This document shows, one piece after another, positions 1 to 64,000 of a DNA stretch of 64,000 nt. This DNA is from Macrostomum hystrix (taxonomy: Eukaryota; Animalia; Platyhelminthes). The notes under the pieces are model-generated. The model saw only the letters and a program-made list of their open reading frames with translations. It was not told where the DNA came from and did not search any database. Positions within the stretch are counted from its first letter, which is position 1. Each line of letters starts with the position of its first letter. Made by a program: the position numbers and the translations under genes. Where the stretch lies: the NCBI GenBank assembly GCA_950097015.1, contig CATNEN010000029.1, forward strand, positions 7,068,001 through 7,132,000, in the 5' to 3' direction.

Positions 1-450
1 TGGTATCGACCCAGTGAAGAGTTAGAATGATGGTATCGACCCAATGAAGAATTGGGATGGTGGTATCGACCCAGTGACGAGTTAGGATGGTGGTATCGAC
101 ACAGTGAAGAGTTAGAATGATGGTATCGACCCAGTTAAGAGTTAGGATGGTTTTATTGACCCAGTTAAGAGTTAGGATGTTGGTATTGACCCAGTGAAGA
201 ATTGGGATGACTGTATCGACCCAGCGAAGAGTTAGAATGATGGTATCGACCCAATGAAGAATTGGGATGGTGGTATCGACCCAGTGACGAGTTAGGATGG
301 TGGTATCGACACAGTGAAGAGTTAGAATGATGGTATCGACCCAGTTAAGAGTTAGGATGGTTTTATTGACCCAGTTAAGAGTTAGGATGTTGGTATTGAC
401 CCAGTGAAGAATTGGGATGACTGTATCGACCCAGTAAAGAATCTGCTGGG
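1..450. repeat. 30-bp minisatellite with a 210-bp (7-unit) higher-order repeat; runs off the window start
   Basis: Unit tggtatcgacccagtgaagagttagaatga; variant units at 31-240 recur in the same order from 241 onward. Confidence 0.95.
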
Positions 451-1049
451 TATCGACTGGGGTTATTGGCCAAGTGAGAAATATTGCACTCGTGTTTCCG
501 AGCAATAAGCAGTATTTTAGGACTGATTTTCTCATTCCTAGTTTGCTATTTCCACTGACCATCACTAAATTCTAAAGATGTTTCCATTTTCAATCGACAA
601 GTTCCCGTGTATTACCTGTGCAATTCCTAGGATTCTCTTATTTTCTCTTCTTTTTCGTTTCCTAATTGCTCGCCCGCTTTCTATAAAGTAGGCTTCGTTC
701 CCCCTATCCCGCCTGGCCCACCCACCCAGGGCTATCTGTGCGTGACTGCCAGTCTGGGCCTAGGATTTCTGGGTGGAAGGGTGAACGACTGGAACTGTAG
801 GCAGGGCCTTGATTAAGGCGGAATGCCACACGACATGAAACAGAATGTTGTTAACTAATAATGGTTTCCGATGGAAAGCGAGTGTAAAAAATGGTGGATT
901 TAGACTCAATTCTTGTTACAATCTAAACTACGTACTTCAGCCTCACTAACACCTGTCTGTCTCCATTGTCTGTCGGCTGTCTTCCTGTCTGTTTGTCTGA
1001 CTGACTGTGTATTATCAATAGTCTAACCTAACTTTCCTTATTTTTAAAG

Positions 1050-1457
1050 CAGGGGTCCGCAAACTTAGCTAGCCGGCCCAAGAGAGAACCTAAAAGACGA
1101 CAGCGGGCTTCATCGACCGTGGAAATATGAGACACAGGAGAGATGAGACAGGGGAGAGATGCGACAGGGATAGATGAGACAGGGGAGAGATGCGACAGGG
1201 AGAGATGAGACAGGGGAAAGATGAGACAGGGGAGAGATGAGACAGGGGAGAGATGCGACGGGGAGAGATGAGACAGGGGAGAGATGAGACAGGGGAGAGA
1301 TGTGACAGGGAGAGATGAGACAGGGCAGATATAAGACAAGGGAGAGGTAAGACAGGGGAAAGATGAAAAAGGATGCTGTATGTGTTGGAAGGGGCAACGG
1401 ATTTGGGAGCTTCGAGAGCCGCATCTGGCTCGCGGGCCGGCGTTTGTCGACCCGTTT
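1050..1457 (+). mobile_element. hAT (Charlie-like) MITE, degenerate copy with internal GA-rich minisatellite
   Basis: Left end caggggtccgcaaac, right end gtttgtcgaccc; flanks ttttaaag/atttaaag (7/8 TSD); body matches the copy at 44286-44960. Confidence 0.8.
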
Positions 1458-1634
1458 ATTTAAAGTCACTTATTTAAATGCAATTCCATTTCAGCTTGCT
1501 CGTCTTAGAAGAAGCCTGAAGTTTAAGAGCCACACGCCGGAGGGCCCAGTCTTCTAACGGCCCCATCTTAACTACCTTTTCATAGGGATTTAATTGCTAA
1601 CAAGAAAAACAAGGAAGCATTAACAATAGCGTCA

Positions 1635-4600
1635 ATGCGGCCTGTACTATTGCTATCAGTGTTTCTATTGTTCGCCTGTCGGTTCGCCGATTCGGCCGCC
1701 ACCACAGCCGCCTGCCAGTCTGTATCGGCCGTCTATGCGGCCAAGAATCTGGACATTCTCCAGGTGCAATTCCAGGCCTCATCGAGCCACCTGGCTGTCT
1801 GTCCGGCCAGGCCCGGGCCCACCTGTTGCAGCCGGGCCATGGAGTCCGCACTAGAGAATCGGGCCAAGATGGACATGTACCAGACTCTGTACCAGCAGCT
1901 GGTGCCGCGCAGTACCTCACTGGCCTCGCTTCTATCCAACTTTCAATCTCTGGTGCTGCAAATGCTCAACGATTCCTACGACGGTTTAGATAAGAATCTA
2001 AAGAGCATCTACGGCTATTCCTACATTGAGAATAAGCAGCCGTTTGTTGCATTTTACGAAGGCCTTCGCGCCTACATGTCCGGCGGACCGGACACTATGG
2101 CTGAGCTAGCCAGAAATCTGTTTGACAGCATCTCGGCTAGAGTTTTCGTATTGGTCATGGCCAACTACGACATTGACGAGGCTTACCTGACCTGTCTGAG
2201 AAGCCGGCTTAATCAGCTCATGCCTCTGGGCAGCATGCCTGAACGCATTGGTCAGGAATTTGTTCGTGCCTTCGTGCCAGCTAGAAGATTCTTGGCCGGT
2301 CTAGCAGCGCTGCAGGACGCTGTGGAATCTGCTCCGGCTGTTCGCCTAACGGAGCGCTGCCAGAAGGCCCTGCTGCGGACGCACTATTGCGCCTGGTGCG
2401 ACGGCTACGCCGATTTGCGACCCTGCTTCGGCCTGTGCGCCGCCTCCCTAGCCGACTGTATGGCCCCGTTAAATGCCTTGGCCGAGCCGTTCGACCTGCT
2501 AGTTGACGAATTGGTGCAACTGTCTGAGAAGATTCGGGGACCGAACAATGTTTATCAGGTTTGGCTTGTTTCAATCTTTTTATTTAGCTAATTTTGACAG
2601 GTGATTTTGCATTCCGAAACTTGTCATAAGCTTAGCGAGATCCCGGGATTATTGGCCACGAGACAGGGACTTGACATGGACTTTAGTTAGGGGATTATTG
2701 GCCATGAGACAGGGACTTTAGTTAGGGGATTATTTTTGGCCATGAGACAGGGACTTTAGTTAGGGGATTATTTTTGGCCATGAGACAGGGACTTTAGTTA
2801 GGGGATTATTGGCCATGAGACAGGGACTTTAGTTAGGGGATTATTGGCCATGAGACAGGGACTTTAGTTAGGGGATTATTATTGGCCATGAGACAGGGAC
2901 TTTAGTTAGGGGATTATTATTGGCCATGAGACAGGGACTTTAGTTAGGGGATTATTTTTGGCCATGAGACAGGGACTTTAGTTAGGGGATTATTGGCCAT
3001 GAGACAGGGACTTTAGTTAGGGGATTATTGGCCATGAGACAGGGACTTTAGTTAGGGGATTATTATTGGCCATGAGACAGGGACTTTAGTTAGGGGATTA
3101 TTATTGGCCATGAGACAGGGACTTTAGTTAGGGGATTATTATTGGCCATGAGACAGGGACTTTAGTTAGGGGATTATTGGCCAGGTGACATGTATTAGGA
3201 CTAGGGGATTAGTGTTCCTGCCCAAGACTCAGTGCCAGCTTCCCTACCGCAGGTTCTGAACCAGCTGGGCCTTCGAATCAGCGGCGGCATCATGGACATG
3301 CAGGAGCGCAAGGACAGTATCCAGGCGCAGGTGTCAAAACTCTGCGGCCCGCCAAAGCTCAAAGCCATTGGCCAGCCGCCGTTGCCGCCAGCTTCCGGTC
3401 GTAGGCGTAGACGTCGGTCATCCGACATGTTCGGCTGGAGCTACCGCAGCAGCGACGATCCGCCAGCAGTCAGCGACAAGCAGGAACGACTAGGCCAGCT
3501 GGCCAGATCCGCCAAGCAGGGCCTGGTCGCCACTCGCGGCCTTTTCCGCTGGAACAATCTGGCCCAGCGGGCCTGCCAGGCTGACACGCCTCCGCCCACC
3601 GGGCGATGCTGGAACGGCACCGAACCGGCCAGCCGCTACACAGCTCCACCGACTGCCGCCTCGCCAATTGAGCCGCCGAGCGCCGCCGTGGCTCAACGAG
3701 CAGCTAATTTGAGGGCCGCTCACCGACTGGCGGCCGAGCTGCCTAGGAGTGAAATTTTCGCCGGCTTCTCCGAGCAACGACTGGAGCCCGGACTCAGCCA
3801 GCTGCTCAGTAGGCGGGCCAGCTCAGCATCTGGCACCGGGGGAGCTAGCATCACAGATGCTTTGCCCATCGGCGCTGTTGGTGCCAGCGGCGGCGCGGGT
3901 GGCAGAGGTGGCTCCGGCAGCGGAGTTGCCCCGCCCCCACCAGTGCCTGAGCCCCGCCCGGTTCCTGGTGGCGCCGCTCCTCCGATACTCCGTCTGTCCA
4001 CGCTGCCTCCGCGGACGCCACCGCCACCGCCGCGGCAGCCCAGTGAAGTCTGGCCGCCTCAGCCGCATCGGCCTGACACGGCCGGTTCCGGGGATTCCAC
4101 AGCTCCGCCAGCAGGTCCGCCGCCACCACCAATTGTTGTCACTCGTGAGCCGCCGCCGCCACCAGTGCCAGTCACGCAGCGACCGCCGCCAATTATGGTG
4201 CCAACCACCACAGCTCCTCAGCCGCCGCCAATCGACACCGGTGTTGGCTCTGGCGACGAAGAGCGACCGCCATCTGAAGCTCCGCCAGTGCCGCCGTCTG
4301 TTGTTCCTGTCCTGCCAACCACTGCGTATGCTAGGCCAGGCGGACCCGACAGCGGTGGCGTTGATGGTGGCGGTGGCGGTGGCGCCGCCTCCGGCGATAC
4401 CGAGCCAACTGGGCCGCCCGTTGGTCCGCCGCCTCCGCCTCGGCCGCTGCCGTCAGGCCAGCCCCCACCGGACACCGGCTTAGGTTCCGGCGACGGCGAA
4501 CTGCCGCCTCAGCCGCCGCACGAGCGCCCGTCGCAGCCGCCTCCGCCGCCAGACACCTACTGGACGCCTTTGCCGCCTCAGCCGCCACTACCGCCGCAGC

Positions 4601-4848
4601 AGCCGGCCACGCCATCCGTCCCCGGCTTGCCGCCCGGCGCCGATCTTTGGCTGCCTAAGGAGCCGGACGATCAGGGCGGAGCCGAGCGCGGCCGTGGCGA
4701 GGGCTCAATTCACGGCCCAATGAAGATGACCAGCTCGAAGCGCTCCTGTTCGCCTGGCTCTCTCAGCTGTCCGGCCTGCCGGCCAGCGGCAGCTTCCGCT
4801 GTCGCCCTACTTCTGCTAGCCTGCCTGCAGCGGCTGCTGCTGCATTGA
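1635..4848 (+). CDS. GPC: Glypican (GPC4/6/Dally-like type), exons 1635-2558 and 3253-4848, ~839 aa
   Basis: Signal peptide; glypican Cys pattern (CCSRAME, HYCAWCDG..PCFGLC, LCGPP, ACQ..CWNG); polybasic convertase site RRRRRRS; Ser-Gly sites; hydrophobic GPI-type C-terminus. Phase-0 GT-AG intron 2559-3252. Confidence 0.93.
2650..3183. repeat. 35-38-bp minisatellite filling the glypican intron
   Basis: Unit ccatgagacagggactttagttaggggatt(att)attgg. Confidence 0.95.
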
Positions 4849-5030
4849 AGCTGAGTTGTCTGTCAGCCACCCACCTTCGTTCCGCCATCCTATGTCTGTC
4901 TTGGCAATATTGATTGTCTGTATTCTCTCCCGCTTACTCTGTCAGGATCCCTCACTGATTCTTGCAACATGCGTTTTTCATCCTATATGCTTAAAGCAAT
5001 TGAGTACAGAACTACTAGACGTCTAAATAA

Positions 5031-5200
5031 AGAACATGTAGCTCCGAACAGTACGTGTAGCCCCGTACAGAACATGTAGCTCCGTACAGAACATGTAGCT
5101 CTGTACAGAACATGTAGCTCTGTACAAAACATGTAGCTCCGTACAGAACATGTAGCCCCGTACAGAACATGTAGCTCTGTACAGAACACATGTAGCCCCA
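5031..5200. repeat. 19-bp minisatellite
   Basis: Unit cagaacatgtagctccgta. Confidence 0.9.
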
Positions 5201-7044
5201 TACGGACCAAGAGGCTTTATAGCGACTTTTTAGCCCTGTACAGAGACTAAGTGGGGTTAGAGACTTGCTAAAGTAGCAAAAAGCAACAACAGTAATTGCC
5301 TCTCTCATTCCCTCGCCACCTCGCAGTTAGCCTCACTGTCTCTGCTCTAAACCTGCCTATTTTTTACTACACGGCCTATTCTGTCTCGTACAATGGTTAC
5401 TGTCTCACAGTTTTCTACCTCATCTCGTCTGCTTGAGTCTCCACTGCACGGTGTTCAGCATCGCTCATCGAACCCATCTACCATGTGAAAGTCTAAATAG
5501 ACCCACTTTGACGATTCTATTTCCTATAAATTTCTTTGTCTGAATTAATCTATTTTTCTCTCAACACAAGGCTACACTTTTTTAGTTGCGTGCTGCAATC
5601 GCTTTTCTATGCTTTGTTTTAATTCGCGTGTTTATTTAGTACATCTCGCCTTTCATCTGTTCTGTTTTTTATGCATCTAATTGTGTGTTCGTGTGTTTTA
5701 ATCGAACGAAACATTAACGATATAAATTTATTTGCTACTACTAATTTAATCAGCTTTTGCAGATGAAAGTAACTAAATTTTACTACTAACGCATATTGTG
5801 AATATTCGCCTTTATAACCTTCGCGTGTTTAGAGTTGTAAACTAAATCTACGCGTTGTTTTTTTTCGTTGTTTTTTTTAACAACAGGCAACAGTTTCATT
5901 GCGTGTATTTATATCAAAGGTTAAAATTTTGTTAATTTGCACAGCTGCCCCTGTGCGCCGTTTTTTTGGTGTAGATTTAAAATGATGACTAAATTCGGGT
6001 TTTAGAAATACACGCGCATACAAATAAATGTCATTCTTCTGTTTTCTGTTTTACTATTACGCATCAATAATTTTGTCCGCCTTCCTGTATTTTGCTAGCC
6101 AATCAATAATAGGTCTGTAAATGGATATAAATTCTACTTATTGACGCAGCCCCCATCTTAGGCCATAGACTATAGGAGGGAGTGCAGAAATTCTAGCCTT
6201 TAGTGCAGGTTCCACTTTGGGCCATAGACTATGGCCTATGACCCAAACTATGACTTATGGATTGAAATTAACCATCAAGTGTAGAATTCCTAGTCTTTCA
6301 CGCAGCCCTCACTTTGGGCCATAGGACTATAGATAGAAATGAATTGGATGCTTCGTTGGTATGTTATTACGAATAGTTTGATTGGCTTGCAAAAATATTT
6401 TAGCTAATAAGCGGCTATATTATTCTATGTTGTCTGGAGTGTTGGTTATGTACCTGTGTGCAATAGCCCTCTGTTGTTGCTTTATCATTCAATCCTTCTT
6501 TTAATTATGGATTACTAAGTCGCTAAATTGAGAAACTAAGTACTTAGGAAATGCCATAAAATGGCATTCAGTGCTAGCAGCGTCAATTCGTAGAGACTGT
6601 CGCGAAGTGTGACCTGCCACAGTACTGTGGGTGAGGGAGGGTGTAGAATAAATAGCAGACAGTATCGTGCTAAATAAATAATGCACCAAACTGAATAAAG
6701 GCTTGCTTGTTCTCTGGTGAGAACTTTCTTTTATGACACAGATGGAGAGCTAGTTATTGATGGCGAAGGCTTGGTCACTGCTTTTTTAGTTCTCGGCTTT
6801 CTGCTTGAATAAATTTCTTTCTCTATCCCTTCTCTCTCTTAAAAATATTGCAAAAGAATTTTAGCCCGCTGTTTCTGCATACGGGTGGGCATTTTGTCTA
6901 AGTGAACATATTAGAGCGCTTTTGTTCGCTATTATTCTTCGTTTGTTCTATAGATGTGAAGAAAATAATATAACCAAAAAATGTGCACAAGTAAAATATC
7001 CATTCCTGTGTTGATGGTTGGTTGTCTGGTATCGCTAGTTGACA

Positions 7045-7390
7045 TCGGATGTGTTAGTGGCTCACTAATTGATATCGGGTGTGTTGGTGGCTCACTAACT
7101 GATGTTGGGTGTGTTGGTGGCTCACTAATTGATGTTGGGTGTGTTGGTGGCTAACTAGTTAATATCGGGTGTGTTGGTGGCTCACTAATTGATATTGGGT
7201 GTGCTAGTGGCTCACTAATTGATATTGGGTGTGCTAGTGGCTCACTAATTGATATCAGGTAGGCTAGTGTCTCACTAATTGATATCAGGTGTGCTAGTGG
7301 CTCACTAATTGAGATCAGGTGTGCTAGTGGCTCACTAATTGATATCAGGTGTGCTAGTGGCTCACTAATTGATATTGGGTGTGTTGGTGG
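7045..7390. repeat. 30-bp minisatellite
   Basis: Unit gtgttggtggctcactaattgatatcgggt. Confidence 0.9.
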
Positions 7391-9903
7391 TTCATCTGCA
7401 GCTGTATAGGAACATTGTCACATAAATACTTCAGATGAATGTACCCACGTAGTTGCAACTGTGTGTTGTGATTTTCTGTTTTGTGATACATTTACGTTTG
7501 CTATGTAATGTAATGCTTATCCATTCGATATGCTGCTAGTATTTTAGTTTTCTGTTTAGCAATGTAGTTTCCTTTTTTGTTTTTTTATTCGTTTCTGATA
7601 ATTTTGGAGATTTTTTTGCAAAAAATGAAAAACTTTCGCTTGCTTTTTCGTGTCTCATTATGTCTCATTAACTTTCACATTTTTATCAAGCCTAGCTTAG
7701 TAGCCATGGATATTGCGTAACCATCTATAGTACAGGTATGTAATAAGCATAAAAATGAACTGCAAATAATGCATTGCTAAATTGCTGGCTTATGGCTATC
7801 ATTATTTTGTTACCTCAACAAACAACGACTTTTTAATACATGTATATTGATTTATGATTACAAATCTATAAATAATATTATATTATTATATGCTAATGAC
7901 ATAAAGTTCTGATGTATCTTTTATCTGCGAACTTTATTAAGTACTTATTCAATATAATCTTCACAGCGCTTTTGCATTCTCTGTGAATAGTATGCAGTTT
8001 TTTCAAACTTTTAATGTTTACAATTTGGGCACTAGATGTTTAGAATTATTATTAAACGTCTTCATTTTCAAATACGAAATTCAACTTTTCAATTAGAAAA
8101 TAAGTAATATATGCACTTGTTGTGTCCCATTGCTAAACGTTTACCATGCTTAGTTTTGTCTATTTTTGCTTAGCTTTGTTTCTAACAGTTGCAGTTTTAT
8201 TGGTCACCGATTTGTACTATTTGGTAAGGCACCATCATTTTTACCTTTGATCAGTGCAAACCTTTGAAGACCGAATATAATTAGCAGTTTCGTTTGCTAT
8301 CTTATTAATTGAAAAAATCAATTGACTATAATAGGTGCACAATGCAATAGTTTTAGCACAGCAGAACAACATTAAACAGCAAACGTGTTAGGCAGAAGCA
8401 CGATAATAGATAGTTTTCGCGCAGTTTTTTCTGTTCTAAATAAAAGCGTTACAATATTTCAATTGCTAAGCGGTGTCCGTCATTTTTTGCAAGCAAATTA
8501 AATAATGCAAAGTTCTTACAGCCTTTTGTCATCCAGTTTGTCACCCAGTGTAATCAATTCTTTATGGTTAGCTAAACGTTTATTGCTATTAAGCTAGTCA
8601 GTCGTGATAAACAACATGAAAATGATTATGAATTAGATATGTTTTAAATCGAGATGTGTACGAAATCAATATTTAAATTATTGGGCAATTCTTAAAGAGG
8701 TCTACAACAAATAATAAGTAAGCAAAATAGGCCTGTTAAGAAAAATATAGTCGACAAGTAACAAATTAGAAACTGGCTGACAAGAGTCGATTAATTAATT
8801 GTTCGGTAGATAATAGATAAATAGGTCAATAAACTAAATTAGAATGCCGATGAATAATTAAGCGCAATTAAGAATTGAAGAAGGCCGATAAACTCGGTTA
8901 TACGAGCGTAAGTTCGATTAAGAATGATATAAAAACCCGAGGCCCAATCCAAGAATCAATTGAAAGTCCGATAAAAATATATAATAAGGGCCGAAAAATA
9001 ATTGATTAAAAGTCCGGTAAAAATCGATAAGAAGGGCCCATAAAGAATATATTAAAAGGGCCGATAAGGAATGGATTTAAAGGGCCGATAAAGAATGGGT
9101 CGATAGTAAATATTACGCTAAACAGTTCAATTCAGATTGAACAGGACCATATCTGTTGAATGAAATATTACAGTTACGAGGCGAGGTTTCTAGGAATTGT
9201 TGTTCCATCGCTCATTGTAGACCGTTCGCTAGCATGCAGTATGCAGGCAGCCTTAACCTTATGAATAAAAACTATGCTTTTATTCTCATAAACTGTATCT
9301 TGTAAGACTATTCTTGTGAAATGTCAATACCAATGGCCTGAAATTTCTGTCTCGTCGGCTAGGATCAAACGCCGTTGCAATGCCAGTTCAGACGCTACAC
9401 CTGTGTGGAGTAATAGGAGAACTTTTTCGTTCATTAAGCCAGCAGACACGCGCACAGTATCAGACAGATCGGCAACATTCTGCCGTTTTAATCTTGGATG
9501 AGATTGCGGTTGATCAGTATGCGATGGCCTGCTGTTATTGCCTAGTAAACTATATAAGTGCATCACTTGGCTATTGCGGGTATGGCTGCTGGTATGTTGG
9601 GGTTGGTTTAGAGGGATCAGTCGCTCCGAAATCCAAATCCCACAGCGCGTATGCTGGGTATTAACTATTGCAACTCGACTTTCTCCCATGCCTGATTTCC
9701 CCTTCCACTGCCTTCCCCCACTAATTTGCATTGCATTCCAAAACCAAAGAACTGCCTGATCGTAAGTTGATGAAAATATTTCCATCTTCTTGCTGATATA
9801 ACTCGGTGCTGTACCATTGTTGCTAAGCCTAGTCGCTAGGTTGCAAAAATCAAGTAGCTAGCGCCTTAGCAACTAGAATCTAGTAGCTTAAAGTACTTAA
9901 CAA

Positions 9904-10252
9904 AATAATATAATATTTGCAGGAAGGGCTGTGCGCGCTGGCGCTTTATTTGGATCAGTACAGTAGTAGACCCGCAGCCAGCGTGGATGCAATTCTACCC
10001 ATTCCACTGACTACTGAGCACACATACACGGATATCACACATGTGTGTACATCTGCCCTGACTTTTTCATCCTCAGACAGTGTACACTCCTTGGAGCTTG
10101 GAGCTTGGCCCTCAAGGGCGAAAATTTCACGACAAATTCCCAAGCCTTCTCTCAGCGACTGCGACCCAACTAATAGTGGCCTCGTCGCGGAATCGAGCTC
10201 AGGAGCCTTGGTGCAAGAAGCTAATCTGTTGCCCGCTCTGAAAACTTACCCC
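9904..10252 (-). mobile_element. tRNA-derived SINE family A
   Basis: Reverse complement of the 20985 and 39681 copies; box A/box B-like head and (TAT)n tail. Confidence 0.8.
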
Positions 10253-10394
10253 TTCACTATCCAGTGAAAAATTATTTTTACTACTTAGCATTAGAAAGTA
10301 ACACCAGCCATAATAATATAGTACCGAAGAATAAACCAATACTGGGTCGATATGAACTGAAACCACACTGTTCTAGAATCCAGTATCTTGATTA

Positions 10395-11930
10395 CTGAAA
10401 TCTAGATATCCTGTTCCTGTAAATCTAGATATCCTGTCCCTATAAATCTAGATATCGTGTTCATACGCTCGTATAAATCTAAATATCCGGTTCCTATGAA
10501 TCTAGAAATCCTTTTCTTAGAATACAGATATCCTGTTCCTAGAATACAGATATGTTCCTAGAATACAGATATGTTCCTAGAATACAGATATCCTGTTCCT
10601 AGAATGCAGATATCCTGTTCCTAGAATACAGATATCCTGTTCCTAGAATGCAGATATCCTGTTCCTAGAATGCAGATATCCTGTTCCTAGAATACAGATA
10701 TCCTGTTCCTAGCATCTAGATATCCTGTTCCTAGAATACAGATATCCTGTTCCTATAAATCTAGATATCGTGTTCATATAAATCGAAATATCCGGTTCCT
10801 ATGAATCTAAAAATCCTTTTCTTAGAATACAGATATCCTGTTCCTAGAATCTAGATATCCTGTTCCTAGAATACAGAAATCCTGTTCCTAGAATGCAGAT
10901 ATCCTGTTCCTAGAATACAGATATCCTGTTCCTAGAATACAGGTATACTGTTCCTAGAATGCAGATATCCTGTTCCTATAATACAGGTTTCCTGTTCCTA
11001 GAATGCAGATATCCTGTTCCTAGAATGCAGATATCCTGTTCCTAGAATGCAGATATCCTGTTCCTAGAATGCAGATATCCTGTTCCTAGAATGCAGATAT
11101 CCTGTTCCTAGCATCTAGATATCCTGTTCTTAGAATACAGATATCATGTTCCTAGAATGCAGATATCCTGTTCCTAGAATGCAGGTATCCTGTTCCTAGA
11201 ATGCAGATATCCTGTTCCTAGAATGCAGATATCCTGTTCCTAGAATGCAGATATCCAGTTCCTAGAATACAGATATCCTGTTCCTAGAATGCAGATATCC
11301 TGTTCCTAGAATGCAGATATCCTGTTTTTAGAATACAGATATCCTGTTCCTAGAATACAGGTATACTGTTCCTAGAATGCAGATATCCTGTTCCTAGAAT
11401 ACAGTTATCCTGTTCCTAGAATGCAGATATCCAGTTCCTAGAATGCAGATATCCTGTTCCTAGAATGCAGATATCCTGTTCCTAGAATACAGTTATCCTG
11501 TTCCTAGAATGCAGATATCCTGTTCCTAGAATGCTGATATCCTGTTCCTAGAATGCAGATATCCTGTTCCTAGAATACAGTTATCCTGTTCCTAGAATGC
11601 AGATATCCAGTTCCTAGAATGCAGATATCCTGTTCCTAGAATGCAGATATCCTGTTCCTAGAATGCATATTTCCTGTTCCTAGAATACAGATATCCTGTT
11701 CCTAGAATACAGGATACTGTTCCTAGAATCTAGATATCCTGTTCCTAGAATACAGGTATACTGTTCCTAGAATCTAGATATCCTGTTCCTAGAATACAGG
11801 TATACTGTTCCTAGAATCTAGATATCCTGTTCCTAGAATACAGGTATACTGTTCCTAGAATCTAGATATCCTGTTCCTAGAATACAGGTATACTGTTCCT
11901 AGAATCTAGATATCCTGTTCCTAGAATCCC
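10395..11930. repeat. 22-bp minisatellite
   Basis: Unit ctagaatgcagatatcctgttc. Confidence 0.95.
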
Positions 11931-12529
11931 GATCCAAATAGGCACGCTGACCTTGGAACAGTGTTTTGGGCCCAGGCAGTGCATAATGCTTATACCTTAT
12001 GAACATAGAGAATTACTTATTACCACAGAGGATTACTGTACTAAGTCGCAATTGACTTTTGATCCTTTGATCTGTCATCTACTGCAGTGAGCTCTCTTTT
12101 TTCTCAATGTAATCCCCAGCTTGGTCTAATGCGCCTCCCTTTGCTAATCGCTGAGTCGGATTATCTTGGCCAGTGTGTGCTCGTTTTGACGTGAATTTCA
12201 CAAAGATTCTAGGCTCGGTTTTTGTGTTTCCTATAGGTAACTCAAGTCTTACCTTCACTAAGAGATAAAATGGGAATAAAATGAAGGATTAGTAAATGGC
12301 GAATTATAAAATTTTGTCCGTGCCGTCATTTAAAGTAACTGAATTTCAATACAAAGTTTCCAGTTGTCTCTCATGCTACTACTGTGAGTAGATTAATGCA
12401 GAATTGTTCTTTAATACAAACAAATTAAAGTTTTTTTGTTGGTAGGCTTTGGCTTCTCTCTTTATTAGCATTGATACTCTTTACTAGAATCTGCCCAATG
12501 TCTCTTTCTGACTTTTTTCTTTTTTTTCA

Positions 12530-13015
12530 TCGTCCTGTCTCCCTCTCTTCCTGCTCCCTCTCTTCCCGTCTCCCTTTCTTCCCGTCTCCCTCTCTTCCCG
12601 TCTCCCTTTCTTCCCGTCTCCCTCTCTTCCCGTCTCCCTCTCGCCCTATCTCCCTCTCGCCCTGTCTTCCTCTCGCCCTATCTCCCTCTCGCCCTGTCTT
12701 CCTCTCGCCCTGTCTCCCTCTCGCCGTCTTCCTCTCGCCCTGTCTCCCTCTCGCCTAGTCTTCCTCTCGCCCTGTCTCCCTCTCGCCTAGTCTCCCTCTC
12801 GCCCTGTCTCCCTCTCGCATAGTCTCCCTCTCGCCTAGTCTCCCTCTCGCCTAGTCTCCCTCTCGCCTAGTCTCCCTCTCGCCTAGTCTCCCTCTCGCCT
12901 AGTCTCCCTCTCGCCTAGTCTCCCTCTCGCCTAGTCTCCCTCTAGCCCTGTCTCCCCCTCGCCCTGTCTCCCTCTCGCCTAGTCTCCCTCGTGCCCCGTC
13001 TCCCTCTCGCCCTGT
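12530..13015. repeat. CT-rich 13-16-bp minisatellite
   Basis: Unit ctagtctccctctcgc and shorter variants. Confidence 0.9.
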
Positions 13016-13529
13016 GTCTACCAGTCTTTCTTGGATTTTCCCACTCTCTGTTGCAATCCGCAATTTTCCTAGGTCACTAATGAGCCCTTACAATGCTGGC
13101 AGACAGTCCCTCAATCCACTAGGCAACCAGCAAGGGGTGCTTAGCCTGATGCAATTGGCCAATACTGAGCCCCTCCCTCTCTACCCCTCCCGACCTGCCT
13201 GACAAGCGAGATAGAAACAGTATCACAGGTTTTCAATGAGCACTGCAAGACTTGGGTGTAGAATGCCGCAAACGATGTACTCAGAAGCACTCAGTTTAAA
13301 GACTGTCTCATTAACTACCGCAGTCTCTCTTCATCACGAAAATTCACATAGCGGTCCACACTGATCTTATTACATCTTGTATCTCCGGAAATAGAGTCTT
13401 TTTATTATAGTGATTTATAGTTTGTTATCAACAGATTGAGAAAGTCAGTTTTCCAGAGTAAAATATATTTGTTGTTTTACTGCGTTTTCACGTAAGTTTT
13501 AAAGTAAAGTTTTCTTTTTGGTCTCCTTT

Positions 13530-14695
13530 AATGTCCCCTCAGCAGCGGCAACCAATGTCCCCCCAGCAGCAGGCAACCAATGTCCCCCCAGCAGCAGGCA
13601 ACCAATGTCCCCCCCAGCAGCAGGCAACCAATGTCCCCCCAGCAGCAGGCAACCAATGTCCCCCCAGCAGAAGGCAACCAATGTCCCCCCGAGTAGCAGA
13701 GAACCAATGTCCCCCCCAGTAGCAGAGAACCAATGTCCCCCCAGTAGTAGAGAACCAATGTCCTGCCAGTAGCAGAGAACCAATGTCCCCCCCAGTAGCA
13801 GAGAACCAATGTCCTGCCAGTAGCAGAGAACCAATGTCCCCCCAGTAGCAGAGAACCAATGTCCCCCCGCCAGTAGCAGAGAACCAATGTCCCCCCAGCA
13901 GCAGGCAACCAATGTCCCCCCAGCAGCAGAGAACCAATGTCACCCGAGTAGCAGAGAACCAATGTCCCGCCAGTAGCAGAGAACCAATGTCACCCGAGTA
14001 GCAGAGAACCAATGTCCCGCCAGTAGCAGAGAACCAATGTCCCCCCAGCAGCAGGCAACCAATGTCCCCCCAGCAGCAGAGAACCAATGTCACCCGAGTA
14101 GCAGAGAACCAATGTCCCGCCAGTAGCAGAGAACCAATGTCACCCGAGTAGCAGAGAACCAATGTCCCGCCAGTAGCAGAGAACCAATGTCCCCCCCCCA
14201 GTAACAGACAACCAATGTCCCCGAGTAGCAGAGAACCAATGTCCCCCCGAGTAGCAGAGAACCAATGTCCCCCCAGTAGCAGACAACCAATGTCCCCATT
14301 GGTCCCCATAACCAATGTCCCCGAGTAGCAGAGAACCAATGTCCCCCCGAGTAGCAGAGAACCAATGCCCCCCAGTAGCAGAGAACCAATGTCCCGCCAG
14401 TAGCAGAGAACCAATGTCCCCCCCCCAGTAGCAGTGAACCAATGTCCCCCCAGAAGCAGAGAACCAATGTCCCGCCAGTAGCAGAGAACCAATGTCCCCC
14501 CAGTAGCAGACAACCAATGTCCCCATTGGTCCCCATAACCAATGTCCCCCCGAGTAGCAGAGAACCAATGTCCCCTGAGTAGCAGAGAACCAATGTCCCA
14601 CCAGTAGCAGAGAACCAATGTCCCCTGAGTAGCAGAGAACCAATGTCCCACCAGTAGCAGAGAACCAATGTCCCCCCGAGTAGCAGTGAACCAGA
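13530..14695. repeat. ~25-bp minisatellite
   Basis: Unit ccaatgtccccccagtagcagagaa with a variable C-run. Confidence 0.95.
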
Positions 14696-14719
14696 GCAGA
14701 GCAAAAAAAAGAACAATAA

Positions 14720-14950
14720 AATATATAAAATATATTCATCAACAATTACCTGCATGGTTACATGACGATATTTTATGAGCAGAAAAATTATGCCTATATT
14801 TGTGGATTTTGCCACCAGACACCCCTACGAGAATCGTTGAATATCTCGATGATGCCGATGTTTTGTGATTCGTGATAGTGGTTCATCGGATAGTGCAGAA
14901 AATTTTAACTGGTAGTCATGATTTCCATGGCGATTGGTTGATTGTTTAAG
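14720..14950 (+). mobile_element. Partial copy of unclassified dispersed repeat family C
   Basis: Aligns by eye with 34700-34930 (gagcagaaaa..tgccaccagacac..acgagaatc..gatgccgatg). Confidence 0.6.
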
Positions 14951-15414
14951 ACTTGTCAAAATTAGGGTTTAGTTTGCCGATACAAGTCGGATTTCCAATC
15001 TGAAAATTCAATCTCAAAGCAATTGCGAGAATGTCAACTGCATGGCATACATTAAGCATATTAGGAACCTGCATAACTAGTACCAGCTGCTCACTATCTG
15101 CTCCTTATTGAGACTAGTGAACAATGGCCGTACGAGTACAAACTGTACTTGCCAGGTTAGCCGCTAGAAAACAGAAGGCGGCGGAGGTGGTTGCCAGGTT
15201 GAGTCCTGGCACGCTGCATTGTCACATAAGAAAGACAGATATCAGACATTCTATATTCCACTAGCTCTTGTTTGTGAGTTGCTTTTCCCGCGAGCACACA
15301 TCTTCTTTCTCTAGATTGAAAAAGGACCAACTGACACATTTTAGACAACTTTCTCTTCGCTGAAATACCGACACCGCCAGCTCCCGACAAGGCGAGCGCC
15401 CGGACACTCATGGG

Positions 15415-18400
15415 ATGGCGTTTGCGGACTCCGACACTTTGGAGTCCATCGAGTTGGACGAGCTGGTCGAACGTTATCAACGACGCCGGACTCCTTCTGG
15501 GGACACCCTGTCTGGCGCATCGGCGAAGACCTGGAATTCTGACAGCGACAAGCTTGAGCAGAACTTCAAGGACAGAGGCGTCTGGAGCAGCAAATTTGAC
15601 TTCTTTTTCGCCTGTCTCGGCTACGGAGTCGGCTTGGCCAATTTTCTGCGATTTCCCGGCCTCGTCTTCAAGAATGGAGGGGGTGGGTATCCGACTCTTC
15701 TCACCTAGATGGGATCTAGAGCTTCTCACCTGCATGGGATCTAGAGTTTCTAACCTGGATGGGATCTAGAGCTTCTCACCTGGATGGGATCTAGAGCTTC
15801 TCGCCTGCATGGGATCTAGAGCTTCTCACCTGGATGGGATCTAGAGCTTCTCGCCTGCATGGGATCTAGAGCTTCTCACCTGGATGGGATCTAGAGCTTC
15901 TCGCCTGCATGGGATCTAGAGTTTCTAACCTGGATGGGATCTAGAGCTTCTCACCTGCATGGGATCTAGAGTTTCTAACCTGGATGGGATCTAGAGCTTC
16001 TCACTTGCATGGGATCTAGAGTTTCTAACCTGGATGGGATCTAGAGCTTCTCACCTGGATGGGATCTAGAGCTTCTCACCTGGATGGGATCTAGAGCTTC
16101 TAACCTGGATGGGATCTAGAGCTTCTCACCTGGATGGGATCTAGAGCTTCTCACCTGCATGGGATCTAGAGTTTCTAACCTGGATGGGATCTAGAGCTTC
16201 TCACCTGGATGGGATCTAGAGCTTCTCGCCTGCATGGGATCTAGAGTTTCTAACCTGGATGGGATCTAGAGCTTCTCACCTGGATGGGATCTAGAGCTTC
16301 TCACCTGGATGGGATCTAGAGCTTCTCACCTGGATGGGATCTAGAGCTTCTCACCTAGATGGGATCTAGAGCTTCTCCTCTGGATGGGATCTAGAGCTTC
16401 TCCTCTGGATGGGATCTAGAAATAAAAACTGTTGTCACAAAACTCTTACCCAGATGGGATCTTAAAACTTAAACAGCTTGCGAAGACATCTTTAACAATT
16501 CTCGCCAAAAAACAAAAACAACAAACAGGCGTATTCTTCATACCATACATGCTGATGGTGTTCCTTTGCGTCATCCCCATCGTCTACCTGGAAATGATAA
16601 TTGGCCAATTCTCGTCCGCCTCCACTCTGCAATTCGGCCGAGTTATTCCGCTGTTTCAGGGTGAGTTTAAATAGCGGTCGATTCTGATTTCGAGTTGTCA
16701 ATAAGTGGAAAATTATTAGACATTGTGTAGACATTGAGTAGACATTGAGTAGACATTCAGTAGAGATTTAGTAGAGATTTAGAAATTATTTATTTTGTAG
16801 AAATTTGAGTAGACATTGAGTAGCCATTGATTAGACATTGGGTGGACATTGGGTAGACATGGGTAGACATTGGGTAGAGAGTGAGTAGACATTGAGTAGA
16901 CATTGGGTAGAGAGTGAGTGGACAATTGGTAGACATTTTGTAGACAGTGAGTAGACATTGATTAGACATTGGTTAGACATTAGGTAGATATTTGAGTAAA
17001 CATCGGGTAGATAGTGAGTAGACAATGTGTAGACATTGGGTAGACATTGAGTAGACATTGAGTGACATTGAGTTGACATTAAGTAGACAACGAGTAGACA
17101 TTGGATAGTGAGTGAGTAGACAACGAGTAGACAGTTGAGTAGACGTTGGATAGTGAGTGAGTAGACAATGAGTAGACGTTCATACGATATTGATTAAATT
17201 TTACACAAAAAAGGCAAACGTTTTTCAGGCATCGGTTGGGCCATGTTCATAGTGACATTCTTCAGCATTATCTACTATCAGATTGTACTGTCCTGGGTTG
17301 TCTATTATCTAGTCAGCTCGCTCACTTCCGATCTGCCATTCGGTCATTGCAACAACACCTGGAATACGCCCGGTTAGTGTAACAAACGATTTCTTTTAAT
17401 CCACGATTTATGATTACTCAAAGCGCAGTTGAACTCAACCTTCCAGCTTGCCGTACAGTCTCTCAGTGGAATTCCACAGTCAGTGTTAAGCACACCGTGC
17501 TTTTTAGCGATGGCAGTCCCAACTTCACCGACCTAATTGCGAAAACACCCAGCGAGGAGTATTTTAGGTGAGCGTGAACCTGATCCTCTTGTAAAAATCA
17601 CTGTTTATATTTTTCCTACCTAAATCTGAACTTATTTTGTGTTTTCCTAACCGAAATCGCTTCTAGTTCCTCGGCACGCCCCTTTAGTCGCCTGGGATTA
17701 TCCTTCGGGCTTACCCTAGATTACCTTTTGGTCTTTCCCTTCCTTAAATTACCCTTCGGTTTCTTTTTGGATTCCTCTTCGGGCTTTACGTGGAATTCCC
17801 TTCGGGTTTCCCCTTCGGGATTCCCCTTCGGGATTCCCCTTCGGGATTCCCCTTCGGAATTCCCCTTCGGGATTCCCCTTCGGGATTCCCCTTCGGGATT
17901 CCCCTTTGGGATTCCCTTCAGGGTTCTCCTTCGGGATTCCCCTTCGGGATTCCCCTTCGGGATTCCCCTTTGGGATTCCCTTCAGGGTTCTCCTTCGGGA
18001 TTCCGTTTGGGATTCACCTAGGATTCCTATTTGGGCTTCTTTCGGATTCCCTTTGGGGCATCATGTTGGATCCATTTAATCTAAATTTTGCTGACTTCCA
18101 AATAAATCGCAACGCGCACATTCAGAAACTACGTCCTGGCCGAGTCCGGTGACATCGGAATCCTGGGCTCCATCAACTGGCGCCTGGCGCTGAGCCTGCT
18201 CTTCGCCTGGGCCTGCGTCTTCATCGTCCTGTTCCAGGGCGTCACCTCGCCGAAGAAGGCAAGATTATCCTTGCCTGCAGAAAAATACTTTGTGACAGGG
18301 AGTCGATCACCCAATTACCGGATAAGACGCTTATTAGAAAATATTTGGGATAATCTTATCTTATGTTATGATTGTCATAACTAGGTTCTAGTTATTAAGA

Positions 18401-21400
18401 TCATCCAAGTTTGGGATCAACTGAGGTTTGGGATCAACTGAGGTTTGGGATCAACTGAGGTTTGGGATCAACTGAGGTTTGGGATCAACTGAGGTTTGGG
18501 ATCAACTGAGGTTTGGGATCAACTGAGGTTTGGGATCAACTGGGGTTTGGGATCAACTGAGGTTTGGGATCAACTGAGGTTTGAATATAATAATATTCTA
18601 CGCTCGTAACTCCCTTTGTATAAAGGAGATTATCCCTGATTCTAACTTAAAAACGAAAACATTGGCATTTTTTCAAGGTAATTTACTTTACGGTGGTGCT
18701 ACCTTGGGTCCTGATGATCGTCTTCCTAATTGCCACGGCCATGCTTACTGGCTCATCTATCGGCTTCAGGTACTTCCTCTCTCCCAACTGGGACAAGATT
18801 AGCCAGGCTTCGGTGAGTCATTTTTAACGAGGTACTCTGCAAAAGGGAGAGATTAGTAGACACAGGGACTACGGAGAGATTAGTAGACACAGGGATTACG
18901 GAGAGATTAGTAGACACAGGGATTACGGAGAGATTAGTAGACACAGAGATTACGGAGAGATTAGTAGACACAGGGATTACGGAGAGATTAGTAGACACAG
19001 GGATTACGGAGAGATTAGCAGACACAGGGATTACGGAGAGATTAGTAGACACAGGGATTACGGAGAGATTAGTAAACACAGGATTACGGAGAGATTAGTA
19101 GACACAGGGATTACGGAGAGATTAGTAAACACAGGATTACGGAGAGATTAGTAGACACAGGGATTACGGAGAGATTAGTAAACACAGGATTACGGAGAGA
19201 TTAGTAGACACAGGGATTACGGAGAGATTAGTAAACACAGGATTACGGAGAGATTAGTAGACACAGGGATTACGGAGAGATTAGTAGACACAGGGATTAC
19301 GGAGAGATTAGTAGACACAGGGATTATGGGGAGATTAGTAGACACAGGGATTACGGAGAGCTTAGTAGACACAGGGATTACGGAGAGATTAGTAGACACA
19401 TGGATTACGGAGAGATTAGTAGACACAGGGATTATGGGGAGATTAGTTGACACAGGGATTATGGGGAGATTAGTAAACACAGGGATTATGGGGAGATTAG
19501 TAGACACATGGATTATGGGGAGATTAGTTGACACAGGGATTACGGAGAGATTAGTAAACACAGGGATTACGGAGAGATTAGTAGACGCAAGATTACGGAG
19601 AGATAAGTAGACACAGGGATTACGGAGAGATTAGTAGACACAGGGATTACGGAGAGATTAGTAAACACAGGGATTACGGAGAGATTAGTAGACAAAGGGA
19701 TTACGGAGGGATTAGTAGACGCAAGATTACGGAGAGATTAGTAGACACAGGGATTACGGAGAGATTAGTAGACACAGGGATTACGGAGAGATTAGTAAAC
19801 ACAGGGATTACGGAGAGATTAGTAAACACAGGGATTACGGAGAGATTAGTAGACACAGGGATTACGGAGAGATTAGTAAACACAGGATTACGGAGAGATT
19901 AGTAAACACAGGGATTACGGAGAGATTAGTAAACACAGGATTACGGAGAGATTAGTAGACACAGGGATTATGGGGAGATTAGTAGACACAGGGATTACGG
20001 AGAGATTAGTAGACACAGGGATTATGGGGAGATTAGTAGACACAGGGATTACGGAGAGATTAGTAAACACAGGATTACGGAGAGATTAGTAGACACAGGG
20101 ATTATGGGGAGATTAGTAGACACAGGGATTACGGAGAGATTAGTAGACACAGGGATTACGGAGAGATTAGTAGACACAGGGATTACGGAGAGATTAGTAG
20201 ACACAGGGATTACGGAGAGATTAGTAGACGCAGGGATTACGGAGAGATTAGTAGACACAGGGATTATGGGGAGATTAGTAGACACAGGGATTACGGAGAG
20301 ATTAGTAGACACAGGGATTACGGAGAGATTAGTAGACACAGGGATTATGGGGAGATTAGTAGACGCAGGGATTATAAGAGTCCTCCCACTTCAAACTGTG
20401 ATTTCACAGACCTGGACAGACGCCTCCTCACAAGCGTTTTTCTCACTGGGACCCTGTTTTGGCGGCATCATGACCTTGTCCAGCTACAACAGGTTTAAAT
20501 ATAATATTCAACGGTAAGGTTTTTCTCATTCTTTCATCTTTGATGTCTATTTTATGCTATAAAGCTCAGATTTTAAAGAAAAAAGAATAAATCTGCGTTG
20601 TCTTAACAGCTCTACTTAACTAGTAGTAAGATGCAGGTTCGAATTTGGGTTTTCCGCTTTTAAAAATAAACAGGGACGCCATACTGCTAGCCCTGCTGGA
20701 CACTGTAACGAGCTTTCTGTCCGGCTTGGTGGTTTTCGGATCGCTTGGAGTCCTGTCCCACAAGACCGGAATCCCCATCACCGACCTGAGCATCTCGGGT
20801 GAGTCATTCGAAGCTTGACTAGTCATTTTAGATTAAGAATTTTTAGTATATTAGATAAAGCGCCAGCGAAAAATTATGACTTTTTGGGTCGGATGTACAT
20901 GCTATGTGTACACCATATGTACACCCTATGTACATAGAATATTCACTCGAGGTGCATGCTATGTGCACCCAATGTACATTCTAAGGGGGTGAGTGGCAGA
21001 GCGGCTAACGCGTTCGTTAACCTCACGCCTTCCTGAGCTCGATTCCTCGGCGAGGCCACATTCATTGGGGCTGAGAGAAGGCTTGGGAGCTTCTCGTGCA
21101 ATTTACGCCCTTGAGGGCCAACCTCCGCCAAGGCACAGTGAGATTATACACTGCCTGACGATGAGAAAGTCAGAGCAGATGTACACACCTGTGTGAGCGT
21201 GTACCTGCGTACAGTATCTGTGTGCGTGTGTGCTCAGGAGTCAGCGAAATGGGCAGAATTGCCTTCTCGCTGGCTGTAGGTCTAGTGCCACCAAATTATG
21301 AGCCATTGCCCGCAGCCCTCCTGCAACTATTATTATTATTATATGCACATTCTCAGTACATTCAATGTGCAACATGATTTCGAATGAGGCGCCAGCCAAT

Positions 21401-24400
21401 CAGAGCCGGTCTCGCTGCTCTCTCCCCCCGCCCTCAGGCAGCGGGCTCACCTTCATAGCCTACCCGGACCTGTTCGAGTCGCTCCCAGCTGCACCGGCGT
21501 GGAGCGCCGTGTTTTTCATGATGCTACTACTCCTGGGATTTTCTTCCCAACTGACAATGTCGGAGTCTCTCGTCACCTCCGTGCACGATCTGCTGCCGCG
21601 ACAGTACAAAAATAAAAAATTCAGAATCATCATCTTCTCCTGCCTGTGCATTGTGGGCATCTGTCTGGGCTTGTTGTTCACTTGTCAGGTAAATTGCACA
21701 AACCATCCGAGGAGTTCAATATCCCAGAACCTGTAGGACTATGTACTGAGGTCCATGTTCCGTATCTGTCTAGGTAGCGATTGAATTCAATTACAAATCT
21801 AGATACTAATAATTGCCAGCGTACTTATTTTTGTAGGGGGTTTTAGCCTAGTGGTTAGAGCATCGGACTCACGACTTGAAGGTCGGGGTTCGATTCCTGA
21901 CTCCACTGGAACAATTTGTGTCCTTTAGCAATATAACTAAATCTGCATTGCTTCAGTTCACCCAGCTGTTAAATAGGAGCCAGCATTAGCTGGGGTAATT
22001 GAGGGTGGGTGTGGCATCCCCCAGTCCATGGACTGATTTTATTTACTTATTCTTAACACAGAACTCACCTGAACAAATTGATTGCCCACTTCAGGCGGGT
22101 ATCTACTGGTTCGAATTGCTAAACAATTTCGCTGCGGATTGGAACCTTCTCATCATAGCCATATTCTTCTCATCGTCAATCATGTACTGCTACGGCTGGC
22201 GAAGGGTTGCAGTTGATGTGCAGTTCATGTCAGGGGTTCGACCCTCGCTGTATTGGTTCTCCAGCTGGTTCGCCACGCCGTTTCTGCTTTCGGTGAGTTG
22301 GGAAATTTCTGGAATTGCTAATCAATTGCTATCTAAAAACCTCAACATTCACAGATCCCAACACTCACAGATCCCAACATTCACAGATCCACACATTCAC
22401 AGATCCACACATTCACAGATCCCAACATACAAAGATCCACACATTCACAGATCCCAACATTCACCAATCCTCACATTCGCAGATCATAAAATTCACGGAT
22501 CCCAACAACAGCTCATAAAATTCACGAATCCTGACTTTCACAGATCCAAAAATTCACAGATCCCAACATTCACAGATCCCAACATTCACAGATCTCAACA
22601 CTCACAAATCCTATGGGGATGTGACTGTTTTTTCGTTAACTAGCATCGCTGGCCATCTCACAGCTCAGCAACTCAACCAGCTCGCATTGTAACAGCTGAA
22701 GGTCAAATGGATTCTAAAGGGCATCGATTGATAGGAGTTACGAAATCCTCATCTCTCACCGTTTCTCTGAGCTGTTCATTTGAGTTCACTTTTTTCCTGT
22801 CGGTTTGGGAGTTGAGTTAGTTCTCGTCCGTCTCACCTTTAGTCTCAGCTGAGAGATCCCGTGCTTTGAGCAATCGGAGCAGTCCGGGAAGGAAGACAGT
22901 CAGCTGACTCAAAACATGGGCGTGGCTGAGTTACTGTGTGGCTGAGTTTACTTGGCTAGTAAAGCTGCCAAGATGGCTTCAAAAGCCCGTTGCGGCTGCT
23001 TTCTGTTACACACAATAGCTGCTTGAAGTAAATATAAGATCAATTGCTCATCAATACTCACATAATACCACACTCCAATGACACTCCATGACACATTCCT
23101 TAAATACTAGAATCCTTAGAATCCTCAGCCCTAAATCTCTAGAAATCCCAGCTGGCAATCCCTAAAATCCCTAGCCCTCGATCCTTAAAATCAATAGCCC
23201 TCAATTTATAAAATACCCTGCCCGCGATTCTAAGAATCATCAGCCTTCAATTCCTAGAATCATCAGCCTTCAATTCCTAGAATCATCAGCCTTCAATTCC
23301 TAGAATCATCAGCCTTCAATTCCTAGAATCATCAGCCTTCAATTCCTAGAATCATCAGCCTTCAATTCCTAGAATCATCAGCCTTCAATTCCTAGAATCA
23401 TCAGCCTTCAATTCCTAGAATCATCAGCCTTCAATTCCTAGACTCATCAGCCTTCAATTCCTACAATCATCAGCCTTCAATTCCTAGAATCATCAGCCTT
23501 CAATTCCTAGAATCATCAGCCTTCAATTCCTAGAATCATCAGCCTTCAATTCCTAGAATCATCAGCCTTCAATTCCTAGAATCATCAGCCTTCAATTTCT
23601 AGAATCATCAGCCTTCAATTCCTAGAATCATCAGCCTTCAATTTCTAGAATCATCAGCCTTCAATTCCTAGACTCATCAGCCTTCAATTCCTAGAATCAT
23701 CAGCCTTCAATTCCTAGAATCATCAGCCTTCAATTCCTAGAATCATCAGCCTTCAATTCCTAGAATCATCAGCCTTGAATCCCTAGAATCATCAGCCTTG
23801 AATCCCTAGAATCACCAGCCTTGAATCCCTAGAATCATCAGCCTTGAATCTCTAGAATCATCAGCCTTGAATCCCTAGAATCATCAGCCTTGAATCCATA
23901 GAATCATCAGCCTTGAATCCCTAGAATCATCAGCCTTGAATCCCTAGAATCATCAGCCTTGAATCCCTAGAATCATCAGCCTTGAATCCCTAGAATCATC
24001 AGCCTTGAATCCCTAGAATCACCAGCCTTGAATCCCTAGAATCATCAGCCTTGAATCCCTAGAATCATCAGCCTTGAATCCCTAGAATCATCAGCCTTGA
24101 ATCCCTAGAATCACCAGCCTTGAATCCCTAGAATCATCAGCCTTGAATCCCTAGAATCATCAGCCTTCAATTCCTAGAATCATCAGCCTTCAATTCCTAG
24201 AATCATCAGCCTTCAATTCCTAGAATCATCAGCCTTCAATTCCTAGAATCATCAGCCTTCAATTCCTAGAATCATCAGCCTTCAATTCCTAGAATCATCA
24301 GCCTTCAATTCCTAGAATCATCAGCCTTCAATTCCTAGAATCATCAGCCTTCAATTCCTAGAATCATCAGCCTTCAATTCCTAGACTCATCAGCCTTCAA

Positions 24401-27400
24401 TTCCTACAATCATCAGCCTTCAATTCCTAGAATCATCAGCCTTCAATTCCTAGAATCATCAGCCTTCAATTCCTAGAATCATCAGCCTTCAATTCCTAGA
24501 ATCATCAGCCTTCAATTCCTAGAATCATCAGCCTTCAATTTCTAGAATCATCAGCCTTCAATTCCTAGAATCATCAGCCTTCAATTTCTAGAATCATCAG
24601 CCTTCAATTCCTAGACTCATCAGCCTTCAATTCCTAGAATCATCAGCCTTCAATTCCTAGAATCATCAGCCTTCAATTCCTAGAATCATCAGCCTTCAAT
24701 TCCTAGAATCATCAGCCTTGAATCCCTAGAATCATCAGCCTTGAATCCCTAGAATCACCAGCCTTGAATCCCTAGAATCATCAGCCTTGAATCTCTAGAA
24801 TCATCAGCCTTGAATCCCTAGAATCATCAGACTTGAATCCATAGAATCATCAGCCTTGAATCCCTAGAATCATCAGCCTTGAATCCCTAGAATCATCAGC
24901 CTTGAATCCCTAGAATCATCAGCCTTGAATCCCTAGAATCATCAGCCTTGAATCCCTAGAATCACCAGCCTTGAATCCCTAGAATCATCAGCCTTGAATC
25001 CCTAGAATCATCAGCCTTGAATCCCTAGAATCATCAGCCTTGAATCCCTAGAATCATCAGCCTTGAATCCCTAGAATCATCAGCCTTGAATCCCTAGAAT
25101 CATCAGCCTTCAATTCCTAGAATCATCAGCCTTCAATTCCTAGAATCATCAGCCTTCAATTCCTAGAATCATCAGCCTTGAATCCCTAGAATCATCAGCC
25201 TTGAATCCCTAGAATCATCAGCCTTGAATCCCTAGAATCATCAGCCTTGAATCCCTAGAATCATCAGCCTTGAATCCCTAGAATCATCAGCCTTGAATCC
25301 CTAGAATCATCAGCCTTGAATCCCTAGAATCATCAGCCTTGAATCCCTAGAATCATCAGCCTTGAATCCCTAGAATCATCAGCCTTGAATCCCTAGAATC
25401 ATCAGCCTTGAATCCCTAGAATCATCAGCCTTGAATCCCTAGAATCATCAGCCTTGAATCCCTAGAATCACCAGCCTTGAATCCTTAGAATCATCAGCCT
25501 TGAATCCCTAGAATCATCAGCCTTGAATCCCTAGAAAAATCATCGGCCCTCAATCCTTAAAATGACCAGTCCTGAGTACCTAAGCTCATAATTCATTAAT
25601 ATTTGTTAGTGATGATTAATTTTGCCGTGCAATTCCAGGCCATCCTGATCTACAGCTGGGCCCAGCCGGAACGTCTGACTTACGGATCCTACGTGTACCC
25701 CATTTGGTCCCTGGTGGTTGGGTATATAGTCGCTATTCTACCAGTGTGCGCTATCATTATCGGCATCGTGATTGCGCTGTGGCAAAAGAAGTGCAAGAAA
25801 GAGCTGGTAGGTGGCAGCATATACTCACCGAGTCTTTCAAGCTTCATCCAGTTTCTGTAATTAAAACATTTCTACTCAAAAGTCGTTTATTCTTGTTTTA
25901 ACGATTCCTGATTTATCGATTGCTGATTCATCGATTCCTGATTTATCGATTCTTTATAATTCAATTCCTGATTCATCGATTGCTGATTCCTCGATTGCTG
26001 ATTCCTCGATTCCTGATTCATGGATTGCTGATTCCTCGATTGCTGATTCATCGATTCCTGATTCATCGATTCCTGATTCATGGATTGCTGATTCCTCGAT
26101 TCCTGATTCATGGATTGCTGATTCCTCGATTCCTGATTCATGGATTCCTGATTCATCGATTCCTGATTCATGGATTGCTGATTCATGGATTCCTGATTCA
26201 TGGATTGCTGATTCATGGATTGCTGATTCATGGATTGCTGATTCATGGATTGCTGATTCATGGATTGCTGATTCATGGATTTCTGATTCCTGGATTGCTG
26301 ATTCATGGATTTCTGATTCCTGGATTGCTGATTCATGGATTTCTGATTCATGGATTGCTGATTCATGGATTGCTGATTCATGGATTGCTGATTCATGGAT
26401 TGCTGATTCATGGATTGCTGATTCATGGATTGCTGATTCATGGATCTATCGATTTCTGATTTATCGATTGCTGATTTATTTATTGTTTAATTCTATAACT
26501 CTGTACTTCTTGCTAAAGCTTTTTTATTTAAGTACAGGATAGCCTCACAGGAGTCCTTCTCTGTCACCTCACTGACCCCCGCTAGCGACATCACATAATC
26601 TCCCTCGGCAATATTGTCCGATGTCTAGGAAACACGCGCACTAATAAGATACTCTGGTCTCGCTCCGATGCACTCTCCGATTGATCCCAGCTTGTAAAAT
26701 ATAAGATTCTGATCCCTAGTTTTAGCTAAATTTGTTCCCCACTCGTCCGCTTCTCGAGCCAATATGGTCAATTCGATATTGTTAGCGTTGTTCCATCGAT
26801 TGAAAAGCATTTGTTTGAAGTCCCCGAGCTCGAATCTGCGGCGAGGCCGCAATTCATTTGCTGGGCGCAGCCGCGGAGAGAAGGCTCATGTGTTTGATCT
26901 CTAAGTACACAGTGAAGAATTGGATTTCTCGAACTGTGCACACCTGGTTTGAGGATTTATTTAGACACTCCTTTAGTTATCCTTCCCGCGCTTAACAGCA
27001 ATCCATCGACAAGACTGCCACCTCCGCTCAGTCGTCAGCCAACTGGCTAACAACCTGTGCGCGTCTGGACTAATGAAAATTTCTAGATATCCTTTTTAAA
27101 GATGGGCAAAGGCTCAGACGGGCTAGGAAGCCTCACTGCCAAGCTGGCCTATAAAAACGATTTCTAATTCTTGCAAGATTTTCTATATTTTCTTAGAAAC
27201 GCATACAACCACCCGCCGACCCCCCACCCCAGCTGCTGCACCCGGCACAGAAGTGGGACGCTACCTTGGCCAATGCGTTCTACTGGCTAGACAAGACCGT
27301 GCCAGACTACATCAGCGGATCGGACCCGCCCCTTGTCAGCAGCGAAGCAGTCGGTCTGGACAATCCGGCCTTTGAGGCGCCCGACGCCTCGCCGGACCTC

Positions 27401-27490
27401 GAAGCCAACGGCCGCGGCGGCGCCACTGTGGCGAGCATCACGGACGGTGCGATCAGAAGACTGGCTGCTGAAGAGCAGGCCAATGCTGAG
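15415..27490 (+). CDS. SLC6: SLC6/NSS transporter domain 1 (amino-acid transporter type). Exons 15415-15682, 16529-16660, 17229-17372, 17447-17567, 18126-18258, 18678-18812, 20410-20513, 20674-20798, 21438-21688, 22095-22292, 25639-25806, 27197-27490 (691 codons)
   Basis: RGVWSSKFDFFFACLGYGVGLANFLRFP, GIGWAM..IYY, KTPSEEYF, WTDASSQAFFSLG..SSYN, GSGLTFIAYP. All phases join in frame; one GC-AG intron. The C-terminal end depends on whether the 27490 donor is used. Confidence 0.9.
15705..16420. repeat. 25-bp intronic minisatellite
   Basis: Unit gggatctagagcttctcacctggat. Confidence 0.95.
16720..17180. repeat. Degenerate 10-11-bp intronic minisatellite
   Basis: Unit tgagtagacat. Confidence 0.85.
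17780..18050. repeat. 13-bp intronic minisatellite
   Basis: Unit ggattccccttcg. Confidence 0.9.
18405..18580. repeat. 17-bp intronic minisatellite
   Basis: Unit gggatcaactgaggttt. Confidence 0.95.
18845..20375. repeat. 27-bp intronic minisatellite
   Basis: Unit gggattacggagagattagtagacaca. Confidence 0.95.
20985..21342 (+). mobile_element. tRNA-derived SINE family A, near full length
   Basis: Head gggggtgagtggcagagcggctaacgcg...gagctcgattcc; conserved body; (tat)n tail. Confidence 0.85.
21837..22040 (+). mobile_element. tRNA-derived SINE family B
   Basis: Head tagcctagtggttagagcatcggactcacgacttgaaggtcggggttcgattcc; central cttcagttcacccagctgttaaatagg; palindrome cagtccatggactg. Confidence 0.85.
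22340..22615. repeat. ~16-bp intronic minisatellite
   Basis: Unit cacagatcccaacatt. Confidence 0.9.
23230..25535. repeat. 23-bp intronic minisatellite with an internal 943-bp (41-unit) duplication
   Basis: Unit tagaatcatcagcctt(caattcc/gaatccc); the rare gactcat variant occurs at 23441/24384 and 23671/24614. Confidence 0.95.
25905..26470. repeat. 15-bp intronic minisatellite
   Basis: Unit attcatggattgctg. Confidence 0.95.
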
Positions 27491-28489
27491 GTGAGAGGCT
27501 GTGTACATACTCGTGTAGGCTGTGTACACACTCGTGTAGGCTGTGTACACCATCAAGGAGGCTGTGTACATACTCGTGGAGGCTGTATACAGCGTAATCC
27601 GCTACAGCATTAGCAGGTTTTGTACACAGCCTCCGAAATTGTGTACACGGTACAGCGGAATAAAAATTATTTTTTACCCCGCTCACGTGTACACTTATCT
27701 GAAAGTGTACACGTTTTTTACGAGTGTGTTTCGAAAGACTAAAACCTTTTTTGTTCTACAACCAGACAGTAAAACTTTTAGCAGCCCACTGGAATAGATA
27801 ATTATGTATAGATGCGAGATTGTGTCTTGCTCCGTATTGAAAATAGAAAAGCAGGTGACCAAGAGATAAAAAAGTACAAATTTAAATAACAGTCGCATGC
27901 TTTACAAGCTTAGCTAATGGATTAGCAGTCTAAAAAACTGATGTTTGCGTGTTTTTCGTATTCAAGTCTGGTCCCATGGTTTTTTAGAAATTTTCTCTAA
28001 TCCATGGCAACAAAAATCGAAGCAAGATTGTTTAAACAAAATAATTTCCCGATGTGGAATCGAAGAAAATGATCAGGAAATGAGCTGCAAAAGCAGGGCT
28101 AGGTAAGAAGCGAGTATAACAAATGAGCTGCACGGTTTGATAAATGATGAATTGAGAAAAATGACAATAAGGCTGAATAAATTTATTTGCGATCAATTGG
28201 GAATAGATTGGCAGGTAGTCAAGGCAAGAAATAAAATTTAGAATAAACGAACCACAAGAAAAAATTCATAACAGAAATATGAATTTTCATAGAAAATAAT
28301 TGCACGAAAGCGAGGAATTTTTTACTAAATTCTGAATTGTGAATCACAAACTTAATTAGTTTACATTCGGGAAGTCATTGAATACTAAATGATCTTATAT
28401 ACGCACTGATCAGCAAATGCGTCACGCAAATTAACTAAATTACTCAATAGTTACTCAAATGAGTCATTAGTTATACGTATGAGACAGTG

Positions 28490-28865
28490 GTAACTATGAT
28501 GAGTCAGAAGCCCCTATGATTAGTCATTAGTTACTATGATGAGTCATTAGCTACCAGGATGAGTCATGAGCTACCAGGATGAGTCATTGGCTACTAGGAT
28601 GAGTCATTGGCTACTAGGATGAGTCATTAGCTACCAGGATAAGTCATTAGTTACCAGGATGAGTCATTAGCTACCAGGATGAGTCATTGGCTACTAGGAT
28701 GAGTCATTAGTTACCAGGATGAGTCATTAGCTACCAGGATAAGTCATTGGCTACCAGGATAAGTCATTAGTTACCAGGATGAGTCATTAGCTACCAGGAT
28801 GAGTCATTGGCTTCTAGGATGAGTCATTATAGTTACCAGGATGAGTCATTAGCTCCCAGGATGAG
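28490..28865. repeat. 20-bp minisatellite just upstream of the SLC6 domain-2 acceptor
   Basis: Unit gagtcattagctaccaggat. Confidence 0.95.
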
Positions 28866-28904
28866 AGACTCTTTGATCCCAATTTCCGATTTCCGATCGC
28901 TCAG

Positions 28905-31900
28905 ACCAAATCCCACGACAGCGAAGACGATGAGGATTATTGGCACGCCTGGCGGGGAAAGTACGACTTCTTCACCTCCTGCATGGCCTTCACTATCGGC
29001 CTGGGCAATGTCTGGCGATTCCCAGTGCTCTGCTTCAAATACGGCGGAGGTCGGAACCACATTTTCTTTCATTCATGCTAATAGAATATAACTGTTTTGG
29101 AGTCTTAATATATTTTCTATGAATATGTCCTCTTCCAGAAAATAAGATAATTTTCCCACCCAGTGGCTTAAAAGTTAGGAATAAATTTTCCCTTAACAGT
29201 AGTACTACCAAGCCATTTTGCCGGCCGTTTTTATACCAAGGGTTCCCAAAATACCATTTTTTGGCAGCGCCTGAATGCTAGCAGCGTTGGGTGGCGACTG
29301 ATTGGTTGACAGACTGGGTGATCGTGTACTGTGGTTGAGCTGCGCCTAATATTTAGGCTTGATCAGTGAAATTGGAGAAATTCGCGTCAGGGTGTCCATA
29401 GTGGCCTAGTTCCACCTGTTGTAGCCCTTGAAGGTCCAGCAGTCTGTCTAGATAAAGGTAGGTGACCACCGAAGACGGAGATGATGCAGGCACATTCGGC
29501 TGACATGCTGATAAATTTTGAAGGCCTGGCAAGGCCGCACTGAGGCGCAGTGCTAATTCGTGTATAGGGCTGCATGAAATACACTAAGCGCTTATGGGAA
29601 AAATCTGACCATCGGCCAGAACCATTGAATATCTCGACGGTCTCGAGAGCTGGTGGCTTGATTTTTGTATCAGAACGTGTTCTTAAGTTTTGTGTGCTTT
29701 GCGTTGCTCCGTTCGGGTGCAGCACAAAACATTGTCAGGGGAGCCCTGGCAGTTCTATTGTTAAATAGATGGGGAACTATTAGTCATAGAAGCAACTTTA
29801 AATAATTGGGATAATTTTCCTTCGCGACTAATTTCAGGAGCATTCTTCGCTCCCTACCTGATCATGATGATCATTTGCGGCATCCCAATCTACTTCCTTG
29901 AGCTCATCCTTGGCCAGTACTTCCGCGAGGGCTTCTACCGAGTGTGGAAGATTGTACCGATCAGTCGGGGCATCGGCATCGCGTCCTTCATCATCCTGTT
30001 GTACCTGTCAGTTTATTACAGCGCGATGGGAGCCCTGTGCCTGTATTATTTCTTCGCTTCTCTGGCGCCGGAGCTGCCGTGGGCCAGGTGCGGCTACAGC
30101 TTTAACAGCGCCAGTGAGTGTGCGGCCGCCACGGGAGTTCGGTTTAATTAACAAAAATTTAATTTCTTTACATTCAAAACTAATTTCCGCTTTCGCCGCG
30201 GAGAAAACACTGATTAGCACCTGTTTGTGTTAAAATTGTTTAACAAAGAATTAATCTATAATTACAGGAAAGGTAATAAAGGATTATAAATTTAATTAAA
30301 ATTGAAATAGGATGAAAGCATTAAATCTCAGAACTGTAGTGTTTGTTGTGAATAACCCAATCGGGCCAGACGTCCAGCCGACAGCTCAGCCGCAGCTATT
30401 GCGCGGCGCATCTGAAGGCGCGTACGGCTTTTCAGTCTGTGGACTGGGGGACGCCACACCCACCCACAATTACCCCCCCAGCTAATGCTGGTACCCATTT
30501 AACAGCTGGGTGAACTGAAGCAATGCATAGGTGAAGTATCTTGCTAAAGGACACAAATTGTTCTAGTGGAGTCAGGAATCGAACCCCCGACCTACAAGTC
30601 GTGAGTCCTACGCTCTGACCACATGGCTGCAACCCCTATTGTAAATAGATCTAGATTGAATGTTTAAATAAAGCCTAGCGGCGCCTCCAAAAGCAGTGTA
30701 CAACTGTCCAGTCCATGGACTGGGGGGCCGCCGCTCACCTCTCAAAATTCTATCCTAGCCACTGCTTTAGTCTACGGCAGTTTCTAGTAACATTTTTCAG
30801 CCCAAAGAAATCCCACTTAGTCATGCTCATCGGATATCTGATACCCAATGGAAATCAGTTGAAGACAGACAGGATCATAGATTTCTGGGGACAAAAAATG
30901 GTTTTCTAATGCTACGTGCTGTCTCACGAGCATCTGAAAGTTCAAAAGGCTCTAAAAATATACCAATTACTAACCATTGCCGCGCCCTTCTTATGTTCCT
31001 AAAATGATCATTAAATGGGATTTCGATTGATAAACTAATTTTAAAATAACTTAGCATAGCAACTATGTGACATCGCGGAACCCGCAATAATCACTGACCT
31101 ATAAGAGTTTGAGTAAATGAAGGCTAATTTCTTATTGGGATCTTTCCAAGCTAACGCTAAAGATAGATAGTATATACCGACCCCAGTTGGGCCAGACGTA
31201 CAGCCAGTGACGCAGCCGCAGCTATTGCATGGCGCTTCGCAATTCTGTCCATGTCGCTGACTCCTGAGCACACACGCACACAGATGCGAGCGAACCGTAG
31301 GCAGGCACACGCTCACTCAGGTGTGTACATCTGCCCTGACTTTCTCGTTGTTAGGCAGTGTACACTGTCACTGTGCCTTGGAGGTTGACCCACAAAAGGG
31401 CGAAAAAAACACGAAATTGCACCCCCAATAACCCAAGACAAGCCTTCTCTCCGCGTCTGCGCCCCAAATTAATCCCTGAGTTCGAAGCGGAATCGAACTC
31501 AGGGACCTTGGCACGCGAGGCGACCGCGTTAGACCGCTCTGCTACTCAACCCCTTAAACCGAATTATGAAATAATGAAATAATTAATTTTAATTAGCTCG
31601 TATATTAAAGCTAGAGATATTTAAGGCATGACAGTACCTACAATAATCGTAAATTTAATTGGCAGACTGTACAACGAATATCTATAACGAAAGCTGGATA
31701 GCTGGCGTTGGCGCCGATTTGAATGACACTTCAGCGGCTACAGCACCTGTGCTCAGCATTTCCAATTCTACGGTTGTCAACTACATCGTCGCCAGTCGGG
31801 AGTACTTCAGGTAAAATTGAGCTCTTTTTATTTTGTTAGCATGATATTAGCGGGCGCTTATGAGCATCAGGTGTGGATTAAATTTATCGAGTGCCTTTTG

Positions 31901-34900
31901 GCTTTTGGCAATTAGAAATTTGGAGATAATTTTCTATTACGAAAATATATTATATTTGAGGGTAAGGATAATTCCCTTAGTACTGATAGGTGTGATGCTA
32001 ACTAATTACAAAGTCTACTGATAAGTATAAAGCGAACTAATTACATAATCTACTGATAGGTGTGAAGCTAACTAACTACGTAATCAACTAATAGGTGAGA
32101 AGCTAACTAATTACGTAATCAACTGATAGGTGTGAAGCTAACTAATTATATAGTCTACTGATAGGTGTGAAGCTAACTAATTATATAGTCTACTGATAGG
32201 TGTGAAGTGGCAGGTGTAAAGCTGTTGCAAATTAAGCAATAAATCAACAAGTGCCAATCTGCAGCCAGCTCATTGTTGCCTCCTGTCCGCAATGCAGATT
32301 CGGAGTTCTCGGCCTTCCGCCTGATGGAGGCGGAGACTCGCAGGGCATCAACTGGCAGCTATGGGCTTGCTGTCTGCTAATGTGGATCCTCATAGCTGCG
32401 TCACTGTTTCACGGCATTCGCAATTCTGGAAAGGTAATAATAATATTATTTACAATAATTGATTTCATTCGCCCCAATTGGGCCATATGTGCAGTCGACA
32501 GCACAACTGCAGCTATTACGCGGCGCATCTGAAGGCTGCGTACAGCTTTTCAGTCCATTGACTGGGGGACGCCACACCCACCTTCAATTACCCCAGATAA
32601 TGCTGGCACCTATTTAACAGCTGGGTGAACTGAAGCAATGCAGATTTAGTTATATTGCTAAAGGACACAAATTGTTCCAGTGGGGTCGGGAATCGAACCC
32701 CCGACTTTCAAGTCGTGAGTCCGACGCTCTAACCACAAGGCTACAACCTGCTGGCCCCTATAGTACCGCTACTGTCCTATCAAATGCATTAACGGGTAGA
32801 AGTACCACAACTATAAGAAGTTAAACACAGTCTAAAGTGTTGTTCTGTTTGTTAACAGTTTTTTTAAACTATAAATTAATTCCAGACTTTTGAACGGCCG
32901 ATAAACATGGCGTCAATGATGGTAATAAAACGCAAAATAACAATCATAAAAAACCTGATAACAAGTGCTTGCAGTTTCTTAAATAACCAATTAACAGTAG
33001 AAAAACCACACTAAGAGCTATGTATTCCCCGTTTGTCCTCCAACGCAGTCTATGTCTTAAAGCATTTCATTTTTTGCCCCGGGAAATAAACGGAAATAAA
33101 CGCCCGGGCGGATAAACGGAACGTTTACCATAGACAACTCACAGACGTCTGGGGGGAATAAAAAGAATGTAGCTCAAAGCAAGCCATAGCTTAGACAGCC
33201 TTTCCAGCCCAAGGACTTTTATATAATAGCATCTGGACTGGAAACGAGAAATCAATTTCACAATTATTTTACCATATGAGGCCAATGTTTAGCCGAGCAC
33301 AGCGGCTCTCCAGAGAAACATATCTACTTAAGCCGTCACACATCTCAAGGCGCCTACATTCCAGGCATGCACATTGAATTTGGTGGAAATCCTATGTTGT
33401 AGAGAGAAATGGAGTCTACTTTTTTCGGAGAAGCATTTCCAATTGATTTCAATGGCGTTTCAAATTGGCATTCCATCGGTCCCCAGCTGTCCACAATGAT
33501 GGAGTGGTTGCTTCAACCTACTGTTGCTTCTTGATAAAGTCAATTGCAGGCAAGTACAAGGACATGGTGTCCATGTTTCCTGTGGCAAAGCTGATAGCAC
33601 AGAAGCTCAGTCACTGGTTCCAGGATGTCATGGATTTGCTGCGTAGCCTGCAGTTCTCCGTCATTGCAATATCCGTTGATAATGCACCAGTTAACAGAAA
33701 GTTCGTCGCCGATTTTCTGTGCGATGGAGACTTGAAGGAGTCAATTACTGACAAGGTCACAGGGCAGCCTATCTTCATTGTGATCGATCCCGTGCACAAC
33801 CTCAAGAACATATACAACAACTTCCAGACACGGAAATCATTTCGCTGCCCAGCATTCCCACCAGTTTTGATAGAAGCCTGCGACGCTCACTTTTGTCACA
33901 TCGGTGAGCTGTTCAATGCTGAAGCCAACAAGCCGGTGAGACTTGCTCACAAGCTCAGCCCTGCTGTGCTGAACCCTAAAAATATCGAGATGTCGTCAGT
34001 GAAGCTGGCAGTGGCAGTATTCTGTGATTCAACTCGAGATGCACTCAAATACTACACTGCACATGAGAATAAGAACTGGAGTGGCACCGCAGGATTTGTC
34101 AGTTTAGGAACTAGAAAGGAACTAGCCAGTTAACATTACATCTCTGGATTTCCGACATTTGAATTTCCGATCTTGCATTTCCCAATTTGACAGATTCCAT
34201 AGAAAGCAGGGGAAAAACTGGCCTCATGAGGTAGGTAATGGGTATTTCTTCGCTTCCAGTCCAGATGCTATTATATAGAAGTCCTTGTCCAGCCTTTCAC
34301 GCCTAGTGTACACTTTTTACCATAGACGCTTCTTCTTCAAACAGGTCTGCTTTTTACCATAGACTATGAACAGAGTCCGAGAGAGAGAGTCATAGTTTAT
34401 ACACAGAGCGTAAAAGTGCAATCAAAGTTGGCGGGCAAACGGGAAATATTATTCATTTACCCCCGGGGAAAGACCCCCCGGGGGTATTTCACAATAGCTT
34501 CTAAACTGGATGACCGGTTTTCGTGACAGTCTACCATCTGAATCAACATTTTCCGCACCTTTACGATGAGCTAACTTTCAAAGCCGTCCGACGTCAGCAT
34601 CGTCAAGATATTCAGCGATTCTTGTCGAAGATCATGGCGACAAGGACAACTAACATTGCTCTGAATAAACTCTATTGGCGAATCCATATTGGTTTAAAAT
34701 AAAAAAATTAACAATATAATCAACAATAATAGCAGACATGATTATATGATACCATTTTGTGAGCAGAAAATTTATGCATATTTTTGTGGCTTTTGCCACC
34801 AGACACCGCGACGAGAATCTTTGAACATCTTGACGATGCCGATGTTTCCTGATTCTGGAAGTTGTCTCATCGGATAGAGCGGAAAGTCTTATCCCGTGTT

Positions 34901-37900
34901 CTGCATTTTTATGACGATTGGTTGAATATTTTGGGAGATACAGAAAAAAGAAAATGTGAGTACTATTATTTACAGTAATAATAGTTTTTGACTAGTATTT
35001 GAAAATACGCAAACATGGAAATATGGAAATACCTCCTTGATCTAAAATTAAATGGTGCATTATCCTAATTTCTATTTTCGATCGCACCTGTTCACTTATT
35101 TTTCTTCTGTCAACAAAAACCAACTCAACCCAGATATTCAGCATCTGCATTGTACTCGGCCTGCTGCTCATTATTGTGCTGTTCATACTGGCAGTCAGGG
35201 ACACCAGATCCCTCATTGGGATCCGTCTGTTCATCCGGCCGAACTGGGAGATCCTGACCGAGCCGCAGGCCTGGTACGAGGCGCTGGTTCAGGTGTTCTA
35301 CAATCTGGGCATCGGTTTTGGCTGCCTCATCAACCTGTCCAGTTATAACCGGTTCCACACTGGCTGCAAGAAGTGCGACTTGAGAATGGCTTTGTTTTCA
35401 TCCAAATTCTTCTAAATAAGAAAATTAATTATCAAAGTTCCACTCAGCACTAAATCTCCCGGAACTGTTTTATTTTCCAATTCCAATTTTCCCACTTCCA
35501 ACTTTCCCGATTCAAACTTTTCCCAATTTGAATTTACTCAAATCAAATTCTACACGAATAAATTTTTCCCAATTCAAGTTTTTTTCCAAGTAAAAACAAT
35601 CCCAGCTCAAGTTGATCCCAATTCAAGTTAAACCCAATTCAAGTTAATCCCAATTTAAGTTAATCCCAATTCATGTTAATCCCAATTCAACTTAGTCCCA
35701 ATTCAAGTTAATCCTAATTCAAGTTAATCCCGATTAAATTTAATCCCAATTCAAGTTCATCCCGATTGAATTTAATCCCAATTCAAGTTATTCCCAATTT
35801 TAGTAAATCCAAATTCAAATTTAATCCTGTTTCAAGTTAATCCCAATTAAATTTTTCCTAAATCAAATTAATCTTGCTTTAGATTCTTATCAGTTGAAAT
35901 TCTTCCGAATTCAATTTTTCCAGCCGAAAATCATACCCAATCAAAATATCGCCCCACTGAGAGTTCGCTGACCATTCACCCGCAGGACGGCAGTTTCCGT
36001 GGCCATCATAGACTTCCTCGTCAGCTTCTTCTGCGGCTTCATCCTGTTCTCATTCGCTGGAATCATTCTGTCCACGGACAGCTCTTTGGACATCTCCAGC
36101 CTCTTCGATGACAGTGAGCTTTGGTTATAATCTTACTAGTACACTGACTGAACGCAAGTCATTGTTATTGTTTTTGTTGTGCATGCATCACGTCCCAGTC
36201 ACGTGACCTTCTCGCCTGGCTGCTGTTTACCCGCCGCTCAATTTACGCTTTTCTGTCCCACTGGCCAATCGACGCGCGGATTGCAGATCTTGGATTTCGC
36301 TACAGCGTCTTCCTCATGTCCGCGACATCGGCCTCGGCGAATCCCGGCTTCCGCTGGGCCACCTGCATCTGGAGCCTCATCCTGGCCCTGCTCAGCTTCT
36401 CATCCGAGTGCCTGCACACCCTAGTGCTCACCGATGTGCTCAACATCTGGCTGAAAGGCAGGTGCGCCAACGCACCCGCATCCGTTCGCTCAATTCTGGA
36501 CCGGTGGTGGCCGGTGCTGAGCCTGTTCTGCAGCCTGCTGGCATTCGCCTCTCTGCCGCTGTTTAGCGCGGTAACTATGCGCACCCCGACCCACAATGTC
36601 CGCCCATTTCGCTAACATTAACTTACATTCTAACATTTTTAGCGATTAATGACTAACTAAATAACCAGCGATAAATATAGCATTAACAGTAAGGACTACC
36701 AAGCCATTTTTCCGCCCGTTTTTATACCAAGGGGGGGGGAATTTCCCCCCCCCTGACAATTTTTTTGCTGCATCAGAACGAAACAATGCAAGCACACGAA
36801 ACTCAAGAACACGGGCCAACTTTTTGTTGCGCATCTTCTGAAACAAGAAACAAGTCGCCAACTCTTCAGACCGTCGAGATATTCAATGTTTCTGGCCGAA
36901 GGTCAGATTTTTCCCATAAGAGCTAGTGTATTTCATACACCACTATACACGAATTTGCACTGCGCCTCAGTGCGACCTTCAACAAGTGGCACCAGCCGAC
37001 TATGGAGTCCCTAAAGCGAATTTCTCTACTTTCTCTAATAAAGCCTCGATATTGGCCTAAACTCAACTATTACTTGTTTAAGGTCCAGCTACTCCGTCTA
37101 GATAAAGGTCGGTGACCGCCGAAGTCGGAGATGATGCAAGCACATTCGGGTGACATGCTGATAAAGTTTGAAGGTCTGGAAATGCCGCACATTGCGCAGT
37201 GCAAATTCGTGTATAGTGGTGTATGAAATACACTAGCTCTTATGGGAAAAATCGGACCTTCAACCAGAGCCATTGAATATCTCGACGGTCTAAAGAGCTG
37301 GCGACTTATTTCTTGTTTCAGAAGATGCGCAACAAAAAGTTGGCCCGTGTTCTTGAGTTTCGTGTGCTTGCAGAGAAAGTAGAGAAAACCCCCCCCTTGG
37401 TAGTTCTACTGTTAACAACGGAAAAACCACGCTATTTTACGCCCTGTGGAACGACCACTGGGGTATTTCAAATACCCGCTGCCTAATTCACGACAGCTCC
37501 CAAACCGAATGACCGATTTTTGTCCACCATATGAATCTAAATTCTCCGTCCAACGTCAGCATCGTCAAGATATTCAGTGATTCTTATCGAAGATCCTGGT
37601 GACAAGGACAACAACATTTTGTGATTCTGGAAGTTGTTGAATATTAAATATTTTAGGCGATCCTGAAAAAAGCAGAATGTAGATATTTTAAATGCTTCGT
37701 GGTCATTTCTATACTCTCAATTGGTCAAGGAAGGCCTTTTACTAACAAACAATGTCCCCAGGCTCCCTGGCTGTCATGTTCTCATCCTACTCGGTGCTGC
37801 TAGCCAGGCAACCAGCCTGGGTGAGCTCGCTGCTCTACTTCACCTCGGCTGGACTCACTATGCTCAACCTGGCCGTCAGCGCCGACTGCCTCTCGACCAT

Positions 37901-40900
37901 CACCTTCACCACCGCCACCGTGACACGGCGTCTATGCGGCCAGCTGCCCGTTACTTTTCACGACCTTCTGCGCGTGGACGGAGCCACAGTTCGCGCCTGG
38001 TGGCTGCCCGCCTTTTGCCTGTCGATGGCTGTGCTGCAGCTGCCCCTGCTGGCTCCAGTGCGCACTGTGGCTTGACTTGCTTGAATATACTCACGAGCTG
38101 GCGATGCACTATTAGGCTAGAGATGGCTAGGGTGATTGTGACGAAATCCTAGGGAAATTTCGGGATAGAAAGGGTGTGAGTTGAATTCTATCAGCCTAGA
38201 ATCCTTTCTGACCAAGTATTCTTAGCTGAGCTTCATTAGACTATCTATCTGAGTGCACTAACATACTAATCGACTAATTAAATAACAATATGTTTTTGCG
38301 TAGATTTGAGCATGTCCAAGGCGTTTGTCTGTTTACAAATTCGGGAATCAGAAAGCCAGCTTGGCCAACCCCACAGACCGGCTTTCACCTTGTTGAACTA
38401 TTGGACGCCTACGGCATCGCCTGGTCTGTGGCGCTGCTTTGCCTCATGGAGTTGGCCACCATCAGCTGGGTTTTCGGCGTGCAGCAGTTTAGCGCCATCA
38501 TCAAGATCATGCTGCGCGGCAATTTGTCACTTTGGTGGAAGGCGTGCTGGACTGTCATTTCGCCTGCAGCCCTGCTGGTGAGTGTTCCAAGAGCAATGCT
38601 CTGATCACCTGGACAACAAAGCCTGATCTTACTTACTCATACTGGGCTCTTCACGCTGAAGTCCTTCCTGAATTCCTACTCCTGAAGTCCGTCTCCTAAT
38701 ATCCTTCTCCTGAAGTCCTTCTCCTGAAGTCCTTCTCCTGAAGTCCTTCTCCTGAATTCCTACTCCTGAAGTCCGTCTCCTAATATCCTTCTCCTGAAGT
38801 CCTTCTCCTGAAGTCCTTCTCCTGAAGTCCTTCTCCTGAATTCCTACTCCTGAAGTCCGTCTCCTAATATCCTTCTCCTGAAGTCCTTCTCCTGAAGTCC
38901 TTCTCCTGAAGTCCTTCTCCTGAATTCCTACTCCTGAAGTCCGTCTCCTAATATCCTTCTCCTGAAGTCCTTCTCCTGAAGTCCTTCTCCTGAAGTCCTT
39001 CTCCTGAAGTCCTTCTCCTGAATTCCTACTCCTGAAGTCCGTCTCCTAATATCCTTCTCCTGAAGTCCTTCTCCTGAAGTCCTTCTCCTGAAGTCCTTCT
39101 CCTGAATTCCTACTCCTGAAGTCCGTCTCCTAATATCCTTCTCCTGAAGTCCTTCTCCTGAAGTCCTTCTCCTGAAGTCCTTCTCCTGAATTCCTACTCC
39201 TGAAGTCCGTCTCCTAATATCCTTCTCCTGAAGTCCTTCTCCTGAAGTCCTTCTCCTGAAGTCCTTCTCCTGAATTCCTACTCCTGAAGTCCGTCTCCTA
39301 ATATCCTTCTCCTGAAGTCCATCCCGAAGTGCATAACTCGAAATCCTCATATTGAAGACCTCTCGCTGAAGTTCTATTTTTAAAGTCGTCATAAAGGCCT
39401 CTGACCGTTAAACAGCCAGCTTGAAGTCCGCCTCCTGAAATAGTAATTCAGAACTCCTGACCTTTGCAACCAATGCTCAGGTCAATCTAGTGATCAAATG
39501 GTTCAACAAGTCCACAGAAGTAGGCCTGCCGCTGCCAGAATGGACCAAAACAGCCAGCTACGTGCTGCAATTCCTGCCACTGCTGCCGCTGCCCATCTGC
39601 ATCGCCTACTACTTGGTCTTCGAAGCCAAAGGGTCACTTAAGCAGGTAACTACTACTAGTTCTACTACTACTTATACTCAATGACAGAGCGGTTAACTCG
39701 TTTTCCTCTCGCACCAAACTCCCTGAGCTCGATTCCGCGGCGAGGCGACATTTATCTGGGGCGCAGCCGCGGAGAGGTTTGGGGGCTTGTCGTGCAATTT
39801 ACGCCCTTGAGGGCCAACCTCCAAGGCACAGTGAGAGTGTACACTGCCTGACGATGAGAAAGTCAGAGCAGATGTACACACCTGTGTGAGCGTATGCCTG
39901 CGTACAGTATCTGTGTGCGTGTGAGTCAGGATTCAGCGGAATCGGCAGAATTGCCTCCTTGCTGGCTGCAGGTCTAGTGTCACCAAATTATGTGCCATTG
40001 CCCATTACCCACTACTACTACTGCTACTACTACTACTACTACTACTACTGCTACTACTACTACTACTGCTACTACTACTACTACTACTACCACCACTACT
40101 ACTACTACTACTACTACCACTACTACTACTACTACTACTAATAATAATAATAATAAAAATCCCTCAGCGTATGAAGTCCCTCGTCACCATCAACAAGAGC
40201 ATGTTCAATGGCGAAGAGTTCAATAAGCAAGTGTACGGCAATCACGCCACGGAGGCAACCGCCGAGGCAGCTGTTAGGAGGCCTCCGCGCAGTGTCAGCG
40301 CCATGGTGGACGGCGTCGACGCTATCACCGACGATCCGGACGGCAGTGGAGTGAGCGGCACCGGCAGCAGTATCAGCAGAGGCCTGGATGTCAGCAACGC
40401 GCCGAACGGCAAGGCCAATCATCGCCGGCTGACCAGCAAACGTCGGGTGAGCATCTACGGCAACGAGTTCGCCATCAGGATGGACTCAACGAACTCCAAG
40501 ATGCAGTTCTCTCGGCTATCGAGCGGGCAGCAGCAGCCGCTGTCGACAGTGCACAGTCTGTCATCGTCTTCGTCTTCTAGGATGCACAAGAGCAGCTCGG
40601 GCAGCGGCGGCAGCGGCGGTGGCAGAGGAAAGAAGCTGGACCTGCGCGGCATGATGGCAGCGCAGAAGAACTCGGTGCTGCCACTCGTCAACTTGGCCGC
40701 CACCATGGCCATCAACGGCGGCGGCAGCGGCCGGAGGAATTTCTGCCGACAATGCGGAGGTGAGATTTCAGAATGCAATTTTCCAGGAATTGTGCTGCAG
40801 ATTGTAATCCATTCGTTTGAGCTTCAGACTTCCGACCGAAGAGAGACATTTTATGCAATTGAGCAAGACACTTCATTCCCCAAGTGCTTCAATTTACCCG

Positions 40901-42361
40901 GCTATAAAATGGGTATCAGCATCAGCTGGGTTAGATATTAGTGGGGTGGGTGTGGCGGCCTCCTTAGTCCACGGACTGAACAGCTGTAGGCAGCTTTTAG
41001 AAGCGACGCGCAATAGCTGCGGCTGTGCCACAGGCTGAATATCTGGCCCAACTATTCTAGGTGTAATTTCTATATCTAACCATTCTATGGAAATGGTTGC
41101 ACTGCTGTGGGATTAGAGCACTGCTGTTTGATCCAGATGAGTAGGGATTTGAGCACTGCTGTTTGATCCAGATGAGTAGGGATTTGAGCACTTCTGTTTG
41201 ATCCAGATGAGTAGGGATTTGAGCACTGCTGTTTGATCCAGATGAGTAGGGATTTGAGCACTGCTGTTTGATCCAGATGAGTAGGGATTTGAGCACTGCT
41301 GTTTGATCCAGATGAGTAGGGATTAGAACACTGCTGTTTGATCCAGATGAGTAGGGATTTGAGCACTGCTGTTTGATCCAGATGAGTAGGGATTTGAGCA
41401 CTGCTGTTTGATCCAGATGAGTAGGGATTTGAGCACTGCTGTTTGATCCAGATGAGTAGGGATTTGAGCACTGCTGTTTGATCCAGATGAGTAGGGATTA
41501 GAGCACTGCTGTTTGATCCAGATGAGTAGGGATTAGAACACTGCTGTTTGATCCAGATGAGTAGGGATTTGAGCACTGCTGTTTGATCCAGATGAGTAGG
41601 GATTTGAGCACTGCTGTTTGATCCAGATGAGTAGGGATTTGAGCACTGCTGTTTGATCCAGATGAGTAGGGATTTGAGCACTGCTGTTTGATCCAGATGA
41701 GTAGGGATTAGAGCACTGCTGTTTGATCCAGATGAGTAGGGATTTGAGCACTGCTGTTTGATCCAGATGAGTAGGGATTTGAGCACTGCTGTTTGATCCA
41801 GATGAGTAGGGATTTGAGCACTGCTGTTTGATCCAGATGAGTAGGGATTTGAGCACTGCTGTTTGATCCAGATGAGTAGGGATTTGAGCACTGCTGTTTG
41901 ATCCAGATGAGTAGGGATTTGAGCACTGCTGTTTGATCCAGATGAGTAGGGATTAGAACACTGCTGTTTGATCCAGATGAGTAGGGATTTGAGCACTGCT
42001 GTTTGATCCAGATGAGTAGGGATTAGAACACTGCTGTTTGATCCAGATGAGTAGGGATTTGAGCACTGCTGTTTGATCCAGATGAGTAGGGATTTGAGCA
42101 CTGCTGTTTGATCCAGATGAGTAGGGATTAGAGTACTGCTGTTTGATCCAGATGAGTAGGGATTTGAGCACTGCTGTTTGATCCAGATGAGTAGGGATTA
42201 GAGCACTGCTGTTTGATCCAGATGAGTAGGGATTTGAGCACTGCTGTCCATCGTGACTTTTTATTTCAGTCTCTGGCAGTCGAGAAACTATACTTAACAG
42301 TGCCAGTGCCACTGCTGAAGCAGATACAGAAGGTGTGATTTCAAAGGCGCCACTTCAGCAG

Positions 42362-42429
<68 letters not shown>

Positions 42430-42565
42430 GGAACAGCAGCAGCAGCAGCAGCAGCAAAAACAACAACAACAGCAGCAGCAGCAGCAGCAGCAGCAAAAAC
42501 AACAACAACAGCAGCAGCAGCAGCAGCCGGAACAGCAGCAGCAGCAGCAGCAGCAAAAACAACAA

Positions 42566-42597
<32 letters not shown>

Positions 42598-42610
42598 AAA
42601 ACAACAACAA

Positions 42611-42666
<56 letters not shown>

Positions 42667-42805
42667 ACAGCAACAGCAGCAGCAGCAGCAGCATCAGCAG
42701 CAGCAGCAGCAGCAGCAGAAGGAACAGCAGCAGCAGCAGCAGCAAGACAGTGCTTGCCAAACTGACCCATCAGTAACAGAGCACGTTAGACGTAACTCAA
42801 TGTGA
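28905..42805 (+). CDS. SLC6: SLC6/NSS transporter domain 2 with long C-tail. Exons 28905-29049, 29838-30113, 31666-31810, 32298-32433, 35134-35372, 35986-36113, [36287-36570 or 37762-38057], 38377-38577, 39481-39645, 40168-40759, 42270-42805
   Basis: [72 protein letters not shown]. All phases join in frame; no in-frame ATG upstream of TM1 (stop at 28842). The last exon join is inferred from phase only. Confidence 0.85.
29197..29760. mobile_element. Non-autonomous DNA element with TTAA flanks (partial copy of the 36687 family)
   Basis: ttaa|cagtagtactaccaag ... ggcagttctattg|ttaa; body matches 36687-37411. Confidence 0.75.
30360..30635 (-). mobile_element. SINE family B
   Basis: Reverse complement of the 21837 copy plus additional 3' segment. 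Confidence 0.85.
31255..31554 (-). mobile_element. SINE family A
   Basis: Minus-strand head ggggttgagtagcagagcggtctaacgcg...gagttcgattcc. Confidence 0.8.
31980..32210. repeat. ~36-bp intronic minisatellite
   Basis: Unit tctactgataggtgtgaagctaactaattatatag with variants. Confidence 0.85.
32478..32748 (-). mobile_element. SINE family B
   Basis: Highly similar reverse complement of 21837-22040. Confidence 0.85.
33210..34287 (+). mobile_element. Internally deleted P-superfamily DNA transposon
   Basis: TIRs caaggacttttatataatagcatctggactggaa / ttccagtccagatgctattatatagaagtccttg; exact 7-bp TSD tccagcc at 33203-33209 and 34288-34294. Confidence 0.9.
33465..34133 (+). pseudogene. P-element/THAP9-like transposase fragment (222 aa, no THAP domain, truncated)
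   Basis: Motifs [54 protein letters not shown]. Confidence 0.85.
34484..34960 (+). mobile_element. Unclassified fold-back dispersed repeat family C
   Basis: Internal inverted repeat catcgtcaagatattcagcgattcttgtcg / cgacgagaatctttgaacatcttgacgatg; homologs at 14720 and 37460. Confidence 0.65.
35600..35870. repeat. 16-bp intronic minisatellite
   Basis: Unit ttcaagttaatcccaa. Confidence 0.85.
36287..36570 (+). CDS. SLC6 domain 2 TM8-TM9 exon, version X1
   Basis: ttgcag acceptor (phase 1), gtaact donor (phase 0); [32 protein letters not shown]. Confidence 0.75.
36687..37411. mobile_element. Non-autonomous long-TIR DNA element with TTAA target duplication
   Basis: ttaa|cagtaaggactaccaag ... 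cttggtagttctactg|ttaa; 179-bp inverted arms 36787-36965 and 37194-37372. Confidence 0.85.
37460..37690 (+). mobile_element. Repeat family C, deleted copy
   Basis: Matches 34484-34660 and 34850-34960. Confidence 0.6.
37762..38057 (+). CDS. SLC6 domain 2 TM8-TM9 exon, version X2
   Basis: tccccag acceptor (phase 1), gtgcgc donor (phase 0); [42 protein letters not shown]. Confidence 0.7.
38660..39320. repeat. 14-bp intronic minisatellite with 84/98-bp higher-order blocks
   Basis: Unit tgaagtccttctcc with periodic variants gaattcctactcc and gtctcctaatatcc. Confidence 0.95.
39681..40157 (+). mobile_element. SINE family A with expanded (TAC)n(TAA)n tail
   Basis: Body matches the 20985 copy; ~150-bp triplet tail ends 10 nt before the exon starting at 40168. 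Confidence 0.85.
40895..41052 (+). mobile_element. 5'-truncated SINE family B
   Basis: Matches the 3' half of the 30360 and 32478 copies. Confidence 0.7.
41100..42245. repeat. 35-bp intronic minisatellite
   Basis: Unit gagcactgctgtttgatccagatgagtagggattt. Confidence 0.95.
42356..42745 (+). repeat. (CAG/CAA)n tract, ~130 codons, polyglutamine in the inferred terminal exon
   Basis: In-frame interruptions (K, PE, E, H); 99-bp internal duplication (ccg at 42428 and 42527). Confidence 0.95.
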
Positions 42806-43429
42806 GAAAGACTTAACGAATACACCAACCTGTCATCGTGTCGCTAGTTTTTTCTTAGAAATAATTTATTATCAAGCTGCGAGTCTATAAGTAAGAAAAA
42901 GGCTAGCTTACCAATTGCTGTCTAATCAATTTAGTGTTATTTGACACAGCCGCCACTGGCGCCCAAGGCTTTCTGACCCAGTACAATATACGAGCTACAG
43001 TCGCTGAGTCTATTTATTCATTGCGTCACTCTTTTATAACTTGATCATGATTCGGCCATCTAGGAATCCATGATCTTTTGATTGCTCTCATTATGATCAA
43101 TCAGTTTGTCGGATTGAAAAATAATTGTTTCATTTTATCACTTAAAGGTAGTTTGAAAAAAGCTTTTCGTAAGCAAAACAATTCAAAAGCGCATATAGAA
43201 AATGCTGTATTTGTACAGTGGGTTGTGTCTCAGTGCGTATTTTAAAGTAAAAAACAGAAAACTTTTGGCCACTGTGACTCGGTATTGGCAGGTGCACACA
43301 TCTAGGTTTAAATTTGATTTTCATATAAAAGTTATAGCAAAATGACATTAATTGATTGACAAGGGACAGCGATGCAAATTTAAAACCAATTGTGATAACG
43401 GTTGGTTATCCATCAATCAGGTAGATTTC

Positions 43430-45050
43430 CGTCTAACAAGTAGGCTTCTGTCTAAAAGGTAGAATTTCTTCAGTCTAGCAGGTAGAATTCTGTCTAACAT
43501 GCCAATTTCTGTCTAACAGGTATATTTCTGTCTAGCAGGTAGACTTCTGTCTAACAGCTAGACTTCTGTCTAACAGGTAGACCTCTGTCTAACAGGTAGA
43601 CCTCTGTCTAACAGGTAGACCTCTGTCTAACAGGTAGACCTCTGTCTAACAGGTAGACCTCTGTCTAACAGGTAGACCTCTGTCTAACATGTAGATTTCT
43701 GTCTAACAGGTCGATTTCTGTCTAACAGGTCGATTTCTGTCTAACAGGTCGATTTCTGTCAAACAGGTCGATTTCTGTCTAGCAGGTCGATTTCTGTCTA
43801 ACAGGTTGATTTCAGTCTAAAAGGAGATTTCTGTCTAACAGGTCGATTTCTGTCTAACAGGTCGATTTCTGTCTAACAGGTAGACCTCTGTCTAACAGGT
43901 AGACCTCTGTCTAACAGGTAGACCTCTGTCTAACAGGTAGACCTCTGTCTAACATGTCGATTTCTGTCTAACAGGTAGACCTCTGTCAAACAGGTCGATT
44001 TCTGTCTAACAGGTCGATTTCTGTCTAACAGGTCGATTTCTGTCTAACAGGTCGATTTCTGTCTAGCAGGTCTAGCAGGTCGATTTATGTCTAACAGGTT
44101 GATTTCTGTCTAACAGGTCGATTTCTGTCTAACAGGTCGATTTCTGTCTAACAGGTCGATTTCTGTCAAACAGGTCGATTTCTGTCTAGCAGGTCGATTT
44201 CTGTCTAACAGGTTGATTTCTGTCTAACAGGTCGATTTCAGTCTAACATGGTGATTTCTGTCTAAAAGGAGATTTCTGTCTAACACAGGGGTGGGCAAAC
44301 CTATTTGCTGGCGGGCCAAAGAGAGAGCCTAAAAGACGACAGCGGGCCGCATTGACTGTATAAATATGAGATAGGGGAGAGATGAGACACGGGAGAGATG
44401 AGACACAGGAAAGATGGGACACGAGAGAGATGAGACACGGGAGAGATAAGACAGGGAAGAGATTAGACAGGGAAGAGATTAGACACGGGAGAAATTAGAC
44501 AGGGAAGAGATTAGACACGGGAGAAATTAGACAGGGAAGAGATTAGACACGGGAGAAATTAGACACGGGAGAGATTAGACACGGGAGAAATTAGACACGG
44601 GAGAGATTAGACACGGGAGAAATTAGACAGGGAAGAGATTAGACACGGGAGAGATTAGACACGGGAGAGATTAGACACGGGAGAGATTAGACAGGGAAGA
44701 GATTAGACACGGGAGATATTAGACACGGGAGAGATTAGACATGGGAGAGATTAGACACGGGAGAGATTAGACACGGGAGAGATTAGACACGGGAGAGATA
44801 AGACAGGGAAGAGATTAGATACGAGAGCGATGAGACACGGGAGATATTAGACACGAGAGAGATGAAACAGGACACTGTAGATGTCAGAAGGGGCAACGGG
44901 CCGGATTTGGGAGCTTCGAGGGCCGCATCTGGCCCGCGGGCCGGAGTTTGCCCACCCCTGGTCTAACAGGTCGATTTCTGTCTAACAGGGGGGAGACTTC
45001 TGTCTAACAGGTCGATTTCTGTCTAACAGGCAGACATCTGTCAGTTATAT
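43430..45050. repeat. 19-bp minisatellite interrupted by a MITE
   Basis: Unit gtctaacaggtagacctct / gtctaacaggtcgatttct. Confidence 0.95.
44286..44960 (+). mobile_element. hAT (Charlie-like) MITE, intact ends, expanded internal minisatellite
   Basis: Perfect 15-bp TIR caggggtgggcaaac / gtttgcccacccctg; 8-bp TSD gtctaaca on both sides. Confidence 0.9.
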
Positions 45051-45314
45051 GGCAAGGACAAGTTCTTAGTAGAATAAGAATAGAATAAATAAATAATATG
45101 TAGGGCTAGACTACCCTCTTTACAGCCGTTTCGGATAAAAAAAGCTGTAGAAATAGTCTTCAGGCAAAGTAATGAATCATAAATCTAGATGTCTAATTAC
45201 TGGTACTTTTTAATAAGACCCATTACTAAACTGATAATTACATTCAACACACCAGCGGTGCTCACAGGATCTAAAAAGTGTTGCCCGATGCTGCTCAAAC
45301 TACGAGTAAGTTTG

Positions 45315-46404
45315 TCACTGCTCCGGCAGCGATGATTCCGAATCGCAGAGAGTCACTTGGCGGTGCTGAAGCTGCCAGCGCTTGTAACCGGCCCTGTGAC
45401 CGCGCCACAGCTGCCAGATCCACAGCAGGAAGCCCGACAGGACAAACGGTGTCAGCACAATGCCGAAGCAGATCTCCCAGAAGGAGTATTGCCTCAGTCT
45501 GAGGTAGCGAAGTTCGCGAAAATGCTGCAGTGCTGACACAGAGAGCAGGTTGCAGTACACTATCAGAGGCAGCATTAGCAGCATACTCAACAGGTCCAGC
45601 AGGGCAACGCAGTGCCTTAGCCGAGGTCCATTGCGAAAGTACTGAGTTAGGCCCGGCTGTTCAATGTGCACGGGCAGCGGCTGCAGGCACAGCTCGCACT
45701 GCTGCTTCTTGGACATGCCCAGCCAGCGGGTCAGGCAGTGCCGGTGCAGGCTGCCGACCGTGCCCTGGCAGCCGCATAGGCGGCGAAGCGGCCCCGAGGA
45801 GGCTCCGTCCAGGCAGATTCGGCAGACCGGAGTGTCGTCCGACTTGTGCTGCTTCAATTGAAAGATTTGCAGGGCTATAAGGAGATTTTCGGATCGGTGG
45901 GGTTGCAGGGTCGAGAAGGTCGCAGGGTCGATGGGGTTGCAGGGTCGATGAGGTTGCAGGGTCGATGGGGTTTCAGGGTCGATGGGGTTGCAGGGTCGAT
46001 GGGGTTTCAGGGTCGATGTGGTTTCAGAGTCGATGGGGTTGCAGGGTCGAGAAGGTCGCAGGGTCGATGGGGTTGCAGGGTCGATGGGGTTTCAGGGTCG
46101 ATGGGGTTGCAGGGTCGATAATGTTGCAGGATATTTCGAAGGTTTCCTTCACAAAAATCAAGCAAGACATCACCTCCAGCTGAAGCTCCGTGTTGGCAGT
46201 AATATCCATGCTACTCCCGGCCGGAGGGTCGCTTCTAGCTAAGAAGCTGTGGTCACTTCGACATCCGTTGACTTCGGAGGTGTACGTTGCCATAGTCAGA
46301 GTGTTCAATAGGCCAGGCAAAGGCAAAGCTGCGGCATGTGCGGCAGCGGTAGGCGCCGGGGTGTCCTGCTCTGCGTCATCCTTCTGTGACGGGTTTTTCG
46401 ACAT
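45315..46404 (-). CDS. MARCHF: MARCH-family RING-CH E3 ubiquitin ligase (MARCH2/3-like). Exons ~46404-46174 and 45851 (or 45848)-45315; start codon uncertain
   Basis: CRIC..LCGCQGT..HRHCL..W..CELC followed by two hydrophobic segments. Phase-0 donor gtgatg; tandem AAG/CAG acceptors. Confidence 0.85.
45890..46130. repeat. 20-bp minisatellite in the MARCH intron
   Basis: Unit gggtcgatggggttgcaggg and variants. Confidence 0.9.
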
Positions 46405-46584
46405 CAAAGCCAATAAAGAACAGAGCAGTTTAGAAAATTACTTCTCATTAATAACTCTGCAATTTCCCACTTTACCTAGCTACCGCTGCTGCGTCTATCT
46501 GCTGATAGACTTTTAACAAGCACCATAGACTGTTTTAGTTATCAATACGAGACTAGAATGTAATGGTTGTGTTTGCATGTAGAA

Positions 46585-49100
46585 TTAACATGTAGAATTC
46601 TGTCTAACAGATGGACTTCTGTCCTACATGTAGAATTCTGTCTAACAGATGGACTTCTGTCCTACATGTAGAATTCTGTCTAACAGATGGACTTCTGTTT
46701 TACATGTAGAATTCTGTCTAACAGATGGACTTCTGTCCTACATGTAGAATTCTGTCTAACAGATGGACTTCTGTCCTACATGTAGAATTCTGTCTAACAG
46801 ATGGACTTCTGTTTAACATGTAGAATTCTGTCTAACAGATGGACTTCTGTCCTACATGTAGAATTCTGTCTAACAGATGGACTTCTGTCCTACATGTAGA
46901 ATTCTGTCTAACAGATGGACTTCTGTCCTACATGTAGAATTCTGTCTAACAGATGGACTTCTGTCCTACATGTAGAATTCTGTCTAACAGATGGACTTCT
47001 GTCCTACATGTAGAATTCTGTCTAACAGATGGACTTCTGTCCTACATGTAGAATTCTGTCTAACAGATGGACTTCTGTCCTCCATGTAGAATTCTGTCTA
47101 ACAGATGGACTTCTGTTTAACATGTAGAATTCTGTCTAACAGATGGACTTCTGTCCTACATGTAGAATTCTGTCTAACAGATGGACTTCTGTCCTACAGT
47201 AGAATTCTGTCTAACAGATGGACTTCTGTCCTACATGTAGAATTCTGTCTAACAGATGGACTTCTGTCCTACATGTAGAATTCTGTCTAACAGATGGACT
47301 TCTGTCCTACATGTAGAATTCTGTCTAACAGATGGACTTCTGTCCTACATGTAGAATTCTGTCTAACAGATGGACTTCTGTCCTACATGTAGAATTCTGT
47401 CTAACAGATGGACTTCTGTTTAACATGTAGAATTCTGTCTAACAGATGGACTTCTGTCCTACATGTAGAATTCTGTCTAACAGATAGACCTTTGTTTAAC
47501 ATGTAGAATTCTGTCTAACAGATGGACTTCTGTCCTACATGTAGAATTCTGTCTAACAGATGGACTTCTGTCCTACATGTAGAATTCTGTCTAACAGATA
47601 GACCTTTGTTTAACATGTAGAATTCTGTCTAACAGATGGACTTCTGTCCTACATGTAGAATTCTGTCTAACAGATGGACTTCTGTCCTACATGTAGAATT
47701 CTGTCTAACAGATGGACTTCTGTCCTACATGTAGAATTCTGTCTAACAGATGGACTTGTGTCCTACATGTAGAATTCTGTCTAACAGATGGACTTCTGTC
47801 CTACATGTAGAATTCTGTCTAACAGATGGACTTCTGTCCTACATGTAGAATTCTGTCTAACAGATGGACTTCTGTCCTACATGTAGAATTCTGTCTAACA
47901 GATGGACTTCTGTTTAACATGTAGAATTCTGTCTAACAGATGGACTTCTGTCCTACATGTAGAATTCTGTCTAACAGATAGACCTTTGTTTAACATGTAG
48001 AATTCTGTCTAACAGATGGACTTCTGTCCTACATGTAGAATTCTGTCTAACAGATGGACTTCTGTCCTACATGTAGAATTCTGTCTAACAGATAGACCTT
48101 TGTTTAACATGTAGAATTCTGTCTAACAGATGGACTTCTGTCCTACATGTAGAATTCTGTCTAACAGATGGACTTCTGTCCTACATGTAGAATTCTGTCT
48201 AACAGATGGACTTCTGTCCTACATGTAGAATTCTGTCTAACAGATGGACTTGTGTCCTACATGTAGAATTCTGTCTAACAGATGGACTTCTGTCCTACAT
48301 GTAGAATTCTGTCTAACAGATGGACTTCTGTCCTACATGTAGAATTCTGTCTAACAGATGGACTTCTGTCCTACATGTAGAATTCTGTCTAACAGATGGA
48401 CTTCTGTCCTACATGTAGAATTCTGTCTAACAGATGGACTTCTGTCCTACATGTAGAATTCTGTCTAACAGATGGACTTCTGTCCTACATGTAGAATTCT
48501 GTCTAACAGATGGACTTCTGTCCTACATGTAGAATTCTGTCTAACAGATGGACTTCTGTCCTACATGTAGAATTCTGTCTAACAGATGGACTTCTGTCCT
48601 ACATGTAGAATTCTGTCTAACAGATGGACTTCTGTCCTACATGTAGAATTCTGTCTAACAGATGGACTTCTGTCCTACATGTAGAATTCTGTCTAACAGA
48701 TGGACTTCTGTCCTACATGTAGAATTCTGTCTAACAGATGGACTTCTGTCCTACATGTAGAATTCTGTCTAACAGATGGACTTCTGTTTAACATGTAGAA
48801 TTCTGTCTAACAGATGGACTTCTGTCCTACATGTAGAATTCTGTCTAACAGATAGACCTTTGTTTAACATGTAGAATTCTGTCTAACAGATGGACTTCTG
48901 TCCTACATGTAGAATTCTGTCTAACAGATGGACTTCTGTCCTACATGTAGAATTCTGTCTAACAGATGGACTTCTGTTTAACATGTAGAATTCTGTCTAA
49001 CAGATGGACTTCTGTTTAACATGTAGAATTCTGTCTAACAGATGGACTTCTGTCCTGCATGTAGAATTCTGTCTAACAGATTGACTTCTGTCTAACATGT
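46585..49100. repeat. 38-bp (2x19) minisatellite
   Basis: Unit acatgtagaattctgtctaacagatggacttctgtcct. Confidence 0.95.
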
Positions 49101-49502
49101 ATTATTTTCTTCATGATTCGTCACTTCATATCTGTATATCAGTAGTCCTCAAATATGTATTCATTAAACTATTTTTCAAGAAAAAACGAAGACAACTACG
49201 AGAACAGCAACAAGAAAAAATGTTAATTTTGTCTTTGCGGTCTCATGAAATATTATTTTATTAACTATCAGTTCAATAAAGGCTGGAGCAACAATTGTGT
49301 AGTGCATCCATGGGAACACTAAGGCCTAAACAGAATGGTGGTACAGAAGTCATTTCTAATCACTCGGACGTCATTCGCGCTAGATCATAACTAAGTAAAT
49401 AAGTGCTATGACAACTAATTATTTGAGAGCTACTTTGGGAACAAATGTTAATCGGGATCAGAGTTTGCTGTTGAATGTTAAGGCGAAGATCAGAATCGCC
49501 AC

Positions 49503-49922
<420 letters not shown>

Positions 49923-49929
49923 TTAAGCT

Positions 49930-50620
49930 AGGCGCCTCTTCAGGTGACACCCAGACTAAATAAAGCTAGGCGCCCATTCTAACAGGTGATGCCCAGACTA
50001 ATTAAAGCTAGGCGCCCATTCTAACAGGTGATGCCCAGACTAATTAAAGCTAGGCGCCCATTCTACCAGGTGACACACAGACTAAATAAAGCTAGGCGCC
50101 CATTCTAACAGGTGATGCCCAGACTAATTAAAGCTAGGCGCCCATTCTAACAGGTGATGCCCAGACTAATTAAAGCTAGGCGCCCATTCTACCAGGTGAC
50201 ACACAGACTAATTAAAGCTAGGCGCCCATTCTACCAGGTGACACACAGACTAATTAAAGCTAGGCGCCCATTCTACCAGGTGACACACAGACTAATTAAA
50301 GCTAGGCGCCCATTCTACCAGGTGACACACAGACTAATTAAAGCTAGGCGCCCATTCTACCAGGTGACACACAGACTAATTAAAGCTAGGCGCCCATTCT
50401 AACAGGTGACACACAGACTAATTAAAGCTAGGCGCCCATTCTAACAGGTGACACACAGACTAATTAAAGCTAGGCGCCCATTCTAACAGGTGACACACAG
50501 ACTAATTAAAGCTAGGCGCCCATTCTAACAGGTGATGCCCAGACTAATTAAAGCTAGGCGCCCATTCTAACAGGTGATGCCCAGACTAATTAAAGCTAGG
50601 CGCCCATTCTAACAGGTGAC
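49930..50620. repeat. 42-bp minisatellite upstream of the copy A coding exon
   Basis: Unit ccagactaattaaagctaggcgcccattctaacaggtgatgc. Confidence 0.95.
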
Positions 50621-51204
50621 ACCAATATTATTTAAACATGGGCGTCTTTTAAACAATTAAATTATGAAATTACACTAACCGATTGCCTTATAAAATTGCA
50701 TCTGACTCATTCACGCTTTTAAAAGAAAGCAAGTAGACCTACCTATAGAAGAGCAATGGTTTAATATGAGACCGAAATAACAACTAAAAAATGGGTACCA
50801 TGTAAATAGTTGAAGAAAATAAATCAAAGTCATATGATGAAAGCCGATTCATTCCACACAATTGGATCGTCAGTCAGTCGCAATCTGCTGTTGAAAGTTT
50901 ATATTTTTCCTTTATTGATCTTGCTCAATACACTTGACTGTGTTCCTCTAACAGGATGACACTAGTCCCAATTTCAGATACATTATTTGTTTATTTAGAG
51001 GCTATGTCTTCAGCAAATTTCTGTTAGGGATATTTTTGGCAAACTACTACAGGGCAGAATTCTAGGGAAATTTTGACGCAGCAGCTAGACTACAAGAACT
51101 TCTTGGAACTAATTGTAGACTTTAACAACTAAGACACACAACTTAGCGCTTAGTTGCAAACACTTGCTACTTCAAGTAGTCGGTGAAGCTAATCGCCGGA
51201 TCAT

Positions 51205-51845
<641 letters not shown>

Positions 51846-52373
51846 CTGATAAGAAAATAGAATCGACTGTAAATTTACGGATGAAAGAGAATAATTAACT
51901 AAGAATTACCTTTTTGTAGCGTTCTACTCTTTAACAACTATAGCCTAAGCTAACACACAACAAAACATGCAATAGGAAATCAAGTTAGTTTGTCTTTCAA
52001 ACAAAGTTCTGCAAAAAACTGCAGGAAAACAAAGGCAAACGAACTGGTATATATATTTATTTTAATTTTGGATATTTAACATCAAAAGCATCTTAAAATG
52101 CAGAAAGCCTACAGCCTCTTAATACTAACCATAATGGGTTGCTGGAAAGTTTTTGGTTACAAAATACAGACGGAAAAGACTCAAGTGGTAGGACTTATTG
52201 CAATGGGAGAGTCTGCAGCTGTAGAACACCAATAATTGTAGAAAAAACTGTACTTGACAAAAGGAATAGTAAGAATGAGCTATGAGCTACATATTTTTAT
52301 ATTTTTGATATTCAACGATAAACTGGTTAGAAACGATGCGAGTTAGTTTTTTCCCTCAGCGCGATCTCGCCAG

Positions 52374-52961
52374 CTACAGCTCATGCTCGAGCCGCATTGG
52401 AATAATAAAACTGTCGGTCAAGCGGCCCACACTCTCGGTTACTCGACTGACAGTCTCAGCCAAGCCATCGACAGCGGCATCTAGCTCCTCTAGCGACCTA
52501 GTCTCAAATTCTGTCGCCTCCTCCGGCGAGATCAACACTCGCTGTTCCAACTGCTTGCTATGCTCGGGGCCGCTCACAGACCAGGGCAGCGAGGCGGACA
52601 GTCGGTCCACAAAATCCGTGGCCGAATTATTCAACTGGACGCGCTGATTTCTGGCAGCATTCAACAGCTCCGTCAGCTCGTCGTTGGCCTCAGAGGCGAC
52701 CTGGTGGGCATCGGTAGCCAACTGTTCCCAGTGCTGCAACTCGCGCCGCTGAACATCCTGCCGGTGCTCCAGGGAAGTCAGCAGCTCCCTAGCCCGGTCG
52801 ACCCGCTCCTCCTCGGAGGTGGCCTCGCGAATGGTCTCGGACAAGAAGTGCTCAAGATCCGCTCGACGCTGACGAGCCTCTAAAAGGGCCCGCTCTGATA
52901 AATGAAGGCGGCGATCTAAGCGCTCCATGCATTCCATTGTGTTCAAGTTATCGTCATCCAT
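52374..52961 (-). CDS. Hypothetical coiled-coil protein (195 aa, single coding exon)
   Basis: GC-rich non-repetitive ORF in AT-rich surroundings; E/R/L-rich helical pattern; ttttccag acceptor 30 nt before the ATG; AATAAA at 52056-52061. Confidence 0.75.
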   Translation of the reverse strand: MDDDNLNTMECMERLDRRLHLSERALLEARQRRADLEHFLSETIREATSEEERVDRARELLTSLEHRQDVQRRELQHWEQLATDAHQVASEANDELTELLNAARNQRVQLNNSATDFVDRLSASLPWSVSGPEHSKQLEQRVLISPEEATEFETRSLEELDAAVDGLAETVSRVTESVGRLTDSFIIPMRLEHEL

Positions 52962-53847
52962 TTGTGCTCGAGTGTTTCGTCCCTATTGTAACTGGAAAAC
53001 AATAAATCACAAATAGTAGAGCATTTAAATTGGACAAATCTTGAGTTATTTAGTTTATTAAAAAGTAAGTGTCTAAGTCATAGACTGAATAGAATATACA
53101 CACAGAGTAATACAGCAATTAAGCCACTAAAACATACAAAAATAACTCTATACATAATTATATTGAGCTTTGAGCATAGAAATCTATCTAGAGTTGTATA
53201 CTACATGGTTGGCACAATAGTAAATGATAGGCAGAAAAATTCACTTCTGAATAACTAAAATGTTGTATTGTATTATCAAAATTTGATTGCAATTTATCTA
53301 ATGAATTGTGTATCACAAATTTTTTAAAATACATACACTATATAAAATATTTTCATAATTTCATTTTCAAACATAACACATTTTTGTTTTATCTTCAGTG
53401 TTGGCACAGGTGGGCACCCCCAATATACCACAAATCACTGTCTCAAGGGGGATGACCAACCCATGGACTATAAAAAGCAGTTTATTTGTGTTGGGAATCA
53501 CATGGTCACTCCTATAATAAAATTTCATAATGAAATGATATATAGTCTGCATCTAAGTTGAGCAAAATATATGTGAGCAAGCTATCTGATAAAAAAAACT
53601 TTGAATAACACAAGATGAGAACATCATGTCAGCAAAGCTATTGGTTGAGCAGAATCCTTTGAGCAAATGGGGCCAGGCGTGTCATAGCAAAGGATAATGA
53701 TAAGTGAGAAGTCTAATGGTGCAGGTTTGACCTTCATAGAATTTCAAAGGCAGCTGCTATCATTTCATGACAGCTTGTGTGAGGAGCTGTTTCGTAGATT
53801 AAAAAATGTTAGATCAACATAAAACATTTGCCTCTTATTGATATGAT

Positions 53848-54431
53848 TAGGGGTTGGATGGGATCAAGATTTTTGGGATTGGTCAGGATTGGGATCTTCA
53901 TCTATTTCTGGGTGGGATTCGGGACAGGAGAAGCCTATGCCTAACCTAAGTGGAGAGTCAGAGTCAGAGTCTGTCCTTTTTGTACACTTACAAAAAACAT
54001 TAAAGCAGATAACATCAGCTAAAACCTTAGTTCTTCCTTGGTTCAGCCTGCATCAAATTTTTCAAGCTGTTTCTTGATTTTTGCCAAGCTATTCATATAT
54101 TAGGGGCATGATGAGCCCATCCCGATTTTCATATTTTTAAGAGTTGGGATTGAGATCTCACCCTATTGGAATAAGTTGACAAATCGCGTCCAACCATCCA
54201 TTGCATTTTCAGACTTTTTTGGTGTCGTGTCGTGTTGCAAGGCATTGCCAGGGCGTTGCATCTGTTTTTCTTTTTTTAAAGTGTAGTTAGTTGGTTAGGT
54301 TATTATAGCATTTCATGTTGCGTCACGCTTTGGAGCCATATTTTTGACACCTGTATGGCGCATCCGCAGCTTTTTGACATTTATTCCAATAGGGAGATCC
54401 CAAAATTTATCCAAATCCTGTCCAACCCCTA
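53848..54431. mobile_element. hAT-type MITE (second family)
   Basis: TIR taggggttggatgggat / atcctgtccaaccccta; 8-bp flanks gatatgat/gatataat; internal inverted repeat ccctattggaataa / ttattccaataggg. Confidence 0.75.
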
Positions 54432-56299
54432 GATATAATCTTTTTGCATACAATCATGTAATTGAAGTTGAGGATCTATCAAAAGTTGTAGCCACATTCT
54501 CCTAAGATAACCTAGATGAAATATATCTGTTGAGAAATAGATATTTAGAAACATATTTAAAACTATCACTAGTATTTCTAAAAAGCAACATATTGAGCAG
54601 GCTTTATTTCGAAATACTTACACAAATTAGTTTGCTAGCAAATGTGAAATAAAATGAAAATGAAACAAACTATATATGTATATATATTTAAGGAAGAATA
54701 TTAAACATATTTGGTTTCATGTAGCACTCATGTTGCCACTCCAGATTTTTTTAAGTTTCTTTTCCTATCACCAGAGTTCTTGGTTTATTTTTTTTCTATA
54801 AAAATACTTTTCTTTTGATTTGAAGCAACCTAAATAGATAATTCCAATAAATTGTGCTTGATTCTTATGCAAACCATAGCTTTAAGTTTAAAGACATATC
54901 CTGCATTCCAAAAGAGGCTTTCATTCATTTCTTAGTTTCTTAAGTATGCCTTGCTATTTTTTTCTTGATTTTGCTTGGTGTAGCAATATGTTTCAGATGC
55001 CATTTACCTACTAAACAAGCTTTAATCATGAATGGAAAAAAATCTGCTTTCCTATGTATAAGTATAACCCAGTGCTAAAATAACTTCTTTGGTAGGCCTA
55101 ATGAAATATATTTATTAAATTCTTAAGACATAACAAAATACTAGATTAACCAATATAAATATAATCAAGCCCAGGGACTGCGGGTAACAAACTAATTACT
55201 GAATACTGCCCCTTAACAAAAGTTAATGTTGCACCAGTGACCAGTGCCACCACTGTTTATCTATTCTATTATTGTCTAGGCCTGTATCACTTTGTTCTGT
55301 CTATAACCCACTAGAAGATAGTAGTTGAAGTTAAAGTCCATAAAAACCTAAAATATTTTATAGTAGGCCGATTGAAATTCAAGAAATACATAGACCATGA
55401 TATTTAGTTGAGACAATCTACTAAGTGCCATACTTAGCATAATTTCAACCAGCTTCAGAAAATTTTATTAAAAGTAAATATTTTATTTAATTATACTGGT
55501 AATTATTACCATTCTTCAGTAGTCAGTAGTATTTGAATAATAAATTAAAGGGTACGAAAAGCAAAGGTATCACCTTAGCAGCATCAGCAAAATGTGAAAC
55601 AAACCAAAATATTCAGTTTTTCATCTTAAATTCTTAGTAATGTTAGCTATAATATTTGGTTATCATAATTCGTTATCTTAAGATGCATTGCCAAAATATC
55701 AAAGCAAGCTAAAACTTAGCAATTATAAATGTATTTTAGAGTATTTTTAAGGAAAATAAGGTAAGGATCATCAATTGCAGCAAAGTTTTATAAATAGAAG
55801 TATTGCAGCATGAGCTATGCCTTGAATAGTTCAAGGATTAAGAAAATTTGAATAGCGATAAAGAAATACTAGTTTTAACCTCCAAGATATGGTCAGGAGG
55901 TGCTTCTAAATATGACTAAACTTGATAATTGAATATTTTATTGTTTGAGTTCACAAAGTTAAAACTCCGTGAAAATTTCAAAAAATTCATAACCAAACAG
56001 GTACTACCACATTAAGAAACAAAATTCGTAAATTTTTAACTATCTTTCTGTGACTAATAATATTTGATATCTTTTCATCTGTGTTTAAATGGTATAATTT
56101 GTTTTAATTTCTTCCGGAGCTTTAAACCATGCGCTTCGCAGGATAACAGTATTTAAAATGCCCAAAAATCAGAGTTATAGTAGCTCGAACTTGGGTGTCA
56201 CCGAGTGAGTGCCACGCCAGGTACCATCGCTTGTGGCGACGGACCCTACATGCATTATCACTTATCTATTTTTCAGTCATCTAATTTTTCACTTCCTCG

Positions 56300-57170
56300 G
56301 AAGTGGAAAATAGTTGCCCCCCCTCCGGCTGTGAGCATCCTGGCCAGGGGCTAACGGGTTCGCCCTCCTCGGAGCATGCGGCTACTAAACTGGCAACACA
56401 TCGCGGCGGGCGAAGCAATGCGACCACTGAGCAATGTCGCCTTGGGTTCAATCAGAGGCGGAAGAAGCTTCGGGCAGCTGCGCGACTTCGCCGCCGGGAC
56501 TCGCGACTCGCCATGTCGAGCTGCTTCATCAACCTGCTGAATCCACGGCTTTTGCAGTGCCAGAGCGGTTTCCGCCCAGGGCGCTCTACGACCTAACAAG
56601 TCGCCGCAATCCGCTGCGTCATCCAGACCTGCAGAACGCGTCAGCTGTCAGTTTCGTCGTCTACGATTCATGGACTTCAATTGTGGCTCGGCAGTGATGC
56701 CACCAAGACCAAGGTGCTGCACGTTGGGACCGCAACGAGGCCCGACCTCTACCTGCCTCTATATCTACCTGCGTGTGGATTTCTGCTACCTGGGCGTGTC
56801 GGTGATGAGCGCTGACGTGATGGTGGAGACACGCAAGTGCATGCCTGGCGCGCCACGCACCTCCTGCGCTCGATCTTCAGATCCGAGGCCGCCGACCAGC
56901 TCAACTGGCCTTGTTCCAAGCAGCAGTTGAATCTGTGCTGGTCTATGGCTTGGGAGCGGTTCACCCAACGCCGGCGCGCGATGCTACCATCAACGATGCT
57001 CACCGGCAGCTGATGCGAGCTGCTCTGGGCATCAGCAAAACAAGACCATCAGCAATGCGGACCTCTACGCTCGCAGCAGCAAGAAGCCGTTGTCCGCCAC
57101 GCTGCCTACAAGCTGCGTGTGCTCGCTGCTTAAGCACTGTATATCATTATTGTTATTATTACTCGCATTA
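56300..57170 (+). mobile_element. Decayed non-LTR retrotransposon (LINE) reverse transcriptase fragment
   Basis: Motifs QSGFRPGRST, DFCYLG, FQAAVESVLVYG, LMRAALGI in broken frames; (TAT)-like tail. Confidence 0.8.
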
Positions 57171-59204
57171 TCACCATATATATCGCGAAAAAACACAGGA
57201 CTGGAATTTAAGTCAAATCAGTTGTCTTTTTACATGAGGCTTGCCTACTAATAATATTTATTTAGGTAGTATATTTGTGTCTTAAGTGCAATAAAGGCAA
57301 AAAGAAAAGGACAAGAAAATTTCTAAAGTGAGAAACTGCATAATATAGTTTTAAAGTTTTCGTTAAAAATACCGATTGCAGCAGAGGTAAAATGGGGGAC
57401 TAGACTATCGGCTGGCTGCATGGTGTTTGAGTAAATAAAAAACTATCATAAATTACGTTTAGGCAAACAAAACGAAGCCATGATAAATAAGTAAATAACT
57501 GAAATGTTCATTATGCCGTAAAAATTCTGGATTTTCTATATGCATCACAGTTTGTAAGCTATGAGCGATTCGTATAAAATCACTTTTATCAACCGTCAAA
57601 CTGGAAACAGGAGCACACCAGACTACTGACTGAGATTCCAGAGTAGAATGCTAAGAAAGCGATGCCAAACTTACGAAAAATACGAAAGAATGATTTAGCC
57701 AGAAATCGGATGCACTTTTAGCTGGACTGCTATGGCGCCTTCTCTTCATACTCACTCCTTACTATAAGCAGTTCTGTGCCTAGCGAGCGGAATCCATATA
57801 TTTTACTGCTTCTCTAACATGCCCCACTATTTATAATTAATAAGGAGATAAATATGTTTCTATTCTTTCTTTCCTCCTTTGGGAAATCTCAAGAAAGACC
57901 AAACTGCTGCTAGGATTGCCGGTGATTTTCGTCACTGTAACCAAGTCATACACAATATGCTAGTAAAACCAACTCTACTCACAAATGGTTTACCTCGGTA
58001 TTAGTTGAGTACGAAACAATAAACTATGATGATTAACATCACGGTGCGAGAATAATAAAAAGCGACAAAAATGACGAGAAGAAATTATAACAAGTACAGT
58101 TCCGAATTAAACGCAAGATATAGATAGTGAGTGTGTAGCATTGCGGCACGCGTAGCATAAGAACGTTTTAAACAAAAATTCTGACCTGTATTCAGCAGCA
58201 TATATTAATAGCTCTACAAATATGTTCGTTGGATAAGAAGGCGGGCTAATGAATAAAAAAAAGTAAAATATAAATTCTTTTGAATATGAATAATGTGTTA
58301 AGTACCGAAAAAACTACATCAACTAGTCACTTGACCTTCAAAGAACATAAGAATGTGCCGGAAACAACAAATTTTCGAATGATCAACAAAAAATGTTTTT
58401 GTAAAAGAAAATTAGGAAAAGTTGAAGTAAAGCGTGAGTTGCAAAATGACACGATTGTTAGATGTTCAAACAGTATTGTATAATAAAAACGAATTAATTG
58501 TCCATCCAGCCAATCAATAGACAGTTTTATCCTACATATCTAAAGCCATGCGAATGCTTACACCAAAAATGAGGAAAATAATAGCAATCAAACAAAAATC
58601 ATTCCATCGACAAGATATAATTGATTTATTTGCAGCGAGACGCGAGTCAAAGTACAGTTTGGGCCTGGGAAAATGATCTGCCATTGCACTGTATCAGCTG
58701 TTTGTCTGTCAGTGTTATTATTATAGAGCAATGAGTACTGATTGTTTGCCAGCTTCGGGCGCTTCACTTCAGGACCGTGACTGAAATGTTTGACATGGTT
58801 AACAATGCAGATGTTAAACATGGTAAACTGCTTCTAAATCCTATTAGTTTAATAATATGTCTTGGGAATTCGGTATCTTGTACATATTCTGTTCTCCATT
58901 AAAGCTAAGGTGTACTTCATTTCGGAATAAAATTAGTTAACTATTTAAATAGACTAACCTGAATAAATACAACCCAATCGATTTTACGTGCCAAAAAAGA
59001 GCTAAATATATGCATGCAGAAATAGTGTACGTGAATAAAATTAGTGAAAAGAGATGAAAGTAATAAACACGAAATGAACATTTATATATAAACCAGCAAG
59101 TTGTTTCACAATAAGTAACGGGACAATCCTACTACAGAAAGATATAGACATTTTTAATTTCGTAAAATCGTGGAGCGAAGCGGCTCAGGCAGTTTGTAGA
59201 GGGA

Positions 59205-60085
59205 GCAAGGAGTGAGGTGGCTGAGAAAGCGTGGGGGCGAGGAGTGAGGTGGCTGAGAAAGCGTGGGGGCGAGGAGTGAGGTGGCTGAGAAAGCGTGGAA
59301 TTGAGGAGTGAGGTGGCTGAGAAAGCGTGGAATCGAGGAGTGAGGTGACTGAGAAAGCATGGGGGCGAGGAGTGAGGTGGCTGAGAAAGCGTGGAATTGA
59401 GGAGTGAGGTGGCTGAGAAAGCGTGGAATTGAGGAGTGAGGTGGCTGAGAAAGCGTGGAATTGAGGAGTGAGGTGGCTGAGAAAGCGTGGAATCGAGGAG
59501 TGAGGTGACTGAGAAAGCATGGGGGCGAGGAGTGAGGTGGCTGAGAAAGCGTGGAATTGAGGAGTGAGGTGGCTGAGAAAGCGTGGGGGCGAGGAGTGAG
59601 GTGACTGAGAAAGCGTGGAATCGAGGAGTGAGGTGGCTGAGAAAGCGTGGGGGCGAGGAGTGAGGTGACTGAGAAAGCGTGGAATCGAGGAGTGAGGTGG
59701 CTGAGAAAGCGTGGGGGCGAGGAGTGAGGTGGCTGAGAAAGCGTGGAATTGAGGAGTGAGGTGGCTGAGAAAGCGTGGAATTGAGGAGTGAGGTGGCTGA
59801 GAAAGCGTGGAATTGAGGAGTGAGGTGGCTGAGAAAGCGTGGAATCGAGGAGTGAGGTGACTGAAAAAGCATGGGGGCGAGGAGTGAGGTGGCTGAGAAA
59901 GCGTGGAATTGAGGAGTGAGGTGGCTGAGAAAGCGTGGGGGCGAGGAGTGAGGTGACTGAGAAAGCGTGGAATCGAGGAGTGAGGTGGCTGAGAAAGCGT
60001 GGGGGCGAGGAGTGAGGTGGCTGAGAAAGCGTGGAATCGAGGAGTGAGGTGGCTGAGAAAGCGTGGGGGCGTGGTGAGGTGGCTG
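59205..60085. repeat. 32-bp minisatellite
   Basis: Unit gaggagtgaggtggctgagaaagcgtggaatt. Confidence 0.95.
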
Positions 60086-60627
60086 AAGGAGATTTAGATG
60101 AGTGAATTAAAAATGGCGATCCTCTTTAATGCGTGTAAAGGTTAATGCGTGCAAAACTTGAAGCGCTTTTCTCCATAATGTCCTTATTTAAAGCAACCTG
60201 CCTAGCTAGCTAAGATCTCACTGACAGGTGAAGCCTTGTCAATTTTTTTAAACAGCAACTCTAACCAAATGATGGCACAGTCTTAGTTTAGAAGTCTTTC
60301 TAAGTGAGACTCAATTATGTAAAAGTGCAAAATGGAATGCGTGCAAACCCAAAAACCAACAAATCCAAAAATAATCTAAGAATAATCCAAGAGTGCATAG
60401 TAATATTGCACAAAGGAAAGCTAAAGACTATTTGCTAAGTCTTGTTGGTGCACTTACACTTGACTGTAAACAAATGCAAAGGGGATAATTAATTTTTTTA
60501 TGGTGAATATTAGTTAAAATTAGTCCGCTCGTGTCCATAAAATTAGGCGCAAGAATACATTATAAAATATTTTACTAATGTAACTTTAATCTGTATTTAT
60601 TCTGCACCTGCAGAAGCAGCAGCAAAT

Positions 60628-60663
<36 letters not shown>

Positions 60664-60901
60664 GTATCTAAATTATCGAATTTCTATAATTGAAGACTAA
60701 TTTTGGGGTTTCCGATAGCTACTACGCTCAATGTACACAAACAATCACGAGCTAGTACACAGACACAAAGAGACGGATTTCACACGGAAAGCAGCTAATG
60801 GCGTTAATAACGAATTCATTATTATGTTAACAAAAAAGATTGTACAAATCACAGGTTGCCAAAATATTATATTTAATCGAGACCTGAAGAGCTGCAAATT
60901 A

Positions 60902-63660
60902 TCAGGTAGCGACTGAGACTGAAATAGAAAAATGGCATTTTCTTGATGTCTTCAATTGGCTTTTTATCCAAAAAAATTTTTGTCCAAGCGAGGCGACACT
61001 AGCTAATTTGTAATTGAGGCACTTTCTCATTTGTTTCAATAAATGAACTAATTTGTAGTAGAGAAAATTATGCTATACTGGAAAGTAAATTGACTTACTG
61101 ATTATGATGATAATGACAAGAGCCGCGACCACACCCATGATGATCATCATCTGGAAACGAAAAAATTGTACATGAGAGACTTTTTAGACAGACGGAAATT
61201 TAAACACGATCGAATCTTATGAACTGACGTATCTATAACAAACTACACATAACTAAAAAAACTCATAACATTCAATAACAACATCAGAATGTAGACATAA
61301 CTCTATCCCGTTAGACTGGACACCATTCTGTTAGACAGGACATCATCCTGTTAGACAGGACACCATCCTGTTAGACAGGACATTAATCCTGTTAGACAGG
61401 ACATTGATCCTGTTAGACAGGACATTAATCCTGTTAGACAGGACATTAATCCTGTTAGACAGGACATTAATCCTGTTAGACAGGACATTAATCCTGTTAG
61501 ACAGGACACCATCCTGTTAGACAGGACATTAATCCTGTTAAACAGGACACCATCCTGTTAGACAGGACACCATCCTGTTAGACTGGTCACAATCCTGTAA
61601 GACAGGACACCATGCTGTTAGACAGGACATTAATCCTGTTAGACAGGACACCATCCTTTTAGACAGAACACTATCCTGTTAGACTGGTCACAATCCTGTT
61701 AGACAGGACACTACCCTGTTAGACAGGACACCATCCTGTTAGACAGGACTAATTGTCTGGTTCTTTTAGTTTTGACACATGTCAGAGTGTTAAAATACAA
61801 TTGAGGAAATATATGTGATGAGTAAAACTAAAAATTCGGGGTGAGAGTTGCAGACCAGTCCATGGACTGAGCAGCCGTACGCAACTTTTGGGTGCGTTAT
61901 AGATTAAAAAGTAGAATTTTAGAGGATGCAAAAAAACTAAAAAACGGGTCTAGAATGACAGGTTAAATAATGCGAATAAAAGGCATAAAATGAACTATAA
62001 TTGGTATTAAATGCTTTAAAACGGTTTACATTGGGGAATAAATTCAGTAGGGACACAACATTGTGACAGACATTATAACAAAAGGCAATCTTCACTGGCC
62101 AATTTTGTAAGCTCTACAATAAACAGTTTGATTGGCCGAAGCACACTTTTGTACCTTCATATTCTTCCACCAGTACTTGTTCTTGAGTTTGCCGGCGCTG
62201 GCCTCAAACTGCGAGGCGCCAGCCTGCAGGGCGTCTGCACATTGGCAGTGGTGTCGGGCAGAGTTACATTTGACGTTTAAGATTTCACGATTTCGCTAGC
62301 CGTATGCAACGCATTAAAAATTAAATAAATACAATGCCAATCTTGTTGAACCGAAACCAACCTCTGAAAGTTTCGCATCATGCAGGGAGGTGGGGTGAGG
62401 CACACAGTGGGGGTTATTAAAGGAGGGAGGTGAGGCACACAGTGGGGGTTGTTAAAGGGGGTGGAGTGGGGCATACAGTGGGGGTTGTTAAAGGAGGGAG
62501 GTGAGGCACACAGTGGGGGTTGTTAAAGGAGGGAGGTGAGGCACACAGTGGGGGTTGTTAAAGGAGGGAGGTGAGGCACACAGTGGGGGTTGTTAAAGGA
62601 GGGAGGTGAGGCACACAGTGGGGGTTGTTAAAGGAGGGAGGTGAGGCACACAGTGGGGGTTGTTAAAGGGGGTGGGTGGGGCATACAGTGGGGGTTGTTG
62701 AAGGAGGGAGGTGAGGCACACAGTGGGGTTGTTGAAGGAGGTGGGGTGAGGCACACAGTGGGGGTTGTTAAAGGAGGGAGGTGAGGCACACAGTGGGGGT
62801 TGTTAAAGGAGGTGGGGTGAGGCACACAGTGGGGGTTGTTAAAGGAGGGAGGTGAGGCACACAGTGGGGTTGTTGAAGGAGGTGGGGTGAGGCACACAGT
62901 GGGGGTTGTTAAAGTAGGGAGGTGAGGCACACAGTGGGGTTGTTGAAGGAGGGACACACAGTTGGGTGGGGCACACAGTGAGCAGCTCAAAGGGTTAAAG
63001 GCAATGAGTCTGGGTGGTTAGTGAATGGGTGAAGGGTAAATGAAGGTAAAGAAGGGCAGGAAGTGAGGAGGAAGAGAATAGAATGGACTAATTGTCGGTA
63101 TGGTTTCAGAATTGTATTCGCAGATAAACTTTAATTTGTACTAAATTGAAAAGTTTTATTTTCGTTACAGGCAAGTTAAGAAATAGATGATAAGGCCTAG
63201 ATTTTTCACCGTGAACAGACCACTGCACAATTGGCGACGCTTCGATTGTATGTAGGAAGTATGAAGATGTAGCAACACCAACTATATAGGAATTGTCGGC
63301 ACCACAAAAGTGCACACCAGTATTTAAGCCTTTAGTCTAAAATTAGTACTCACCGGCCCGATCGTCCAAGTTGGAGATCTTGGCGTCGCGTTCCAGCACC
63401 TTGTCCACATTGACTCGCATGATGTCGACAACCTGAATAAAGTTTCAGACATGTTACACAAATTGCAAGTGGAGTAAAAGTGTTATCATTTTTGAAAGTT
63501 CAATGCAATACGATGCTTAGTTTTCTTAAATAGATTCGGGTTACTCAACCCCAGGGTGCTCACCTCCTCCACCTGTGCCTGAGTCTGCATAAGGCGACGG
63601 TTCTGTGTGTAGGTCGGCTTCGGAGCTCCGCTGTTGTCGCCTTCACCGGCCGCGCCGGCG
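60902..63660 (-). CDS. VAMP: Synaptobrevin/VAMP R-SNARE. Exons 63660-63564, 63432-63354, 62234-62155, 61150-61099, 60918-60902; ATG exon not found in the window
   Basis: [13 protein letters not shown]|[26 protein letters not shown]|[27 protein letters not shown]|[17 protein letters not shown]|ISVAT*; all GT-AG and in phase. Confidence 0.95.
61305..61750. repeat. 20-21-bp minisatellite in a VAMP intron
   Basis: Unit atcctgttagacaggacacc / atcctgttagacaggacatta. Confidence 0.9.
62385..62975. repeat. ~35-bp minisatellite in a VAMP intron
   Basis: Unit ggaggtgaggcacacagtgggggttgttaaaggag. Confidence 0.95.
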
Positions 63661-63733
63661 CTGAAAATCAATTGTTTGTAGTCTATAGCCTTGCACAGTA
63701 CACGTTTTTTTTCTGAGCTTGCATCTTAAGCTT

Positions 63734-63925
63734 GGTAGCCTAGTGACAAAAGCTTTGGACTTCTGGTCGGTAGGTCGGGAGTTCGAATTTAATTCAAAAG
63801 GGAGCAATAAAAAAGCTTTTTCTTTGAGAAAGACACTTCAACTCTCTGGTGATTCACATGTAAAATGAGTACGAAAATCAGATGGGGTTAGACGTCGTGG
63901 TGAGTGTGGTGGCCTTCTCAGTCCA
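63734..63925 (+). mobile_element. Divergent tRNA-derived SINE related to family B
   Basis: ggtagcctagtg..ggtcgggagttcgaat head; central and 3' segments weakly match family B. Confidence 0.6.
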
Positions 63926-64000
63926 AACAGTTGTGCACATTATTTTATTGTTTATTTATATTCCTTTGGTAAAACGTTTTGTAATAATTGCTTAAAATTT

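What the first reader, a model, noticed from the sequence alone, without database searches (positions are those of the whole stretch)
15415..42805. Probable single gene encoding a tandem double-SLC6 (two NSS domains, ~24 TM, ~1640 aa)
Seen: the last domain-1 exon (27197-27490) is open, has no ATG and ends GAG|GTGAGA in phase 0. The first domain-2 exon starts after a phase-0 acceptor (atttccgatcgctcag|ACC at 28905) and has no in-frame ATG between the stop at 28842 and TM1. Splicing 27490 to 28905 gives ...EEQANAE|[23 protein letters not shown] with no frameshift: 691 + 948 codons. The 1.4-kb gap looks like the other introns here, with a 21-bp repeat right after the donor and a 20-bp array right before the acceptor. 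Known: SLC6 proteins normally have one 12-TM domain with both termini cytoplasmic, so a covalent tandem is topologically possible. Inference: a fused heterodimeric NSS transporter, an architecture I do not know as characterised.
Basis: partly seen in the sequence, partly recalled or inferred. Interest (0 to 1): 0.85.

Follow-up and report, generated by a model that had tools for sequence, protein, structure and literature searches.

The report
Tandem SLC6 transporters, possibly fused
Two complete sodium-coupled (SLC6) transporter units lie 1.4 kb apart in a Macrostomum flatworm genome and can be spliced in frame into one 24-helix protein, as happens in molluscs; without RNA, two separate genes cannot be excluded.

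Summary
Unit D1 (12 exons, 691 codons) covers the whole SLC6 profile. Unit D2 is a complete but more divergent copy. D1's tail exon has no stop before a strong phase-0 donor at 27490. D2's first exon has no ATG and starts at a phase-0 acceptor at 28905.

New support for a fusion: double-SLC6 proteins exist. They are predicted in all mollusc classes and two annelids. Intronless 6-8 kb transcript contigs carry uninterrupted 1555- and 2029-residue double ORFs. The scallop gene joins its halves by the same exon design. I found no paper describing this architecture.

New doubt: the genome carries spliced-leader genes identical to the Macrostomum lignano leader, which ends in ATG. This scan has already noted leader-donated start codons many times in this genome, on other DNA. 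Seven of 20 other SLC6 first exons here also lack an ATG. So D2 could be a separate trans-spliced gene.

No RNA run was listed, so the junction is untested. Trees do not resolve whether the flatworm pair is orthologous to the mollusc fusion.

Odds: about 0.55 that a fused mRNA is made, about 0.38 that these are two genes.

The parts
15415..15682 (+). D1 exon 1: start ATG, N-terminal tail and TM1 (ends NGG|G, phase 1)
   Evidence: Pfam PF00209 positions 1-39; splice model
16529..17372 (+). D1 exons 2-3 (16529-16660, 17229-17372): TM2 and TM3
   Evidence: PF00209 positions 33-82 and 79-129; donors AGG|GTGAGT and CCG|GTTAGT
17447..18258 (+). D1 exons 4-5 (17447-17567, 18126-18258): extracellular loop 2 and TM4; exon 5 ends at a GC donor, AAG|GCAAGA
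   Evidence: PF00209 positions 158-204; sequence read; model
18678..20798 (+). D1 exons 6-8 (18678-18812, 20410-20513, 20674-20798): TM5, TM6 and TM7. Exon sizes are 135, 104 and 125 nt. From my own knowledge, untested here, these are typical SLC6 exon sizes.
   Evidence: PF00209 positions 204-327; model
21438..25806 (+). D1 exons 9-11 (21438-21688, 22095-22292, 25639-25806): TM8 to TM12
   Evidence: PF00209 positions 298-523; model
27197..27490 (+). D1 exon 12: 98-codon cytoplasmic tail, phase 0 at both ends, no stop, no Met. It would be the linker if the units are fused.
   Evidence: The intron before it sits where D2 and the scallop gene have theirs, after TM12. Donor score 9.5. Single copy in the genome.
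27491..28904 (+). 1414-bp gap: either an intron or an intergenic spacer. It holds the 21-bp repeat (27495-27591), the read-through stop (27611-27613), AATAAA (27659), a possible short D1 terminal exon from acceptor 27785 (8 codons then a stop), a possible tiny ATG exon (27804-27854), and the 20-bp array (28459-28865).
28905..29049 (+). D2 exon 1: 19 residues followed by TM1. It has no ATG and starts at a phase-0 acceptor. A second in-frame acceptor lies at 28860.
   Evidence: PF00209 positions 3-38
29838..32433 (+). D2 exons 2-4 (29838-30113, 31666-31810, 32298-32433): TM2 and TM3 fused in one exon, loop 2, TM4
   Evidence: PF00209 positions 37-132 and 172-210; model
35134..36113 (+). D2 exons 5-6 (35134-35372, 35986-36113): TM5 and TM6 fused in one exon, then a divergent TM7
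   Evidence: PF00209 positions 178-286; the whole-domain HMM match covers it
36287..36570 (+). D2 exon 7a: one of two alternative TM8-TM9 exons
   Evidence: In frame only if 7b is skipped. HMM score 466 with 7a, 461 with 7b, and the frame breaks if both are used.
37762..38066 (+). D2 exon 7b: the other alternative TM8-TM9 exon
38377..39645 (+). D2 exons 8-9 (38377-38577, 39481-39645): TM10 to TM12, ending ...GSLKQ| in phase 0
   Evidence: PF00209 positions 407-476; model
40168..40941 (+). D2 tail exon. The frame stops at 40939-40941, but a strong donor at 40759 (the same 9-mer as at 27490) may splice it onward.
42270..42805 (+). Probable last D2 exon, including a (CAG)n poly-Gln run, with a stop at 42803-42805. 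The intron before it is filled by a 35-bp array.
   Evidence: The acceptor is weak (score 3.3), so this exon is uncertain.

Best explanation
The locus makes a spliced mRNA in which D1's tail exon (27197-27490) is cis-spliced to D2's TM1 exon (28905, or the in-frame acceptor at 28860). The product is one polypeptide of about 1640 residues with 24 transmembrane helices, that is, two SLC6 protomers joined covalently by a cytoplasmic linker of about 120 residues.

The N-terminal half, D1, keeps most sodium-site and substrate-site hallmarks. It is inferred to be an active Na+-coupled amino-acid-type transporter.

The C-terminal half, D2, is more divergent in TM1, TM6, TM7 and TM8, and it carries two mutually exclusive TM8-TM9 exons. 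It is inferred to be a modified or regulatory partner whose properties alternative splicing can switch.

Shown here: both units are complete, the joint keeps the frame, the donor is strong, and natural double-SLC6 mRNAs with the same junction design exist in other spiralians.

Inferred: that this junction is used in Macrostomum, that both halves fold side by side, and any division of labour between them. Separate D1-only or leader-started D2-only transcripts may be made as well.
For: 1. D1 covers PF00209 positions 1-523 over 11 exons, and D2 covers the same profile.
2. The tail exon is open with no stop. It ends at GAG|GTGAGA in phase 0 with a donor score of 9.5. Only about 3 unexplained GT sites in 64 kb score as high, and GT[G/A]AG is the M. 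lignano cis-donor motif.
3. The D2 TM1 exon has no ATG and starts in phase 0. The joined frame is open.
4. There is precedent. The top hits of a D2 exon search include 1573-, 1093- and 1699-residue mollusc proteins with two SLC6 stretches. A search with the scallop double protein lists such proteins from scallops, oysters, mussels, abalone, Littorina, octopus, a chiton and the annelid Owenia; a second search, with the Owenia linker, adds the annelid Dimorphilus.
5. Intronless contigs L001 (6.1 kb) and L002-L004 (from three runs) carry uninterrupted 1555- and 2029-residue double ORFs, whereas the scallop gene is spread over 98 kb. The fusion is therefore real at the mRNA level.
6. In the scallop gene, a stop-less D1 tail exon with phase 0 at both ends (residues 675-736) is spliced across 17.4 kb to the D2 TM1 exon. 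This is the same design as here.
7. As quoted in PMC8629364, an acceptor is trans-spliced only when no donor lies upstream in cis. A strong unpaired donor at 27490 would therefore favour cis-splicing on any read-through pre-mRNA.
8. D1 and D2 are old, divergent copies. D2's TM1 exon is closer to a paralogue on contig C11 than to D1. They are nonetheless the only SLC6 pair in the genome lying this close together.
Against: - There is no RNA evidence. No RNA run was listed for 25600-30148, so read laying could not be used.
- The genome has spliced-leader RNA genes whose leader ends ...TTGCATG|GTAAG. A phase-0 ATG-less acceptor is what a leader-started gene needs.
- Seven of 20 other SLC6 TM1 exons here lack an ATG, and N-termini of 10-20 residues are common. 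D2 alone would look normal.
- The 27490 donor could instead feed a short D1 terminal exon, for example from acceptor 27785, which gives 8 codons and a stop.
- A tiny ATG exon at 27804-27854 with a phase-0 donor (score 7.4) could start D2.
- The mollusc linker motifs are largely absent. The canonical and degenerate halves are in the opposite order to molluscs. Trees do not show orthology.
Confidence: 0.55

Rival explanations
1. These are two separate genes in an operon-like pair. D1 ends in the gap, either by read-through to the stop at 27611-27613 or by splicing 27490 to a short terminal exon such as 27785-27811. D2 is a stand-alone 12-helix transporter. Its mRNA starts by spliced-leader trans-splicing at 28905, and the leader's terminal AUG serves as the start codon, giving Met-Thr-Lys-Ser-His-Asp... 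Alternatively D2 starts from a tiny ATG exon at 27804-27854.
For: - Spliced-leader RNA genes identical to the 35-nt M. lignano leader, ending ATG|GTAAG, occur 19 times in the genome (leader sequence from PMC8629364).
- A flatworm leader's AUG can serve as the initiator (Cheng 2006, as cited in PMC9851317).
- In M. lignano, 30% of genes are trans-spliced and 15% lie in operons. Repeats inflate the spacers there, and a repeat-adjusted 1-kb threshold defines an operon. Here the spacer from the stop to 28905 is about 1.3 kb, of which about 0.4 kb is tandem repeat.
- Seven of 20 paralogous TM1 exons lack an ATG, and N-termini are short.
- Candidate terminal and initial mini-exons exist in the gap.
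- Earlier notes of this scan report many ATG-less phase-0 starts in this genome.
Against: - Plain read-through requires that one of the best donor matches in 64 kb falls, by chance, in phase 0 just before a repeat-encoded Cys/His-rich 40-residue tail.
- Under the mini-exon version, the donor's phase agreeing with D2's acceptor is a 1-in-3 coincidence.
- The acceptor GCTCAG| lacks the [T/C]TNCAG motif, which was found at 44% of M. lignano trans-splice sites. This is only weak evidence.
- AATAAA at 27659 is not informative.
Confidence: 0.38
2. D2 is a decaying or non-translated duplicate, and only D1 is a working gene. The in-frame joint is an accident.
For: D2's TM7 and TM8-9 exons fall below Pfam detection on their own. 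D2 has the longest branch in every tree. Several sodium-site positions are changed.
Against: - All ten D2 exons are open and have usable splice sites.
- The whole-domain HMM match spans profile positions 26-593 with about 460 bits.
- TM1, TM2-3, TM6 and TM10 motifs are kept.
- Two alternative TM8-9 exons both keep the frame. This would not be expected of a dead gene.
Confidence: 0.04

Closest known systems
Spiralian double-SLC6 proteins, all 'uncharacterized'. Examples: Ylistrum balloti XP_060064335.1 (1573 aa), Physella acuta XP_059161224.1 (1699 aa), Octopus sinensis LOC115211848 (2131 aa), and the Owenia fusiformis and Dimorphilus gyrociliatus models.
   Same: Two PF00209 units in one chain. 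The linker between TM12 and TM1' is about 100-125 residues. A stop-less D1 tail exon with phase 0 at both ends is spliced to the D2 TM1 exon. One half is canonical and one degenerate. The C-terminal tail is long and has several exons.
   Different: In molluscs the first half is the degenerate one; here it is the second. The mollusc linker motif (WGPG...P[DE]YVIC...TANLY) and the C-tail motif (AILNHAYSNPQC) are not found here. Only a VPDYI-like piece is present, and that also occurs in single-unit tails. Orthology is unresolved. The mollusc fusion has mRNA support; this one has none.
Engineered hSERT-rGAT1 concatemer (Seidel et al. 2005, as described in PMC8247324)
   Same: Two SLC6 transporters joined head to tail in one chain. 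It was used to show functional interaction between linked protomers. This shows that such a tandem can be made and studied.
   Different: It is man-made, with two canonical halves. It is not a natural gene.
Flatworm genes that take their start codon from the spliced leader, and Macrostomum operons (Cheng 2006 via PMC9851317; PMC8629364)
   Same: An ATG-less first coding exon beginning at a phase-0 acceptor, a short spacer to an upstream same-strand gene, and a leader ending in AUG present in this genome.
   Different: Here the upstream gene offers a strong, unpaired, in-frame donor with no stop before it. An ordinary operon does not need this.
Single-unit SLC6 amino-acid transporters of the GlyT / ATB0+ / PROT type
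   Same: Each half matches PF00209 end to end, with shared intron positions. Both halves fall among these sequences in the trees.
   Different: Those proteins have 12 helices and one unit per gene.

Membership tests
SLC6 / NSS (Pfam PF00209 SNF) | End-to-end match of unit D1 to the family profile | tested here: met
   Eleven D1 exons tile profile positions 1-523. Local HMM score 606 bits.
SLC6 / NSS (Pfam PF00209 SNF) | End-to-end match of unit D2 to the family profile | tested here: met
   Exon matches cover positions 3-38, 37-132, 172-286 and 407-476. The TM7 and TM8-9 exons give no Pfam hit alone, but the spliced domain matches local HMM positions 26-593 at about 460 bits.
SLC6 / NSS (Pfam PF00209 SNF) | Conserved sodium-site and gating residues in TM1, TM6, TM7 and TM8 | tested here: inconclusive
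   Read by eye, against LeuT/SERT positions recalled from memory. D1 keeps the TM1 Asn (GLAN), has FFSLG in TM6, Asp where TM7 usually has Asn, and GFSS in TM8. D2 has GLGN in TM1, FYNLG in TM6, Asp in TM7, and an unrecognisable TM8 motif. No structure or assay was available.
Spiralian double-SLC6 fusion | Both units in one open reading frame on a mature mRNA | not testable with these tools
   No RNA run was listed.
Spiralian double-SLC6 fusion | A stop-less D1 tail exon, phase 0 at both ends, followed by an ATG-less phase-0 D2 TM1 exon | tested here: met
   Window exons 27197-27490 and 28905-29049. Scallop exons for residues 675-736 and 737-805.
Spiralian double-SLC6 fusion | Linker motif WGPG...P[DE]YVIC.PD...LA..TANLY and C-tail motif AILNHAYSNPQC | tested here: not met
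   The linker and tail alignment by eye shows only W...LAN and VPDYI pieces. tblastn of the mollusc proteins gives no hit on 27197-27490.
Spiralian double-SLC6 fusion | D1 groups with mollusc/annelid D1, and D2 with their D2, in a tree | tested here: inconclusive
   The quick tree puts flatworm D1 beside mollusc D1 (SH-aLRT 82). A tree with flatworm D1 and D2 held together is 8.5 log-likelihood units better (AU p = 0.69). The careful tree leaves both unresolved.
Leader-started (SL-AUG) flatworm gene | The genome encodes a spliced leader ending in AUG | tested here: met
   19 exact copies of ...GACTCAATTTATTGCATG|GTAAG. The full 35-nt leader equals that of M. lignano.
Leader-started (SL-AUG) flatworm gene | First coding exon without an ATG, starting at a phase-0 acceptor | tested here: met
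   D2 exon 1 at 28905.
Leader-started (SL-AUG) flatworm gene | Leader-joined reads at the acceptor | not testable with these tools
   No runs were available.
Leader-started (SL-AUG) flatworm gene | The [T/C]TNCAG motif enriched at trans-splice acceptors | tested here: not met
   The acceptor reads GCTCAG|. The motif is present at only 44% of M. lignano sites, so this test is weak.

The most novel reading that the evidence does not exclude
Macrostomum makes a natural 24-helix covalent SLC6 heterodimer. It has a canonical first half and a degenerate second half, and mutually exclusive exons can swap the second half's TM8-TM9. It would belong to, or converge on, a wholly uncharacterised class of double SLC6 transporters that is conserved across molluscs and annelids. 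That would give a natural model for how linked SLC6 protomers influence each other.
Probability: 0.5. Interest if true: 0.75.

Novelty: new variant of a known kind. Interest (0 to 1): 0.6.

Why it matters
Whether SLC6 transporters act as independent monomers or as cooperating oligomers is still debated (review PMC8247324). It has been probed with artificial concatemers.

A natural, conserved gene that hard-wires two different SLC6 units together, one of them degenerate, would show that evolution has used protomer coupling. It would also offer defined heterodimers for structural and transport studies.

Double-SLC6 proteins are common in molluscs, occur in annelids and have mRNA support, yet I found no paper on them.

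For genome annotation, the locus is a useful test case. In a trans-splicing animal whose leader ends in AUG, 'no ATG plus an in-frame upstream exon' does not by itself prove a fusion.

Tried and rejected
- **RNA evidence.** The look-up of sequencing runs on 25600-30148 (kind rna) listed none. None was listed, which is not the same as none exists.
- **Tail exon in the protein database.** No hit. That tool sees only proteins of 54-171 residues for this query, so longer relatives were invisible.
- **Paralogue of the tail exon in the genome.** None was found, so no within-genome comparison of the junction was possible.
- **Orthology by trees.** Three builds and one AU test gave an unstable placement. 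A second AU test (flatworm D2 with mollusc D2) did not finish and was dropped.
- **Shared intron loss as a marker.** TM5 and TM6 are fused in one exon in both flatworm D2 and scallop D2. I rejected this as evidence because most SLC6 paralogues in this genome show the same fusion.
- **'Repeats mark introns'.** Rejected, because arrays occur throughout the window.
- **AATAAA at 27659 as a poly(A) signal.** Not informative: 22 copies in 28 kb.
- **Macrostomum lignano A0A1I8GB13 (896 aa) as a flatworm double.** Rejected. Its second unit is a near-identical partial copy of the first, probably merged tandem duplicates.
- **Doubles and multiples in a frog, in Solemya and in Gigantopelta.** These have near-identical halves that are sisters in the tree. 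They are probably merged tandem paralogues, not the same thing. The fish and Mesorhabditis models carry four or more partial units and look like merges too; they were not placed in any tree.
- **Literature.** Three searches for a natural tandem SLC6 found nothing relevant.
- **Joined model.** Exons were joined only inside local scripts, read from window.fa by coordinates, for HMM scoring, alignment and trees.


Full report
**What is there.** The window is contig C29:7068001-7132000 of a 220-Mb, 42-contig genome. The genome carries spliced-leader RNA genes identical to the 35-nt leader of Macrostomum lignano, so it is a Macrostomum flatworm.

On the + strand between 15.4 and 42.8 kb lie two complete SLC6 (PF00209) units. 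D1 has 12 exons and 691 codons, starting at ATG 15415. Its exons tile profile positions 1-523. Its exon sizes of 135, 104 and 125 nt are, from my own knowledge, typical of SLC6 genes; this was not tested here. One of its introns is GC-AG. D2 has 10-11 exons. Exon by exon it matches the profile except in TM7 and TM8-9. As a spliced domain it matches a local SLC6 HMM over positions 26-593, at about 460 bits against 606 for D1.

**Checking the observation.**
- The tail exon 27197-27490 is open, has no Met, and is in phase 0 at both ends.
- The D2 TM1 exon starts at 28905 in phase 0 and has no ATG upstream of TM1.
- The joint keeps the frame.
- Read-through ends at 27611-27613.
- A 21-bp repeat and a 20-bp repeat flank the gap.

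I scored splice sites with weight matrices built from the locus's other 20 introns. The donor at 27490 scores 9.5. Only 10 of 3288 GT sites in the window reach that, and six of those are training donors. The acceptor at 28905 is average at 6.1. A second in-frame acceptor at 28860 scores 7.5 but sits in a repeat unit.

Tandem-repeat arrays occur all over the window, and AATAAA occurs 22 times in 28 kb.

**The architecture exists elsewhere.** An exhaustive search with one D2 exon put proteins of 1573, 1093, 1699 and 1227 residues, each with two matched stretches, at the top. They are 'uncharacterized' proteins of a scallop, a mussel and two snails. A search with the scallop protein then listed full-length doubles from scallops, oysters, pearl oyster, mussels, clams, abalone, Littorina, octopus, a chiton and the annelid Owenia. 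A further search with the Owenia linker added the annelid Dimorphilus.

Four contigs assembled from sequencing runs carry uninterrupted ORFs of 1555 and 2029 residues: L001 at 6.1 kb, and L002-L004 from three different runs. The scallop gene has 27 exons spread over 98 kb. These contigs must therefore come from spliced mRNA, and the fusion is real in those animals.

In the scallop gene, the D1 tail is a 62-codon exon with phase 0 at both ends and no stop. It is spliced across 17.4 kb to the ATG-less D2 TM1 exon. That is the same junction design as in the window. Three literature searches found no description of a natural tandem SLC6. The nearest studied object is the engineered hSERT-rGAT1 concatemer.

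**Is the flatworm pair the same gene?** This is not shown.
- Mollusc D1 is the degenerate half and D2 the canonical one. Here the order is reversed.
- The conserved mollusc linker and C-tail motifs are absent. Only W...LAN and VPDYI pieces remain, and these also occur in tails of single-unit relatives.
- tblastn finds nothing in the tail exon.
- The trees are unstable. A quick tree puts flatworm D1 beside mollusc D1 (SH-aLRT 82). A tree with the two flatworm halves held together is 8.5 log-likelihood units better. The careful tree leaves both unresolved.
- The shared fusion of the TM5 and TM6 exons in both D2s is not a useful marker, because most SLC6 paralogues in this genome have it.

Flatworm spliced leaders end in AUG, and that AUG can start translation (Cheng 2006 via PMC9851317). 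This genome has 19 exact copies of the leader's 3' half followed by GTAAG, and the full 35-nt leader is identical to that of M. lignano. In M. lignano 30% of genes are trans-spliced and 15% lie in operons whose spacers are inflated by repeats.

Earlier notes of this scan report many ATG-less phase-0 first exons in this same genome, on other DNA. I tested how unusual D2 is. Of 20 other SLC6 TM1 exons in the genome, 7 have no in-frame ATG. Those that do have one often leave only 10-20 residues before TM1. A stand-alone D2 starting Met-Thr-Lys-Ser-His... would therefore look ordinary here.

The gap also offers two mini-exons. One is a possible short D1 terminal exon from acceptor 27785, giving 8 codons and a stop. 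The other is a possible tiny ATG exon at 27804-27854 with a phase-0 donor scoring 7.4.

**Weighing.** Plain read-through of D1 is unlikely. It requires one of the best donor matches in 64 kb to sit in phase 0, by chance, just before a repeat-encoded tail.

If the donor is real, it either joins D2 or joins a mini-exon. Joining D2 makes the phase agreement necessary. Joining a mini-exon makes the phase agreement a 1-in-3 coincidence, and D2 must then rely on the leader or on a tiny exon.

As quoted, an acceptor is trans-spliced when no donor lies upstream in cis. A read-through pre-mRNA would therefore tend to be cis-spliced here. D1 and D2 are old, divergent copies that have nevertheless stayed 1.4 kb apart, the only such SLC6 pair in the genome. 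With the precedent from other spiralians, I put about 0.55 on a fused mRNA being made, about 0.38 on two genes that are never fused, and a few per cent on D2 being dead. The last is made unlikely by its intact exons and by two frame-keeping alternative TM8-9 exons.

**How it would work (inferred).** SLC6 proteins have both ends in the cytoplasm. This is established knowledge of the family and was not tested here. A linker of about 120 residues from TM12 to TM1' is therefore topologically sound, and it is similar in length to the mollusc linkers.

D1 keeps the TM1 Asn, FFSLG in TM6 and a Ser-rich TM8 motif. D2 has changes at several sodium-site positions. The most likely picture is one active half coupled to a modified half. 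No structure, assay or complex prediction was possible on a spliced model.

**Limits.** The single run search found nothing, so the reads tool was unusable. The protein searches were capped and length-limited. It was built only in local scripts, from window coordinates.

Noticed in passing
window 36287-36570 and 37762-38066: D2 has two alternative TM8-TM9 exons. Either one keeps the frame (local HMM 466 and 461 bits), and using both breaks it with 12 stops. They are therefore mutually exclusive. This agrees with the scan's note s1-382004.
   Followed up: yes
window 33447-34130 (+), inside the D2 intron 32434-35133: A 228-codon open frame matches P-element/THAP9-type transposase domains (TNP-like RNase H N-terminal domain and GTP-binding insertion domain). 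It is a transposon remnant inside the intron.
   Followed up: partly
G000:C39:12667901-12753120, and C15, C17, C42: The canonical spliced-leader genes sit in roughly 11.6-kb tandem units on C15, C17 and C42. In addition, about 70 copies of a variant (GACTCTCTTTTTTGCATG|GTAAG) form a 927-bp tandem array on C39. This may be a second leader type or a related small RNA.
   Followed up: no
20 loci L010-L029 (TM1 exons of other SLC6 genes in G000): Seven of 20 SLC6 TM1 exons have no in-frame ATG in their open frame. Several others start only 10-20 residues before TM1. The motif DEN.ERGNW recurs just before TM1.
   Followed up: partly
window 18258/18678: A GC-AG intron (AAG|GCAAGA ... ttttttcaag|) in D1. 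Using the next GT donor, at 18291, would insert 11 residues into a conserved stretch.
   Followed up: partly
window 27495-27720: The 21-bp repeat after the 27490 donor is followed by inverted copies of its core (TGTACACAGCCTCC). The stretch looks like a foldback element.
   Followed up: no
window 40759 and 27490: The same 9-mer, GAG|GTGAGA, marks both the D1 tail donor and a strong donor inside the D2 tail exon. The D2 tail intron is almost filled by a 35-bp x 32 array. The last exon encodes a long (CAG)n poly-Gln run.
   Followed up: partly
whole window: There are about 30 different tandem-repeat arrays with periods of 11-60 bp (36 overlapping TRF rows). Nearly every intron longer than 400 bp holds its own array. 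This explains why gene models are hard to see here.
   Followed up: partly
related proteins P0185, P0181, P0186, P0242, P0253, P0005, P0184: Database 'double' or 'multiple' SLC6 models from a frog, Solemya and Gigantopelta have near-identical units that are sisters in the tree (P0185, P0184, P0005). The M. lignano model (P0253) ends in a near-identical partial second unit. The fish and Mesorhabditis models (P0181, P0186, P0242) carry four or more partial units. All are probably tandem paralogues merged by gene predictors, unlike the divergent-halves family of molluscs and annelids.
   Followed up: partly
mollusc D1 domains (for example P0001 residues 107-690): In the mollusc family, the first half has lost the GLGN motif of TM1. 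It reads GLHG, GIRN, NTSS and so on in different species. It still forms a well-supported clade, so this is a conserved but degenerate half.
   Followed up: partly

What the first reader, a model, noticed from the sequence alone, without database searches (positions are those of the whole stretch)
36287..38057. Duplicated TM8-TM9 exons that can only be used mutually exclusively
Seen: two exons (284 and 296 nt) both enter in phase 1 and exit in phase 0. Both encode the EL4b-TM8-TM9 segment and share an R-x(0-1)-WW..FC..A..LPL motif. Including both or neither breaks the frame. Known: TM8 supplies Na2-site ligands (LeuT T354/S355; DAT D421/S422). By-eye alignment gives LSFSSE in X1 (hydroxyls kept) but TMLNLA in X2 (Ser lost), and X2 also lacks the Asp after TM8. 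Inference: splicing could swap the ion-coupling or gating helix of domain 2.
Basis: partly seen in the sequence, partly recalled or inferred. Interest (0 to 1): 0.75.

Follow-up and report, generated by a model that had tools for sequence, protein, structure and literature searches.

The report
Duplicated alternative TM8-TM9 exon in flatworm SLC6
A Macrostomum flatworm transporter gene of the SLC6 (neurotransmitter/amino-acid transporter) family carries two old, very different copies of the exon for its eighth and ninth membrane helices; RNA shows the first copy in use, while the second looks like a conserved spare whose splicing could not be shown here.

Summary
Exons X1 (36287-36570, 284 nt) and X2 (37762-38057, 296 nt) both enter in phase 1 and leave in phase 0. 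Both sit where the TM8-TM9 exon belongs, between the TM7 and TM10 exons. Including both or neither gives an early stop.

- **Homology:** X1 and X2 are each other's best non-self match in the window (E about 0.005). There is no DNA similarity, so the duplication is old.
- **X1 use:** RNA contigs from three runs show 36113>36287 and 36570>38377. X1 is the expressed form.
- **X2 coding signs:** its codon usage was reached by 0 of 5000 shuffles. It has AG/GT splice sites and a TACTAAC branch site.
- **X2 in a relative:** a Macrostomum lignano gene model (UniRef100_A0A1I8HVN2) has an X2-type segment, 60% identical and gap-free, joined directly to TM10.
- **X2 RNA:** low-depth contigs cover it in two of three runs. 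No X2 junction was listed, and the one contig crossing its acceptor is unspliced.

Mutually exclusive use is therefore likely (about 0.55) but unproven. This is a new member of a known kind. Other agents of this scan reported many mutually exclusive exon clusters elsewhere in this genome.

The parts
35986..36113 (+). Constitutive TM7 exon of SLC6 domain 2. It ends in phase 1 (one base carried over).
   Evidence: RNA joints 35372>35986 and 36113>36287 with GT..AG ends. The translation [25 protein letters not shown] is TM7-like.
36287..36570 (+). X1, the expressed TM8-TM9 exon (284 nt, phase 1 in, phase 0 out). It contains the Ser-Ser pair in LLSFSSE.
   Evidence: Joints 36113>36287 (runs X2, X3) and 36570>38377 (runs X1, X3). 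Codon score +0.40 per codon, GC3 0.82. 0 of 5000 shuffles reach its score.
36725..37402 (.). Foldback repeat element inside the X1-X2 intron. It lies within a larger high-copy stretch, about 36570-37612.
   Evidence: Inverted arms 36787-36965 and 37194-37372 are 96% complementary. The outer arms are TACCAAGGGGGGGG / CCCCCCCCTTGGTA. Summed contig depth is in the hundreds to thousands, with many variants.
37762..38057 (+). X2, the second TM8-TM9 exon copy (296 nt, same phases as X1). It is coding-like and conserved in M. lignano, but its splicing was not demonstrated.
   Evidence: Open in the correct frame. Codon score +0.23 per codon against -0.45 and -0.59 in the other frames; GC3 0.78. 0 of 5000 shuffles and 0 of 164 intronic windows reach its score. 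60% identical and gap-free to P0001 residues 2-91. Low-depth contigs at 37613-38000 and 37798-37949.
38377..38577 (+). Constitutive TM10 exon, entered in phase 0.
   Evidence: Pfam SNF positions 408-474, E = 2.7e-11. Joints 36570>38377 and 38577>39481. 94% identical to P0001.
21438..21688 (+). TM8-TM9 exon of the neighbouring canonical SLC6 domain 1, used as a reference for exon structure.
   Evidence: Pfam SNF positions 325-405, E = 4.9e-19. Matches TM8-9 of GAT3, GAT1, TauT and DAT at 1e-14 to 1e-11. Phase 1 in and phase 0 out, read from the sequence.

Best explanation
X1 and X2 are ancient tandem duplicates of the exon that encodes EL4b, TM8, the TM8-TM9 loop and TM9 of a divergent SLC6 domain in a Macrostomum flatworm. 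Each exon is 2 mod 3 in length, so only transcripts carrying exactly one of them keep the reading frame. Transcripts with both or neither hit an early stop and would be lost (inferred: nonsense-mediated decay).

X1 is the major form in whole-animal RNA (shown). X2 is kept as a coding-competent exon and is most likely spliced in place of X1 in a minority of transcripts, cells or stages (inferred). That would replace the helix pair that carries the Na2-site and substrate-pocket residues of TM8 and the TM8-TM9 cytoplasmic loop. The two proteins would then differ in ion coupling, gating or substrate preference (inferred, untested).
For: - **Exon anatomy:** same phases, similar lengths, frame break when both or neither is included.
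- **Homology of X1 and X2:**
- **Exon structure:** the canonical neighbouring domain has a TM8-9 exon with the same phases.
- **X1 junctions in RNA:**
- **X2 coding signal:** 0 of 5000 shuffles reach its codon score; GC periodicity p = 8e-4; GC 0.63 against 0.31-0.47 in the flanking introns.
- **X2 splice signals:** AG acceptor with a TACTAAC branch site 20 nt upstream, and a GT donor. The open frame closes 5 codons outside each splice site.
- **Weak donors:** both X1 (GTAACT) and X2 (GTGCGC) have weaker donors than the constitutive exons (GTGAGC, GTGAGT). This is my own reading; such a pattern is usual for alternative exons.
- **X2 RNA coverage:** depth 3.3-3.9 in two of three runs, against 5-9 for X1, while the other unique introns have zero depth, including the one just after X2.
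- **Conservation:** the M. lignano model A0A1I8HVN2 has an X2-type segment with no gaps or stops over 90 residues, joined to TM10, at a locus colinear with the window over 15 kb. The cytoplasmic tail at similar identity has 13% gaps.
Against: - No contig shows 36113>37762 or 38057>38377.
- The one contig crossing the X2 acceptor is unspliced.
- Contigs drop rare forms, six joints were not displayed, and only three shallow runs of one study were available.
- X2 is only 57-60% identical between species, against 94% for TM10 and 76-79% for TM11-12, so constraint on it is weaker.
- In a substitution-only neutral simulation, staying stop-free at that identity has probability about 0.2, so open-frame retention alone is weak evidence.
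- The M. lignano protein is a 5'-partial gene model and may be ab initio. It shows conservation, not splicing.
- No X1-type exon could be searched for in M. lignano.
Confidence: 0.55

Rival explanations
1. X2 is a relic or rarely used duplicate. It is still open and exon-like, but it is not productively spliced between TM7 and TM10. The RNA over it is retained intron, or read-through from the adjacent transcribed repeat.
For: - Only X1 junctions are seen.
- The 388-nt contig 37613-38000 runs unspliced through the acceptor and starts exactly where the high-copy repeat ends.
- X2 evolves about as fast as the disordered tail.
- Stop-free survival is not improbable under neutrality.
Against: - X1 and X2 share no DNA similarity, so the duplication is old. 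A dead exon of that age should have lost its codon periodicity, frame and splice signals, yet X2 keeps all of them.
- X2 is gap-free against M. lignano.
- The intron after X2 has no RNA depth, whereas plain intron retention or read-through should continue into it.
Confidence: 0.22
2. X2 is the first coding exon of an internal transcript. This could be an alternative or repeat-driven start in the X1-X2 intron, or SL trans-splicing at the X2 acceptor. The transcript would splice on to TM10 and encode a truncated TM8-TM12 protein plus tail, starting at ATG 37752 or at Met5 of X2.
For: - The contig 37613-38000 carries 149 nt upstream of X2 on the same molecule.
- An ATG at 37752 is in frame with X2.
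- The M. lignano model also begins at the X2-type exon, with no upstream SLC6 part.
Against: - The start of X2 ([10 protein letters not shown]) resembles the canonical GLAFIAYP start of this exon, and the exon keeps the phase-1 acceptor that fits the TM7 exon.
- A five-helix fragment of a LeuT-fold transporter has no known function (my own knowledge).
- No start site or spliced-leader loose end at 37762 was listed.
- The M. lignano model lacks a start Met, so it is a partial model rather than evidence for a start.
Confidence: 0.15
3. X2 is a chance open frame in a GC-rich patch and is unrelated to TM8-TM9.
For: - X2 alone has no Pfam or PDB match.
- A second frame of X2 is also open.
- At 63% GC, a 98-codon open frame has a chance of roughly 0.06 per frame (my own arithmetic).
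Against: - Frame-specific codon usage.
- Reciprocal best hit with X1.
- E = 6e-27 to a Macrostomum SLC6 model in which this segment precedes TM10, with the SNF match reaching into it.
Confidence: 0.03

Closest known systems
Mutually exclusive exons arising from tandem exon duplication, kept exclusive by reading-frame incompatibility (criteria in Hatje et al. 2017, PMC5740500; evolution in Martinez-Gomez et al. 2022, PMC9741552)
   Same: - Neighbouring exons of similar length and the same phase, with detectable homology.
- They encode the same structural element.
- Joint inclusion shifts the frame.
- One exon is ubiquitous and the other minor.
- Ion transport genes are enriched for such events.
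   Different: - Only one of the two exons has junction support here.
- The pair is far more diverged than typical pairs (about 27% identity over 71 residues).
- SLC6 is not mentioned in the main text of either paper.
SLC12A1 (NKCC2) exon 4 A/B/F variants
   Same: A secondary-active Na+-coupled transporter swaps a membrane helix plus the adjacent loop through mutually exclusive exons, which changes ion affinity (my own knowledge; the SLC12A1 event is cited in PMC9741552).
   Different: - Different fold and family.
- The NKCC2 variants are close in sequence and functionally characterised.
- Here the swapped part is TM8-TM9 of a LeuT-fold domain, and no function has been tested.
Canonical SLC6/NSS transporters (GAT, GlyT, DAT, SERT, LeuT)
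   Same: - TM1, TM5-6 and TM10-12 of this domain match Pfam SNF.
- Intron positions around TM8-9 match the canonical neighbouring domain.
   Different: - Both TM8-TM9 versions are too diverged for a Pfam or PDB sequence match.
- The domain appears to be the second half of a tandem double-SLC6 reading frame.
- I know of no SLC6 gene with alternative TM8-9 exons, and four literature searches found none.

Membership tests
Mutually exclusive exon cluster (Hatje et al. 2017 criteria) | Neighbouring exons in one gene with similar length and the same reading phase | tested here: met
   284 and 296 nt, both phase 1 in and phase 0 out, 1191 nt apart.
Mutually exclusive exon cluster (Hatje et al. 2017 criteria) | Sequence similarity between the exons | tested here: met
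   Weak but above chance: z = 4.5-5.1 against shuffles; reciprocal best tblastn hits at E = 0.005 and 0.006; hhalign E = 0.021. No DNA similarity.
Mutually exclusive exon cluster (Hatje et al. 2017 criteria) | No reads joining the two exons, unless joint inclusion shifts the frame | tested here: met
   No 36570>37762 joint was listed. Joint inclusion would in any case shift the frame.
Mutually exclusive exon cluster (Hatje et al. 2017 criteria) | Each exon has junction reads that bridge over the other | tested here: inconclusive
   X1: 36113>36287 and 36570>38377 were seen. X2: none listed, and one contig is unspliced across 37762. The data are only contigs from three shallow runs, and six joints were not displayed.
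Mutually exclusive exon cluster (Hatje et al. 2017 criteria) | Both exons conserved in relatives | tested here: inconclusive
   An X2-type exon is present in M. lignano (60% identity, gap-free).
SLC6/NSS TM8-TM9 segment | Match to Pfam SNF positions about 325-407, or to TM8-9 of solved SLC6 structures | tested here: not met
   X1 and X2 alone give no SNF hit at E <= 1 and no SLC6 hit in the PDB at E <= 10. In the M. lignano protein, only the last 15 residues of the X2-type segment fall inside the SNF match, from profile position 392.
SLC6/NSS TM8-TM9 segment | Located between TM7 and TM10, with the family's exon boundaries | tested here: met
   The flanking exons match SNF 218-282 and 408-474. 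The domain-1 TM8-9 exon (SNF 325-405) has identical phases and an equivalent end point.
SLC6/NSS TM8-TM9 segment | Na2-site hydroxyl pair on TM8 (LeuT T354/S355, DAT D421/S422) | tested here: inconclusive
   X1 has Ser-Ser in SFSSE, like GFSSQ in domain 1. X2 has at most one hydroxyl under each of three possible registers (T-M, S-A, T-V). The register is unresolved because the AlphaFold model failed.

The most novel reading that the evidence does not exclude
In a tandem double-SLC6 protein, alternative splicing swaps the TM8-TM9 helix pair of the second, divergent domain between two forms. One form has a complete Na2 Ser-Ser pair. The other is an anciently conserved form with a depleted Na2 pair but a canonical HDLL gate motif. 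One gene would thus produce two transporters, or a transporter and a regulator, with different ion coupling. This would be the first mutually exclusive core-helix swap described in the SLC6 family.
Probability: 0.3. Interest if true: 0.7.

Novelty: new member of a known kind. Interest (0 to 1): 0.45.

Why it matters
TM8 of SLC6 transporters carries ligands of the second sodium site and lines the substrate pocket. The TM8-TM9 loop is part of the cytoplasmic gate. A natural pair of interchangeable TM8-TM9 modules would offer a ready-made experiment on how this helix pair sets ion coupling and gating. It would also add the SLC6 family to the list of ion-transport genes that diversify by tandem exon duplication. 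In addition, it flags an annotation trap: the M. lignano model seems to start at the second copy, which is what can happen when a gene predictor cannot fit both frame-incompatible exons into one model.

Tried and rejected
- **Word-index protein searches** with X2, X1 and the domain-1 exon gave zero hits. This is uninformative, because the length window excludes full-length SLC6 proteins.
- **ESM Atlas look-alikes of X2** scored 0.79 at best, which is no usable lead.
- **AlphaFold2 of the natural M. lignano fragment P0001:1-230**, with window exons as alignment rows, gave pLDDT 37. The model is unusable, so no fold search was run and the TM8 register stays open.
- **MAFFT alignment with domain-1 exons as extra rows** misplaced several rows. 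I used it only for the X1/X2/domain-1 TM8 register.
- **Search for docking/selector RNA pairing** between the three introns with RNAduplex gave z between -2.7 and +1.0, with whole-length spurious duplexes and no convincing site. One search timed out.
- **Exact-product look-ups** for P0001 and for the ATG-started X2 frame found nothing on record, so no M. lignano DNA was available and no dN/dS could be computed.
- **Neutral-evolution simulation** showed that stop-free survival alone is weak evidence (P about 0.2).
- **Literature searches** found no paper on SLC6 mutually exclusive exons or on Macrostomum exon clusters.
- **No third X-like exon** exists in the window.
Full report
**What is in the sequence**

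The window is eukaryotic. Earlier notes of this scan place it in a Macrostomum flatworm, and the best database relative is a Macrostomum lignano protein.

On the + strand lies an SLC6 (Pfam SNF) domain split over many exons. The exons around the finding are:
- TM5-6, ending at 35372
- TM7, 35986-36113
- X1, 36287-36570
- X2, 37762-38057
- TM10, 38377-38577
- TM11-12, 39481-39645

All splice sites are AG/GT. X1 is 284 nt and X2 is 296 nt. Both take one base from the TM7 exon and end on a full codon. Translating the both-included and both-skipped versions in a local script gives a stop 13 codons into X2 and a stop after 6 codons respectively. The statement that only one-at-a-time use keeps the frame is therefore correct.

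**Are they TM8-TM9, and are they duplicates?**

Neither exon alone matches Pfam SNF (E <= 1) or any SLC6 chain in the PDB (E <= 10). The assignment rests on context:
- The flanking exons match SNF positions 218-282 and 408-474, leaving about 283-407 for TM7 plus X.
- The neighbouring canonical SLC6 domain in the same window has a TM8-TM9 exon at 21438-21688. It matches SNF 325-405 and TM8-9 of GAT3, GAT1, TauT and DAT at 1e-14 to 1e-11. It has the same phase-1 entry and phase-0 exit, just before the (A/T)G(I/F)(Y/H) start of TM10.
- In the M. lignano protein the SNF and PDB matches run back into the last 15 residues of the X2-type segment: CLGMAGLQLPLSTS against CVAFFIMGFPMITQ of GlyT2, from profile position 392.

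X1 and X2 share no DNA similarity (z = 0.9). As proteins they are more alike than chance:
- BLASTP E = 0.048 over the C-terminal motif.
- Semi-global z = 4.5 and local z = 5.1 against composition-preserving shuffles.
- Reciprocal best non-self tblastn hits in the whole 64-kb window, E = 0.005 and 0.006, over 71 colinear residues.
- hhalign E = 0.021.

There is no third copy. I read this as an ancient tandem duplication.

**Is X2 a real exon?**

A codon-usage log-odds model was trained on eleven other SLC6 exon segments of the window.
- X2 scores +0.23 per codon in the predicted frame, against -0.45 and -0.59 in the other frames.
- Left-out confirmed exons score 0.17-0.56, and X1 scores 0.40.
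- None of 5000 shuffles (best of three frames) and none of 164 intronic windows reach X2's score.
- GC by codon position is 0.60/0.52/0.78 (p = 8e-4).

X2 is a GC island (0.63) in AT-richer intron. Its frame closes 5 codons outside each splice site. A TACTAAC branch site lies 20 nt before its AG. The donors of X1 (GTAACT) and X2 (GTGCGC) are both weaker than those of the constitutive exons.

**RNA**

The record does not state their kind, but their GT..AG joints show they are RNA.

Joints seen:
- 35372>35986
- 36113>36287
- 36570>38377 (two runs)
- 38577>39481

X1 is therefore the form in the assembled transcripts.

X2 is covered in two of three runs by low-depth contigs: 37613-38000 at depth 3.3 and 37798-37949 at depth 3.9. 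X1 has depth 5-9. Every other unique intron stretch, including 38140-38296 just after X2, has zero depth.

No X2 junction was listed, and the 388-nt contig runs unspliced through the acceptor. That contig starts exactly where a high-copy repeat ends. This fits three readings: a partly processed X2-containing RNA, read-through from the repeat, or an internal transcript. Contigs drop rare forms and six joints were not displayed, so the absence of X2 junctions is weak evidence.

**Relatives**

The exhaustive HMMER search with X2 alone found one true relative (E = 6e-27). This is P0001, UniRef100_A0A1I8HVN2 of M. lignano, a 981-aa model without a start Met.
- Its residues 2-91 align gap-free to X2 at 60% identity. 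Identical blocks are [32 protein letters not shown] and LQLPL.
- The segment continues directly into TM10 (94% identity), TM11-12 (79%) and the tail (61%, with 13% gaps).
- The protein is colinear with the window from 37779 to 52787 and has no X1-like part.

X2-type has therefore not decayed in a relative, and a gene model there joins it to TM10.

Caveats:
- A gene model is not RNA proof.
- X2 evolves much faster than its neighbours.
- A substitution-only neutral simulation gives P(no stop) of about 0.2 at this identity.
- No DNA of the M. lignano locus could be fetched, so there is no dN/dS.

**Residue-level reading**

Four alignment methods agree on X1 [11 protein letters not shown] against X2 [11 protein letters not shown].

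On that register the Ser-Ser pair of X1, which matches GFSSQ of domain 1 and the D/T-S pair of known transporters, becomes Ser-Ala in X2 and Cys-Ala in M. lignano.

X2 also carries FHDLL, which is invariant in M. lignano. It aligns with VHDLLP of domain 1 at nearly the same distance from the exon end. This is the canonical Asp after TM8, so the claim that X2 lacks it does not hold. It is X1 that lacks a clean equivalent.

If FHDLL is used as the anchor, the Na2 pair would fall at T52-V53. If the W anchor is used, it would fall at T32-M33. The register is unresolved because the AlphaFold model failed (pLDDT 37). Under all three registers X2-type offers at most one hydroxyl. An altered Na2 site is thus plausible, but it is inference.

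**Verdict**

My estimates for the competing readings are:
- Conserved alternative exon used in place of X1: 0.55
- Relic or unproductive exon: 0.22
- First exon of an internal transcript: 0.15
- Chance open frame: 0.03

Frame-enforced mutually exclusive exons from tandem duplication are well known, especially in ion-transport genes (PMC5740500, PMC9741552). I found no report of one in the SLC6 family. Other agents of this scan reported many mutually exclusive clusters elsewhere in this genome. I rate this a new member of a known kind, with moderate interest.

**Rule compliance**

The only joining was the local frame check.

Noticed in passing
window 25806-28860 (donor 25806|25807, exon 27197-27490, acceptor at 28860): The TM12 exon of SLC6 domain 1 has a GTAGGT donor after ...WQKKCKKEL, before its stop. 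A 294-nt phase-0 exon (KRIQPPADPP...EEQANAE) and the acceptor before DERLFDPNF...[13 protein letters not shown] (TM1 of domain 2) then give one continuous frame. A 2753-nt RNA contig reaches about 2.6 kb upstream of 35133 in the mRNA. Together these support the separate first-reader note of a tandem double-SLC6 gene (s1-381989).
   Followed up: partly
window 36570-37612: A high-copy, transcribed repeat fills most of the X1-X2 intron. It includes a foldback element (36725-37402) with 179-nt arms that are 96% complementary. In pre-mRNA this hairpin would pull the X1 donor and the X2 acceptor close together. Whether that affects exon choice is unknown.
   Followed up: partly
window 20699-20701 and 36011-36013 (TM7 of both domains): Both SLC6 domains seem to have Asp where canonical transporters have the TM7 Asn of the Na1 site (LLDTVTSF in domain 1, IIDFLVSF in domain 2). 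This is by-eye reading only.
   Followed up: no
window 40165-52787: The M. lignano model P0001 continues colinearly far beyond the transporter core, at 40165-40731, 45331-45846, 49503-51585 (a duplicated unit) and 52578-52787. Either the gene has a very long C-terminal extension or the model merges neighbouring genes.
   Followed up: no
window 20067-20495, 25865-26539, 39890-40138, 42257-42802: Several long tandem or low-complexity repeats lie in or next to the gene: 9-aa DYGEISRHR-type units, ADSWI-type units, a TAC-rich run read as poly-Tyr or poly-Leu, and a long CAG (poly-Gln) tract.
   Followed up: no
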